Shown: positions 1 to 30,553 of the stretch, piece by piece | Layout of the letters: every line of letters starts with the position of its first letter | How positions within the stretch are numbered: position 1 is the stretch's first letter | Source of the DNA: Acidobacteriota bacterium | Lineage (GTDB): Bacteria; Acidobacteriota; Thermoanaerobaculia; Thermoanaerobaculales; Sulfomarinibacteraceae | DNA: 30,553 nt | NCBI GenBank assembly: GCA_030637805.1 | Contig: DAOWFV010000136.1 | Location: 1 to 30,553 of the forward strand | Direction of reading: 5' to 3' | Translations under genes and position numbers: made by a program | Notes under the pieces: generated by a model | The model's input: the letters and a program-made list of their open reading frames with translations, nothing else | Told to the model about the DNA's origin: nothing | Database searches by the model: none

Positions 1-579
1 CCGGGGGTCGATTCGATCTCAAACGTCTGCGGAGCCTGCCATGTCATGAACATGGAGCTCTTTTTGGCATCGCCTCACGCCGAGGCCTTCAGCGCCATGG
101 AGCTCGCAGCGTGCGAGGCGTGCCACGGCAACCACGAGGTCCTCCTGCCGAATGATGATTGGTTGGGGGTGGATGAGGAGAGCGTCTGCGGCCGGTGCCA
201 TGAACGCGATGACACGGGCGGCGAGGTTGCTCTGGCGCTCCGGGCTCTGATGGATCGAGGCGCCGGTGTCCTGCTCGACGCGCGTTCGAAGGTGGACGAC
301 GCCGAACGGGCGGGCATGCTGATGGAGGATTCGGCGGTGGCCCTCGAGGAGGCCTATCAGGAGCTGGTGACCGCCAGGACCCAGGTCCACCTCGTGTCCG
401 TGGCGGCGGTCGAGGAGCACACCGCGGCGGCCCTGGAGGCAGCCGAGTCCGCGCTGGCGGACGCCGCCGAAGCTCGGGAGGAGATTCGCTTCCGGCGCAG
501 CGGTCTGCTCATTGCCTTGGTTTTCATCCTTCTCGCGATCGTTGCCCTGGTGCTCAAAATCAGACAGCTAGAACGCTGA
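1..579 (+). CDS. Multiheme cytochrome c, C-terminal part (5' end outside window), with C-terminal membrane anchor
   Basis: Frame 1 is open from base 1 (PGVDSISNVCGACHVMNMELF...). Three CxxCH heme motifs are visible (CGACH, CEACH, CGRCH), then an Ala/Glu-rich helical stalk and a hydrophobic tail GLLIALVFILLAIVALVL. Confidence 0.85.
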   Translation, partial: PGVDSISNVCGACHVMNMELFLASPHAEAFSAMELAACEACHGNHEVLLPNDDWLGVDEESVCGRCHERDDTGGEVALALRALMDRGAGVLLDARSKVDDAERAGMLMEDSAVALEEAYQELVTARTQVHLVSVAAVEEHTAAALEAAESALADAAEAREEIRFRRSGLLIALVFILLAIVALVLKIRQLER

Positions 580-678
580 ATTCTCAATTCTCAATTCTTA
601 ATCCTCAATTGTCAGTTGTTCCCCCGACCAGTCGGTAATTGGAAACAACTTAAAATTGAGGATTGAGAATTGAGAATT
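579..678. repeat. Heptamer-armed palindrome, family 1 (TTCTCAA arms)
   Basis: Left arm TTCTCAA-TTCTCAA-TTCTTAA-TCCTCAA; right arm TTGAGGA-TTGAGAA-TTGAGAA. Inner imperfect stem AGTTGTTCC/GGAAACAACT encloses CCGA-CCAG-TCGG. It fills the gap between two convergent genes. Confidence 0.9.
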
Positions 679-686
679 TGTGATTG

Positions 687-1283
687 TCACCTGATTCCTG
701 CGAACGCGTCATAGAGTTCCCTGAAGCACAGCCTTAGGTTGCCGTCGTGGCGACGAAACAGTTCTTCAAGGATGGGGTCGAGACGATCGGCGTGCTCAGG
801 CGTCAGCTCGCACACGAGGTCGGCGAGCAGCTCGGGCGAGGTTTGGCAGTCGACGAGCGTCGGGAGCCTTCCCGGTCGGTGGCTGGTGATTACCAGGCGC
901 CTGGCGTTTCGGCATCTCCTCCGCAGCATGAGGCGGCCCGCCGCGCCGAGCAGGCCGGCGCAGTCCACCAACACCGAGTGCCGGCCGTCTACGGGGTGGG
1001 GGAGCCGCGCGGTGACTGTGCTCCATGGTCGCCGGCTGGTCCCTGAGAGCGGCACGAGCGCCACCTCGCCGTCGAGTCGCCGGGAGAGCTCCTCGAGGAG
1101 GGTCGTCTTGCCGCTGCCCTCGGGACCGACGACATCAGCCCGGCCGCCGAGAGCATCGAGCCGTTCGGCGAGATCCTCCGGCTTCGGTCCGGTTGGGCGG
1201 AAACCGAGTGCATCGATGCGGTGACTGGCGAACGGGTTGTCCGCCGGGCGGATCCGGAGTCTGGCGCGCCGGTCAAAAACCAT
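687..1283 (-). CDS. Small P-loop NTPase (AAA+-like)
   Basis: Walker A GPEGSGKTT; Walker B-like VLVDC; C-terminal GNLR resembling an AAA+ lid/sensor-2; start overlaps the upstream gene's stop by 11 nt. Confidence 0.75.
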   Translation of the reverse strand: MVFDRRARLRIRPADNPFASHRIDALGFRPTGPKPEDLAERLDALGGRADVVGPEGSGKTTLLEELSRRLDGEVALVPLSGTSRRPWSTVTARLPHPVDGRHSVLVDCAGLLGAAGRLMLRRRCRNARRLVITSHRPGRLPTLVDCQTSPELLADLVCELTPEHADRLDPILEELFRRHDGNLRLCFRELYDAFAGIR

Positions 1284-1653
1284 CAGGTCTCCCCAGCTGG
1301 ACCTCGATCGGCTGCGGGCCGATCACCAGATCGAGGCGCTCGCTCACTCCACCCGGGTTCACGACCAGTTCGAGCGCCCATGAAAGGGTGATCAGCTTGC
1401 CCGAGAACGAATAAGGGCCGTCGGATGCCTGAAGACGGAAGGACCGGTTGCCGTTCTGTCCGGGAACCGAGGTGCGGGAGGAGTCCACGATTTCGACGTC
1501 CCGGGTCCCTTTCCCGCTCGTGTACCAGAAGAGGCGGATTTCGAGGTCATCGGCGTCGGTGTCGAGCAACCAGGACACATCGCCTTCGATGATCTCACCG
1601 GGCCGGAACCAGGTGCGTCCTCCGTCGGTGCGGATCGTCAGCATGTCCGTCAT
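1273..1653 (-). CDS. Hypothetical protein, 126 aa, probable arrestin/SpoOM-like beta-sandwich
   Basis: ATG at 1653 with GGAGG 8 nt upstream and an ATGA overlap with the upstream stop. Sequence MTDMLTIRTDGGRTWFRPGEIIEG...PYSFSGKLITLSWALEL. The fold call is inference. Confidence 0.7.
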   Translation of the reverse strand: MTDMLTIRTDGGRTWFRPGEIIEGDVSWLLDTDADDLEIRLFWYTSGKGTRDVEIVDSSRTSVPGQNGNRSFRLQASDGPYSFSGKLITLSWALELVVNPGGVSERLDLVIGPQPIEVQLGRPDGF

Positions 1654-3344
1654 CGGGCGGCCTCCGGCTTCAGCGGTAGGACGGCGATCGGGAACTCGTC
1701 GTCGACGTCGGGCCAGCGGTGAATCTCGCCCTCGACCTTGATCGACCAGACGATCTTGTTGTGCAACGCGGCGAAGCTGTGCATGGTGTCCTCGGGGAGG
1801 AAGACCTCGGCGACCCCCTTGCCGATCTCCCAATAGTTGACGGTGTCGATCAGGCCGAGGGTGGCGAAGACCTCGGTATCGGTGTGGGTGTCTGTGCCGC
1901 GTTGGTACGTCGCCTCCTCCTTCCCTTCGATGACGATGGTGAGGTGGTTGATCCGCGAGCTTCTGCCCGTGAACCGCCACTCGACCCGCAGGTCGTCACC
2001 GAGGCGGGGTTGCGCGGGAAGAAGCACCAAGTTCGGCCGTGGGTTGGCGAGGGCGAGCGCAAAGTAGAAGATGCCCACGGCGAGGCCCAAACCTACCAGG
2101 ACGAACGGCACCGTGAATATCGTCAGAAACCAGTCAGGTCGCCCGCTCTGCCATCCTTTGATGACCTGCCACACTAACACGCTGACAATTCCGTTCCAGA
2201 CGAGGGCGACCAGGACGATGCCGAAGAACTTGGCGGCCGGGGAGGTCGAAGATTCCAGCTCGACCGATTCGCCCCCGCTGGGCTCGGCGATCACCGCCGG
2301 ATCCGCTGATCTTCGATTCTTACGGGCCACCTTGCGGCTGTGCGCCACCAGCGCTCCGCCGGCGAGGACGAAGATCAGCGGCAGCAGACCGAGAAGGTAG
2401 GTCGGCCGGAAACTCCGGTCGAGGACGGCTCGAGTGGGATCCTCGGGATCGACCCAGCACCTTCCTTCGGTCCCTGGAGGGTATTGATCGACGACTTCCT
2501 TCTTGCCGGCATACCCGCTCGAGCTGACGTCGAGGAAGCCATAGCGGTTGCTGCGCCAGGTGCGGCCCGAGTACTCGTACTCATAGAGGATGTCGATTTT
2601 GTAGGTGGTGCCGTCGTCGGAGGTGTGGGAGCGAACGGTTGAGGAGATCACGGTGCATGGAACCTCGGGCCAGGAGATTGCGCGCACGAGCCGGATCATG
2701 GGCAGCATGAAGACCGCGACGAACACGACAACGCCGACGACAACGAAGACGAGGCCCATTACCAGAAGCACCCGATGGCCCCCTTGTCCCCGGGCCCCCT
2801 GTGAGATCGAGACAGTCTCCTGATCCGCCTGCGCCCGGCCCGGACGCCAAATCACGAACAGCCCACCGCCGCCGATGACGACGAAGACGAGCGGAAGAAG
2901 GACCATCAACGCCGTCCACGGCACCGACCGCTCGAGCACGGCCCGCGACGGGTCGGCCGGATCGACGTAACACGTCGTTTCACTGTCCTGCTCGTAGCGC
3001 AGTGCGCGGCGTTGAGCCTTGCCGAAGTCGCTCTCGGTGTTCGCCCTGCGGGACACCCGGTCGCCGAGGTGCTCCTGACCGTCGACCGCGTATCGGTATC
3101 GCACCGAGGCCTCGAAGGGTTGTTCATCGTCACCGCTGTCCACGACCTCGCTCGACACGATCGTGCACGGGGTGGGGTCCCAACGCCAGGTCGCGACGTC
3201 GCGCACAGTCTCACCGATGAGCATGACGAGGAAAAACAACCCCATTCCGAGGAACAGCCCGAAGAAAACTGAACCGACGAGCTTGCCGAAGACAGACCGG
3301 CAGCCGGTTCCCTCGCTGTCACCGGACGAGATAGAAATTCGCAC
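1650..3344 (-). CDS. Membrane protein with two DUF3592-like repeats and a C-terminal soluble beta domain
   Basis: Internal duplication: W..tPCTivSSeV...Y.Y and CYVDPADPSRAVLERS versus CWVDPEDPTRAVLDRS, each flanked by hydrophobic helices. GTG start is uncertain. Confidence 0.8.
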   Translation of the reverse strand: MRISISSGDSEGTGCRSVFGKLVGSVFFGLFLGMGLFFLVMLIGETVRDVATWRWDPTPCTIVSSEVVDSGDDEQPFEASVRYRYAVDGQEHLGDRVSRRANTESDFGKAQRRALRYEQDSETTCYVDPADPSRAVLERSVPWTALMVLLPLVFVVIGGGGLFVIWRPGRAQADQETVSISQGARGQGGHRVLLVMGLVFVVVGVVVFVAVFMLPMIRLVRAISWPEVPCTVISSTVRSHTSDDGTTYKIDILYEYEYSGRTWRSNRYGFLDVSSSGYAGKKEVVDQYPPGTEGRCWVDPEDPTRAVLDRSFRPTYLLGLLPLIFVLAGGALVAHSRKVARKNRRSADPAVIAEPSGGESVELESSTSPAAKFFGIVLVALVWNGIVSVLVWQVIKGWQSGRPDWFLTIFTVPFVLVGLGLAVGIFYFALALANPRPNLVLLPAQPRLGDDLRVEWRFTGRSSRINHLTIVIEGKEEATYQRGTDTHTDTEVFATLGLIDTVNYWEIGKGVAEVFLPEDTMHSFAALHNKIVWSIKVEGEIHRWPDVDDEFPIAVLPLKPEAAR

Positions 3345-3379
3345 GGTCGACGTCCCGGTTCGATTCTACCCCGAGAGCC

Positions 3380-3466
3380 GAATTCTCAATTCTCAATTCC
3401 AACCCACCCACAAATGTGCGTGGGGCACCTGATCATTGAGAATTAAGAACTGAGAATTGAGAATTC
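3380..3466. repeat. Heptamer-armed palindrome, family 1 (TTCTCAA arms)
   Basis: GAATTCTCAATTCTCAATTC ... TTGAGAATTAAGAACTGAGAATTGAGAATTC, with inner hairpin CCCACCCAC-AAAT-GTGCGTGGG. Confidence 0.9.
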
Positions 3467-3540
3467 TATTCAGCTGGTTTTTGCCAGGCCGTTTGAGGGT
3501 TTTTGCCGTGGTGTTGTAGGGAAGGCGCTGGACCTTCCGA

Positions 3541-3912
3541 TTATCCTTCGTCGGCGTGCTCTACGCCCGTGCCCATGAGATCGGCCACGTGCTGGTCTAC
3601 CAGGCTGTAATAGACCATTCGGCCATCACGGCGGGCCCGAACCAGGTCGCGGTCGCGGAGCAGGCGGAGCTGGTGGCTGACGGCGGAAACCGACAGCTCG
3701 GCGAGCACGGCAAGATCACAGACGCAGAGTTCTTTCGTAACCGTCAGCGCGTGCAGGATCTTGAGCCGAGTGGGATCGGACAGCGCTGAGAAGAGTCTGC
3801 TCAGCCGTTCGATGGTGTGGACCGGCAGCGCACGCTTCTGGACGAAGGCGACGGCCTCGGGATCAATCTCGTTGATCGTACAAGTTTCGTAGGTGGACTC
3901 GTTCTCATTCAT
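3541..3912 (-). CDS. ArsR/SmtB-family metal-responsive transcriptional repressor
   Basis: LSDPTRLKIL, ELCVCDLA, SAVSHQLRLLR, RRDGRMVYY; C-terminal DQHx10HADE; GGAG upstream of the ATG. Confidence 0.93.
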   Translation of the reverse strand: MNENESTYETCTINEIDPEAVAFVQKRALPVHTIERLSRLFSALSDPTRLKILHALTVTKELCVCDLAVLAELSVSAVSHQLRLLRDRDLVRARRDGRMVYYSLVDQHVADLMGTGVEHADEG

Positions 3913-3988
3913 GGGCGCATTCTCCCAGAATCCCGCTCCCCGGTCAATCAGGACACCTGGGTGGGGGATTCACGATGTTTAATTAGCG

Positions 3989-4384
3989 TCAGCCCTTCAC
4001 GGCCTTGTGACCATAGAAAATCAATCCCGCCTCGCCATCCCAAGCCACCCGCCGGAACTCGAGCCTGACGGGCATGCCGATCTCCAGCTCCTCGGGGTCG
4101 GCGAGATCGCCGACCTGCATCATCACCTTGACGCCGTTCGTAAGCTCCACCAGGGCGATCGGTAGTGGGGACTGCTCGGTGTATCCAGCCGGGGGCACGC
4201 GGACCACCGTAAAGGTCACCACCTTTCCCTCGCGAGGGAGGGGGGTGGTCTCGAAGGTGCATCCCCCGCAGTCGGGACACACCACGCGAGGCGGGTAGAG
4301 AACCTTCTCGCACCCCTCGCAACGGGCGGCTTCGAGACGGTACCGTTGCGGAAACTCGCGCCAGGATCGCGCCGGAGAAATCAT
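3989..4384 (-). CDS. DUF35-family Zn-ribbon/OB-fold protein (thiolase/HMG-CoA synthase scaffold)
   Basis: CEGC-x10-CPDC zinc ribbon followed by an OB-fold (GKVVTFTVV...IALVEL...GMPVRLEFR); ATG at 4384 overlaps the thiolase stop (ATGA). Confidence 0.92.
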
Positions 4385-5544
4385 GACGCCACCTCCAGGA
4401 TGTGCACGGTGGAGCTGCCGCCGGAACCGCCCATGTTCTGGGCCAGGCCGATTGTGGCTCCCTCCACCTGTCGCTGACCCGCCTCGCCCCAAAGCTGGGT
4501 CGCGATTTCGGCCACCTGCGCCACGCCGGTGGCCCCCACCGGGTGGCCCTTGGATTTGAGGCCGCCGGATGGGTTCACCGGAATCTTGCCGTGCAGCGAG
4601 GTGAGGCCCTTATCCACCGCCGACGCGCCGAATCCCGGATCGAAGAGCCCGATTGCCTCGGTGGTCATTATCTCGGCGATGGTGAAGCAGTCATGGACCT
4701 CGACCACGTGCAGTTCCTCGGGCTTCCTCCCGGCCATGGCGTAGGCTCTTTCGGCGGCCAGACGCACTCCATCGAGCTGCGAGAGGTCGTTGCGATTGGC
4801 GAGAGCCATGGTGTCGGTGGCGAGGCCAGAGCCGGTGATCTTCACCATCGGCCGCTCGCTCCCGAGCTCGCGCGCCCGTTCCACGGTCGTGATGACCAGA
4901 GCGGCTGCGCCGTCGGTGACCGGAGAGCAGTCGAGCAGGTGCAACGGGTCGGCGACCATCGTGGAGGCAAGCACGTCTTCGACGCTTACCTTGAGGTGGT
5001 ACTGGGCGTGTGGGTTGAGCAGGCCGTTGGCGTGGTTCTTGACCGCAACCGCGGCAAGCTGCTCCGAGGTCGTGCCGTGACGCTGCATGTGTACTTGCGC
5101 CAACATCGCGTACAGACCGGGGAAGGTGATGCCGTGGAAACCTTCCCACTCCTGATCGGCGGCGGTGCCCAGGGCGAAAGTGGCATCGGCGCCGTCTACG
5201 TCCGTCATCTTCTCGACGCCGGTGACTAGCACCGTGTCGGAGAGCCCGCCTGCGACCTCGGCGAAAGCCATGCGCAGGGCGAGACCGCCGGACGCACAGG
5301 CTGACTCGACCCGCGCGGCCGGGACTCCGGCCATACCGAGCTCGTCGGCGAGCAGCGAGGCGAGGTGCTCCTGGCCGGCGAAGAGGCCCGGAGACATGCA
5401 CCCGATGGTCACCATATCCACCGAATCAACGCCGGCGTCGGTCAGGGCGGCGAGGGCCGCCTCGGCCCACATGGTGCGCAGGGATTTTTCCCAGAGCTCG
5501 CCGAAATCGATCATTCCAATGCCTACGACAGCGACATCTCGCAT
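4381..5544 (-). CDS. Thiolase, archaeal/SCP2-like type (acetyl-CoA acetyltransferase)
   Basis: VESACASGG (catalytic Cys), [17 protein letters not shown], and AQNMGG in place of the classical CxG; ATG at 5544 with GAGGGG upstream. Confidence 0.93.
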
Positions 5545-5555
5545 TGCCACCCCCC

Positions 5556-6614
5556 TCACTCGGCCATGCGGATCTTGCCGCGGAGCTTGGCGTATGTACC
5601 GTAGTCCACGTAGATCTGGTTCTCGTCGAGTTGCTCGCGGGTCTTGGCGGCCCGGTCCCGAGCTACCTCAATCCGTTCCTTGACGCGAAAGACAAAGGAG
5701 TCAGAACCCGCTCCGGAGCCGAAGGACGTGAGCAGTACGAGATCCTCTGGCTGGGCGATGTCGAGAACCGCCGTGAAGCCGATGGGTGAGGCTCCGGAGT
5801 AGGTGTTACCGAGCCACGGCGACAGCCAGCCGGTCTCCAGCTGCTCCTGGGTGAAACCCAGTTTCTTGCCGACACGCATCGGGAACTTGCCGTTGGGCTG
5901 GTGGAAGATGGCGTGGGCGAATTCGCCGGGTTCGAGACCGGCCTTTTCCATGATGCCGCGAGCCGAGCTCATGGTGGTCCGGAAGTATGCCGGCTCGCCG
6001 GTGAACCGGCTGCCGTGACGCGGGTAGTGCATGTACTCGCGGCGCCAGAAGTCGGGGGTGTCGGTGGTCCAGGAGTAGGTGTCCACAACCTCGGCCAGGA
6101 TACGATCCTCGTCGTTGCCGAAGATGAAGGCCGCTGCGCCGGCCGCCGCCGAGTACTCGAGGGCATCCCCGGGGGCGCCCTGCGAGGTGTCGGCGCCGAT
6201 ACCCACCGCGTACTTGACCTCGCCCGCCTTGACCAATGCCTGGGCGAGGAAGAGGCCCTCCGTGCCGGCCTTACAGGCGAACTCCAGGTCGGCGATGTGC
6301 AACGCCGGCGTCGCACCGATGGCCTCGGCGACGATGGTGCCCGACGGCTTCACCGCGTACGGGTGTGACTCGGAGCCGACGTAGAGAGCGCCGATCTCCT
6401 CCGGGTCCACACCGCCGGAGCGGGCGAGGGCGTTTCGGGTTGCCTCGACCGACATCGTGACCGTGTCCTCATCCGCCCCGGGGACCGATTTTTCGTGGAG
6501 CTGCAGCCCTTTGCGGTAGGACGGCGCGTCCGCTCCCCAGACCTTGGCAATTTCTTCGAGCTTGATGCGGCGTCTTGGAATGAAGGCGCCGTAGCCGACA
6601 ATGCCTACGCTCAT
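5556..6614 (-). CDS. Hydroxymethylglutaryl-CoA synthase, archaeal type
   Basis: [22 protein letters not shown] (catalytic Glu), EFACKAGT (catalytic Cys), [13 protein letters not shown] (catalytic His), [15 protein letters not shown]; 352 aa; GGAGG RBS. Confidence 0.93.
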
Positions 6615-6670
6615 GGGTCCTCCAGGTGTTGAGATCGGGTCGCCTGTCGCGATATTCGCGCAGCCGAATA

Positions 6671-6699
6671 AGTCTACACAGGCGGAATAATAGTGTAAA
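6671..6699 (-). promoter_or_regulatory. Sigma70-type promoter for the HMG-CoA synthase operon
   Basis: Minus strand TTTACA-N17-TAGACT, 57 nt upstream of the HMGS start codon. Confidence 0.6.
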
Positions 6700-6716
6700 G
6701 CCGGCCGCGGGCCGCT

Positions 6717-6886
6717 TCAGGTCTCAGGTCTCAGGTCACAGGTCTCAGGTCACAGGTTACAGGTCGCACTGAAATTTCGATTGAATTCCTGCAATGTCAA
6801 CTGTTCTATTCCCTTTCTATACCTCTCATTCGTGACCTCCGCGCTTGCAAAAACCTGAAGCCTGAGACCTGTGACTTGCGACTTGC
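6717..6886 (-). repeat. Family 2 element (TCAGGTC arms, conserved core), reverse orientation
   Basis: About seven TCAGGTC/ACAGGTC units at 6717-6766 and inverted CCTGAAG-CCTGAGA-CCTGTGA-CTTGCGA at 6853-6886. The reverse-strand core TTGACATTGCAGGAATTCAATCGA...GTGCGAC matches the copies at 15025 and 26480. Confidence 0.85.
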
Positions 6887-6929
6887 TATGACCGGAGACG
6901 GTAGAATCGGTCCCCAGTGGAGGTGCGGG

Positions 6930-8240
6930 ATGAACCAGCGCGACATGAGGGGTGGTAACTACGCGGCGGAGCTGCAGTCTCCGGAAACCTATCGAGATCG
7001 CCGTCGACGGCTCGCGGAGCGAGTGGGCTCGGGCACTGTGGTGCTGTGGGGGGCGGGAGATGACCGGGGTTATGGAGACGTCGGTACCTTTCGACAGGGT
7101 TCGAGTTTCTTCTACCTCACGGGTGTCGAGCTCCCGAACGCAGTCGCGGTGCTACGCCCCGAGGAAGGAGGGGATCTCCTTTTCCTGCCGCCGCGCAACC
7201 CCAACATAGAGCGTTGGACGGGGCCAAAGTGGGGGCCGGGAGAGGAGGCGGCAGCTGCCTTCGGTTTCGACGAGGTGCTGTCTACGGAGGCAACGGAGAC
7301 TGTGATTGATGCGCGCCGGCGGCCGGTGCCGGGACTCGAGGGGCGGCTCCATGGGTGGTTGGCCGAGCCCGGCGCCGTTCTGTGGACCGAGCTCCCGGCC
7401 GTTTCCAGCGGCGCCGAGCTTCCCCCAACACACCGTTTCGTGGCGAAGCTGCGCGACCGGCTGCCGACCTTTGAGGTTCGCGATCTGGGCGAGCACCTGA
7501 CCGCCCTCCGTCTAGTCAAGGATGATGGGGAGATCGGACTCATGAGGAGGGCGATGGCTGCCACGATCGAGGGTCACCGTCGGGCCGCTCGGTCCGTGTC
7601 GCCGGGGGTCAGCGAGGGGGCGGTCGACGGAGCGGTCTACGCGGCCTTTCGAGAGTCCGGTGCGGAGGGTCTTTCCTTCCCCACTATCGTCGGTTCGGGC
7701 TACAACGCCACGACCCTCCACTACGATCAGAACGCCGGAACCTGCCGTGACGGTGAGCTGGTGGTGGTGGATATCGGGGCGCGCTACGGCTACTACTGCG
7801 GAGATCTGACCCGGAGCTATCCTGTGAACGGCCGTTTTTCGAAGCGTCAGCGCGAGATTTACGAGCTCGTGCTCGAGGCGCATGACCGCGCGGCAGAGGC
7901 CATCCGACCCGGCATCACGATGTCCGAGTTGCGTAAGATCGCGTTCGGCGTGATCGAGGGTTCGGACCTTCGCGATACGGAGGGCGAGCCGCTAGGGCAG
8001 TACTTCATCCATGGACTCGGCCACTTTCTCGGGCTCGACGCTCACGACCCGGGCGGTGACGAGGTAGTCCTTGAACCGGGGATGGTCATTACCAACGAGC
8101 CCGGCATCTACCTTCCCGAAGAGGAGCTTGGGGTACGCATCGAGAATGATTTCGTGGTCACCGCCGACGGCGGCGAAAACCTCTCCGCTGAGCTGCCGAC
8201 GAGCATCAGTGACGTGGAAGAGATGATGCGCCAGGAGTGA
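6930..8240 (+). CDS. pepP: Xaa-Pro aminopeptidase (M24B)
   Basis: FFYLTG..P N-domain; VDIGARYGYYCGDLTR, HGLGHFLGLDAHD, EPGIY and GVRIENDFVVT metal-binding motifs; GGAGG before ATG 6930 and TAGAAT at 6902. Confidence 0.9.
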   Translation: MNQRDMRGGNYAAELQSPETYRDRRRRLAERVGSGTVVLWGAGDDRGYGDVGTFRQGSSFFYLTGVELPNAVAVLRPEEGGDLLFLPPRNPNIERWTGPKWGPGEEAAAAFGFDEVLSTEATETVIDARRRPVPGLEGRLHGWLAEPGAVLWTELPAVSSGAELPPTHRFVAKLRDRLPTFEVRDLGEHLTALRLVKDDGEIGLMRRAMAATIEGHRRAARSVSPGVSEGAVDGAVYAAFRESGAEGLSFPTIVGSGYNATTLHYDQNAGTCRDGELVVVDIGARYGYYCGDLTRSYPVNGRFSKRQREIYELVLEAHDRAAEAIRPGITMSELRKIAFGVIEGSDLRDTEGEPLGQYFIHGLGHFLGLDAHDPGGDEVVLEPGMVITNEPGIYLPEEELGVRIENDFVVTADGGENLSAELPTSISDVEEMMRQE

Positions 8241-8255
8241 AGCGCAGACCAGAGC

Positions 8256-8580
8256 ATTAGGAATTCGGAATTCGGAATTAGGAATTAACGGCGCGGGGAG
8301 GCGACCGAGTGGCTCAAAGTGTTGTGCCCGCGCTGGGGCACTCTCGGGGCGCGCTCCGGCAGAAGGTCGCGACACCTTTCAGAAGCGCAAATCCGTAGCT
8401 TTGGAACACGCGACGATCTGGAGTACTCGTACCCTCCGGGCGCCAGTACCCCGCCGACGGTAGCGGTTTGTTGCCGCACCCGGCGAAATTGAGAATTGAG
8501 AATTGAGAATTGCAGATCGAGCTATCTCCGATTTGGGCAAGCGTCCTTAACTCAAAACTCAAAACTAAGAACTCAAAACT
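8256..8580 (+). repeat. Family 3 composite element (TTCGGAA/TTAGGAA left arm, conserved GC-rich core, AACTCAA right arm) plus an internal AATTGAG array
   Basis: Arrays at 8256-8287, 8487-8512 and 8549-8580. Core 8289-8347 is 49/59 identical to the reverse complement of 13766-13824. Confidence 0.85.
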
Positions 8581-8637
8581 CCTCGCAGGGAGTCCTCCGC
8601 GAGGTTCCCGAGCTCCGACAGCGATATACTCCGGATA

Positions 8638-11600
8638 ATGAATGGGCCTTCGGTCGGCAGCTCGCAGTTGAGATCGTGGTGTCTTGCCCTTGCGGCGGTC
8701 GTCGTGTGCGGACCCTGGCCTGGCTGGGACCCCGCGCCGGTGGCCGTGCTCGGCCTCTGTGGCGGACTTCTTTTTCTCGCACGCCCGCGCGGCCGGGGCT
8801 GGTTGCCGTGGGTGGCGGTGGGTGTCTCGGTCGTGGTGTTCGTGTGGCCAGCCGCCGATGACGCCCTTCCCGAGGAGCTGTCGGCCCAGCTCGACGGCCA
8901 CTGCCGCGAGATGCTGGACGCGGCCGAGGAGATCGCGGCCAATCCGGTCGTGCTGCGTCTGCTCGGCGCCGCGGGGGAGGCCGTGGATCCCGCTCAGCCG
9001 TTTAGGGTCCTCGAGCGCGGCTCGCGAGGGGCCGCGGGCCGCACAACCTACCTCGCCGATGATCGCGGACAGGTCGTTGCGTGGGGTGGCGCCGAACGCG
9101 CCCTTCCATTCGGTGTCCGTCCTCTCGGTCAACGCCAGTGGGGGGTCGCCTGGTCTGCGGGAAGCGCCGATCTCTGGCTGCGGGAGCCGGTTTTGGTCGA
9201 GGGTCGGATGGTGGGAACGGTCATCGTCTCCGATCACGGCTCCCTGGCTGCTATCCGGGTGTGGGGGATGACGGCGTCGCGAGGCTCTACCCTTCACCTC
9301 GGTCTCAACCATCCCGGTACAGCAGTGGTGCGCGCCGCGAGCAGCCCGGGTGTGGAGGTTCCGGTCTCGAGCGCGGCAGTTGCTACCGAGTCAGGTTTCA
9401 ACGCGTGCTGGCTTGGATGGATGTTGCTGGCGGTCGCCGCGCTGATCTGGGAGCCAAGGATGGCATGGGCTGTGGTGATTTTGGGCTGGGGAGCGCTGGT
9501 GGCTGCTCCGGGGCCCCCCAGTGAGGCCGCGCTGGTCGTCGCGGTGTTGATGGCCGGAGCCGCGGGTGGGCGGCTGGGGACGGTTCTCGGTCCTCTCTGG
9601 GCGCGGGCCCTTGTTGTAACCGGCCTCGTGGGGGCCTCGTTGATGGCGGTCCTGGGCTTCCCGGCGGAGCGATTCGGGTGGCTGCCGGAGCACCTGTTGC
9701 GTCCGGGTTGGGGTGGCGCCTGGATGGTGGCTCTGGTCTGGTTGGTGGTGGCCTGGCCGGGTGTTTCACGAACGAGGTTTCCGCTCGCCCGCCGGCTGCA
9801 AGTGGCGTCCCTTCTGGCCCTCCTGGGCCTCGGCCTGCACCTGGCCCGCGTTCCGGTGGAGCTCGAACGCAGAGGGCGCGAAGGTCGCGGCGTCGTGCTT
9901 CCGCGCGGCGATCTCCAGCTGGAAGCGCGCCTGCCTGCGCCGCCGGAAAGCTGTCGCCTCGGAGATTTGGCGCCGGTTCTGGCGGCACAATGGGGGCTCC
10001 CCGGCTGGCGGACCCCCGCCGAGCTGGTCCTGGTCGGTGAGGACGGCGCCGAGATCTCCCGGTGGGGTGACCTTTCGCCGGCGGGAGATCGCATCCGCGT
10101 CGCACGGTGGTGGAACCTGGAGGGTGGCGCGGGACCCCAGTTGGAGCTCCTGGTGGCCACCGAACCCTGGAGTTGGCTCGGCGATTGGCGCACCGGGGTC
10201 ACCTTGGAGGAGGCCAGCAGCAGCCGGGTTTGGTTTGCCGTCCTGACGCGTTCGGGAGATGTCGCTGCCAGCCTTCATCCGGAGTTTCGCGGCCTCGACG
10301 CGATCACGGCCGGTGAGCTCTTTCACAACGGCGGTGGGTGGACCCGCCTCGAGGTGGGGGAGGACCGGAGGCTGGCCAGGGTGTGGCGGAGGGAGCAGTG
10401 GCTGGTGGCGGCGGTGGCCCCCCACACCTCTCGGTCGGATTGGGTCGTACGCACTGCGATCGCGGCGCTCTGGGCTTTTTTCGGTACCCTCCTCGCCCTC
10501 CCGCCGGTTCTGAGACGACAACATGTGTCGACCTTCGGTGGCCGGTTGCGACTGCTCGTTGCGGGTGGGGTCGTTCTGCCGTTGGCGATCCTGACGCTGT
10601 TCCTGCACCAGCGCATCGGCGGCCAGGAGCTCCGCCTGGAGCAGGCCCGCGGGCTCGAGGCCTTGAAGGCTGCGCGGTACACGATGATCAACCTGGGAGG
10701 GGCCTTCGCGGTGGACGATGAGCTTGCGCGTTGGCTCGCCTCGGGATGGGGCGGTGAAGTGGCTTTGTGGGATGGGATCGTGCCAGTGGCCACGTCGCGC
10801 CCCGACCTAGTGAGCATCGGGGCTCTGCCGCAGCTTCCCGCGGCTGCCGCCTACCCCTCGTTCCTCCTCGGCAGGGACGATCCCATGGTTCTCCGCTGGC
10901 GGGATCGGGTGGTGGCCACAGGTCCGGTCGATCTGCAAGGCAATCGTCTCTTACTCCACCTTTACCGCTCCGACCCGATTCGCACCGGATCGAACCTCGG
11001 GGCCGTCGATTGGCTACTTACCGGCGCCCTCCTTTCCGCCCTCCTCGCTCTGGCCCTTACGACCGGGGTCGAACGGAGATTGAGCGCCTCCCTGCGCGAG
11101 CTGGTCGCGTTGGCCCGAAAGCTCCTCGACGGTGAGCCCGTCGGTCCGTTTCCACAGCCCAAAGAGACCGATCTCGCTGAAGTACTCGATGCGGTTCGAT
11201 CGATGAACGAGGAAGTTCATCAGCGTGAGCTCAGCCTTCGCCATCAGGAGGAGCTACTCCGCATTACCCTCTCCACCCTGGCGCCGGCGGTGGTGGTGCT
11301 CGAGCCAGACGGGGGGGTTCGTTTTGCAAACCCGAGTGCCCGACGGCTCGAGGACGAGTACGACGATCTCTTTCTCGAGCGGGTACGTGTGGTCGCCGGT
11401 CGGGATTGGGCCGGGGACACAGTGTCCGAGACGGTTCAGCCCGTAGCTGGTAGTGACCTGACATGGAGGATCGGCGTGGCTGGAGTCCCCTTCCCCGACG
11501 GCAGTCGTGGCTTGGTGGCGGTGGTGGATGACGTCACCGATCTCGTGCGGGCGGATCGAATGCAGCAGCTCAACCAAATGGCGCGGATTGTGGCCCACGA

Positions 11601-12240
11601 GGTGAAAAACCCCTTGACGCCGATTCGCCTTTGGACCGAAGAGCTGGAGGCGGCGCGGCGCCGCAACGATCCCGAATTGGGTTCCCTCCTGGAGGAGGCA
11701 TGTCGGGAGATCTCGGTGCAGGTGGAACGCCTGCAGGGGACGGCGAACTCGTTTTCAAACCTGGTGGCGCTGGAGGTTTGGACGCCCGAACCGGTGGATC
11801 TGGTGCGACTTCTCGAGGAGGTCCCCAGCGGTTCGGAGATTCTCGAACGGCGCGGCGTGCGAATCGTGCGCGAGGTGACCTCCCCCGCACCTCCGCCTGT
11901 TACAGGCGACCGGCAGTGGTTGAGTCGCGCTTTAGCAAACCTCGTCCAGAACAGCATAGACGCTCTGGGAGGCGAGCCCGGAGAAGTGTTCCTACGACTC
12001 GCTTCTGAGGGTGACCGCGTGGTGCTCGAGGTCGAGGATACAGGAGGCGGCGTGCCCGATCATCGTCTCCCCGATCTCTTTTCTCCGCAGTTCTCGACAA
12101 CCACTGCGGGGAGTGGCCTCGGTCTCGCCCTGGTCCATCAGGTGGTGGCGCGATGCCATGGTCGGGTCGCAGCTGTCAACGGGGAGCGGGGGCTGCTCGT
12201 TCGGCTCGAGTTCCCGTCATCCATCCCTCTGGTACGATAA
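8638..12240 (+). CDS. Large multi-pass membrane sensor histidine kinase (NtrY-like C-terminus)
   Basis: 1200 aa; many hydrophobic segments, a HAMP-like and a PAS-like region, H-box AHEVKNPLTPI, N-box NLVQNS, EDTGGG, FSTTTAGSGLGL. TATACT 7 nt before the ATG supports this start. Confidence 0.88.
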   Translation: MNGPSVGSSQLRSWCLALAAVVVCGPWPGWDPAPVAVLGLCGGLLFLARPRGRGWLPWVAVGVSVVVFVWPAADDALPEELSAQLDGHCREMLDAAEEIAANPVVLRLLGAAGEAVDPAQPFRVLERGSRGAAGRTTYLADDRGQVVAWGGAERALPFGVRPLGQRQWGVAWSAGSADLWLREPVLVEGRMVGTVIVSDHGSLAAIRVWGMTASRGSTLHLGLNHPGTAVVRAASSPGVEVPVSSAAVATESGFNACWLGWMLLAVAALIWEPRMAWAVVILGWGALVAAPGPPSEAALVVAVLMAGAAGGRLGTVLGPLWARALVVTGLVGASLMAVLGFPAERFGWLPEHLLRPGWGGAWMVALVWLVVAWPGVSRTRFPLARRLQVASLLALLGLGLHLARVPVELERRGREGRGVVLPRGDLQLEARLPAPPESCRLGDLAPVLAAQWGLPGWRTPAELVLVGEDGAEISRWGDLSPAGDRIRVARWWNLEGGAGPQLELLVATEPWSWLGDWRTGVTLEEASSSRVWFAVLTRSGDVAASLHPEFRGLDAITAGELFHNGGGWTRLEVGEDRRLARVWRREQWLVAAVAPHTSRSDWVVRTAIAALWAFFGTLLALPPVLRRQHVSTFGGRLRLLVAGGVVLPLAILTLFLHQRIGGQELRLEQARGLEALKAARYTMINLGGAFAVDDELARWLASGWGGEVALWDGIVPVATSRPDLVSIGALPQLPAAAAYPSFLLGRDDPMVLRWRDRVVATGPVDLQGNRLLLHLYRSDPIRTGSNLGAVDWLLTGALLSALLALALTTGVERRLSASLRELVALARKLLDGEPVGPFPQPKETDLAEVLDAVRSMNEEVHQRELSLRHQEELLRITLSTLAPAVVVLEPDGGVRFANPSARRLEDEYDDLFLERVRVVAGRDWAGDTVSETVQPVAGSDLTWRIGVAGVPFPDGSRGLVAVVDDVTDLVRADRMQQLNQMARIVAHEVKNPLTPIRLWTEELEAARRRNDPELGSLLEEACREISVQVERLQGTANSFSNLVALEVWTPEPVDLVRLLEEVPSGSEILERRGVRIVREVTSPAPPPVTGDRQWLSRALANLVQNSIDALGGEPGEVFLRLASEGDRVVLEVEDTGGGVPDHRLPDLFSPQFSTTTAGSGLGLALVHQVVARCHGRVAAVNGERGLLVRLEFPSSIPLVR

Positions 12241-12244
12241 CTCC

Positions 12245-13627
12245 ATGAGGTGTCACCGAGACAAAGCGGTCTCGATGTTATTGCTCGCCGCCGTGGCGGC
12301 GGGGTGTGGTGGAGGCAGAGCTCAACCCTCATTCCACGAGGTGGCGCGGGCTCCGCGGCGCCTCGTGATGTGGCTGGAAAGCGAAGGAATCGATGCCGGC
12401 TCGGCGGGAATGCTGCAGCTCGCGGGCGTGGACGAGGTGGTCCAGCGGCGCGGGGTCATAGATGTTGCGGGACAGGCGCCGGTGCTTCGCCTGGATCCAG
12501 TTTCAAAGGCGGAAGGTGCGATTCCGGTGGGGATCGCGCTGGAAGTCCGGGGTGCCCGTCCGGGACTTGACAGGGCCATGGCCGACGCCGTGTGGCGCGG
12601 CATCGAGTCGGAGTTGGACGGGGCGATCCCGGCCGAGCTGATTCTCGACCTGCCCCATCTCACCGAGGGCCTCGACCAGTTTGTCGCTGACCTCGTCGAG
12701 GTATCGGGCTTGGTGGTGACGCCGGTGCTCAGCTTCGAGCAGCTGCAGGAGGAGTACGGCATCAAGGTGGCGCGGGCGGCCCGCACCTGCCTGGTTCCCG
12801 CCTTCGGTACCGATGGAATGGATCTGCGTGGCGTCGGCGAACTCGATCCGCTGCCCCTGGAAAAGAAGCTGGCCCCCCTGGTTGGTACCGGGGTTCGGGT
12901 ACGCCTCGCCATCGTTCTCCGCCCTCGAACCGAACCCCCGCTCCACGGTCCCGGAGAAGACCTCAATCCGCTTACCGAAGGAATGACCACCACGGTCTCG
13001 ACATCTTCCACTCTTGATCGCACCTTCATCTTCGAGAAGGAACTCACCTGGAGTGGTCGCAGCTGGGGGCCGGGTGACCGCCTCGCGGTGCGTTGGATGG
13101 ATGCGAACAGGCTGAATGCAGCGCTTCAGGAGATTCACCGTCTGACCCTGCCCGAGGTCGCCGGTTGGGATCTGGTCCCGCTGCCGGATCAGACCGAGGG
13201 TCTCGGCCTGGGCCGCGACGCACTACTTCGCTACCTCGGAGGCGAGGGGCCCGAACCGGAGGTGCAGGTACAGGTGACACGAGAGGGCCGGTCCTTGCGG
13301 GTGATCCTGAGCAACCCGAGTCCGTTTTCAACAGCGGTCTCCAGCTTCGGCAACTGGGTTCAAGTGTCGGTTGACACGGGGCGGTTGGTGGCCGACGACC
13401 CGGGCACCTTCGACCGAGTGGCCGTCGGGTCGGCGCAGGGAGGGCGGTGGCGGCAGGGTGGTGTGGACGCGGTGGACGCGGTTCGCTTCAACGAGATCTA
13501 CCTTGCTCCAGGTGAGACGGTGACAAGTGGCGTCGTACGCATGCCTACCAATCGGTCGGCGGCGGTGGTCCGGTGGCACATGATGCTCTCCGACGGTACT
13601 GAGCTTAGCGGACAGGTTGAACCCTAA
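12245..13627 (+). CDS. Hypothetical lipoprotein, 460 aa
   Basis: ATG at 12245, 4 nt after the kinase stop; signal-like MLLLAAVAAG|C lipobox; no confidently recognised catalytic motif. Confidence 0.7.
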   Translation: MRCHRDKAVSMLLLAAVAAGCGGGRAQPSFHEVARAPRRLVMWLESEGIDAGSAGMLQLAGVDEVVQRRGVIDVAGQAPVLRLDPVSKAEGAIPVGIALEVRGARPGLDRAMADAVWRGIESELDGAIPAELILDLPHLTEGLDQFVADLVEVSGLVVTPVLSFEQLQEEYGIKVARAARTCLVPAFGTDGMDLRGVGELDPLPLEKKLAPLVGTGVRVRLAIVLRPRTEPPLHGPGEDLNPLTEGMTTTVSTSSTLDRTFIFEKELTWSGRSWGPGDRLAVRWMDANRLNAALQEIHRLTLPEVAGWDLVPLPDQTEGLGLGRDALLRYLGGEGPEPEVQVQVTREGRSLRVILSNPSPFSTAVSSFGNWVQVSVDTGRLVADDPGTFDRVAVGSAQGGRWRQGGVDAVDAVRFNEIYLAPGETVTSGVVRMPTNRSAAVVRWHMMLSDGTELSGQVEP

Positions 13628-13684
13628 CCCGGACTACTCACCAGCTTCCTGCCGCGGCCAATTTCGCTGCCGTAGGCAGGCGTC

Positions 13685-13851
13685 GAGTTTTGAGTTCCGA
13701 ATTTGTGGCGCTCGCAAGGGTGCGGTGAACTGCTGACTCCGAGGCGAAATCTCTTCTATCGCGCGCCGAGAGGGCACCAGCGCGGGCATGACGCTCCGAG
13801 CCACTCGATCGCTTCGCCGCGCCGAAAAATTCGAAATTCGAAATTCGAAAT
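13685..13851 (-). repeat. Family 3 element, reverse orientation
   Basis: GAGTTTTGAGTT at 13685 and (AAATTCG)x3 at 13828-13851 abutting the trmB stop. The core shares CTGCTGACTyCGAGGCGA, GGGTGCGGTGA and CGCGCCGA with 22239-22502. Confidence 0.82.
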
Positions 13852-14436
13852 CTACTTCGGTTTCTGAAGTGCGAAGGAGTGGATCTCCCGTCCTTCGATC
13901 CGGTACTTGTGCTCGAAGCCGGTCAGAGGAAGGCCCGCGAAGGCCGCGGCGCTGTCTATCGGGTCCAGATCGGGGGTGTTGCCCAGCACCTCTGCGATGA
14001 TCTCGGCGTAGTCTTGATGGTCGGACTTCACCAGCAGGCGGCCGCCGGGCTCCAGAGCACGACTCAACGCCGCCACCGTCTCGGGTTTGAAGAAACGGCG
14101 CTTGTGATGGCGCTTCTTCGGCCACGGGTCCGGGAAGAGCACGTAGAAGTTGGCGACCGAGGTCTCGGCGAGGAGACGGAAGAGGAAATCCTCGGCGGTG
14201 GTGCGCAGCAGACGGACGTTGGTGAGGCCGCGCCGGGCCGCGCGTTCGCAACACAACCGGTGATATTTCGCGGCCCTCTCCACCGCGAGGAGATTTCGTT
14301 CCGGATTGGCGGTGGCGAGCTCGTTGAGGAACTTGCCCTTTCCCGAACCGATCTCGACGTCGGTCGGGGCTTCGCGCCCGAAGAGTTTCGGCCAGCGGAG
14401 GGGGACTGCGACCTGATCGAGGTCGACGTCGATCAT
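13852..14436 (-). CDS. trmB: tRNA (guanine-N7)-methyltransferase
   Basis: VEIGSGKG SAM-binding motif, FPDPWPKKRHHKRR, KSD, TGFEHK; ATGA overlap with the upstream deaminase. Confidence 0.95.
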   Translation of the reverse strand: MIDVDLDQVAVPLRWPKLFGREAPTDVEIGSGKGKFLNELATANPERNLLAVERAAKYHRLCCERAARRGLTNVRLLRTTAEDFLFRLLAETSVANFYVLFPDPWPKKRHHKRRFFKPETVAALSRALEPGGRLLVKSDHQDYAEIIAEVLGNTPDLDPIDSAAAFAGLPLTGFEHKYRIEGREIHSFALQKPK

Positions 14437-14876
14437 TCGTCGGCTGGGTCGTCCGCCAGCCCGAGGTGGACCATGCGGATCTCGACCTCCTCGGCGAACT
14501 GCATCACTCGCTCATCACGGTAGAACTCACCGTAGTGAATGGTCCGAATCCCGGCGTTGACGATGAGCTTGAAGCAGCTGAAGCAGGGCGATGCGGTGAC
14601 GTAGATCTCGCTGCCTTCAAGACGGGTGCCGTGGCGCGCGGCCTGGACCAGGGCGTTGGCTTCCGCGTGTACCGTGCGCACGCAGTGGCTGTTTTCCATC
14701 AGGCAGCCGACCTCGGTGCAGTGGGCGGCGCCGCGGATCGAACCGTTGTATCCGGTGGAGAGGATGGCCTTGTCACGCACGATCACCGCACCGACGTGCT
14801 TGCGGGGGCAGGTGGAGCGGGTGGCGGCCTGCAGCGCGAGGTTCATGAAGTAGCGGTCCCAGGAAACGCGATTCAT
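14433..14876 (-). CDS. Deoxycytidylate deaminase family protein (ComEB-like)
   Basis: STCPRKHVGAVIV, GYNG, HAEANA and PCFSC zinc-deaminase motifs. Confidence 0.93.
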   Translation of the reverse strand: MNRVSWDRYFMNLALQAATRSTCPRKHVGAVIVRDKAILSTGYNGSIRGAAHCTEVGCLMENSHCVRTVHAEANALVQAARHGTRLEGSEIYVTASPCFSCFKLIVNAGIRTIHYGEFYRDERVMQFAEEVEIRMVHLGLADDPADE

Positions 14877-14925
14877 GGCACGAGAGTATAACGCGCGACG
14901 CCGGACGATTCACGAGGTGCCTGTG

Positions 14926-15123
14926 TCAGGTCTCAGGTCTCAGGTCTCAGGTCACAGGTCTCAGGCTACACAGGCTTCAGGTATCAGGTCTCATTGAAAA
15001 ATTCATGAAAGTTGCAGAAAAGGCTTGATATCGCAGGAGTACAACCGATGATTCGGTTGCGACTTGCGATGTGCGCCCTGAGACCTGAGACCTGCATCCC
15101 AATTCCGAATTCCGAATTCTCAA
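14926..15123 (+). repeat. Family 2 element with an abutting AATTCCG array
   Basis: TCAGGTC-type units at 14926-14993. Segment 15015-15099 is 74/85 identical to 26470-26554 and includes the inverted CCTGAGA units. AATTCCG-AATTCCG-AATTCTC follows at 15101-15121. Confidence 0.9.
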
Positions 15124-15149
15124 CCCCTCATTCGTTCTCTCCTGTAGAG

Positions 15150-16973
15150 CTACTGTTTTCCGTTCCCCATCTGGGCTTCCCATGCGGCGCGGTAGCGGCC
15201 GTCGGCAGCGAGGAGCTCCCGGTGGCTGCCCGCCTCGACGATGTGGCCCTTGTCGATGATATGGATGCGGTCGGCGTGCATGGCGGTGGTGAGGCGATGG
15301 GAGATGAGGATCACGGTGCGATTCTCGGCCAGTCGCCTCAGGGACCGCACCCACTCGACCTCCGCCCAGGAGTCCATGGCCGCGGTCGGCTCGTCCAACA
15401 GGAGCACCGGCGAGGCGCGGAGAACCGCGCGAGCGAGTGCGATCCGCTGCCACTCGCCGACGCTGAGCTCGGCACCGCCGGAAAACCAGGTACCCAGAAG
15501 GGTGTCGAGACCGCCGGGAAGGCTCTCGACGATTTCGGTGGCCCCCGCCGCTGCCAACGCGTCGGCGAGATCGGTTTCCCGGTGGTCGAGGCCAAGGTCG
15601 CCGAGAAGAATGTTCGTGCGGGCCGTCTCGCTGTAGTGCACCGGCTCCTGGAAGAGGACCGTGACCATTCGCCGGAGATCCTCGACCCGGAGATCTCGAA
15701 GGTCGATTCCGCCCATCTCCACACGACCCTCCTGGGGGTCGTAGAGGCGGCACAGAAGCTTGAAGAGCGTGCTCTTGCCGGCACCATTGACCCCGAGCAG
15801 AGCCACGATGGACCCCGCGGGGATCTCGAGATTGAAGGCTGAGAGCACGGGCCGCTCCGAGGCGGGGTAGGAGAAGCTCACCTGGCGGAAGTGGATGGAA
15901 GGGGGGAGGGGCGCGGGCGGGGGCAGCGGGTCGGTGGGATCGACGATTTGCGGTTCGATCGCCAGGAAGCCGAAGAGGTTCTCGAGGAAGAGGGTATTCG
16001 CCCAGATCTGTCCCACCGTCTCGAGCAGAGATCGCGTCAGCCGCTGTCCCTGGCTGAAGGCCTGGAAGAACATCGCCAGCTCGCCGAGCGAAACCGAACC
16101 GCTGAGCGTTCGGACCACCATCCACACCAGCAGGGCGCCCGTGAGGGCCAGGGCAAAACTGCCCGCCGCCATCTCTGCCAGCGCCTCGGAGCGGGTGAGC
16201 TCGAGGCGCTCCCTTCGCAGGCGCCTCCGGACCCGCTGGAAGGCATCCGCGAAGTGCGGCCCGACACCGAGCAGGCGCAACTCGGGGGCGGTTTCGCGGG
16301 TGCACAGCAGCCAGTCGTAGTACCAGGTGCGCCGGGTGTCGGGGGTCGCCTCCACGGTCCATCGACGGTGGCGGATAGCGTAGCGGGCGACAACCGCGAG
16401 CGCCGGCGCGGTGCTCAGCACCAGGGCGGGGGGTACCCACCAGCCGAAGGGGGCGAGCACCGCCGCCATGGCCGCCAGGGTGAGGGTGTGCTGGAGGAGG
16501 GCGCCGATGTTCTGCACCAGGGTCACCGGCCGCTCGTGCGAGTCGACCCGGGCGCGGTAAAGCCGGTCGTGATAGTCGGGGGACTCGAAATGGGCGAGAT
16601 CTGCTGCGATCGCCCGGCCGTGGATCAGGGCACTCACATGGTCCCGCACCAGCTCGGCCTGGGCGGTGCGTACCCAGCGGGTGGCGGCGCGCATGAGCTC
16701 GCCGAGAAGAAGCAGCCCGGCCATGATCCCAGCCGGGAAAAGGACGCTCTGGACCTGATCCCAGGAGGCGCCGGCACCTGCCGTCGCCGCCAGGCGATCC
16801 ACCAGGACGCGTGTCAGAAACACCAGGGCGACGGGAAGCAGGCCCTGCACCACCAGGAGAACCAGCCACGCCATGGTCCACCAGCGGGCGGCGTCCCACA
16901 CCAGCTGCAGCGCCCGCGGGATGTAGGGCAGCTGCCCGCGCGCGTTGGCGATCAGTTCACCGACTGCGGTCAC
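15150..16973 (-). CDS. ABC exporter, fused transmembrane and ATP-binding domains
   Basis: N-terminal hydrophobic helices; Walker A GVNGAGKS, Q-loop LFQEP, signature LSVGEWQR, Walker B LLLDEPT, H-loop ISHR; GTG start. Confidence 0.93.
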   Translation of the reverse strand: MTAVGELIANARGQLPYIPRALQLVWDAARWWTMAWLVLLVVQGLLPVALVFLTRVLVDRLAATAGAGASWDQVQSVLFPAGIMAGLLLLGELMRAATRWVRTAQAELVRDHVSALIHGRAIAADLAHFESPDYHDRLYRARVDSHERPVTLVQNIGALLQHTLTLAAMAAVLAPFGWWVPPALVLSTAPALAVVARYAIRHRRWTVEATPDTRRTWYYDWLLCTRETAPELRLLGVGPHFADAFQRVRRRLRRERLELTRSEALAEMAAGSFALALTGALLVWMVVRTLSGSVSLGELAMFFQAFSQGQRLTRSLLETVGQIWANTLFLENLFGFLAIEPQIVDPTDPLPPPAPLPPSIHFRQVSFSYPASERPVLSAFNLEIPAGSIVALLGVNGAGKSTLFKLLCRLYDPQEGRVEMGGIDLRDLRVEDLRRMVTVLFQEPVHYSETARTNILLGDLGLDHRETDLADALAAAGATEIVESLPGGLDTLLGTWFSGGAELSVGEWQRIALARAVLRASPVLLLDEPTAAMDSWAEVEWVRSLRRLAENRTVILISHRLTTAMHADRIHIIDKGHIVEAGSHRELLAADGRYRAAWEAQMGNGKQ

Positions 16974-17177
16974 GGTCCGAGCCTAGCAGAATCCGAGCCC
17001 ATGCCCGTGCCCGTCTCTGTGCCCGATGTTCAGGAGCGCGCTACCGATTTCATCGTGACCTTTCTATCGGCCCTCTGCCCGTGAGGATGCCAGGCACCTC
17101 CGAACGATTGTGCCCACACCCCCAAAATTGTCAGGGACGGCACGCCCGAAGAAGCGCGCGGTCCATCGCTCCAGGGG

Positions 17178-17293
17178 CGCGCTTCTGATAGGTGACGCGG
17201 CCATTTTTTGTCGCGCCCCGGCGCGGGCATTTAGCCTCGAGCCGCTCGATCGCCTTCGCGCGCCGACAATTCCGAATTCCGAATTCCGAATTC
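17178..17293 (-). repeat. Family 3 element (partial), reverse orientation
   Basis: (AATTCCG)x3 at 17268-17293. The reverse-strand core CGGCGCGCGAAGGCGATCGAGCGGCTCGAGG...TGCCCGCGCCGGGGC and CACCTATCAGAAGCGC match 8289-8388. Confidence 0.82.
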
Positions 17294-17375
17294 AACCCAC
17301 GTCCGCGTCCGCGCCCGCGTCCGTTCCCGACAACTCGCCTTGACGAACCACCGATCGCTGCCGCACGATAGAGGC

Positions 17376-18500
17376 GTGACCAACCAAACTCCTAAGGGCG
17401 AGCGCCCGCAGAAAGGCGCCTGGATCGGACTCCTCTTTGCGCTGGCGGTTTGCACTGCAGTCGTGGTGATGGTGCTGGCCCCCTTTTTCTCGGTAATTCT
17501 GCTCGCGGTGGTGGCGGCAGGGTTGATCCGCCCTTCCTATCTCGAGCTGGTGCGCGCCTTTCATGGGAGGCGACGCGCTGCGGCCGTTCTCATCTGCGTT
17601 CTTCTTCTCGTGGTTTTGTTGGTGCCCGTTTATCTCATTGCTCAGGAGGTATCGGAGGAAGCCCTCGCCATATACGAAATGAGCACCACTCAGCTGACCC
17701 AGGGACGACTGATGGAGATTCTCGAAGGGCGCCAGCACCAGATCGACCGCGTCAACCGGTTTCTTGAGCCCTTCGGCACCGAGCTCACGATAGAGCGAGT
17801 CTATGACCTCCTCGCCACCTTTGGCGTTCGCATCGGCGGTTTCTTTTACAAGCAGGGCGTGTCGGTGGCCGGACACCTGGTCCGCTTTGTTTTTGGATTC
17901 GTCTTCTGGGTTCTAATTCTCTATTACCTTCTCATAGACGGTGGTGCCTTCCGGAGTTGGGTCGAGGCCACCCTTCCTTTGCCCGTGGATGAGCAGAAGC
18001 TCGTGTCCCACCGATTCATGGACATGGCGTCGTCGCTGGTAATCGGGAACGGGGTTGCCGCCATCATCCAGGGCATTGCGGGCGGTGTCATCTTCGGACT
18101 CCTCGGCATCCCGGGCGCAATCCTGTGGGGCGTCGTGATGGCCATCCTGGCCTTCATCCCGGTGGTCGGGATTTCGCTGGTGTACATCCCGTTTACCATC
18201 TTCCTGCTGATCGCCGGCGAGAACACCCGCGCCCTCTTGCTCTTCATTCCACTGGCGGTGGTAGCGACTGCGGTGGAGTACTGGTTGAAACCGCTCCTGG
18301 TGGGGCGGCGGGCGCAGATGCATACCCTGCTGGTCTTTCTCTCGCTGATCGGCGGCGTCATGGCTTTCGGGGCGGTAGGCCTCCTGCTGGGGCCGCTGAT
18401 GATGACCGCTTTTCTGACGCTGGCCGGGATCTACCGTGAACATTACCGTCCGTTCGCAGGTGAACCCTGCGTGGAGAAGGGTGAGAACCAGACCGGCTAG
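17376..18500 (+). CDS. AI-2E family transporter (PerM/YhhT-like)
   Basis: Multi-pass hydrophobic protein; ILYYLLIDG, LAFIPVVG, LKPLLVGRR..MHTLLVFLSLIGG..AFG..GLLLGP; GTG start chosen at 17376 (TTG at 17340 possible). Its stop overlaps the convergent bactofilin stop (CTAG). Confidence 0.92.
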   Translation: MTNQTPKGERPQKGAWIGLLFALAVCTAVVVMVLAPFFSVILLAVVAAGLIRPSYLELVRAFHGRRRAAAVLICVLLLVVLLVPVYLIAQEVSEEALAIYEMSTTQLTQGRLMEILEGRQHQIDRVNRFLEPFGTELTIERVYDLLATFGVRIGGFFYKQGVSVAGHLVRFVFGFVFWVLILYYLLIDGGAFRSWVEATLPLPVDEQKLVSHRFMDMASSLVIGNGVAAIIQGIAGGVIFGLLGIPGAILWGVVMAILAFIPVVGISLVYIPFTIFLLIAGENTRALLLFIPLAVVATAVEYWLKPLLVGRRAQMHTLLVFLSLIGGVMAFGAVGLLLGPLMMTAFLTLAGIYREHYRPFAGEPCVEKGENQTG

Positions 18501-18997
18501 CCTGCCGGGGATGATTCTTTCGCAGAGGCCTCCGCATCCTTACGCGCGCTGGAGGTCGTCACGGTGCCTCGCGCGCTCGGCTCTTTCATCAAGACCTGAC
18601 CTTTGAAGGTGGCGCCGTCCCTGATCAGGATGCGCGGGGCGGTGATGTTGCCCTCGACGAAGGCCGACGGCTCGAGCTCGATGCGCTGGCTTGCGGAAAT
18701 ATTGCCCTTCACACGTCCGGCGACAATGACGTTCCGTGCATGAACCGTCGCCTCCACGCCCCCGTGCTCGGCGATCTTCACGGTTCCGGTTCCCTCGATT
18801 GCGCCGTCGATCTCGCCGTTGATGACGATCTCACCCGAACCGAGGATCCGACCCTCGATCCGGGTCGGACGCGCGATTACGGTTCGACTATCGCCGTCGC
18901 CCGGGGTTGCCGAAGTTGTCGGTCGCTGATCGGTCCTGGCGGCCGGCCGGGTCGCCGAAGGTGCGGGGGATTGGTCGTCGCGTCCGAAAATGCCCAT
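18497..18997 (-). CDS. Bactofilin (polymer-forming cytoskeletal protein)
   Basis: TVIARPTRIEGRI...VINGEIDG...ARNVIVAGRVKGNI...EGNITAPRILI..GATFKG beta-helix repeats; ATG at 18997 with GAGG upstream. Confidence 0.93.
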   Translation of the reverse strand: MGIFGRDDQSPAPSATRPAARTDQRPTTSATPGDGDSRTVIARPTRIEGRILGSGEIVINGEIDGAIEGTGTVKIAEHGGVEATVHARNVIVAGRVKGNISASQRIELEPSAFVEGNITAPRILIRDGATFKGQVLMKEPSARGTVTTSSARKDAEASAKESSPAG

Positions 18998-19070
18998 ATC
19001 ACTGTTCCTCGCTAGCCGGCCCGGAAAATCATGAGCTGGCGTCACCGATTATCCGGATAAGATGGTGGTT

Positions 19071-19146
19071 TGGAGCGGGCAACGGGACTCGAACCCGCGA
19101 CATTCAGCTTGGGAAGCTGACACTCTACCAGCTGAGTTATGCCCGC
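19071..19146 (-). tRNA. tRNA-Gly (anticodon CCC)
   Basis: Reverse strand GCGGGCA-TA-ACTC..GGTAGAGT-G-TCAGC-TTCCCAA-GCTGA...GCGGGTTCGAGTCCCGT-TGCCCGC-T-CCA; 76-nt cloverleaf, U73 discriminator, encoded CCA. Confidence 0.97.
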
Positions 19147-19226
19147 CCAAACGGAGCCCGACATTACCACAGGGCCTCTTGCCCAGGCAAGGTTCTCCGA
19201 GACACAAGCAGCTGTTTTCCAGGCAG

Positions 19227-19243
19227 TTGGTACGAGCATTGCT
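19227..19243 (+). promoter_or_regulatory. Sigma54 (-24/-12) promoter upstream of the pilin-like gene
   Basis: TTGGTACGAGCATTGCT versus consensus TGGCACG-N4-TTGC; exactly 10 nt separate GG from GC. Confidence 0.65.
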
Positions 19244-19256
19244 TGTCTTGGATTCC

Positions 19257-19718
19257 ATGCCTGCTCGCGGCCCATCCACGCACCGCGGTTTTTCGCTCAT
19301 TGAGTTGCTCATCGTGGTTGCGATTCTCGGCATGATCGCCGTGATAGCGATACCCAACCTGATCAATACCATCCAGCGTTCGCGCCAGAGCCGTACGATG
19401 GCCGAGATGCGGGTCTTCGGCGAGGCGTTGGAGATGTACCAGCAGGACAACAATATCTACCCGTGGGCGGCGGGGGCCGTCCCTGCCGACGTCTTGCGTC
19501 CATTTCTCTCCGTTTATATACGCAACATCACCTTAGTCGACGCCTGGCAGCAGCCCCTGCTGTACTCGAGCAACGGGACTCGCTACACCGTCGTCTCTTA
19601 CGCGGCGAATGGTGCTGCCGACCTCCCGTACACAAACGGGCCGACCCAGCGCTTTGTCTCGGACATCGTCCTCTCCGGTGGGACCTTCGTCCAGTGGCCT
19701 GAGGGTGTTCAGTACTGA
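19257..19718 (+). CDS. Type IV pilin / type II secretion pseudopilin-like protein (GspG-like)
   Basis: Prepilin cleavage/methylation site RG|FSLIELLIVVAIL with E5; IAIPNL; DAWQQPLLY resembling the GspG DPWG.PY.Y motif. Confidence 0.9.
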   Translation: MPARGPSTHRGFSLIELLIVVAILGMIAVIAIPNLINTIQRSRQSRTMAEMRVFGEALEMYQQDNNIYPWAAGAVPADVLRPFLSVYIRNITLVDAWQQPLLYSSNGTRYTVVSYAANGAADLPYTNGPTQRFVSDIVLSGGTFVQWPEGVQY

Positions 19719-19777
19719 CGCTAAGCGTCATTCCCCGTCGAAAGGAGTGGCGTCGAGGGGCATCGGCGGAAGCGGAG

Positions 19778-20971
19778 TCAGATGGAATAGAGCACCTCGC
19801 CGCTGCCGATTCCGCCGCCCACGCAGCGGCTGGTGACACCGACCCGCTTTCCACGCCGGCGCAGCTGGTGAACCATGTCGACGACCTGACGCGCTGCGGT
19901 GCAACCCACCGGGTGGCCGAGGGAGATCCCGCTGCCCCAGAGATTGGTTCTGTCCCGAGGCAGGTCCGGTAGGTCGTGAAAGGCTGCGGCCAGAACGGCC
20001 GCAAAAGCCTCGTTGAGCTCGAAGAGATCGACCTCTCCGATGCCGAGGCCGGCGCGCTCGAGCAGGGGAGGAATGACCTTGAAGGCGCCTTCGCCCATGT
20101 ACTCGCGCTCCACCCCGACGTTGTAAAACGCATTGAGCTCGGCGAGCGGGTGTAGACCCAGCTCGGCGGCCCGTTCCTCACTGGTCAGCACGACTGCCGC
20201 TGCGGCGTCGTTGACGCTCGAAGCGTTGAGAGCGGTGATGGTACCGCCGTCTCGTTTGAAGTACGGTCGGGCTGCCGCGAGCTCTTCCATGGTTAACGGT
20301 CGCGGCCCCTCGTCACGTTCCACGATCTGTGGATCCCCGCGCCGTTGGGGAACCTCCACGGGCACAACGTAGTCGCCGAAGGCCCCCTCCTCCCATGCCT
20401 TCAACGCGCCGTGATGGCTGCGGAAGGCGATCTCGTCCTGCTCCTCGCGGGTGAGGCCGTATCGGTCGACCAACCGCTCGCTGAGCAGACCCATGAGCTC
20501 GCCGTCACCGACGTTTGCGTCTGTCAGCGCACCAAAGAGCCCGTCGACCAGGGTCATGTCGCCATAGAGCTGGCCCTTGGTCCGTCCGGTGAACAGGAAC
20601 CTGGGCACGTTGCTGAGAGACTCGACGCCGCCGGCGATTCCCAACGACACCTCGCCGAGCATGATGCGGCGGGCGAGACTGTGGATCGCCGCGCCGCCCG
20701 AGGCGCAGTTCTCGTGGAAGGTGGTGCCGGGAGAGCTGCTCGGGACCCCCGCGAACTCAGCCGCAGTCTTGGCGAGGTTGGGTGAGCGCGGGTCCTGCAT
20801 CACCCAGCCCATGCAGGTGTACTCGACCAGCATGGGATCGAGGTCCGTGGACTCGAGCAACGCTCGAATGATGATGGTGGCCAGCTCGCGCGCCCGGAGT
20901 GGGGCGAGACCTCCTCCCAGGGCGCCGATCGGGGTCCTTACCGCTCCGGCGATGACGACCTTCGTAGTCAT
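19778..20971 (-). CDS. Acetyl-CoA C-acyltransferase, classical thiolase
   Basis: AVRTPIG, NCASGG (Cys), GGVESLS, NEAFA, GHPVG, RCVGGG (second Cys); AAGGAGG RBS before ATG 20971. Confidence 0.93.
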   Translation of the reverse strand: MTTKVVIAGAVRTPIGALGGGLAPLRARELATIIIRALLESTDLDPMLVEYTCMGWVMQDPRSPNLAKTAAEFAGVPSSSPGTTFHENCASGGAAIHSLARRIMLGEVSLGIAGGVESLSNVPRFLFTGRTKGQLYGDMTLVDGLFGALTDANVGDGELMGLLSERLVDRYGLTREEQDEIAFRSHHGALKAWEEGAFGDYVVPVEVPQRRGDPQIVERDEGPRPLTMEELAAARPYFKRDGGTITALNASSVNDAAAAVVLTSEERAAELGLHPLAELNAFYNVGVEREYMGEGAFKVIPPLLERAGLGIGEVDLFELNEAFAAVLAAAFHDLPDLPRDRTNLWGSGISLGHPVGCTAARQVVDMVHQLRRRGKRVGVTSRCVGGGIGSGEVLYSI

Positions 20972-21048
20972 GTGATACCTCCTTCTCGCTTCAGGAATCG
21001 TACGCCCGACCTCACGCCGCGTCCAATTCAATGCGCGAGATCTACGGG

Positions 21049-22197
21049 TCAGGGCTTCGGCGGCTGGGCCAACGAAAGGACGAGGTCGGTGAAGAGGGCG
21101 AGTCGTGGCGGAAGGCAATCGATGACAATGGATTCGTCGGGTTGGTGGGCGCCTTCTCCCACCGGCCCAAGGCCGTCGATGGTCGGGGCCCCCACGGCCG
21201 CGGCGAGGTTAGCGTCCGACGAACCGCCCCAGCGCACCCAGCCGAGGTCGAGGCCGAGGCCCTTGCCGATCTCCCGTGCGCGGTCGAAGAGCTCGAGGGT
21301 GGCTGGTGAGGCCTCCATCGGTGGCCGGTTCCAGCCGCCGGAGAGGTGGATCTCGCTGCCGGCAAGCGTTGGTTGCAGTGCATGAAGAGCGGTGGTCAGT
21401 CGCTCGGTTTCGTGCTCGGTCCATGCCCGCACATCGACCCGAATCTCAGCCCGATCAGGGACCATGTTGCTTGCGGATCCGCCCGTGATGACGTTTGGAC
21501 CCACGGTGGTTCCGAGGGCGGGATCTTCGAGTCCGAGGATAGCCAGAATCTGGTGTGCGGCCTCGACCACAGCGTTGATCCCGCGCTCCGGTTCGACCCC
21601 CTGATGGGTGGCGCGGCCTCGGATGTCGACGATGAACTCGCCGGAGCCCTTGCGCGCCAGCTTCAGACTGCCCTCGAGATTCGTCGGTTCGAGGACGAGG
21701 ACGAAGTCTGAACGCCGCGCCGCTTCCTCGATGAACCGGCGCGACCCTGGCGCCCCGACCTCTTCATCAGGGGTGAGCAGCATCTCGAGATGGGGGTGGG
21801 AGTGACCCGATGCGTCGAGATAGCGCAGCAGCCACGGAATGAAAAGCAGGCCGCCCTTCATGTCGTAGACCCCGGGGCCGTACGCTCGTCCACCCTCGAC
21901 CCGCCACAGACTCGGCCACGATCCGATCGGCCAGATCGTGTCGTAGTGAGCGAGGATCAGGATCCTGGCGCCGTTGCCGCTGCGAGTGAGGCGCAACACC
22001 GGACCATGCTGCTGCAGGTTTTCGCGCTCGAGACGACCCAACGAGGCCAGGCGATCGGCGAGGAATTCGGCCGCTTCCTGCAGATTCGTCAGATTCCCGG
22101 AAGGGGTCTCGATGGCGGTCAGAGCCTGCAACTCGACCAGGTAATCCTGCAGGTGGCCGGCGAAGAAGTCGAGACTCTCCATGAGCCGGGCGATCAC
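21049..22197 (-). CDS. M20-family metallopeptidase (glutamate carboxypeptidase-like)
   Basis: LAHYDT, GPGVYDMKGG, PDEEVG, LVLEP, GGSSDAN, DGLGP.GEGAH; AAGGAG 7 nt before GTG 22197 (ATG 22182 is an alternative). Confidence 0.92.
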   Translation of the reverse strand: MIARLMESLDFFAGHLQDYLVELQALTAIETPSGNLTNLQEAAEFLADRLASLGRLERENLQQHGPVLRLTRSGNGARILILAHYDTIWPIGSWPSLWRVEGGRAYGPGVYDMKGGLLFIPWLLRYLDASGHSHPHLEMLLTPDEEVGAPGSRRFIEEAARRSDFVLVLEPTNLEGSLKLARKGSGEFIVDIRGRATHQGVEPERGINAVVEAAHQILAILGLEDPALGTTVGPNVITGGSASNMVPDRAEIRVDVRAWTEHETERLTTALHALQPTLAGSEIHLSGGWNRPPMEASPATLELFDRAREIGKGLGLDLGWVRWGGSSDANLAAAVGAPTIDGLGPVGEGAHQPDESIVIDCLPPRLALFTDLVLSLAQPPKP

Positions 22198-22238
22198 ACA
22201 CCATCTCCTTGACGGAATCAAGAGGCGGAAGAGAAGAG

Positions 22239-22502
22239 AGTTCTCAGTTTTGAGTTCTTAGTTTTGAGTTACGGGCGCCCTGCGGGTGCGGTGACCCACC
22301 GCCGTAAGCGGGTGGCCCGCGATTGGGCGCGTTCCGGCGACGGGCTGCTGACTTCGAGGCGACCTTCTATCGTCGCGCGTCCCGAGAGGATGCCAGGGAC
22401 CTTCGAAGTAACGCGCCCAAGCGCGGCCGACATGCCCCGAGGTCCCCAGTCGCCTCCTCGCGCCGATAATTCCTAATTCCTAATTCCTAATTCCCAATTC
22501 CT
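22239..22502 (-). repeat. Family 3 element, full length, reverse orientation
   Basis: AGTTTTG/AGTTCTT array at 22239-22271 and (AATTCCT)x4 at 22468-22500. Reverse-strand core CGGCGCGAGGAGGCGA...CCGCGCTTGGG...CTCTCGG...AGAAGGTCGC. Confidence 0.87.
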
Positions 22503-22531
22503 CGCGCCCTATGGGCGCCGCGAGGGCCGTG

Positions 22532-23371
22532 TCAGCTTTCCCCCCGCCATGCCGGGAGTCTGATGATGAAAGTGCTGCCTTCGCCGAGGGTGCTCTCCAC
22601 CTCCAGGGTGCCGCCGAAGGCTTGCACCAGCCGGCGGCAGACGGCGAGACCGAGGCCCGAACCCTGCCGTCGCTCGCCCGGCTCGCGGTGGAGTTGGGCG
22701 AACGCGTGGAAAATCTCATCGATCCGGCCCTGGGGGATACCGACACCGTCGTCCTCGACCTCGAGCACGACCGTGTCCGCGTCCACCCGCGCCTTGAGCC
22801 CGAGGTGGCCTCCCGCCGGCGTGAACTTGACGGCGTTGTCCAGCAGGCGACGCAGCACCTCCCGCATGCGCCCGGCGTCGACCATGACGGCGGGCAGCCC
22901 GGGGGCGACCTCGGCAGCCAAACCGAGACCGCTGCGATCGGTGATAGCACGCGTCTCCTCCATGACCTCGTCCACTAAAGGCTCGATCTCGACCGGCGCG
23001 AGGTCGAGCTGGAGGTTGCCGGTCTCGAAGGCGGAGAGATCCACCATGTCGAGAATCAGGTGGCGCAATCTCAGAACACTGTCGTAGACGATATGAAGAA
23101 ACGAGAGCTGTTCTTCGGAAAGACCCTCGGTGAGGTCCGAGAGGATGATTTCCAGGTAGCTCTGGATGATCGTGAGCGGGGTCTTGACCTCGTGGGCTGC
23201 GGCGGAGAGGAAACGACCTCCGGCCTCCTCGATCTCAGCCAGCCTCTGCTGAAGTGCCTCCACCTCGCGGGTGCGCTCCTTCAGGGTCTGGTGCAGCGCC
23301 GCCACGTCGGACGGCGAATCCGCCTCCTGTGGGGCGTTGTCGGGGTGGGGCAGGGGACGGCGTGCTACCAT
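22532..23371 (-). CDS. Cytoplasmic histidine kinase (HisKA + HATPase) lacking a sensor domain
   Basis: AAHEVKTPLT, LLDNAVKFT, EDDGVGIP, GSGLGLAV; the N-terminus is only a short coiled coil. Start is ATG 23371 or TTG 23383. Confidence 0.9.
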   Translation of the reverse strand: MVARRPLPHPDNAPQEADSPSDVAALHQTLKERTREVEALQQRLAEIEEAGGRFLSAAAHEVKTPLTIIQSYLEIILSDLTEGLSEEQLSFLHIVYDSVLRLRHLILDMVDLSAFETGNLQLDLAPVEIEPLVDEVMEETRAITDRSGLGLAAEVAPGLPAVMVDAGRMREVLRRLLDNAVKFTPAGGHLGLKARVDADTVVLEVEDDGVGIPQGRIDEIFHAFAQLHREPGERRQGSGLGLAVCRRLVQAFGGTLEVESTLGEGSTFIIRLPAWRGES

Positions 23372-23484
23372 CGGTTTACTCAACTAGGACGCCCCGAGTA
23401 TACGGGGTGCCGGCTGATTCTCGTAGCGGGGTGGGCGCGATTCGCAGGGTGCAACCGAAGGTCAATTCGGCGGATGCGAGGTGG

Positions 23485-25329
23485 ATGAGCGCCTCATCGA
23501 GGTGCTCTGCCCAGACCGGCTGTCGCTTTTCTCGAAGGGCTGGACAACGAGTCGGGAATCTCGTTGTGGCCTGCCTGCTCCTGGTCCCCGCGGTGGTGTG
23601 GTGCGCCGAACGCGACCCGCGGATCATCGACATCTCCTTTGAGCCGCACGGCACGATCCGCTGGGAACGTGGAGGGCATCCGGTGCTCCTCGTGGTCCCG
23701 AGATCGGGTGAAGGCTGGATCACCCTGGCGCAGCGCCTCACCGGCAGCCAGGCTACGGTGGGGTCGCTGCGGCGCGCGAATCCTCGTCTCCAAGCGCCGC
23801 TCCGTGACCGTCCCGTACGGGTGCCGGTGGAGATCCTGCGCGGGGATCTCCGGCTCGACGCGGTGCGACGGCTCTTCCCGGTGGACAAACGAACGGTCCT
23901 GGGCTGGCAGCACTGGATCCTCGACCCGTTCCGTGATGGCGAGGGGGAGGAAAGTTGGGAGTGGTTGGCCGAGCTCTTCACTGGGAGGACAGACCTGGCG
24001 GGAGATCTCAAGAGGACCAACCCGGAGCTTGTCGCCACAGGGCTGAAACGCGGGCGTCCGCTAATCATCCCGGAGGCGCAGCTCTTGGGCGTCTTCAGCT
24101 CGCTGACACCGGTGGCGACCCCTACACCGGTCGCCACGCCCACGCTGCCGCCCGTTTCCACGGTCGTGCCCTCACCGATGGTCGCCCCCCGCCCCGACGG
24201 CGGCGGCCCCCTCGACTACGGCGTCGACCGATTCGGTGAGTACGCGATCTACCGGCTACAGAAGGGCGAGGCGCTGTACTCGGCGGTGGTCGTGCGGTTC
24301 ACCGGGCAGCTTCTCGCCAGACAGGTCAACGAGACCGCAATGACGATCGCCCGGCGCTCGGGCATCGATGATGTCACCGATATTCCGGTCGGGTATCCCG
24401 TCAAGATCCCCTTCGAGCTGCTGCTCCCGGAATACCTTCCGCCCGACAACCCGCGTCGCCTGGCGTGGGACGAGGGAAGGCGCGAGCTGGCGCACTTTCT
24501 CGAGGTGGTCCATGCGACCGACCTCTCCGGCGTGCAGGTGGTCCTCGATGCGGGGCACGGCGGAAAGGACACCGGTGCGGTCGTGAACGGCGTCTGGGAG
24601 GCAACCTATGCCTACGACATCATGTGTCGGATCAAGGCGAACCTCGAACGCCATACCCGCGCTACCGTATGGACCACCATCGAGGACGCGAAACGCGGCT
24701 GTACGACCCCTCCGCTGGACAGGCTCGAGCAGAGCCGTGACGCATTCCTCCGGACCCGGCCCCCGTACCGGCTCGATGACGCGGTGCTAGGGGTCCACCT
24801 GCGCTGGTACCTCACGAACGACATCATCCTCAACCGGCTCGATTCCAGCGTACCGCGTTCGAAGACGGTCTTCCTCTCGGTGCACGCAGACTCTCTCCAC
24901 CCGAGCGTGCGCGGCGCGATGGCCTACGTACCGTCCAGGTACCTGCGTCCGACAAAGCCATATACCGTCAGACGCCGGGACATCCAGCGGTTCGCCGAGT
25001 ATCGAAATCACCCCACGGTTCGCCTCGGACCCGAGTTCAAGGCGCGGGTCGAGGCATCTTCGCGGCACATGGCTGAAAGAATCCTGGGCAGCCTCGAACG
25101 AAACGAGATCGCGATCCACCCCTACGATCCAGTCCGTGACCGGGTTCTCCGCGGTCGGCGGAGCTGGGTGCCGGCGGTGTTGCGATTTACCGCGGCCCAG
25201 AATGCGGTGCTCCTGGAGTGCTGCAACATGGCCAACGAGCAGGATCGCTCCTTACTCCTGGAGCAGGAGTGGCGGGAGCGCTTCGCGCGCGCTGTGGTCG
25301 AGGGAATGGCGTCAGCGTTTTCGAGATAG
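23485..25329 (+). CDS. N-acetylmuramoyl-L-alanine amidase (Amidase_3) with N-terminal LysM-like modules
   Basis: VLDAGHGGKD, GVWE, FLSVHAD and AVLLECCN zinc/catalytic motifs; signal-like segment; T/P linker; ATG 23485 follows GAGG (start uncertain). Confidence 0.88.
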   Translation: MSASSRCSAQTGCRFSRRAGQRVGNLVVACLLLVPAVVWCAERDPRIIDISFEPHGTIRWERGGHPVLLVVPRSGEGWITLAQRLTGSQATVGSLRRANPRLQAPLRDRPVRVPVEILRGDLRLDAVRRLFPVDKRTVLGWQHWILDPFRDGEGEESWEWLAELFTGRTDLAGDLKRTNPELVATGLKRGRPLIIPEAQLLGVFSSLTPVATPTPVATPTLPPVSTVVPSPMVAPRPDGGGPLDYGVDRFGEYAIYRLQKGEALYSAVVVRFTGQLLARQVNETAMTIARRSGIDDVTDIPVGYPVKIPFELLLPEYLPPDNPRRLAWDEGRRELAHFLEVVHATDLSGVQVVLDAGHGGKDTGAVVNGVWEATYAYDIMCRIKANLERHTRATVWTTIEDAKRGCTTPPLDRLEQSRDAFLRTRPPYRLDDAVLGVHLRWYLTNDIILNRLDSSVPRSKTVFLSVHADSLHPSVRGAMAYVPSRYLRPTKPYTVRRRDIQRFAEYRNHPTVRLGPEFKARVEASSRHMAERILGSLERNEIAIHPYDPVRDRVLRGRRSWVPAVLRFTAAQNAVLLECCNMANEQDRSLLLEQEWRERFARAVVEGMASAFSR

Positions 25330-25558
25330 ATTCACCCGCCCGCGGCGCCCGGTCATGGCAACCGCACCCGATGTTCTTCTGAGGCGCCTTTGACAATCAA
25401 CACAACCTCCTGCTATCGCGCTCCCCGAGGGAGCCCCCTTTGAGGTTTTGGGACTCAGCGGTGTTCTTTCCTCGGCGTGGCTGCTCCCAAAACCATCAAA
25501 GACGGCACGCCCGGTCAAGAGCGCCCACACCTGAGATCAGCCGGCCGCAGAGCGCGGG

Positions 25559-25585
25559 TAACTAAGAACTAAAAACTCAAAACTA
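25559..25585 (+). repeat. Isolated AACTCAA-type heptamer array (family 3 right arm)
   Basis: TAACTAAGAACTAAAAACTCAAAACTA, the same units as at 8549, 22239 (reverse) and 27938. Confidence 0.8.
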
Positions 25586-25698
25586 AACCCCCTTTCCCCG
25601 TGTTGGTGCTCCGGGTCACGTTCAACGCCTTGCGTGCGGCATCGACGCGACCCACATTAGAGGTAGGGAAGCATATCGATCGCTCGGAGGGAGGCGTC

Positions 25699-25992
25699 AT
25701 GAGGTCCTACCTTGTATTGACAGAGAACGGTCCTCTCCTCGTGATGACCTCCCGTTCGCGCATCACCGAGGATGCCCTCCTCGAGTCACTGCACCGAAAA
25801 GGCATCGACAAGTTCATCGCCTACGAGGTGCCGGTGGACAGGGTTCACGAGTTCTACGGCCTTCCCTTCGAGGTGATCGCGGCCGACCTCGACCAGGGCA
25901 AGGAGATGAGGGTCCTCGACTTTGACGGCCGCCACATCTTCGACTGCCTCTCTCTCGCTGAGCTCGGCCAGGAGATTCATTTCGAGCATTGA
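25699..25992 (+). CDS. Conserved hypothetical small protein, 97 aa (paralog 1)
   Basis: GGAGG RBS; 53/97 identical to the next gene (KFIAYEVP, EVIAADL, RVLDF.G.HIF). Confidence 0.85.
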   Translation: MRSYLVLTENGPLLVMTSRSRITEDALLESLHRKGIDKFIAYEVPVDRVHEFYGLPFEVIAADLDQGKEMRVLDFDGRHIFDCLSLAELGQEIHFEH

Positions 25993-26041
25993 GCCCGGTT
26001 CACGGGCTACAATGAGAAGCCGACTCAGGATTGGGGGTCGA

Positions 26042-26347
26042 ATGCGCGCCTACATCATCTTCTCCGGGACCGGTCCGATCCTCGTTCTCACCACATACCC
26101 CGCGCTCACCGACAGACGATTGATCGAGAAACTCGCCCACAAGGGAATCGGGAAGTTCATCGCATACGAGGTTCCGACCCCGCGGGTGCATGAGATCTAT
26201 GGTGTGCCCTACGAGGTGATTGCCGCCGATCTCGAGATCGCTGAAGATCTCCGTGTCCTGGACTTCAACGGCCATCACATCTTCAGCTGCTTTTCGTTTG
26301 CCGAGCTCGGAGACCCGATCAAATGCGGCGACGGTCAGGCGGGTTGA
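26042..26347 (+). CDS. Conserved hypothetical small protein, 101 aa (paralog 2)
   Basis: Tandem paralog of 25699-25992; TACAAT at 26008-26013 suggests its own promoter. Confidence 0.85.
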   Translation: MRAYIIFSGTGPILVLTTYPALTDRRLIEKLAHKGIGKFIAYEVPTPRVHEIYGVPYEVIAADLEIAEDLRVLDFNGHHIFSCFSFAELGDPIKCGDGQAG

Positions 26348-26381
26348 ACACCTGCCCGGCAGATACTCGATTCCACCCGCT

Positions 26382-26554
26382 TCAGGTCTCAGGGATCAAG
26401 TCACAGGTCTCAGGCTTCAGGTCTCAGGCTTCAGGTCTCAGGCTTCAGGGTTCAGGTAGCAAAAAGATCCAGAAAAAACTTGACATCGCAGGAGCCCAAC
26501 CGACGATTCTGGTGCGACTTGCGATGTGCGACCTGCGACCTGAAACCTGCATCC
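26382..26554 (+). repeat. Family 2 element
   Basis: About ten TCAGGTC/TCAGGCT-type units at 26382-26457, core TTGACATCGCAGGAGCCCAACCGA, then inverted CTTGCGA/CCTGCGA/CCTGAAA units. Confidence 0.9.
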
Positions 26555-26606
26555 AGCATCCGGCTTCGCCCTTTGGGCTACGCCGTGACAAGTCCAGCAT
26601 CTCGAT

Positions 26607-27218
26607 TCAGCGTGAGACCATCGACCAAAAATCCAGGCCGCAGGCTGCGAACAGCTCCGGTAGGCGGTGGATAGGCAAGCCGACCACTGTGTGCGGCGAA
26701 CCCTTGACCGCAGAGACCAGCAAACCACCGAGCCCTTGGATCGCGTAGGCGCCGGCCTTGTCCATCGGCTCTCCCGTGGCCACGTACCAGCGGATCACCC
26801 GGTCGCTCAGCCTCACTATCTCGACGGTGGCGGTGTCGACGAGGTCGTGGCATCGTTCGTCCACCGCTGGAAGCTGGTGAGATCTGTGGGCAAAAGCCAC
26901 GGCGGTGTGCACTTGGTGCTCCCTCCCGGAGAGAGCGCGCAGCATCTCCTCAGCCTCGCCGTTGGAACCGGGTTTTCCGAGGATGGCGCCGTCCACCTCG
27001 ACCACGGTGTCCGCACCGAGTACCGGTAGGCTGGCGCGTCCGGCGACCTCGAGGGCCTTGTCCCTAGCGGCTCTTCGTGCGAACGCCGTCGGCGCCTCCC
27101 CGGGTTTGGGCACCTCCTCAACCTCTGCCGGACACACCCGGAAAGGCATGCCAATCAGCTCGAGGAGCTGTCGCCGCCGGGGCGAAGCACTGGCGAGGAT
27201 TAATCGTGCCTCGGTCAC
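26607..27218 (-). CDS. maf: Maf-family nucleoside triphosphate pyrophosphatase
   Basis: LILASASPRR, GADTVV, ILGKP, HQVHTAV, DKAGAYAIQG, VVGLP. Confidence 0.95.
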   Translation of the reverse strand: MTEARLILASASPRRRQLLELIGMPFRVCPAEVEEVPKPGEAPTAFARRAARDKALEVAGRASLPVLGADTVVEVDGAILGKPGSNGEAEEMLRALSGREHQVHTAVAFAHRSHQLPAVDERCHDLVDTATVEIVRLSDRVIRWYVATGEPMDKAGAYAIQGLGGLLVSAVKGSPHTVVGLPIHRLPELFAACGLDFWSMVSR

Positions 27219-27288
27219 CAGCTCGCTCGTTTAATCGGCGGCCGGTCGCAGGGATTCACGTCCGCCTGGTCGATAGCAGGTACCAGTT

Positions 27289-27819
27289 TCAGCGCTCCTC
27301 GCTCGCCTTCACGATCACCACCGATTCCCGGCGGTCGAGGATCTCAACCAGCGTGCCTTCAGGGATCGGATGGTCCTCCTCGGAGCGCGCGGCCAGCTTG
27401 AGCTGTGCGCCCTCGACCGAGACCTCGACCTGGCCGTAGCCGTTGGCCGGGATCTCGCGAATCACCCGGACCTTCTGTAGGTCGTTGGCGAGCTGCTCGC
27501 TCGGATCGCAGACACGGCTCAGCCAGAATCTCAAGACGAAAATCCCCACAACGCCGGCGACGGCGCCGACCGCTATCTCATGGATCGGCGCAAAGGAGGT
27601 GAGACCGTGAACCAACAGGCTCGCCAGCCCGAAGAGGGTCAAGAACGACGCCAGCAGGTCAGCGGCGGGGAAACGGAGGCCGTGGAGGTGCTCGTGGGAC
27701 GGGAGAACGACGTGGTCGCAAAGCTCGCATGGGTGGAGAAGGCGTCGGGCGAAACCAGTCACCATGGCCAACGTGAATCCACCGAGAAAGATGATGAGGT
27801 AGCCGAAACCCCAGGTCAC
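27289..27819 (-). CDS. NfeD-like membrane protein with C-terminal OB-fold
   Basis: Three hydrophobic helices then VIREIPANGYGQVEV...AARS...IPEGTLVEILDRRESVVIV; TATAAT 6 nt before GTG 27819. Confidence 0.75.
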   Translation of the reverse strand: MTWGFGYLIIFLGGFTLAMVTGFARRLLHPCELCDHVVLPSHEHLHGLRFPAADLLASFLTLFGLASLLVHGLTSFAPIHEIAVGAVAGVVGIFVLRFWLSRVCDPSEQLANDLQKVRVIREIPANGYGQVEVSVEGAQLKLAARSEEDHPIPEGTLVEILDRRESVVIVKASEER

Positions 27820-27858
27820 GGGAGGATTATAGCTCGGCACGGCGGAGGAAGGAGCTCA

Positions 27859-27976
27859 GAATTAGGAATTAGGAATTCGGAATTCGGAATTACCGGCGCG
27901 GGGAGGCGGCCGGGCTGGTTTGGGGCCGGGTGCCCGTAACTCAAAACTCAAAACTAAAAACTCAAAACTGAGAACT
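27859..27976 (+). repeat. Family 3 element, short form
   Basis: AATTAGG x2 and AATTCGG x2, then CGGCGCGGGGAGGCG (identical to 8289), a short core, GGGTGCCCG and an AACTCAA array at 27938-27976. Confidence 0.88.
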
Positions 27977-27986
27977 GGGCCTGACT

Positions 27987-28943
27987 CTACCCGGTCCACT
28001 TCGGCGTTGCGATCAGGTCTGAGCCTTCCGGCAGATATTGTCTGATGTCCTCCGGCGGGGGGCAGATGACACGCAGAGGATCACCGCTCGCTGGGTGGGG
28101 GAGGGCGAGGGAGGCGGCGTGCAGGAGGGGCCGCCCCGCATCCCCGGGACGCCTTGATCCGTAGAGCCGGTCTCCGAGGACCGGGTGACCGATGGAGGCA
28201 AGGTGGATCCTCACCTGATGGGTTCGCCCGGTGATCAATCGGCAGAAGACGACGGTCAGATTCTCCTCGAGCCTGGCCGACACCCGCACCTCGGTGCGCG
28301 CCGGTTTGCCGCCGGGCGCGGTGTGGAAGCGCCATGTATGGCCATAATCTCGGGCGATCGGAAGATCGATTTCGGTGGCATCGAACGAAGGCCGTCCTTC
28401 AACCACCGCGAGGTAGAGACGTTCGACCCGGCCATCGGTCCAGGCGCGGCTCAGAGCGGGCAGGGTGTTGGCACGGCGAGCAAAGAGCACCGCCCCACTG
28501 GTCATTCTGTCGAGGCGGTGGACCATGCGGAGAAAGGGCCTTCGTCCTTCGCTCAGCGCCAGGGCGAGCAGCACCTGCTGGTCGAATGACGACTCCTCCC
28601 TCGGGCCGCGGTCGGTCGGCTGCGAGAGGACTCCGGCGGGTTTGGCCGCTACCAAAAGCCAGCGATCATCGTGGAGAATCGTCGGGGTCTCCAAGGCGGG
28701 CTCTCGCAGGCATCCCAGCTCCTCGCGGGACCGCAACACGTCGATAATGTCGCCGGTTTCCAGGATTCGGGACTGGACCCGCAGCGCCTCAGCATTGCGC
28801 CGCACGAGACCGTCCGCAACCAGGCGGCGCGCCCCCCGCCGGCTGAGCTCCGTGGTCCCGGCGAGGAAGAGGTCGAGGCGTTCGCCCTCCCACCGTGGGG
28901 TCACCAGGAGGCGCGTGATGCCGGGGTTCGCAGTCTCGCTCAC
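27987..28943 (-). CDS. RluA-family pseudouridine synthase with S4 domain (RluD-like)
   Basis: GERLDLFLA...LSRR S4 domain; KPAGVLS, HRLDRMTSG (catalytic Asp), TGRTHQVRIH, HPVLGD, LLHA; GTG start overlaps the upstream stop (GTGA). Confidence 0.93.
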   Translation of the reverse strand: MSETANPGITRLLVTPRWEGERLDLFLAGTTELSRRGARRLVADGLVRRNAEALRVQSRILETGDIIDVLRSREELGCLREPALETPTILHDDRWLLVAAKPAGVLSQPTDRGPREESSFDQQVLLALALSEGRRPFLRMVHRLDRMTSGAVLFARRANTLPALSRAWTDGRVERLYLAVVEGRPSFDATEIDLPIARDYGHTWRFHTAPGGKPARTEVRVSARLEENLTVVFCRLITGRTHQVRIHLASIGHPVLGDRLYGSRRPGDAGRPLLHAASLALPHPASGDPLRVICPPPEDIRQYLPEGSDLIATPKWTG

Positions 28944-30412
28944 ATCTCGGGCTTGACGACGCGGGTGGCGGGCAGTGCCCGAGTACGCGCCCAGGAGCGG
29001 ATTGTCTTCAACTGCACCTCCATGGTGCGCGACAGGGGGATGATCTTCCCGAACGCGGCCAGAAGGTCGTTCTGCGAGACCTCGATGCCGCGGGCGTGGG
29101 CGGTGATCCGAGCCGATGCGACCGCCTGCTCGATCTCGGCCCCGTTCCAGGTACGGGTGGCGGAGGCGAGGAGAATAAGGTCGTAATTTGCCGGATCGAG
29201 GTCGTTGCGCTGGAGATGGATGCTCATGATCTCCTTGCGCTCCTCTTCGTTCGGCAGATCGACGAAGAAGACCTGGTCGAATCGTCCCTTGCGCAGGATC
29301 TCCGCGGGCAGGAGGTTGATCCGGTTGGCGGTCGCGGCTACGAAGACGTCGGCGCGGTGCTCCTGCATCCACGTGAGAAAGGTGGAGAAGATTCGCGTGT
29401 TGGAACCCGTCTCTCCTTCGTGGTAGCCGGCGATACCCATCTCGATCTCGTCGATCCACAGCACTGCGGGCGCTACCGACTCCACCGCCTCGAGGGCGCG
29501 ATGGAAGATCCATTCCGCCGAGCCCTGGACGCCGGCGAAGACGAGGTTCATGTCGAGGCGGAAGAGCGGCAAGCGCCACTGGCGGGCGATAACCTTCACA
29601 GCAAGGCTCTTACCGCAGCCGGAGATGCCCATCATCAGCACGCCTCGCGGTCTGGGAAGGCCCTGCTTTCGCGCCTCGGGCAGGAAGAGGCTGCTACGTT
29701 CCGCCACCCACTCCTTGAGCTGGTCGAGGCCCCCGAGACCGCTGAGAGACTCGTCCGGCGGCACGAACTCGAGGATTCCCTCTTTGCGGGTGATCTGCTC
29801 CTTCTCGTCGAGCACCTCGCGGAAGAAGTCCTCGTCGAGCGCAGTGTGGCGGTCGAAGAGGCGGCGTATCAGATGCTCCGCCTCGGTAAGGGACATTCCC
29901 TTGAGGGATCCGACGAGACGTTCGACATCGGCGTCCTTCTCGCGGCGCCCCTGGAGAAGGGACGCGACGAGAGCGCTCAGCTCGCCGTCATCGGGGAAGA
30001 GAGAAATCACGACGTAGCTCAGAGGTTTTATCGAGTCAGGGAGGAGCGCGTCTTGCTGGAGCAGAAATAGAAAGCGCCCGCTGTTGCGGATCTTCATCGC
30101 GGTGTCGCGCAGTCTGCGCAGCAATCGGCGGTCGTCAAGCTGGTTCCCGAGGTCTTTGAAGAGGTACAGACCCCTGGGCGCATCGGCGGCAATCCACGCC
30201 AGGGCCTCCATCGGGTCCCGGTGGAGGTCGGATCCGTTGTCGAGAAAGCCGTCGACGCAGTTCCACACCACCACCGGAAGTTCATCCGGTTTGGCGGCGG
30301 CGGCGAAGCGCTGAAGCAGGTTTTCCTGGCGCTCCTCCTCGGGGCTCACAAGCACGGTGATCGGGTAGGCCGAGGCGAGGGCTGTTCGGATCTGATCGAG
30401 GGTGCTGCGCAT
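28940..30412 (-). CDS. Ycf46-like AAA ATPase
   Basis: N-domain GLYLFKDL; GGLDQLKEW, PRGVLMMGISGCGKS, LWIDEIE, ATANR, LRKGRFDQVFFVDLP; C-terminal IRSWA. Confidence 0.9.
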   Translation of the reverse strand: MRSTLDQIRTALASAYPITVLVSPEEERQENLLQRFAAAAKPDELPVVVWNCVDGFLDNGSDLHRDPMEALAWIAADAPRGLYLFKDLGNQLDDRRLLRRLRDTAMKIRNSGRFLFLLQQDALLPDSIKPLSYVVISLFPDDGELSALVASLLQGRREKDADVERLVGSLKGMSLTEAEHLIRRLFDRHTALDEDFFREVLDEKEQITRKEGILEFVPPDESLSGLGGLDQLKEWVAERSSLFLPEARKQGLPRPRGVLMMGISGCGKSLAVKVIARQWRLPLFRLDMNLVFAGVQGSAEWIFHRALEAVESVAPAVLWIDEIEMGIAGYHEGETGSNTRIFSTFLTWMQEHRADVFVAATANRINLLPAEILRKGRFDQVFFVDLPNEEERKEIMSIHLQRNDLDPANYDLILLASATRTWNGAEIEQAVASARITAHARGIEVSQNDLLAAFGKIIPLSRTMEVQLKTIRSWARTRALPATRVVKPEM

Positions 30413-30427
30413 TGCAGGTCTATTGTA

Positions 30428-30465
30428 CCCGCAACAGCCGGAACAGGGGTTCCGGCTGTTGCGGG
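30428..30465. other. Perfect 17-bp inverted repeat (terminator of an upstream gene, or operator)
   Basis: CCCGCAACAGCCGGAAC-AGGG-GTTCCGGCTGTTGCGGG, directly adjacent to minus-strand TACAAT (30422-30427). Confidence 0.75.
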
Positions 30466-30480
30466 GGCTGTCACCCTACG

Positions 30481-30553
30481 CGATACTCGATACTGGATTC
30501 TCGATAATCGATCCGGCCACCGACCTGATTCTCGATACTGGATACTCGATTCC
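30481..30553. repeat. Heptamer array of a fourth sequence type (GATACTC/GATACTG/GATTCTC), truncated by the window edge
   Basis: CGATACTCGATACTGGATTCTCGATA ... GATTCTCGATACTGGATACTCGATTCC. The final 13 nt GATACTCGATTCC also occur at 26362-26374. Confidence 0.8.

Follow-up and report, generated by a model that had tools for sequence, protein, structure and literature searches.

The window, by which we mean the whole stretch of 30,553 nucleotides analysed here, is part of a Ca. Sulfomarinibacter-like MAG (G000; Acidobacteriota, Thermoanaerobaculia; 65% complete, 65% GC), whose host is a marine-sediment acidobacterium. It contains 22 tandem arrays of period 7, none of them within a called CDS. 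The original prediction had named twelve spacers with such arrays, and TRF confirms 11 of them. The arm at 13685 comprises only about 2.5 degenerate units, which stay under the TRF score and are seen by eye. All units that had been listed are present. We find that the arrays are the inverted arms of dispersed palindromic elements and not free microsatellites. The inverted-repeat pairs in the window fold far below shuffled sequences (z = -9.2, -6.5 and about -4).

Two hairpin elements, neither assigned to a strand, belong to family A. The element at 579..678 fills a convergent spacer and consists of a 5' arm (AATTCTC)5.1 (579-614), whose first unit overlaps the TGA of the ORF 46-579, a 39-nt loop and a 3' arm (GAGAATT)3.6 (654-678); its RNA fold reaches -49 kcal/mol (z = -9.2). 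At 3381..3465, the arms (AATTCTC)2.7 (3381-3399) and (ATTGAGA)4.4 (3435-3465) enclose a loop with a small CCACCCAC/GTGGGG hairpin (z = -6.5 on both strands).

Family B is represented on the plus strand. A variant at 6717..6885, in the divergent spacer upstream of pepP, has the 5' arm (TCAGGTC)7 (6717-6765), an 86-nt core that is found in 10 copies, and a 3' arm (6852-6885) with the units CCTGAAG, CCTGAGA and CCTGTGA (z = -3.9). The element at 14926..15119 carries the 5' arm (TCAGGTC)9.4 (14926-14993), a conserved core (14994-15076) and the 3' arm (CCTGAGA)2.6 (15077-15094); a separate array (AATTCCG)3.3 (15097-15119) adjoins the stop of an ABC-transporter gene. The element at 26383..26550 has a 5' arm of CAGGTCT/CAGGCTT units (26383-26456), a 3' arm of GACCTGC/GATGTGC units (26512-26550) and a core with 82% identity to 15008-15112.

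Family C is seen in full at 22238..22502 (plus strand), where the 5' arm (GAGTTYT)4.7 (22238-22270), a 196-nt core that is a GC-rich mosaic, and the 3' arm (TAATTCC)5.1 (22467-22502) fill the spacer between two minus-strand genes. A short version on the minus strand (27859..27976) combines (GGAATTN)4.9 (27859-27892), a 45-nt GC-rich core and (AACTCAA)4.6 at 27938-27969(76); it folds with z = -3.4 on the minus strand only. The plus-strand element at 13685..13851 has the degenerate 5' arm GAGTTTTGAGTTCCGAATTT, a GC-rich core and the 3' arm (AAATTCG)3.6 (13827-13851), which abuts the stop of a trmB-like gene (13852). A 3' arm with a family C terminal module is found at 17268..17323 (plus strand), namely (AATTCCG)3.7 (17268-17293) preceded by ...CGCGCGCCGA and followed by a period-6 array, (CGTCCG)4, at 17300-17323.

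After the pepP stop lies a composite minus-strand element (8256..8581). Its first array, (GGAATTN)4.6 (8256-8287), is joined to the terminal module ACGGCGCGGGGAGGCGAC and recurs at the same position in at least 14 other species; (AATTGAG)3.7 (8487-8512) and (AACTCAA)4.7 (8549-8581) follow. A solo arm of four AACTAAA/AACTCAA units with an adjoining CCGCAGAGCGCGGG module is located at 25560..25587 (minus strand). At the contig end (30477..30550, plus strand), two direct arrays of GATACTC/GATTCTC mark the point where the assembly breaks.

Scale, handedness and turnover of the arrays

A genome-wide scan revealed 724 arrays of period 7 in G000 (TRF; 25.5 kb or 1.3% of the DNA), compared to 152 of period 6 and 90 of period 8. 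Exact runs of at least three copies give the same picture, with 265 at period 7, 12 at period 6, three at period 5 and two at period 8. Thus, the arrays are heptanucleotide long SSRs in the usual sense, i.e. head-to-tail copies of 7 nt in surplus over other periods. With approximately one array per 2.7 kb, this genome is one of the most densely loaded that we have seen. Coding sequence makes up about 88% of the genome, yet 623 of the 724 arrays lie between genes, in agreement with the predicted avoidance of real CDS; the 75 matches within genes are mostly GC-rich, of 2.4 copies, and due to chance. Few unit types prevail: six units make up 65% of all arrays, and individual units recur at hundreds of loci and are shared between families of the class. 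Array length shows a sharp mode at 32-34 nt (205 of 724) instead of a decay curve, the typical arm having about 4.6 units. The sister family f2 has arrays in none of 20 genomes. AATTCTC arrays also occur in unrelated viral contigs with 31-62% GC. Since 39 of the 264 contigs of G000 end in a period-7 array, they lower the quality of short-read MAGs for this sediment group, which is ecologically important; Logan unitigs break at every array.

The handedness of the elements is fixed: the G/T-rich arm is always located 5' and the complementary A/C-rich arm 3'. Correspondingly, the sense-strand unit after stop codons is strongly biased (AATTCTC 28:2, GAGTTTT 23:0, GGAATTC 18:2, GGAATTA 18:0), and the mirror image is found before starts. 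The ORF on the 5' side is the nearer one for 346 of 384 arrays, and within 10 nt the ratio is 117 to 5. The adjacency to stop codons that had been noted in the window holds genome-wide, as an adjacent stop is no more than 5 nt away for 104 of 498 array ends and a start for 6 of 454. Among spacers of at least 60 nt, 62% of the convergent ones and 34% of the others carry arrays. Conserved cores are dispersed over G000 in 59 copies (family B) and about 50 copies (family C), and the inner junction ATCGGCGCGG... is common to elements whatever their unit type. Family B elements are oriented at random relative to genes, and the functions of the neighbouring genes follow no pattern.

Orthologous spacers of relatives show that the unit drifts while the period is kept, as had been proposed. 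After the ABC-transporter stop (15097-15119), relatives carry GAATTCC, GAATTCA, AAATTCA or AAACTCA arrays at the same place and in the same phase. The arrays are mosaics of unit variants that differ by 1-2 nt; a single array of L027 comprises four of them. Copy numbers vary between species, and many sites are empty or harbor unrelated unit families. Empty, array-only and filled alleles all occur at the same orthologous spacers: the counterpart of 13685..13851 is 30-50 nt long and empty in seven relatives, and the orthologue of the spacer 13628-13851 in G002 contains a PF05635 ORF between arms of period 6. Relatives that have no array already possess, in one spacer series, a single copy of the array unit TTCTAACG at the gene end. 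The original prediction was to fall if period 7 was not in excess or if relatives had no empty alleles; neither is the case.

PF05635 genes and the probable origin of the arrays

PF05635 is the family of the 23S-rRNA intervening-sequence protein (IVP, S23p), an Avd-like four-helix bundle. Of the 25 genomes of the genus, 23 have genes of this family, and the copy number reaches 70. The lead that Avd-like genes may sit between such arms holds: approximately 27 of 30 PF05635 loci fetched from sister genomes are bracketed by inverted arrays, and some of their arms are built from the window's own units, GAGTTTT/AAAACTC and AATTCTC. Across the class, 37 of 38 genomes with AATTCNN arrays have a PF05635 match, compared to 89 of 163 genomes without arrays. 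IVP protein clades, supported at 97-100%, track the period (6, 7 or 8) and the unit family of their arms, and the nearest-neighbour IVP has the same arm period in 27 of 30 cases. This co-variation is in part plain orthology or co-inheritance and as such no proof of recognition.

The window itself has no PF05635 gene. The only one detected in the 65% complete G000 (C192:2309-2620) lies between hexamer arms, so that 724 arrays face one IVP gene. The IVP clade with GAGTTTT/AATTCTC arms was found neither in G000 nor in the array-rich genomes G015, G017, G019 and G022; arrays thus persist where no cognate gene can be detected. No IVP remnant is seen in the cores of families B and C. Of the features of an IVS-type cassette, the window elements show the inverted short-period arms and have no PF05635 ORF between them, and they can therefore only be called empty cassette relatives.

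A recently amplified element in G007 adds a different aspect. It is 850 nt long, its only gene is an IVP, and its copies (96-100% identical) lie inside (AACGTTNN)n arrays, which differ between copies in number and variable letters, even around copies with 99-100% identity. At this element, the arrays thus belong to the target site rather than to a copied unit that the element adds. Array-only alleles exist at a site orthologous to this element, and arrays may predate the IVP genes.

We consider it probable that the window arrays are the arms of gene-less forms, empty or otherwise loaded, of PF05635 cassettes, with period and unit heritable per lineage. In an element, a G/T-rich arm of 32-34 nt (about 4.6 units) and its complement would flank a loop or core, which is the architecture that encloses a PF05635 gene in the sister species; the window arrays would thus descend from, or depend on, IVP cassettes. 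By analogy to the 23S rRNA IVS stem cut by RNase III, the arms may pair as a stem of about 32 bp, and the IVP is a candidate for a protein that recognises them. In-register slippage or conversion would carry point changes along an array, new sites would be colonised at ORF boundaries, and old ones would decay, which amounts to a turnover of sites. As in-register slippage or conversion within a lineage lets the unit drift and retains whatever period an existing array has, there is no need for the originally proposed mechanism that measures 7 nt. The coexistence of arms of periods 6, 7 and 8 in the genus, each with its own IVP clade, also makes a host-wide 7-nt ruler unlikely.

The same coexistence, under one replisome, speaks against regarding the arrays as plain long SSRs that arise locally wherever selection permits, without element identity or partner protein, where 7-nt slippage is favoured by the length of DNA held by the polymerase (a hypothesis reportedly due to Mrazek et al. 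2007). According to the literature, the long SSRs of many prokaryotes are most often heptanucleotides, and the mosaic of close variants, the TTCTAACG unit standing singly at array-less gene ends and the AATTCTC arrays of viral contigs fit such an origin. It leaves unexplained the few dominant units shared by hundreds of loci and several families, the paired arms of fixed handedness, the sharp length mode, the conserved cores and junction modules (the latter partly shown to be shared by descent between loci) and the array-free family f2, and we regard it as improbable. Repeated insertion and excision, or target duplication of fixed length, could instead build an array whose period reflects the cutting geometry of the element, with IVP elements and others, such as an IS200-type element, inserting into a specific short target. 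The variable arrays around the 850-nt copies, the array-only alleles, the clade-specific period and an IS200-type element inside (TTCCTAA)n arrays at two different loci point in this direction. As the heptamer arms are inverted and not direct, they cannot be accreted target duplications; furthermore, footprints of excision were not observed, IVP genes are far fewer than arrays, and the evidence for pre-existing arrays stems from one period-8 family with a palindromic core. We regard this route as very improbable.

Selection for a cis-acting signal at gene boundaries (3'-end formation, mRNA processing between cistrons, translation control or insulation) would see the arrays or stems as binding sites for a host protein or RNase, kept independently of any mobile cassette. 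This would agree with the constrained array length, the excess in convergent spacers, and a positional rule that is also published for Xanthomonas and Nostoc. It would likewise agree with the roughly 4.6-unit (GGAATTN)n array that at least 14 species, whose protein is only about 75% identical, retain just behind the pepP stop, a spot where other species have canonical bidirectional terminators. The polarity, however, is mirrored at the 5' and 3' ends of genes and hence not set by the direction of transcription. Together with the random orientation of family B, the many orthologous sites that are empty or hold unrelated units, and the lack of a pattern among neighbouring gene functions, this makes a selected signal unlikely. 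An intrinsic (bidirectional) terminator was rejected, since the U/G-rich arm 5' and A/C-rich arm 3' are the opposite of what it demands, a GC-rich stem with a U-tract on its 3' side, and a terminator scan gave 18 hits against 12.9 +/- 4.1 expected from shuffles.

Returning to the cassette model, one may speculate that the arms have PF05635 proteins as partners with specificity for sequence and period, each clade reading its own 6-, 7- or 8-nt unit, a step that we regard as possible though doubtful. A pentameric ring is published for S23p, and an arm of about five units would match it. If so, STRR, GGGAATC, TAACTGA and the present repeats would go back to one ancient superfamily of cassettes, as sites that are occupied, vacated or orphaned, and the period would be set by a protein-based ruler and not by the replisome.

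Comparison with known repeat systems

Intergenic heptamer repeats have reportedly been known since 1990, and that they exceed other periods since 2007; to our knowledge, neither a mechanism nor a function has been established since, and we know of no function assigned to the S23p/IVP family in about 30 years. A four-helix-bundle gene within the same arms provides a testable partner for these repeats and turns the vague notion of measuring 7 nt into concrete questions of binding, cleavage and mobility. Several unit families are available in the genus, as are periods 6, 7 and 8, each associated with a separate protein clade, together with a recently amplified IVP-only element and orthologous sites that are empty, array-only or filled.

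With REP/BIME sequences and MITEs, the elements share the short non-coding palindromes, hundreds of dispersed copies, enrichment between convergent genes and presence/absence polymorphism; they differ in that their arms are tandem arrays with a length mode. The inverted ends and dispersed conserved cores of MITEs are present, and no target-site duplication, transposase partner or excision product was identified for the elements (PF01797 matches in G000: 0). No RAYT-type arrangement was found either, and a REP/RAYT system was dismissed because the Y1 genes beside arrays are IS200-type insertions that have hairpin ends of their own and lie in direct (TTCCTAA)n. This IS200-type element, which uses arrays as target, is the only Y1 transposase seen beside arrays; PF01797 is common also in the array-free family f2. 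Avd of diversity-generating retroelements is, like the IVP, a small basic four-helix bundle of PF05635 that acts with nucleic acid. Here, however, the IVP genes stand alone between arms, with no template/variable repeat pair and no reverse transcriptase match (PF00078) in the 65% complete G000, and such a retroelement was rejected.

The original prediction had compared the arrays to the STRR of filamentous cyanobacteria. As heptamer repeats they are indeed comparable, both being abundant, intergenic and phylogenetically patchy like those of Beggiatoaceae, but the frame is too narrow, since similar repeats are already published for Xanthomonas, Nostoc and Beggiatoaceae and, within an IVS, for Coxiella. 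STRR proper, known from heterocystous cyanobacteria with the units CCCCAAT, TTGGTCA and CAACAGT, were excluded, as the host is a Thermoanaerobaculia acidobacterium and none of these three is among the 45 commonest units; phylum and units differ for Beggiatoaceae as well. The abundant intergenic TAACTGA tandem repeats of Beggiatoaceae (MacGregor 2015, PMC4679880) are mostly direct, forward-oriented and located just upstream of start codons, and neither palindromic pairing nor IVP cargo is described for them.

Closer are the intergenic heptamers GGGAATC of Xanthomonas and GGGGA(C/T)T of Nostoc (Rehm et al. 2015, PMC4692102). They share the period, the strong intergenic bias, about four units as the commonest number, inverted pairs and the attachment to the 5' ORF whatever its orientation; divergent spacers are under-used and some repeats overlap stop codons, as here. 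The present unit GGAATTC differs from GGGAATC at two positions. In contrast to these repeats, our units, from a genome of 65% GC, are AT-rich and unable to form G-quadruplexes, and several unit families and conserved cores exist. No link to mobile elements was found in that study, nor were the repeats connected with S23p/IVP genes (PMC4692102).

The ORF-bearing IVS of Coxiella burnetii and Leptospira (Warrier et al. 2016, PMC4990558) lies in helix 45 of the 23S rRNA, from which it is cut out by RNase III. The elements described here lie between protein genes in hundreds of copies per genome and have no ORF in the window. The IVS has a palindromic stem around a PF05635 (S23p) ORF and, in Coxiella, a strain-dependent number of tandem heptameric GACAGAT repeats (PMC4990558), and this is the same build as that of the PF05635 cassettes in the sister genomes.

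Period-7 arrays in the window and in the genome

In the 30.5-kb window, TRF detects 22 non-redundant period-7 arrays. Eleven of the 12 places for which the original prediction had named such arrays are confirmed by TRF; the arm at 13685, which lies below TRF detection, consists of 2.5 degenerate units and is visible by eye. All window arrays are located outside called genes, in good agreement with the predicted avoidance of coding sequence, and the genes themselves encode ordinary housekeeping functions. A tRNA-Gly(CCC) (19071-19146, minus strand) is the sole Rfam or ARAGORN match in the window; apart from it, Rfam reports sub-threshold miRNA look-alikes, which derive from the long hairpin at 579-681. 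GC-rich hexamer arrays also occur in spacers, e.g., (CGTCCG)4 at 17300-17323.

The host belongs to Thermoanaerobaculia / Ca. Sulfomarinibacter(aceae), Acidobacteriota of marine sediment; a cyanobacterium is ruled out. Its MAG, G000 (1.93 Mb, 264 contigs, 65% GC, 65% completeness), of which the window forms contig C2, contains 724 period-7 arrays, which cover 25.5 kb or 1.3% of the DNA, besides 152 arrays at period 6 and 90 at period 8. The excess of period 7, whose absence had been defined beforehand as speaking against the prediction, is present genome-wide: exact runs of at least three copies number 265 at period 7 vs 12, 3 and 2 at periods 6, 5 and 8. Despite approximately 88% coding DNA, 623 of the 724 arrays are intergenic, and the 75 "in-gene" matches are mostly GC-rich chance matches of 2.4 copies. 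Six units account for 65% of the arrays, namely AAAACTC (120), AATTCCG (87), AATTAGG (80), AATTCTC (72), ACCTGAG (66) and ACCTGCG (47). The period-7 repeats fragment short-read assemblies of the Ca. Sulfomarinibacter group and probably lower MAG completeness: 39 of the 264 contigs start or end in such an array, including the window end (30477-30550), and 98 arrays lie at most 150 nt from a contig end. The sole read-derived data, Logan unitigs from four runs, break at every array, with all copies piled up at a depth of 600-4800 vs about 10 elsewhere.

The arrays occur as inverted pairs, of which three kinds are found within the window. Family A, represented at 579-678 and 3381-3465 (fold z -9.2 and -6.5, respectively), has the form of a simple hairpin, (AATTCTC)n-loop-(GAGAATT)n. 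Family B consists of (TCAGGTC)n, an 83-nt core and (GACCTGN)n (6717-6885, 14926-15094 and 26383-26550), and family C of (GAGTTTT)n, a GC-rich mosaic core and (AATTCCN)n (13685-13851 and 22238-22502, and, on the minus strand, 8256-8581 and 27859-27976). The family C core has about 50 copies in the genome. The family B core has 59 and is strongly conserved (window 14994-15076 and 26457-26511); it contains a small hairpin, the variants of which appear to be compensatory (CGCAGGA...TGCG vs CCAGGA...CTG), and resembles a sigma-70 promoter, with an A-rich upstream tract, TTGACA, N16 and GAnnAT. A function as promoter for the neighbouring genes is not supported, since the downstream gene is co-oriented in just 20 of 46 cases and the orientation is random with respect to genes.

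Roughly one in two GGAATTN, GAATTTC and GAGTTTT arrays, irrespective of the unit, joins the same inner module, (A/T)TCGGCGCGG..., and because this module is common to arrays of differing unit, the family C arms are diverged inverted repeats of each other. The handedness of the paired arrays is fixed, the 5' arm always being the G/T-rich form. Arm length has a sharp mode, with 205 of 724 arrays at 32-34 nt; counted by whole units, there are 117 arrays of two, 134 of three, 268 of four, 76 of five and 35 of six. A motif CCACCCRCCC / GGGYGGGTGG, a CCCR tetramer run, recurs beside arms in several species, either in loops (window 3381-3465) or just outside the arrays (flanks of the loci L006, L150, L151 and L154).

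Polarity and turnover at gene ends

Arrays are found in 62% of the convergent spacers of at least 60 nt, vs 34% of the tandem and divergent ones. The predicted proximity to stop codons holds genome-wide: 104 of 498 array ends are at most 5 nt away from the adjacent stop, vs 6 of 454 for starts. Some arrays themselves provide the stop codon, but the supply of stop codons as a general cause of this adjacency fails, as none of GGAATTC, AATTCTC and TCAGGTC includes a stop on the relevant strand. Read outwards from the gene, unit orientation after stops is 28:2 for AATTCTC, 23:0 for GAGTTTT, 18:2 for GGAATTC and 18:0 for GGAATTA, while the mirror image is observed before starts, and the nearer ORF is the one on the 5' side in 346 of 384 arrays (median 35 nt vs 187 nt). 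It follows that the element, not transcription, sets the polarity. A terminator function was likewise discarded: the arm polarity is opposite to that of an intrinsic terminator, and a scan for consensus terminators gave no enrichment.

The drift of the unit at constant period, as originally described, is seen at orthologous sites. Directly after the pepP stop, (GGAATTN)n, mostly with 4.6-4.9 units, is kept in at least 14 species that share only about 75% protein identity; at this site, other species have hairpins of AGCTGTT, arrays of NAACGTTC with period 8, or bidirectional terminators of the classical kind. After the stop of an ABC transporter, relatives have GAATTCC, GAATTCA, AAATTCA or AAACTCA with place and phase unchanged, a single-substitution chain connecting the two most frequent units of the genome, and four unit variants coexist in a single array (L027). 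The search for empty alleles succeeded as well, and the arrays are not fixed and identical: the A->|<-trmB spacer has 30-50 nt and is empty in seven relatives, while in the window (13628-13851) it has 224 nt and a family C element, and in G002 a PF05635 ORF with period-6 arms. Thus, the period is kept under drift and empty alleles exist.

A further site carries a filled GGCTTGR cassette in four relatives; in G000 it has nothing but a solo (TAGCCCA)4 arm, which is fused to the stop codon. One conserved operon (L165, G014:C1:755500-769500; L167, G024:C24) carries its own armed cassette at nearly every gene junction, with or without an IVP (PF05635) gene and with the unit families ATTTCGG, AATTCTC and period-8 AAAGGGGA side by side.

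In the genome G007, we find an 850-nt element in at least 12 copies of 96-100% identity (e.g., L169:465-1315; also L168, L171-L176 and L178), the sole ORF of which is a PF05635 gene. Its inverted ends are long and imperfect, and every copy lies within (AACGTTNN)n period-8 arrays. The identical part terminates on both sides in AACGTT-N-GGTTCATCCGG; between identical copies, the surrounding arrays differ in number and variable letters. The element looks recently active. One of its insertion sites is an orthologous convergent spacer that varies among relatives: the array is absent in G001, has 1.5 units in G024 and 4-6 units without a gene in G016, G004 and G008, and is filled in G007; G021 has a GATGCTG hairpin, G000 (C59) an AATTCTC hairpin, and G012 and G011 unrelated sequence. 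From such site series it follows that gene boundaries are hot spots, repeatedly colonised by different arm families, and that arrays can be targets.

An IS200-type element (L082:1359-2030 in G017; L083:1358-2010 in G014) interrupts directly repeated (AATTCCT)n arrays at two unrelated loci, in each case following TTCCTAA. It encodes a 142-aa Y1 TnpA (PF01797, E about 1e-38), and the CCCCCGGCTTTGCCGGGG hairpins at its two ends are identical. The element seems to target the heptamer array. As the enzyme that spreads the arrays, a RAYT/IS200 transposase was rejected: G000 has no PF01797 match, family f2 has the domain but no arrays, and the clear case is one of an IS targeting arrays.

PF05635 genes between arms

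The lead that Avd-like four-helix-bundle genes may sit between arms proved correct in the genus, where inverted tandem arrays bracket the PF05635 gene on both sides in about 27 of 30 fetched loci. Approximately 17 of these have period 7, about 8 period 8 and 2-3 period 6, and several share the window units GAGTTTT/AAAACTC, AATTCTC and AATTCAA. PF05635 genes are present in 23 of 25 genomes of the genus, with up to 70 copies. G000 has one (C192:2309-2620; L135, region 2269-2688), flanked by the inverted hexamer arrays (CGTTCC)4.3 and (CGGGAA)5.7; in two other species, members of its protein clade likewise lie between period-6 arms. A diversity-generating retroelement as the context of this Avd-like gene was dismissed, as no reverse transcriptase was found in G000 (65% complete). 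Loci with two close IVP genes, considered as a place for a hidden enzyme, are just neighbouring operon junctions with one cassette each.

In a maximum-likelihood tree of the 30 proteins, clades with 97-100% support each have their own arm period and unit family, and the period of the nearest neighbour matches in 27 of 30. Because part of this match is orthology, several clades being located at one conserved site, it is evidence of co-inheritance but not yet of recognition. The clade associated with the window's units has 1-3 copies in 13 of 24 sister genomes; the search did not find it in G000, nor in G015, G017, G019 and G022, which are rich in arrays.

GAGTTTT x3 arrays occur in 24/24 genomes of the genus vs 0/16 of the sister family f2, a survey for which the reversed-pattern control is void, reversal being a rotation of the same repeat. 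AATTCNN x3.7 arrays are patchy in the class (38 of 201 genomes; f1 13/28, f4 17/48, f2 0/20, f13 0/29) and occur in 35 of 301 genomes of the phylum, one distant genome holding 579, with a reversed control near 0. PF05635 is found in 25/28 genomes of f1, 47/48 of f4, 13/20 of f2 and 1/29 of f13, and in 37 of the 38 array-positive genomes of the class vs 89 of the 163 others. Three unpublished genomes, G044, G192 and G196, are part of these counts, and no claim depends on those three alone. Exact (AATTCTC)4 arrays are also present in 31 IMG/VR viral contigs (L104-L134; GC 31-62%), some of which hold many further heptamer arrays.

Interpretation and known repeats

From the fixed period and the drifting unit, the original prediction had derived a mechanism that measures 7 nt. 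The observation stands, while such a mechanism is not needed for conservation of the period, and a host-wide ruler is contradicted because a single genus combines periods 6, 7 and 8, each tied to a separate protein clade. The account with the best support, which we consider fairly probable, takes the arrays as arms of palindromic, IVS-like elements that lack the gene here; period and unit would be passed down within each element lineage, and the sites would turn over at ORF ends. The mode of spread, a role of the arms as DNA or RNA stems and a reading of the arms by the IVP protein are what we infer in addition.

The description paper of Ca. Sulfomarinibacter does not mention repeats, and our literature search returned no link between PF05635 and periodic arms. 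New are the acidobacterial case at extreme array density, the period specific to the PF05635 clade, the array length mode and the substitution chain between units at orthologous sites; there is also evidence that arrays can be target rather than cargo. A heptamer SSR excess and the idea of polymerase slippage are attributed to Mrazek 2007 in the papers citing it (PMC4679880, PMC4692102), TAACTGA repeats are already published (PMC4679880), and the S23p-bearing IVS of Coxiella contains heptameric repeats (PMC4990558). The GGGAATC repeats of Xanthomonas and the GGGGAYT repeats of Nostoc follow the same positional rule as the G000 arrays, with the nearer ORF on the 5' side (PMC4692102).

Follow-up and report, generated by a model that had tools for sequence, protein, structure and literature searches.

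Three adjacent genes in an acidobacterial genome encode an archaeal-type HMG-CoA synthase (HMGS), a thiolase, and a DUF35 protein, which raises the questions of how this trio came to be in a bacterium and what it does there. A preliminary description had proposed that the genes were transferred from archaea to bacteria and that they supply HMG-CoA for mevalonate synthesis. Here, we consider both proposals, based on analysis of the window (the whole stretch of 30,553 nucleotides), the rest of the host genome, and trio-bearing genomes both within the host order and in other phyla.

The ORF coordinates and translations bear out the earlier view of the trio as a tightly coupled operon (Table 1). 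The HMGS gene has a GGAGG (6623..6619) ahead of its ATG at 6614, and its TGA is separated by an 11-nt gap (ggggggtggca) from the ATG that opens the thiolase gene at 5544; the stop of that gene and the DUF35 start share a 4-nt ATGA overlap (4384..4381). A longer thiolase ORF from GTG-5559 is unnecessary, and we took ATG-5544 as the start. The sigma70-like promoter reported ahead of the operon is present as a putative element; consensus matching, the only method applied, found five such sites in the region compared to 0.6 expected.

Table 1. Features of the trio operon in the window
Feature	Position	Strand	Description
HMG-CoA synthase (HMGS), archaeal-type family, P0001	5556..6614	-	352 aa; TIGR00748
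SCP-x/archaeal-type acetoacetyl-CoA thiolase, P0002	4381..5544	-	387 aa; NF004720
DUF35 scaffold protein, P0003	3989..4384	-	131 aa; Cys4 zinc ribbon + OB fold (PF12172 + PF01796)
Sigma70-like promoter match TTTACA-17 nt-TAGACT	6671..6699	-	9/12 consensus match only; upstream of HMGS gene

Of the bacterial surroundings described earlier for the operon, we confirmed a tRNA-Gly(CCC) and an amidase gene (Amidase_3) in the window. An M24 peptidase gene lies upstream of the trio, and an ArsR-type regulator and a DUF3592 gene lie downstream. In the closest relative (L031, with an HMGS 90% identical), a DUF3592 gene also follows the trio; the ArsR-type regulator was seen in the window only. No carboxyltransferase, hydratase, or acyl-CoA dehydrogenase gene adjoins the trio in the window, and the trio has no isoprenoid gene as a neighbor in the window, or within a distance of 4 kb at 80 loci from other phyla, which counts against a mevalonate role.

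All three proteins match the archaeal thiolase/HMGS/DUF35 complex, known from Methanothermococcus (2018 work, as reported in PMC12960953), and we took the defining motifs of the complex from the latter paper. The HMGS exceeds the cut-offs of both TIGR00748 (511.8 bits; cut-off 353.35) and NF003274 (512.7 bits; cut-off 244), and is ~58% identical to the Methanothermococcus HMGS by a hand count on the alignment. Its alignment contains the entire catalytic tetrad E82, C114, H238, and N270 (numbering from the alignment to PDB relatives and PMC12960953) as well as the FHQPN motif; thus, the Glu, Cys, and His residues previously assigned are indeed in place, in the archaeal-style motifs quoted for them. 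The thiolase is of the HDCF/NMGG type, as proposed, with intact motifs at C83-A-S85 (CxS), H284-D-C-F287 (HDxF), and G332-H333-P (GHx) in addition to NMGG. It scores above the cut-off of the subfamily model NF004720 (498.3 bits; cut-off 420) but below that of NF053570, the Methanothermococcus-type acetyl-CoA acetyltransferase equivalog (497.6 bits; cut-off 600), which weakens its status as a strict equivalog and nothing beyond that. The DUF35 protein has both expected domains (PF12172, 36.1 bits; PF01796, 66.6 bits) and the zinc-ribbon cysteines C22, C25, C36, and C39. The three genes are also adjacent and co-oriented, as expected for a complex of the 6ESQ type.

We considered that the trio might be a Friedel-Crafts C-acyltransferase for a secondary metabolite, since PhlACB of Pseudomonas and MucABC of Streptococcus have a homologous tripartite architecture. 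However, these C-acylating complexes have lost the E-C-H-N tetrad and HDxF (PMC12960953), all of which the window proteins keep. Moreover, in comparisons to PDB entries, PhlA, PhlC, and PhlB score 186-192, 88-92, and 66-69 bits, respectively, compared to 449.6 (chain I), 352 (chain A), and 100.2 bits (chain E) for 6ESQ, with 7YVY (366.5 bits) ahead of 6ESQ, a close second, only for the thiolase. There is also no biosynthetic cluster around the window genes. We therefore regard an acyltransferase as extremely improbable, and the residues and scores support the trio as a catalytically intact homolog of the archaeal channeling complex, unlike PhlACB.

To find out how widely the trio occurs, we scanned a collection of species-representative genomes with a 10-sequence alignment as query and obtained at least 599 matching stretches in bacteria. 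The best 80 of these species-level matches are all bacterial, with HMGS identities of 58-90% in at least 17 phyla, and the gene set is intact at all 80 loci. The trio is thus widespread among bacterial phyla, not peculiar to the host lineage. Thus, PhlACB, named earlier as the bacterial homologous trio, is one such homolog, but an incomplete account of the bacterial members. All 10 relatives checked share the order HMGS-thiolase-DUF35, as do 70 of the 80 other-phyla loci. Apparent fusions of all three proteins in two relatives (frames of 880-886 aa) proved to be separate frames, with a GC-rich spurious extension over a divergent AtuA gene. Within the host order (Thermoanaerobaculales-like Acidobacteriota), represented by 80 genomes at least 85% complete and the host genome, a 65%-complete MAG, 67 of the 81 genomes carry the trio.

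These distributions bear on whether the host lineage acquired the trio recently or specifically from an archaeon, as a chromosomal island. Two observations point that way: the family model TIGR00748 is archaeal, and the best solved HMGS relative, at the identity we counted, comes from a methanogen. However, in the trees the window proteins group with Thermoanaerobaculia (SH-aLRT 98) and next with other Acidobacteriota (97). Those bacterial rows that carry names group with the window in a single clade (SH-aLRT 85) in trees without named archaea; cluster look-ups, the source of names on the archaeal side, gave only DPANN and Lokiarchaeota (plus Thermodesulfobacteriota), and the contig scan gave bacteria alone. 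The preliminary description had set branching inside a bacterial clade as the outcome that speaks against its transfer into the host lineage, and this is the branching we found, in a clade of at least 17 phyla. The presence of the trio in most of the order and its conserved gene order likewise contradict a lineage-specific transfer, and the GC content of the operon (0.65-0.66) equals that of the genome (0.65), so that the composition is host-like as had been stated. Such an acquisition thus appears effectively refuted on present data, and we consider it very unlikely. Because of the conserved order, the grouping with Thermoanaerobaculia and Acidobacteriota, and the base composition, we think that the genes were probably passed on vertically inside a broad bacterial clade with no recent archaeal import. 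An ancient link between the domains, in either direction, may lie at the base of this clade, since the Methanothermococcus HMGS is as close to the window HMGS as are the remoter bacterial members.

Since the trio is predicted to make HMG-CoA, we examined the mevalonate genes of the organism. HMGR is missing from the window, as the preliminary description had noted, but the genome search it had proposed found an HMGR, part of an MVK, a PMK-like kinase, and an MDD on another contig (C99). The HMGR (C99:2859-3980) is of class II (PF00368, 372 bits; TIGR00532, 421.9 bits) and lies in one frame with an N-terminal MVK piece, truncated where the contig stops (71.6 bits); in a genome of the same genus (G001), the MVK is full length (253.7 bits; cut-off 163). 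The MDD scores 269.8 bits with TIGR01240 (cut-off 171), while the PMK-like GHMP kinase falls beneath every curated cut-off (95 bits; cut-off 166). The G001 genome has the order MDD, PMK-like kinase, 760-aa HMGR::MVK fusion, and IDI1, in which the MDD was seen by tblastn only (74% identical to that on C99); between the host genome and G001, IDI1 (IDI type 1) was seen only in G001. We found no paper on a natural HMGR-MVK fusion, or on mevalonate genes in Thermoanaerobaculia, in the literature searched. Neither an mvaS-type HMGS (TIGR01835) nor an HMG-CoA lyase was found in the host genome or in four genomes of the same genus (90-96% complete); the best TIGR01835 match in these five genomes is the HMGS of the trio itself (65.5-99.7 bits; cut-off 360). 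By these profile searches, the trio HMGS is the only recognizable HMG-CoA synthase of the organism, and would substitute for the mvaS-type enzyme. Thus, with HMGR, MVK, PMK-like kinase, and MDD elsewhere in the genome and no other HMGS in the genus, a mevalonate role is plausible.

The MEP genes gave a mixed answer. We found dxr (468 bits), ispF (189 bits), and ispG (346 bits) in the host genome, but not dxs or ispH, although in a 65%-complete MAG the absence of ispH is not firm. The MEP genes that remain count against the mevalonate reading. Across the host order, HMGR and ispH each occur in 54 of 81 genomes, and each of the 26 surveyed genomes without ispH has the trio as well as HMGR. DXS was detected in none of the 48 genomes of the host family, compared to 28 of 32 in the sister family, and 40 of the 48 host-family genomes have the trio together with HMGR. 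Among the trio genomes of the order, some have MEP genes alone, some have only the mevalonate route, and others combine the two. In contrast, 44 of 50 trio-carrying genomes from other phyla lack HMGR (present in 3 of 5 without ispH and in 3 of 45 with ispH), as do 20 trio genomes of the host order, each of which has ispH. Thus, mevalonate supply cannot be the general role of the trio.

What the trio does in genomes without HMGR is suggested by its neighbors. Of the 80 other-phyla loci, 26 have a carboxyltransferase gene and 17 an enoyl-CoA hydratase gene downstream of the trio in the same orientation, and 12 have AtuA next to it; AtuA also adjoins the trio in two host-order genomes that lack HMGR. 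Even in G001, with its mevalonate genes, the trio is immediately followed by genes for biotin carboxylase, carboxyltransferase, BCCP, and acyl-CoA dehydrogenase, which argues against the mevalonate reading and points to branched-chain acyl-CoA metabolism. Since HMGR is often missing and the trio is joined to such genes, a serious rival is that the complex acts mainly in metabolism of the leucine/isovalerate type and not in isoprenoid synthesis, although one cell could use it for both. In one form of this proposal, the complex would run in reverse and stand in for the HMG-CoA lyase not found in the genus, converting leucine-derived HMG-CoA to three acetyl-CoA. The HMGS reaction is generally held to be strongly favorable in the synthetic direction, which counts against reversal. 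In the other form, HMG-CoA would be dehydrated and decarboxylated towards isovaleryl-CoA to give starters for iso-fatty acids, as in the AIB route of Myxococcus xanthus (MvaS, LiuC, AibA/B, and AibC; PMC5389471). Evidence from the host itself runs against this role: no carboxylase genes follow the trio in the window or in the closest relative, and, of the genes that follow the G001 trio, only the dehydrogenase gene has an ortholog that was found in the assembled part of the host genome. The one host carboxyltransferase examined (contig C26) stands alone; lying outside any leucine-type operon, it is uninformative as evidence for one. Given also the frequent pairing of trio and HMGR in the host family, we consider it rather unlikely that leucine/isovalerate-type metabolism is the main role here.

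We favor, with moderate confidence, a complex of the 6ESQ kind that provides the sole recognizable HMGS of the organism, that most likely feeds the mevalonate route encoded on the other contig, and that was inherited vertically among bacteria. In this scheme, the thiolase would condense two acetyl-CoA to acetoacetyl-CoA, and the HMGS, held beside it by the zinc-ribbon/OB protein, would add the third to form HMG-CoA, pulling the unfavorable thiolase step forward. HMG-CoA would then pass through HMGR::MVK, the PMK-like kinase, MDD, and IDI type 1 (the last in the same-genus genome). From the observed gene structure, families, catalytic residues, genome distribution, and co-occurrence with HMGR and MEP genes, we infer that the complex forms, produces HMG-CoA, and sends flux into isoprenoids.

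A broader and more tentative idea, to which we give somewhat less than even weight, is that one acidobacterial family recruited a widespread bacterial acetyl-CoA/HMG-CoA module, at first linked to branched-chain acyl-CoA metabolism, to serve as the upper mevalonate pathway after an HMGR::MVK, PMK, MDD, and IDI cluster arrived, with subsequent loss of DXS (0 of 48) and, in several genera, of IspG and IspH. If so, the host order preserves, side by side, stages in the replacement of the MEP by the mevalonate pathway. In any case, the order is a usable natural system for isoprenoid pathway switching and for the job of the trio when HMGR is absent. These results also correct the common assumption that an "archaeal-type" trio in a bacterium means inter-domain transfer, or by itself a mevalonate pathway; in annotation, the trio alone is not to be taken as evidence of mevalonate synthesis.

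Comparison with known systems places the window operon among several relatives. The trio operons of Ignavibacteriota, Planctomycetota, Gemmatimonadota, Zixibacteria, Aminicenantes, and others belong to the same clade, with the same gene order and the HMGS identities given above, but most occur without HMGR and with ispH, and many have carboxyltransferase, hydratase, or AtuA genes beside them, whereas the window operon stands alone in a genome that has HMGR. The AIB route of M. xanthus (PMC5389471) diverts acetyl-CoA-derived HMG-CoA to isovaleryl-CoA, a possible second fate here, but its HMGS is mvaS-type and its decarboxylase is CoA-transferase-like, and no such genes flank the window trio. 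According to the main text of Hoshino & Gaucher 2018 (PMC6107057), which does not mention Acidobacteria, Chloroflexota and CPR are likewise bacteria with an archaeal-type upper mevalonate half (AACT/HMGS), and CPR mix archaeal-type and bacterial-type enzymes as the window genome does; the Chloroflexota described there differ in having the archaeal MPD/IPK lower route, compared to MDD and the PMK-like kinase in the window genome. The closest parallel is the Methanothermococcus complex 6ESQ, the top PDB match for the HMGS and the DUF35 protein, with the same three proteins, the HMGS tetrad, the CxS/HDxF/GHx motifs, and the Cys4 ribbon with OB fold. It differs in that the predicted window complex belongs to a bacterium, has an HMGS that has diverged to the extent noted, and is accompanied by partners of bacterial type (class II HMGR-MVK, PMK-like kinase, MDD, and IDI type 1) in place of the archaeal lower pathway.

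We found that the host MAG (1.93 Mb in 264 contigs, 65% complete; the window is its contig C2) carries mevalonate genes apart from the operon of HMGS, thiolase and DUF35 genes (the trio). Its contig C99 encodes a class II HMGR (421.9 bits), an MDD (269.8 bits vs 171) and a PMK-like GHMP kinase that scored below cut-offs; the HMGR lies in one frame with the start of a mevalonate kinase, after which the contig ends (L014:2754-4475). The near-complete same-genus genome G001 has a cluster in the order MDD, PMK-like kinase, HMGR::MVK fusion and IDI type 1, in which the MDD was detected by tblastn only and is 74% identical to that of C99, and the fusion is a single 760-aa ORF (L029:3897-6176; MVK 253.7 bits vs 163). 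Open HMGR frames of ~750-950 aa occur in many genomes across the order, as well as in Zixibacteria, Planctomycetota and another MAG, and those in the order are consistent with the same fusion; no description of a natural HMGR-MVK fusion was found in the literature searched. In five genomes of the genus, the sole HMGS candidate is that of the trio, and no HMG-CoA lyase was found. We conclude from these gene assignments that a mevalonate pathway is probably present, at least genetically. A second MDD and PMK-like pair on contig C128 of the host MAG (L015:258-2311), with 77% and 61% protein identity to the C99 pair, either belongs to a paralogous cluster or comes from another population mixed into the bin (contamination 2.3%).

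The state of the MEP pathway was graded across the order. The host MAG has dxr, ispF and ispG, and dxs and ispH were not found in this 65% complete genome. In the survey of the order, dxs was present in 0/48 genomes of the host family and 28/32 of the sister family, ispH in 22/48 and 32/32, and ispG in 29/48 and 31/32; ispG and ispH are each kept in about half of the host family. Within the window's genus, ispH was found in 4 of 14 genomes and ispG in 10 of 14, and each of the five genomes checked for dxr and ispF had both. All 26 surveyed ispH-less genomes of the order carry both the trio and HMGR, which we treat as a pattern and not a statistic, as these genomes are kin from seven genera. 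Outside the order, HMGR was found in 3/5 ispH-less trio carriers, compared to 3/45 with ispH. In one sister-family genus (4/4 genomes, ~2.4 Mb each), DXS, the trio and HMGR are all missing, and ispG and ispH are kept. Since dxr, ispF, ispG and ispH persist without DXS, an unrecognised source of DXP in DXS-less genomes is suggested.

We consider it somewhat probable that the main job of the trio in this genome is to supply HMG-CoA to a bacterial-type mevalonate route, in a family that appears to have lost DXS and to be losing late MEP steps. The preliminary description had proposed HMG-CoA supply for mevalonate isoprenoids or another fate; the genes on C99 favor the mevalonate role, but most carriers in other phyla lack HMGR. 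Of 50 carriers outside the order, 44 have no HMGR and 45 have ispH, while 20 genomes within it, including 12/15 of one sister-family genus, combine the trio and ispH with no HMGR. Moreover, a search of 80 loci from other phyla found no mevalonate gene closer to the trio than 4 kb. Recurrent neighbors in these loci were a carboxyltransferase directly downstream on the same strand (26/80), an enoyl-CoA hydratase (17/80) and AtuA (12/80); within the host order, AtuA also adjoins the trio in two genomes that lack HMGR (L026/G034 and L027/G027). At L026, the AtuA-family gene (PF07287, acyclic terpene utilisation; 6945-8396) is divergent from the trio. Based on the HMGR-less carriers, the lack of nearby mevalonate genes and these neighbors, mevalonate supply does not fully account for the trio.

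A tentative possibility, compatible with the mevalonate role, is that the trio serves branched-chain acyl-CoA metabolism, as an additional or alternative function. Along with the HMGR-less carriers and the recurrent neighbors in other phyla, this idea draws on G001, of the window's own genus, in which the trio is directly followed by genes for a biotin carboxylase, carboxyltransferase, BCCP and acyl-CoA dehydrogenase, a predicted methylcrotonyl-CoA carboxylase and isovaleryl-CoA dehydrogenase set; however, neither the window nor its nearest relative has carboxylase genes next to the trio. Synthesis of isovaleryl-CoA from HMG-CoA would fit, by analogy to the myxobacterial AIB route, which takes HMG-CoA towards isovaleryl-CoA (PMC5389471), as would lyase-free leucine breakdown with the predicted complex running in reverse. 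HMG-CoA supply to the mevalonate route is the likelier of the two roles. The value of the system is modest, and lies in a mosaic pathway and in an order whose genomes span a gradation of MEP and mevalonate states.

The trio is widespread among bacteria. In the databases, the nearest proteins are labelled Thermoanaerobaculales, Thermoanaerobaculia or Sulfomarinibacteraceae, all within Acidobacteriota. Archaeal-type HMGS was found in 21/24 same-genus genomes (the three without it are 66-89% complete) and in 67/81 genomes of the order (host family 45/48, sister family 21/32), and the HMGS-thiolase-DUF35 order was kept in 10/10 relatives examined. In one near-complete same-genus genome (G014:C6:20010-21054), HMGS is split over two frames (model positions 2-209 and 211-345), which is a frameshift or assembly error. 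One scan of species-representative genomes yielded at least 599 matching stretches beyond the order, the best 80 of which are all bacterial, 58-90% identical, with labels from 17 phyla (Acidobacteriota, Ignavibacteriota, Planctomycetota, Gemmatimonadota, Zixibacteria, Eisenbacteria, Aminicenantes, WOR-3, Stahlbacteria, Cloacimonadota, Calditrichota, Chlorobiota and others). Gene order was kept in 70/80 loci from other phyla, and the rest were mostly cut by contig ends.

We built HMGS trees with FastTree (166 rows) and IQ-TREE (C20 PMSF, quick; 103 rows), which include no named euryarchaeal sequence. The window and named bacterial sequences formed one clade (SH-aLRT 85; 94 with one unnamed representative), in which the window grouped first with Thermoanaerobaculia (98) and next with other Acidobacteriota and two Planctomycetota (97). 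Thus, the archaea-to-bacteria import suggested initially is not upheld, as the proteins branch within a broad bacterial clade, an outcome named at the outset as refuting it, and acquisition by this lineage in particular is ruled out. Phylum labels changed 28 times on the tree, compared to 41.5 for shuffled labels and to 16 as the lowest possible number, which indicates that bacterial HMGS descended partly vertically and was partly exchanged among bacteria. Sister to the bacterial clade is a group that is Chloroflexota-like by Atlas features; outside lie a separate Thermodesulfobacteriota group and, among nameable representatives, DPANN and Lokiarchaeota. The Lokiarchaeota representative is a DUF35-HMGS fusion; such fusions are seen in many representatives (P0128, P0131, P0134, P0138, P0145 and others, ~480-506 aa), which are extended N-terminally by ~140-160 residues before the HMGS domain. 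Because Methanothermococcus HMGS scored higher against the window protein (449.6 bits) than against three outside representatives (430.7, 371 and 319.9), Methanococcales-type enzymes probably fall near, or even within, the bacterial clade, and there may be an ancient inter-domain link in either direction.

Features of the trio operon and its surroundings in the window
Feature	Position	Strand	Remarks
sigma70-like hexamer pair TTTACA-17-TAGACT	6699..6671	-	consensus match only
HMGS gene	6614..5556	-	352 aa; GGAGG five bases 5' of ATG
HMGS/thiolase spacer			11 nt
thiolase gene	5544..4381	-	387 aa
thiolase/DUF35 junction			ATGA overlap
DUF35 gene	4384..3989	-	131 aa
ArsR-family regulator gene	3912..3541		next after DUF35; own promoter-like site in front
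heptad array; inverted partial copy	6717-6765; 6853-6869	+; -	
heptad array; inverted partial copy	14922-14966; 15076-15092	+; -	
heptad array; inverted partial copy	26406-26436; 26531-26547	+; -	
1200-aa ORF	8638-12240	+	histidine-kinase domains at C-terminal end only
tRNA-Gly(CCC)	19071-19146		adjoins conventional thiolase
conventional bacterial thiolase	19778-21118	-	Thiolase_N + Thiolase_C

The three trio genes are co-oriented, no terminator-like site was found downstream of the DUF35 gene, and the GC content of the operon (0.65-0.66) equals that of the whole genome (0.65). The conventional thiolase may provide the genome with acetoacetyl-CoA as well. Arrays of the heptad TCAGGTC (GGTCTCA/GGTCACA, ~7 copies) occupy three intergenic sites, one of them between the promoter-like site of the trio and a divergent M24 peptidase gene, each ~90-130 bp from its inverted partial copy; with 15 matches (0.01 expected), they look like a dispersed repeat element. 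The long N-terminal part of the 1200-aa ORF had no Pfam match, and positions 9001-11000 show strong AT skew (-0.35 and -0.23) at a GC content of 0.68-0.70.

The initial observation of the trio was sound in coordinates, families and motifs. The HMGS passed both curated archaeal-type models (TIGR00748, 511.8 vs a cut-off of 353; NF003274, 512.7 vs 244) and failed the bacterial mvaS model (97.9 vs 360); the thiolase passed the SCP-x-type subfamily model NF004720 and did not reach the strict Methanothermococcus equivalog (497.6 vs 600); and the DUF35 protein has zinc-ribbon and OB domains, with all four zinc-ribbon cysteines. HMG-CoA-forming complexes are distinguished from acyltransferase derivatives by the HMGS E-C-H-N tetrad and the thiolase CxS, HDxF and GHx motifs (PMC12960953), all of which are kept here. 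The trio genuinely belongs to the thiolase/HMGS/DUF35 family. All three proteins strongly matched the M. thermolithotrophicus complex 6ESQ (HMGS 449.6, thiolase 352 and DUF35 100.2 bits), with ~58% identity between the two HMGS proteins, counted in the printed alignment. The thiolase scored slightly higher against 7YVY, another archaeal-type acetyl-CoA acetyltransferase, than against 6ESQ. PhlA/C/B, the homologous acyltransferase trio, and a newer Streptococcus complex scored far below 6ESQ.

Follow-up and report, generated by a model that had tools for sequence, protein, structure and literature searches.

The window analysed here, a stretch of 30,553 nucleotides, belongs to the metagenome-assembled genome (MAG) of an uncultured member of the Thermoanaerobaculales from a cold seep or marine sediment (1.93 Mb, 65% complete; G000 in the between-genome comparisons). 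It holds four complete copies and one truncated copy of the core of a repeat, here called Family 3, whose parts are given in Table 1. The array of copy 1 begins 16 nt past the stop codon of the gene at 6930-8240, and the array of copy 2 starts right at the TAG stop of the gene at 13852-14436 on the minus strand. The initial annotation had described an element with at least five copies in this window, and all five sites listed do contain it: the four full cores were each found by nhmmer at E<=5e-8, and the fifth match was weak (E=0.07). In addition, the identity given there between 8289-8347 and the reverse of 13766-13824 was reproduced exactly (49/59). Copy 3 is longer than had been claimed, as the element does not stop at 17178 and continues to about 17056.

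Table 1. Parts of the Family 3 copies in the window, with positions counted from its first nucleotide
Feature	Position	Strand	Basis
Copy 1, leading array ATTAGGA/ATTCGGA, 4.6 units	8256-8287	+	TRF, sequence, gene calls
Copy 1, core, 53 nt, GC-rich, CGGCGCGGGGAGGCG...GCCCGCGCTGGGGCAC	8289-8341	+	nhmmer E=1.5e-9
Copy 1, AGAAGGTCGC block, module E-like	8358-8388	+	sequence, module counts
Copy 1 region, internal (GAATTGA)n array, part of adjacent mosaic unit	8487-8512	+	TRF
Copy 1 region, (AACTCAA)n on + strand = (GAGTTTT)n leading array of opposed unit	8549-8581	-	TRF, array polarity
Copy 2, leading array (ATTTCGA)n	13827-13851	-	TRF, sequence, gene calls
Copy 2, core	13772-13824	-	nhmmer E=4.7e-10
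Copy 2, degenerate AGAAG block and AACTCAA remnant, two units	13685-13760	-	sequence
Copy 3, leading array (GAATTCG)n	17268-17293	-	sequence, TRF
Copy 3, core	17213-17265	-	nhmmer E=5e-8
Copy 3, downstream modules, overall	17056-17212	-	sequence, module families
Copy 3, modules E-like; C; B	17212-17177; 17158-17121; 17104-17056	-	sequence, module families
Copy 4, leading array (GGAATTA)n	22467-22502	-	sequence, TRF
Copy 4, core	22413-22465	-	nhmmer E=2.3e-9; CM 73.7 bits
Copy 4, modules B-like and E, GGCATCCTCTCGGG...GATAGAAGGTCGCC	22343-22407	-	sequence, module counts
Opposed unit facing copy 4	22238-22330	+	sequence; weak nhmmer match E=0.06
Opposed unit of copy 4, parts: (GAGTTYT)n array; AC-GGGCGCC box; 3' half-core	22238-22270 (array); 22305-22330 (half-core)	+	
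Copy 5, leading array (GAATTAG/GAATTCG)n	27859-27892	+	sequence, TRF
Copy 5, core, truncated or divergent; 5' box intact, 3' box lost	27894-27936	+	nhmmer E=0.07, sequence
Copy 5 region, (AACTCAA)n on + strand = (GAGTTTT)n leading array of opposed unit	27938-27969	-	sequence, TRF

The conserved unit is polar. A heptamer array of about 33 bp with the consensus NARTTNN (unit types GAATTCG, GAATTAG, GAGTTTT, CAATTCT and GAATTTC) is followed by a TTAY junction and then by the 53-nt core, which consists of CGGCGCGGGG, about 27 variable nucleotides and CCCGCGCTTGGGCGCG. The box GGCGCG/CGCGCC occurs three times in the core in the layout A, about 35 nt, A', TT, A, and a conserved palindrome, CGCGC-TTGG-GCGCG, is paired in 93.6% of cells. 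The middle of the core is strand-asymmetric (38% G vs 18% C); a G-quadruplex reading of this G-rich core was rejected, as only runs of two Gs are regular. The heptamers are A+T-rich although the host genome has 65% GC, and the length of the arrays is narrow (interquartile range 25-35 bp). An array lies no more than 15 nt upstream of the core in 146 of the 160 cores found in the genome, and for 72 of the 160 the next 500 nt downstream are free of arrays. When the GGAATTM arrays were taken as the starting point, YGGCGC was found 3' of 84 of the 169 arrays and 5' of only 6. The modules B, C, D and E that may follow the core are optional. Module B1 has 47 copies (35 immediately 3' of a core) and module E has 33 (22 located 3' of a core), with reversed-motif controls at 0-1, so that the block order of core, TTCGGAGGTGCC/CTCTCGGG and AGAAGGTCGC noted in the window is repeated across the genome. 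The recurrent downstream partners are of at least four kinds (33, 18, 14 and 13 copies), and there are numerous unique partners. Furthermore, a hairpin of 11 bp is conserved in module B, and the spacer that separates this module from the core frequently contains a loop of the C(UUCG)G type.

It had also been proposed that one element carries two different arms. This could not be maintained, because the combination of GGAATTM and AACTCAA occurs at only about 17 of the 160 cores, and because the AACTCAA arm seen at copies 4 and 5 leads a second unit that runs in the opposite direction on the other strand. Pairs of units placed tail to tail are frequent and look like a single element with two unlike arms. 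Among neighbouring cores, 11 pairs were convergent and 4 direct, with no divergent pair, and inverted doublets include 22 of the 160 cores.

The count of 160 cores comes from a core search of the whole 1.93-Mb genome and is far beyond chance; 155 of them are intergenic. The array scan counted 784 period-7 arrays, and repeats with at least five copies make up 37% of the intergenic DNA of G000. The MAG assembly is broken at such repeats: contig ends hold 41 of the 160 cores. Arrays of another type were seen at the sole PF05635 gene (23S-IVS four-helix-bundle) of G000, which is flanked by inverted hexamer arrays CGTTCC/GGGAAC and not by Family 3 arms.

Family 3 units are located at gene boundaries, with the array pointing outward next to stop codons or -10-like boxes. 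The median distance of the arrays from the adjoining stop codons is about 7 nt, and the density of cores is highest in convergent gaps (36 per 96 gaps longer than 100 bp). Such a position would suit a host cis-acting boundary element that insulates transcription units or protects mRNA 3' ends like the REP/BIME of E. coli, in which the A+T-rich array is proposed as a spacer or UP-like tract and the GC boxes as hairpins or as sites for nucleoid or transcription factors. This proposal is favored by the position of the stop-facing arrays, 42 of 66 of which have their outer edge no more than 15 nt from the stop codon, and by the narrow array length. It is also favored by the TAnnnT box that is usual between a start-facing array and the start codon, where distances carry some error because genes were called by an in-house codon-usage caller. 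The strand of the cores, however, is random with respect to the adjacent genes (20 sense vs 24 antisense in co-directional gaps), and arrays would also come to lie next to stop codons if intergenic DNA were compacted around insertions that are tolerated. Simple scans for promoters and terminators in the region gave no more sites than shuffled sequences, and none of the listed sites fell on a core. Terminator-like sites occurred at the shuffled expectation and the orientation of the cores is random, which is not the pattern of intrinsic terminators, and the 3' hairpin of the core is not followed by a T-run. A role of the arrays as three-frame stops was rejected as well: all-frame stops were rarer on the sense strand of post-stop arrays (36) than on their antisense (76), a bias which arises because the units are polar.

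The core is confined to about half of the species in one genus. Its matches number at least 66 each in G000 and G011, 29 in G013 and 26 in G022; among the other genomes of the genus, nine have 1 to 9 cores and 11 have none. In the sister genera, one marginal core match was found among 52 genomes of 23 genera. Single matches of the core pattern in Burkholderia, a deltaproteobacterial MAG, Paracoccaceae, Phototrophicaceae and Hyphomicrobiales (one each) were taken as chance. GGAATTM arrays were present in 7 of the 7 genomes of the genus that were sampled, thus the arrays are genus-wide; this search covered 201 genomes, and the unpublished G226 gave a single match on which no claim is based. That the core is missing from about half of the species of the genus and from all sister genera searched, with a copy number that spans 0 to at least 66, weighs against a boundary element of the host. 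On the other side, of the 9 orthologous gaps compared between G011 and G000, 8 have retained the core, and the GAATTCG array at the stop codon of the first locus of the window is kept in five species; the content behind it differs. The identity at orthologous sites was 0.81 for the 5' box and 0.77 for the 3' box vs 0.63 for the third codon positions of the flanking genes (other codon positions, 0.88), and the middle of the core reached 0.52. Taking both sides together, we regard a boundary element as unlikely. In 5 of the 8 orthologous gaps that hold a core in these two genomes, the arrays belong to different unit families. Orthologous copies were not more similar than non-orthologous copies, which long-term site-wise selection of the motif (a host function) fits as well as homogenisation does.

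The initial annotation had left the choice between a mosaic BIME-like element and a dispersed structured ncRNA. In the latter case each array with its core would be transcribed as a small unit of its own or act as a cis-regulatory RNA, and the boxes would serve as alternative stems. The three boxes can indeed form stems that exclude one another (5-7 bp, with 81-94% of cells paired), and the strand asymmetry of the core, the hairpin of module B, the C(UUCG)G-type loops and the presence of the repeats in RNA-library contigs are consistent with it. However, the structured core did not withstand comparison with shuffled controls. The stems GAG-yGG-CTC and TGCCC-N6-GGGCR and two more were paired in 68-94% of cells, which is not above shuffles, and the whole elements folded like shuffled sequences (z -0.6 to -1.6). 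In the covariation test, the observed values of compensatory change did not leave the range of the shuffled controls in any of the three helices, and the MI scan likewise gave no support; variants disrupt pairs with no compensation, and columns 16-53 are unpaired in 29 of 69 sequences. RNAalifold predicted just a 3-bp hairpin for 108 cores; for 28 long forms the prediction was of boxes paired with each other and of the conserved hairpin of module B, with no covariation. The Rfam search gave nothing at gathering score except tRNA-Gly, and no match on the five copies even at E<=1. In addition, no sigma-70-like promoter was found on the arrays in the region scan, and the strand is random relative to genes. 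In the contigs of two RNA-library and two DNA runs, the repeat bins were over-covered in all four; these contigs break at arrays, and the joints listed are repeat-to-repeat chimeras. The excess in the RNA-library contigs was smaller than that of the DNA libraries and may reflect DNA carry-over or read-through.

Since there is no covariation, no Rfam match, ordinary folding, random strand and conservation in one genus, the ncRNA reading is unsupported, and we consider a dispersed structured small RNA highly improbable. Family 3 behaves like a mosaic intergenic DNA repeat and not like a structured RNA gene, as seen from its high intergenic copy number, free combination of modules, gene-independent orientation, genus-restricted range and variable counts. 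Of the initial description, the mosaic BIME-like part finds support and the structured ncRNA part does not.

A further possibility is an element of REP/REPIN or MITE type, moved by a dedicated transposase (RAYT or other) that recognises the GC hairpin. As in REP elements, there is a short intergenic palindrome at high copy number, the inverted doublets resemble REPINs, and the genus has Y1-transposase genes. Insertion events within the mosaic are indicated by a 31-nt palindrome nested in module B with a 13-nt flanking direct repeat, common to 21 copies; this is the sole direct repeat that resembles a target-site duplication. Against this, no RAYT (Y1 transposase, PF01797) was found flanked by cores. 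No Y1 transposase was found in G000 (65% complete), cores are missing within 1.5 kb of the sole Y1 gene of G011, a core-rich genome (3.3-kb locus), and Y1 counts are inverse to core counts, with the peak (6-12 genes) in G001, G014 and G010, which hold 0-1 cores. In the consensus the core starts with TTAY-CGGCGCG, and neither GTAG nor CGTC stands beside the palindrome. Terminal inverted repeats are absent; unlike those of MITEs, the ends differ (5' array, variable 3' modules), and orthologous comparisons revealed no target-site duplication. Core pairs 0.5-4 kb apart flank ordinary genes with no transposase cassette, and plasmid and phage sequences gave no Family 3 match. Movement by a dedicated transposase is thus rather improbable in our judgement.

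Overall, we believe that Family 3 is probably a module family of a genus-specific, non-coding mosaic system of intergenic DNA repeats. The family would spread and turn over at the DNA level, with no recognisable transposase and no role as a structured RNA. Composite units would be copied, as suggested by 4 direct tandems whose period is exactly 100 or 101 bp and by the recurrence of one nested insertion at 21 loci, and arrays and modules would be exchanged at shared arrays and boxes. The GC boxes may be retained as the part needed for copying or for binding of a factor, probably acting as short hairpins in single-stranded DNA, and the middle of the core (about 27 nt) would drift freely. As the search revealed neither an enzyme that would mobilise the core nor a target-site duplication or empty site of it, the copying of the unit is argued from the tandem and composite copies only. 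Conservation of the boxes above synonymous sites would not be expected of purely neutral junk, and the close placement of arrays at stop codons and -10-like boxes could point to function rather than tolerated insertion. A bolder proposal, which we hold to be doubtful, is that NARTTNN arrays and GGCGCG boxes constitute a code for gene boundaries that is under selection in this acidobacterial genus, and whose boxes are read by a dedicated putative DNA- or RNA-binding factor. The arrays would then occupy in-register positions at stop codons and directly before the -10 boxes of mostly leaderless genes. If true, such a code would explain both the conservation of the boxes beyond synonymous sites and the swapping of arrays among a few allowed types.

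For MAGs of the Thermoanaerobaculia, repeats of this kind limit contiguity and may give rise to spurious ORFs. Family 3 is also a natural system whose grammar, a short tandem array with a GC-rich motif at gene boundaries, stays fixed from species to species although the sequences are exchanged. A genus with 0 to at least 66 copies per species makes the question of selfish DNA or boundary signal, which concerns REP, BIME and heptamer repeats alike, testable by comparative genomics.

Among the known systems, the BIMEs of E. coli and its relatives, which are built from REP sequences, have hundreds of copies, are strictly extragenic and combine a short, GC-rich, imperfect palindrome with several other short motifs in variable mosaics. 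They often form inverted pairs, are enriched at the 3' ends of genes and in convergent gaps and are lineage-restricted, and their function is debated. Family 3 agrees with them as a high-copy, extragenic, combinatorial mosaic around a GC palindrome that occurs on either strand, with inverted pairs, enrichment in convergent gaps and restriction to a lineage. The BIME of E. coli proper is marked by the REP Y/Z motifs and by binding of IHF or gyrase; homology to these motifs is not expected here, since the host is an acidobacterium. Family 3 differs from BIMEs in its linker, a 7-bp-periodic A+T-rich array in fixed register to the core, in the three-boxed core with its drifting middle, and in having no GTAG/CGTC tag and no RAYT association that we could find. 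The NIMEs of Neisseria consist of RS modules separated by 20-bp dRS3 repeats; these linkers are thought to be recombination sites, and a phage integrase link is known for dRS3. In Family 3, too, a short repeated linker stands beside many module families of 50-150 bp and gives combinatorial intergenic mosaics, but the linker is a tandem heptamer array and not a 20-bp inverted-repeat unit, and we know of no phage integrase link. The STRR heptamers are intergenic heptameric repeats of heterocystous cyanobacteria.

The heptameric SSRs GGGAATC of Xanthomonas and GGGGA(C/T)T of Nostoc are short 7-bp arrays and about 90% intergenic (Rehm et al. 2015, PMC4692102, where the STRR heptamers are mentioned too). 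They lie nearer to the end of the upstream ORF than to the next ORF, occur on both strands with some inverted pairs, and are found between the same gene pairs in related species with variable length and sequence (PMC4692102). The arrays of Family 3 are likewise tandem, 7-bp, intergenic and near the end of the upstream gene. Whereas those SSRs are G-rich, G4-forming and free-standing, the units of Family 3 are A+T-rich in a 65% GC genome, their unit families swap at orthologous sites, and each array has a GC-rich module attached, always with the same polarity. Background on REP sequences is given in PMC3733652 and PMC3116915. With the REPIN/RAYT system (PMC3116915), Family 3 shares inverted doublets of a short GC palindrome and expansion within the genome; it differs in that no associated RAYT was found, most cores are singlets and the copies are old (orthologous between species). 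A literature search found no paper describing this repeat or the repeats of Thermoanaerobaculia. Family 3 is a variant of the known mosaic intergenic repeats represented by BIME, NIME and heptamer SSR.

In the present study, copies of Family 3, the repeat noted at five sites of the window, were collected genome-wide with an iterated nhmmer profile of its GC-rich part. The genome holding the window as its contig C2 (G000; 1.93 Mb, 264 contigs, 65% GC, estimated 65% complete) gave 160 copies of this 53-nt core, 138 of them full length, and the stretch itself is also present in cold-seep and marine-sediment metagenomes. Sequence inspection showed that all five sites contain the features described by the initial annotation, and the 49/59 identity between 8289-8347 and the reverse of 13766-13824 is exact. 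Period-7 arrays number 784 across this genome, and repeats with at least five copies make up 37% of its intergenic DNA. Overall, we regard Family 3 as probably a genus-specific mosaic of intergenic DNA, in which a polar unit of heptamer array followed by a box core is maintained and reshuffled at the DNA level.

The core reads TTAY-CGGCGCGGGGARGCG, about 23 variable nt, then GCCCGCGCTTGGGCGCG; conservation is at least 90% at both ends (the boxes) and 35-80% in the middle. An array lies within 15 nt upstream of 146 of the 160 cores. These leading arrays are of GGAATTM (90), GAGTTTT-type (27), GAATTTC-type (15) and CAATTCT (9) units, with NARTTNN as the common pattern, and their polarity is seen in YGGCGC, which stands after 84 of 169 GGAATTM arrays but before only 6. 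On the 3' side the unit is open: no array occurs within 500 nt downstream of 72 cores, while AACTCAA-type arrays stand 3-288 nt downstream of 37 and the complement of GGAATTM downstream of 24. Two cores sharing a gap are convergent (11) or in direct tandem (four, repeating every 100 or 101 bp exactly) and never divergent (0), therefore the arrays face outward. In window copies 4 and 5, AACTCAA is on the other strand a (GAGTTTT)n array running into GTTAC-GGGCRCC, i.e. an opposed unit. Thus, what had been taken for one asymmetric element with two different arms consists of two polar units joined at their tails, a combination of arrays found at only about 17 of the 160 cores. The heptamer array of copy 3 is bordered on its outer side by a hexamer array (CGTCCG x4, 17300-17323); the two array types can abut. 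Behind the core, short modules (B to E) recur, and most copies of module D are independent of the core. The blocks CTCTCGG and AGAAGGTCGC of the initial annotation fall within modules B and E.

Family 3 cores, tandem units and associated modules in G000
Feature	Location	Strand	Remark
Confident core	window 8289-8341	+	nhmmer
Confident core	window 13772-13824	-	nhmmer
Confident core	window 17213-17265	-	nhmmer
Confident core	window 22413-22465	-	nhmmer
Truncated fifth core	window 27894-27936	+	nhmmer E=0.07
Tandem array + core	C15:450-602		
Tandem array + core	C6:6583-6735		
Tandem array + core	C149:3053-3205		
Tandem array + core	C237:16259-16412		
Module B (TTCGGAGGTGCCTGGCATCCTCTCGGG)			47 copies, 35 right after core
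Module E (GAyAGAAGGTCGC)			33 copies, 22 after core
Module C			12 copies, 11 after core
Module D (CTGTCATCCTGAGCG...GTCGAAGGATC)	e.g. C194 ~2150-2200		57 copies genome-wide, 18 after core
Nested palindrome in module B	C4, C13, C21, C46, C52, C200, C207, C213, C237 and others		none in window

A covariance model of the core was run on 77 genomes of the taxonomic family, with no more than 66 candidates scored in each. Within the genus it gave at least 66 matches each in G000 and its congener G011, 29 and 26 in two others (G013 and G022), 1-9 in nine further genomes and none in eleven; the 52 genomes of 23 other genera yielded a single marginal match. The array (GGAATTM)3 was found in 7 of 7 sampled genomes of the genus, core-free ones included, therefore the arm is separable from the core and is the wider feature, presumably also the older. 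Among 201 genomes of the class, it occurred practically nowhere besides the genus and one sister-genus genome. The latter (G068) has 162 matches, with none in the only other sampled genome of its genus or in the family's other sampled genera, and this array type may have expanded there independently or have been transferred.

Orthologous sites were compared between G000 and G011, whose flanking genes differ by about 20% (identity 0.63 at third codon positions and 0.88 at the others), in nine gaps for which a single G000 contig carries both flanks. The core was present in both species in 8 of the 9, and the unit family of the leading array differed in 5 of these 8. Core similarity was not raised by orthology (orthologous vs non-orthologous: 5' box 0.81 vs 0.83, middle 0.52 vs 0.51, 3' box 0.77 vs 0.80). 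So the positions persist, box identity stays higher than at synonymous sites, and the inner sequence and the arrays are either exchanged or drift towards the equilibrium of the family. At the first locus of the window, the stop codon is still immediately followed by a GAATTCG-type array in five species, with differing sequence behind it; G014, of the same genus, has neither.

A structured ncRNA is highly improbable as an explanation, as the stems GAG-yGG-CTC and TGCCC-N6-GGGCR, said to be kept despite substitutions, paired at shuffle level. In an alignment of 69 sequences from three species, paired cells were 80.7% vs 80.5% shuffled for the former together with the long-range stem of 5' and middle boxes, 90.1% vs 90.2% for the latter, and 93.6% vs 93.7% for the 3' hairpin CGCGC-TTGG-GCGCG. 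Compensatory change rose above shuffles in none of these three helices, and variants mostly broke pairs. A mutual-information scan of 108 cores found no pairing excess, whole-element folding gave z of -0.6 to -1.6, and Rfam matched none of the copies, whether at gathering score or with the limit raised to E<=1. The existence of the stems is explained solely by box conservation together with the self-complementarity of GCGC. The sole RNA gene from Rfam and ARAGORN in the window is a tRNA-Gly(CCC) (19071-19146, minus strand). At 579-685, inverted heptamer arrays, (AATTCTC)n and (AATTGAG)n, form a hairpin of a different family of the same mosaic; its weak Rfam matches to microRNA precursors of plants and animals, below threshold (36 bits vs a gathering score of 102), were rejected as a hairpin-shape artefact.

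Module B carries in 21 copies a nested 31-nt perfect palindrome (CCGCCATGACGTTG-TCC-TCAACGTCATGGCGG or CCGATGTGACGATG...), with compensated change between copies in its arms and a bordering 13-nt direct repeat GTGCCTGGCATCC resembling a target-site duplication. Since these copies share the nested palindrome and its bordering repeat, the composite was propagated after the nested insertion. The tandem units of 100 or 101 bp are a further sign of copying. A transposon of RAYT or MITE type is nevertheless unlikely for Family 3. No PF01797 gene was found in G000 (65% complete), cores do not flank the single one of G011, and it is the species with 0-1 cores that have the most Y1 genes. Between paired cores 0.5-4 kb apart there are ordinary genes, and no plasmid or phage matches were found. 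Three core-lacking genomes of the genus (G001, G014 and G010) have 6-12 Y1-transposase-like genes with frames of ~330 aa, twice the usual IS200/RAYT length. The single PF05635 gene of G000 (23S-rRNA-IVS four-helix-bundle, 68 bits; L091:1462-1877, contig C192:2270-2685) lies between inverted hexamer arrays, (CGTTCC)n and (GGGAAC)n, as a gene cassette with tandem-array arms.

Gene positions were taken from a purpose-made codon-usage gene caller, by which 155 of the 160 cores are intergenic. They lie in convergent (36) and divergent (34) gaps, at contig ends (41), and in co-directional gaps on either strand (20 sense vs 24 antisense). Of 66 leading arrays that face a gene 3' end, 42 begin no more than 15 nt from the stop codon; those facing a 5' end are at a median distance of ~56 nt, usually with a TAnnnT box between, 6-8 nt ahead of the start codon. 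Genome-wide, many array-adjacent genes have TAnnnT, often TGnTAnnnT, 6-8 nt before the called start (in the window, 15025-15052). These boxes suggest that mRNAs are widely leaderless, with the array in the -35/UP position. Simple scans of 8100-28050 for sigma-70 and terminator sites showed no excess over shuffles. A boundary function for the host, to which box conservation beyond synonymous sites and the precise placement of arrays at stop codons and promoters would point, is in our opinion a minor but real possibility, and mainly because of it Family 3 should not be dismissed.

In the literature searched, no description of repeats like these in Thermoanaerobaculia came up. As a mosaic DNA repeat, Family 3 has its relatives in kind in the BIME/REP and NIME mosaics. 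The background on REP sequences is available (PMC3733652, PMC3116915). The heptameric SSRs of Xanthomonas and Nostoc resemble the Family 3 arrays in that both are intergenic, lie near the end of the upstream ORF and vary in sequence between related species (PMC4692102).

Follow-up and report, generated by a model that had tools for sequence, protein, structure and literature searches.

Correia elements of Neisseria are promoter-carrying MITEs whose inverted ends are fixed sequences of 26 bp and which come with a TA duplication. A REP is a fixed palindrome, 20-40 nt long, that is tied to a single-copy RAYT gene. The foldback (FB) transposons of Drosophila have inverted repeats made of tandem short units in variable number, and they promote rearrangements. 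In several bacterial phyla, intergenic DNA is filled with paired heptamer arrays. Xanthomonas genomes contain 70-75 pairs of inverted (GGGAATC)n arrays each, which are poorly conserved between species (Rehm et al., PMC4692102), and heptamer repeats are also found in Beggiatoaceae and cyanobacteria (PMC4679880).

The window analysed here, a stretch of 30,553 nt, comes from a Candidatus Sulfomarinibacter (Acidobacteriota) MAG from marine sediment (G000; 1.93 Mb, 65% complete). It contains three copies of an element that is probably a non-autonomous foldback repeat of the MITE/REPIN type, lineage-specific, with heptamer-array ends and a portable sigma-70-type promoter. The element resembles the Xanthomonas (GGGAATC)n pairs and the cyanobacterial STRR sequences in its intergenic tandem heptamer arrays, their frequent pairing on opposite strands and their stem-loop or cruciform potential. 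Unlike these, the acidobacterial arrays flank a conserved, promoter-like core of about 90 nt that defines the family, the family has subfamilies, copies invert and are replaced between strains, and the repeat unit is not G4-forming. Like it, Correia elements are small and non-coding, reach high copy numbers between genes, have inverted ends that form hairpins in transcripts and bring promoters to genes, but the ends of the acidobacterial element are variable heptamer arrays and no transposase family is linked to it. REPINs and REP-BIMEs are similar in that they too are hairpin-forming doublets, scattered between genes and expanding within a single lineage. In contrast to REPIN-RAYT systems, a Y1 transposase (PF01797) was not found in G000 (65% complete), and the Y1 transposase of a second strain (strain B) is IS200-like and lies inside a hairpin of a different heptamer family (AATTCTC/GAATTGA). 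FB transposons share the array-built inverted repeats, the variable or absent loop content and the rearrangements; this is an analogy only, as FB elements are eukaryotic, far larger and built of other units, and homology is not expected. The new parts are the promoter-like core and the natural inversion. The family gives the heptamer-array class three testable features, namely a conserved core with promoter anatomy, inversion and cassette replacement that may be mediated by the arms, and nesting inside other repeats.

Anatomy, abundance and genomic context

The three copies in the window lie where the first-pass annotation had placed them (14926-15099, 26382-26554 and, in reverse, 6717-6886), and its ungapped alignment of 15015-15099 with 26470-26554 (74/85) was reproduced. 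The reverse-strand copy is significant in a single-sequence nhmmer search (E-value: 1.4e-6), with the family profile (E-value: 4.4e-17) and with model R1 (Table 1). The annotation counted only these three. Searches of G000 with a single-sequence nhmmer query, the family profile and model R1 give about 70 core-bearing copies, and the true number is higher because many copies lie at contig ends. Copies are dispersed, measure roughly 150-300 bp and have no conserved ORF; a peptide-coding reading was dropped because the start codon is not conserved.

Table 1. Parts of the three copies in the window
Feature	Position	Strand	Description and evidence
Copy 1 left arm	14926..14993	+	About 9 TCAGGTC/TCAGGCT units; TRF period 7, 9.4 copies
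Copy 1 A-rich linker and promoter-like core	14994..15058	+	R1 match 14971-15070, E = 4.2e-25; family alignment
Copy 1 putative -35 TTGATA	15025-15030	+	16-nt spacer after
Copy 1 putative -10 GATGAT	15047-15052	+	Promoter scan calls copy-1 site at 9/12
Copy 1 right arm	15059..15094	+	GCGACTT, GCGATGT, CCTGAGA units; outer CATCC next; sequence, TRF
Copy 2 left arm	26382..26457	+	TCAGGTC/TCAGGCT units; sequence, TRF
Copy 2 linker and core	26458..26512	+	R1 match 26427-26525, E = 2.2e-22
Copy 2 putative -35 TTGACA	26480-26485	+	16-nt spacer after
Copy 2 putative -10 GACGAT	26502-26507	+	
Copy 2 right arm	26513..26549	+	Short, divergent; sequence, TRF
Copy 2 outer CATCCAG units	26550-26561	+	After right arm
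Copy 3 left arm	6852..6886	-	GCAAGTC, ACAGGTC, TCAGGCT units
Copy 3 linker (alternative subfamily) and core	6769..6851	-	R1 match 6756-6871, E = 3.4e-13
Copy 3 putative -35 TTGACA	6800-6795	-	16-nt spacer after
Copy 3 putative -10 GAAATT	6778-6773	-	
Copy 3 right arm	6717..6768	-	GACCTGT/GACCTGA units, 7 copies; sequence, TRF

Four parts make up each copy: on the left an array of TCAGGTC/TCAGGCT units, then an A-rich linker, the core (TTGACA, 16 nt, RAYRAT) and, on the right, an array of GCGACCT/GAGACCT units that is the inverted complement of the left array. TRF confirmed what had been noticed at first reading, namely that the arms are arrays of heptamers whose copy number varies. There is no fixed terminus, and both the number and the usage of units vary. 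The median length is 56 nt for left arms (range 21-156) and 49 nt for right arms (range 21-133), and the two lengths are uncorrelated (r = 0.00). Left and right arms also differ systematically in the units they use, by roughly one mismatch per heptamer. The apparent terminal inverted repeats are two mutually reverse-complementary heptamer arrays rather than fixed sequences, and the arms lengthen and shorten independently, presumably through replication slippage. In another assembly of the same strain the left arm of copy 2 is 28 nt shorter, a difference that assembly collapse could explain.

As single-stranded DNA, 76% of the complete copies fold with z < -2. The arms of copy 1 pair (z = -5.6 for the whole element) and copy 3 reaches z = -2.5; the arms of copy 2 pair poorly (z = 0.1). 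There are also nine core-less hairpins with family arms, one of them at a site where another strain has a full element. Most copies fold far better than shuffled sequence, and many are located just past gene ends. These observations, together with the IS200-like Y1 transposase inside the heptamer hairpin of strain B, would suit a REP-like structural element that has no promoter role. Its hairpin would act either in RNA, by protecting 3' ends, terminating transcription or being cut by RNase III, or in DNA, by binding protein; a mobilising enzyme or a nucleoid protein would bind or cleave at TTGACA...GCAGGA. We consider such an element unlikely: folding is minimal in some copies, copy 2 among them, and arm lengths do not covary. 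Moreover, conservation across species is that of two hexamers at a set distance and not that of a palindrome or a contiguous site, and the cousins described below are found upstream of gene starts.

All copies in G000 are intergenic and show no orientation bias. By our own crude gene calls, 25 lie between tandem genes (10 co-oriented with the element and 15 opposite), 13 between convergent genes (27%) and 10 between divergent genes. In the window, where genes were checked against Pfam, the divergent, tandem and convergent contexts reported by the first-pass annotation hold, and it rightly concluded that the copies are not simple terminators. Neighbouring genes in the window are housekeeping genes, for example tadA, maf and the HMG-CoA synthase operon, the last of which is faced by the core of copy 3. 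An exact-match look-up of the Maf ORF protein found nothing, probably because its start codon was called differently. Across G000 the predicted transcript faces a gene 3' end in 35 cases and a gene start in 23, so most copies would be unable to serve the neighbouring genes.

The promoter-like core

The sequence TTGAyATyGCAGGA had been taken as invariant. It is replaced by TTGACATCCAGGA in one subfamily, and exact TTGACA is present in 52/70 copies in G000. The spacer that follows is 16 nt long in 56/70 copies, and positions A2, A5 and T6 of the downstream hexamer are each conserved in at least 90%. A better reading of this motif is that it forms the -35 box of a sigma-70-type promoter (TTGACA-16 nt-RAYRAT) with a predicted start at the right-arm junction, GGTGCGAC; in copy 1, transcription would begin near 15059. 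In this species the -10 hexamers are weak (3-4/6), and only copy 1 passes the threshold of the promoter scan. A sigma-54 reading of TGGTGCGACTTGC was ruled out by eye, as the GG-to-GC spacing is 10 nt and not 12.

Diverged cousins of the element, with the pattern TTGACA-N16-TACGAT followed by YTCGNTGC and with inverted arms, occur in five genomes of sister species (G007, G009, G012, G013 and G022). Their arms differ from those of the G000 family and their spacer sequence is unrelated, but they retain the two boxes (-35 and -10) at the same distance from each other. This pattern has 10 matches, compared to 0 for a reversed control pattern. Downstream of 6/10 cousins, a strong co-oriented ORF starts at a distance of 49-110 nt; among these ORFs, the N-terminus of one is RuvB-like and that of another is DnaG-like, as read from the sequence only.

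A start at the right-arm junction, with complementary left and right arrays beside about 70 genes, is also compatible with a family of small RNA genes, in which right-arm heptamer RNAs would pair with left-arm arrays in mRNA UTRs to form a trans-acting antisense network. This is very improbable. The core has no conserved RNA fold (RNAalifold: 3 trivial pairs, -0.68 kcal/mol, 0 compensatory changes) and no Rfam match, either at gathering thresholds or at E <= 1. Right arms vary from 21 to 133 nt and lack both a defined 3' end and a terminator, and the mismatches between left and right units would recur in nearly every heptamer of a duplex. A structured-RNA reading was dropped on the same RNAalifold and Rfam results. 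The first-pass annotation had offered as one possibility a small RNA whose motif is a site of protein binding or cleavage; in that form the idea is unsupported.

If the foldback element carries an active promoter, the core would fire transcription into the right arm. A gene whose start lies past this arm would gain a promoter, as in the cousins of the sister species; elsewhere the core would yield antisense or non-coding RNA. With an active core, the elements would supply uncultured Acidobacteriota of sediments with new or antisense promoters and would let regulation diverge quickly from strain to strain.

Differences between strains

The copy-1 locus is covered by seven independent assemblies, of which four have one orientation and three are inverted relative to the window. 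The inner roughly 105 nt of the inverted copy are 96% identical to the window, and the flipped core points into tadA-trmB. An assembly artefact was rejected on two grounds. The stretch that repeats perfectly in the arms is only about 18 nt long, well below read and k-mer length, and the three assemblies come from different samples and show the identical inversion, each with arm units and flanking SNPs of its own. A clean inversion was seen at this locus only.

When G000 was compared with another strain, 21 orthologous sites with mostly 97-99% identical flanks were available, and 10/21 differ. The element has the same orientation at 11/21 sites. At 4/21 the orientation is opposite; the cores at these sites are only 62-75% identical, compared to a baseline of 72% for random pairs, and the sites hold different family members rather than the same core flipped. 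At the remaining 6/21 the core is missing in G000. One site on contig C12, which appeared to be empty, is a larger deletion that also removed non-element DNA. Between close strains, copies are inverted, exchanged for other members of the family, cut down to hairpins that lack a core, or absent altogether.

A promoter that lies between inverted repeats and is found in both orientations at one locus recalls the invertons of Bacteroides and other bacteria. Programmed phase variation, with the heptamer arrays serving as the recombination sites of an invertase that switches neighbouring genes within the population, would account for the promoter-like core between inverted repeats, the flipped core facing tadA-trmB, the opposite orientations at four further loci and the lack of orientation bias, which fits a snapshot of switches. 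Despite these points, we think it quite unlikely that the element is an inverton. Orientation at the copy-1 locus follows the strain haplotype and is not mixed within one background, and the four other opposite loci carry different members of the family. Many copies, including those between convergent genes, have no gene start to control, and the genes next to the elements have housekeeping roles. The repeats take the form of long arrays rather than short specific sites, no invertase was linked to the elements, and ordinary homologous recombination could act on arms of this length.

Under the preferred reading of a foldback repeat, the arms would be the substrate of recombination or gene conversion that leads to inversion and to replacement in either orientation, since arm homology is common to all copies and the two arms of each copy mirror one another. 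A broader version of this mechanism, which we find rather doubtful, is that the elements are genus-wide promoter cassettes held between self-complementary arrays. The arrays would then provide universal homology for flips in place and for copying between loci without a site-specific invertase. If so, recombination-driven promoter shuffling would rewire or phase-vary the transcription of ordinary genes.

Mobility and distribution

The first-pass annotation had proposed a non-autonomous mobile element. Its proposal is borne out in part, in that the family is high-copy, strictly intergenic, orientation-neutral, nearly restricted to one species, polymorphic between strains and nested; a longer ORF-carrying copy, a link to a transposase and a target-site duplication were not found. 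No convincing arm pair encloses an ORF in the 1.93 Mb of G000 or in 0.46 Mb of strain-B contigs. Empty-site comparison defined no duplication, the deletion on contig C12 being the sole candidate, and the ends of the element cannot be fixed inside the arrays. Some copies are nested within a TA-flanked 176-bp MITE, and others, in the sister species G011, within AATTCTC arms. Part of the spread of the family may have been hitch-hiking inside the 176-bp MITE.

Model R1 was used to search 24 genomes of the genus. It matches 70 copies in G000 and 4 in G011, with 2 weak matches each in G012 and G007, and the family was not found in the 20 other genomes. A class-wide model search of 150 genomes gave no match outside G000, a strict core pattern gave 0 matches in one genome per GTDB species, and none was found in plasmids and phages. 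The orthologous tadA-ABC gap of the sister species lacks the element. The family is lineage-specific and nearly confined to one species, in which it has multiplied to about 70 or more copies.

The organism occurs in metagenomes of cold seeps and sediments. The abundance of the family is also apparent in metagenomes. In four of them, depth bins with copies are 10-40x deeper than unique bins. Over 20 kb, metagenome contigs (Logan) from four DNA runs stop at every heptamer array, and none bridges an element. Fragmentation of the MAG can be attributed to the family, because many contigs end in its repeats. In contigs of one of the four DNA runs, one extra AATTCCG unit is present at 15100.

Copies and anatomy of family 2

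Family 2 is a foldback repeat with heptamer arms, and the three copies that the first-pass annotation assigned to the window are all present in its sequence. In an ungapped alignment, copies 1 and 2 match at 74 of 85 positions (15015-15099 and 26470-26554). The reverse-strand copy 3 is a true member: it is recovered by nhmmer with a single query (E-value: 1.4e-6) and with the family profile (E-value: 4.4e-17), as well as by R1, the covariance model of the family (E-value: 3.4e-13). The arms were correctly described as heptamer arrays, as Tandem Repeats Finder places arrays of period 7 to the left and right of every copy. The HMG-CoA synthase operon next to copy 3 has, besides the copy 3 core, a TTTACA-17-TAGACT site of its own in a promoter scan. 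The nearest relatives of the synthase (88-90% identity) are from Ca. Sulfomarinibacter, Sulfomarinibacteraceae and Thermoanaerobaculales (Acidobacteriota).

In element orientation, a left arm of TCAGGTC/TCAGGCT units is followed by an A-rich linker (at least three subfamilies), a core with the consensus GCTTGACATCGCAGGAGTCCA...GGTGCGAC and a right arm of GCGACCT/GAGACCT units, with GCGATGT units in some copies. Unit usage differs systematically between the arms: the left uses CAGGTCT and CAGGCTT, and the right uses the complement of CAGGTCG and CAGGTCT. In 101 complete copies from the own genome and metagenome contigs, median arm length is 56 nt on the left (range 21-156) and 49 nt on the right (range 21-133), with no correlation between the two (r = 0.00). 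Arm length changes independently, probably through slippage. Folded as single-stranded DNA, 76% of the complete own-genome copies have z < -2 (median -3.8); the window copies score -5.6 (copy 1), 0.1 (copy 2) and -2.5 (copy 3). Nine core-less hairpins with family-2 arms are also present.

Coordinates and context of family-2 copies and related features (window positions unless a contig or locus is named; window genes checked with Pfam)
Feature	Location	Context
Copy 1	14926-15099 (+)	Between tadA-like deaminase gene start and ABC transporter gene stop; core directed at the transporter's end
Copy 2	26382-26554 (+)	Flanked by two small unknown genes and by the end of maf; convergent
Copy 3	6717-6886 (-)	Between the divergent HMG-CoA synthase operon and aminopeptidase P gene; core directed into the operon
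Exchanged site, own genome	C246:2529-2861	GAGTTTT/TAATTCC-armed element; flanks ~98-99% identical to L138
Exchanged site, other strain	L138:10126-10590	Family-2 element
Y1 transposase locus	L086:3340-4030, L087:1320-2010	Second strain
Heptamer-armed element	13680-13851	Window counterpart of the Y1 transposase position
Other heptamer-armed elements	579-678, 3381-3465, 8256-8581, 17268-17293, 22238-22502, 25560-25587, 27859-27969, 30477-30550	
Classical MITE, examples	C10:1776-1951, C10:5913-6088	Outside the window

Abundance, distribution and nesting

The own-genome assembly (G000; 1.93 Mb, 264 contigs, 65% complete, 65% G+C) contains about 70 core-bearing copies, a count on which iterated nhmmer and R1 agree. 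Many of these lie at or close to contig ends: the assembly is interrupted at the repeats, and the actual number is higher. Across four metagenomes, each from a separate study, summed contig depth in copy-containing bins is 10-40 times that in unique bins; other organisms may contribute to this excess, which agrees with a high copy number. One public scaffold (L088, aligned to window 6614-6930) has a run of N exactly within the right arm of copy 3, indicating that heptamer arrays defeat scaffolding.

The stretch is found in cold-seep and marine-sediment metagenome runs from 14 studies. R1 has 70 matches in G000, four in the sister species G011 (one strong) and two weak matches in each of G012 and G007, with no copy in 20 other genomes of the genus. 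Family 2 was not found in 150 genomes of the class or in the plasmids and phages searched, and scanning one genome for each GTDB species with a core pattern gave no hits. In sister species, the orthologous tadA-ABC transporter gap holds other heptamer arrays and other repeats in place of the family-2 element. With this absence and some 70 copies, the alternative that family 2 is a handful of regulatory sites conserved at orthologous positions in relatives is rejected. The family has multiplied in one lineage, and its placement is intergenic and orientation-neutral.

Family 2 is also nested with other repeats. The own genome has at least 43 full copies of a classical MITE (175-177 bp) with the ends GCCCGCATATCTCACC, flanked in most copies by TA on either side. 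A family-2 element replaces the MITE centre in at least four complete cases; the shared junction suggests that the two parts spread together. Such composites lie near 14 of the 70 cores, and hitch-hiking in the TA-flanked MITE may be one route of spread. In G011, AATTCTC and GAATTGA arrays enclose one family-2 copy. The second strain (a close relative compared with G000 site by site) has (AATTCTC)n and (GAATTGA)n arrays beside trmB that enclose an IS200-like Y1 transposase gene (145 aa) with terminal hairpins. A search of G000 recovered no Y1 transposase; at this position the window has a different heptamer-armed element. Further intergenic elements have AT-rich units (AATTCTC, AATTGAG, GAATTAG, AACTCAA, AAATTCG, TAATTCC, GATACTC) in this 65% G+C genome, and the whole assembly contains 784 period-7 arrays in which about eight units dominate.

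Inversion and replacement between strains

An identical tadA protein is encoded on seven independently assembled contigs. At the copy-1 locus, four of these have the window arrangement and three have the element inverted (different samples and assemblers). The inner ~105 nt of the inverted form are 96% identical as reverse complement, the flanks are collinear and the core is directed into tadA-trmB. An assembly artefact is unlikely, as perfect repetition within the arms extends over only ~18 nt and the inverted contigs show arm units and flank SNPs of their own. Orientation follows the strain haplotype.

Among JGI metagenome contigs, a pattern scan locates 77 cores at 58 loci, largely from a single well-assembled sample of the second strain. 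Both flanks map to G000 at 21 sites, mostly at 97-99% identity. The element has the same orientation at 11 of these (core identity 78-96%) and the opposite orientation at four, where core identity is only 62-75%. As this does not exceed the level of random pairs within the family (mean 72%), different family members occupy the same site. At the other six sites G000 has no core. One of these has a 420-nt deletion in which non-element DNA was lost as well, another has a core-less hairpin, and a third is occupied, at exactly the same position, by a different heptamer-armed family. At C246/L138, different repeat families appear to have been exchanged at one intergenic site. Between strains, the family shows one clean inversion as well as frequent replacement or loss; the flipping and replacement may result from recombination and gene conversion through the arms. 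The left arm of copy 2 is 28 nt shorter in another assembly. The (AATTCCG)n array beside copy 1 (15095-15125), common to the orthologous gap of two sister species, has one unit more in metagenome run X6 and one fewer in the second strain.

Lineage multiplication, strain replacement or loss and nesting partly support the non-autonomous mobile element proposed earlier; the longer ORF-carrying copies sought with it did not appear, as the 2.4 Mb searched contain no ORF enclosed by a strong pair of arms. Family 2 is best regarded as a non-autonomous foldback repeat of the MITE/REPIN type, short of formal MITE membership because no target duplication is definable. It is a real feature of a poorly understood known kind. 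Paired heptamer arrays are a known but unexplained class: Xanthomonas genomes each have 70-75 convergent inverted pairs of (GGGAATC)n arrays of unknown function (PMC4692102), and heptamer repeats are also known from cyanobacteria and Beggiatoaceae (PMC4679880). We found no paper linking Sulfomarinibacter with repeats. The novel points are a conserved promoter-like core, the occurrence of its cousins in front of genes in sister species, and direct evidence at strain level of inversion and cassette replacement.

The promoter-like core and its cousins

The first-pass annotation also considered a small RNA. RNAalifold predicts no secondary structure for 33 cores (three trivial pairs, -0.68 kcal/mol, no compensatory change) and family 2 has no Rfam match. 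The structured-RNA reading is therefore dropped, and the conserved features match those of a sigma-70-type promoter. An exact TTGACA occurs in 52 of the 70 copies and a 16-nt spacer in 56, with an A-rich tract directly upstream. The -10 hexamer is GACGAT, AACGAT or GACAAT, with A2, A5 and T6 at least 90% conserved. A promoter scan calls copy 1 (TTGATA-16-GATGAT, 9/12); copies 2 and 3 fall below its -10 threshold. The element is best read as heptamer-array arms around a portable predicted promoter, and the core probably has promoter activity. Transcription would start ~7 nt downstream of the -10 hexamer, at the right-arm junction. By crude own gene calls, 23 predicted transcripts in G000 are directed at a co-oriented gene and 35 at a gene 3' end, so most copies there cannot serve their neighbours. 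A TATACT hexamer 9 nt upstream of the tadA start codon (14877-14905, - strand) is kept in sister species, and tadA may therefore be transcribed from its own promoter as a leaderless or near-leaderless mRNA.

The weak R1 matches in G007 and G012 are related elements with (CAGGATT)n and (CATCCTG)n arms and the core TTGACA-N16/17-TACGAT (or GATGAT, GACGAT) followed by YTCGNTGC. A pattern built on these core features finds 10 copies in five species (reversed control: 0), and their spacers have no sequence relation to each other. In six of the 10, a strong co-oriented ORF begins 49-110 nt past the core; the N-terminus of one is RuvB-like and that of another DnaG-like, as read from sequence only. 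Kept hexamers, fixed spacing, free spacers and a position ahead of gene starts are the signature expected of a functional promoter. In place of a gene, two cousin cassettes (L234:1540-1600 in G007 and L235:1540-1600 in G009) have downstream of them a similar short stretch with a hairpin (TGCATCAC..GTCCA.GACAG), which may be a shared non-coding transcript.
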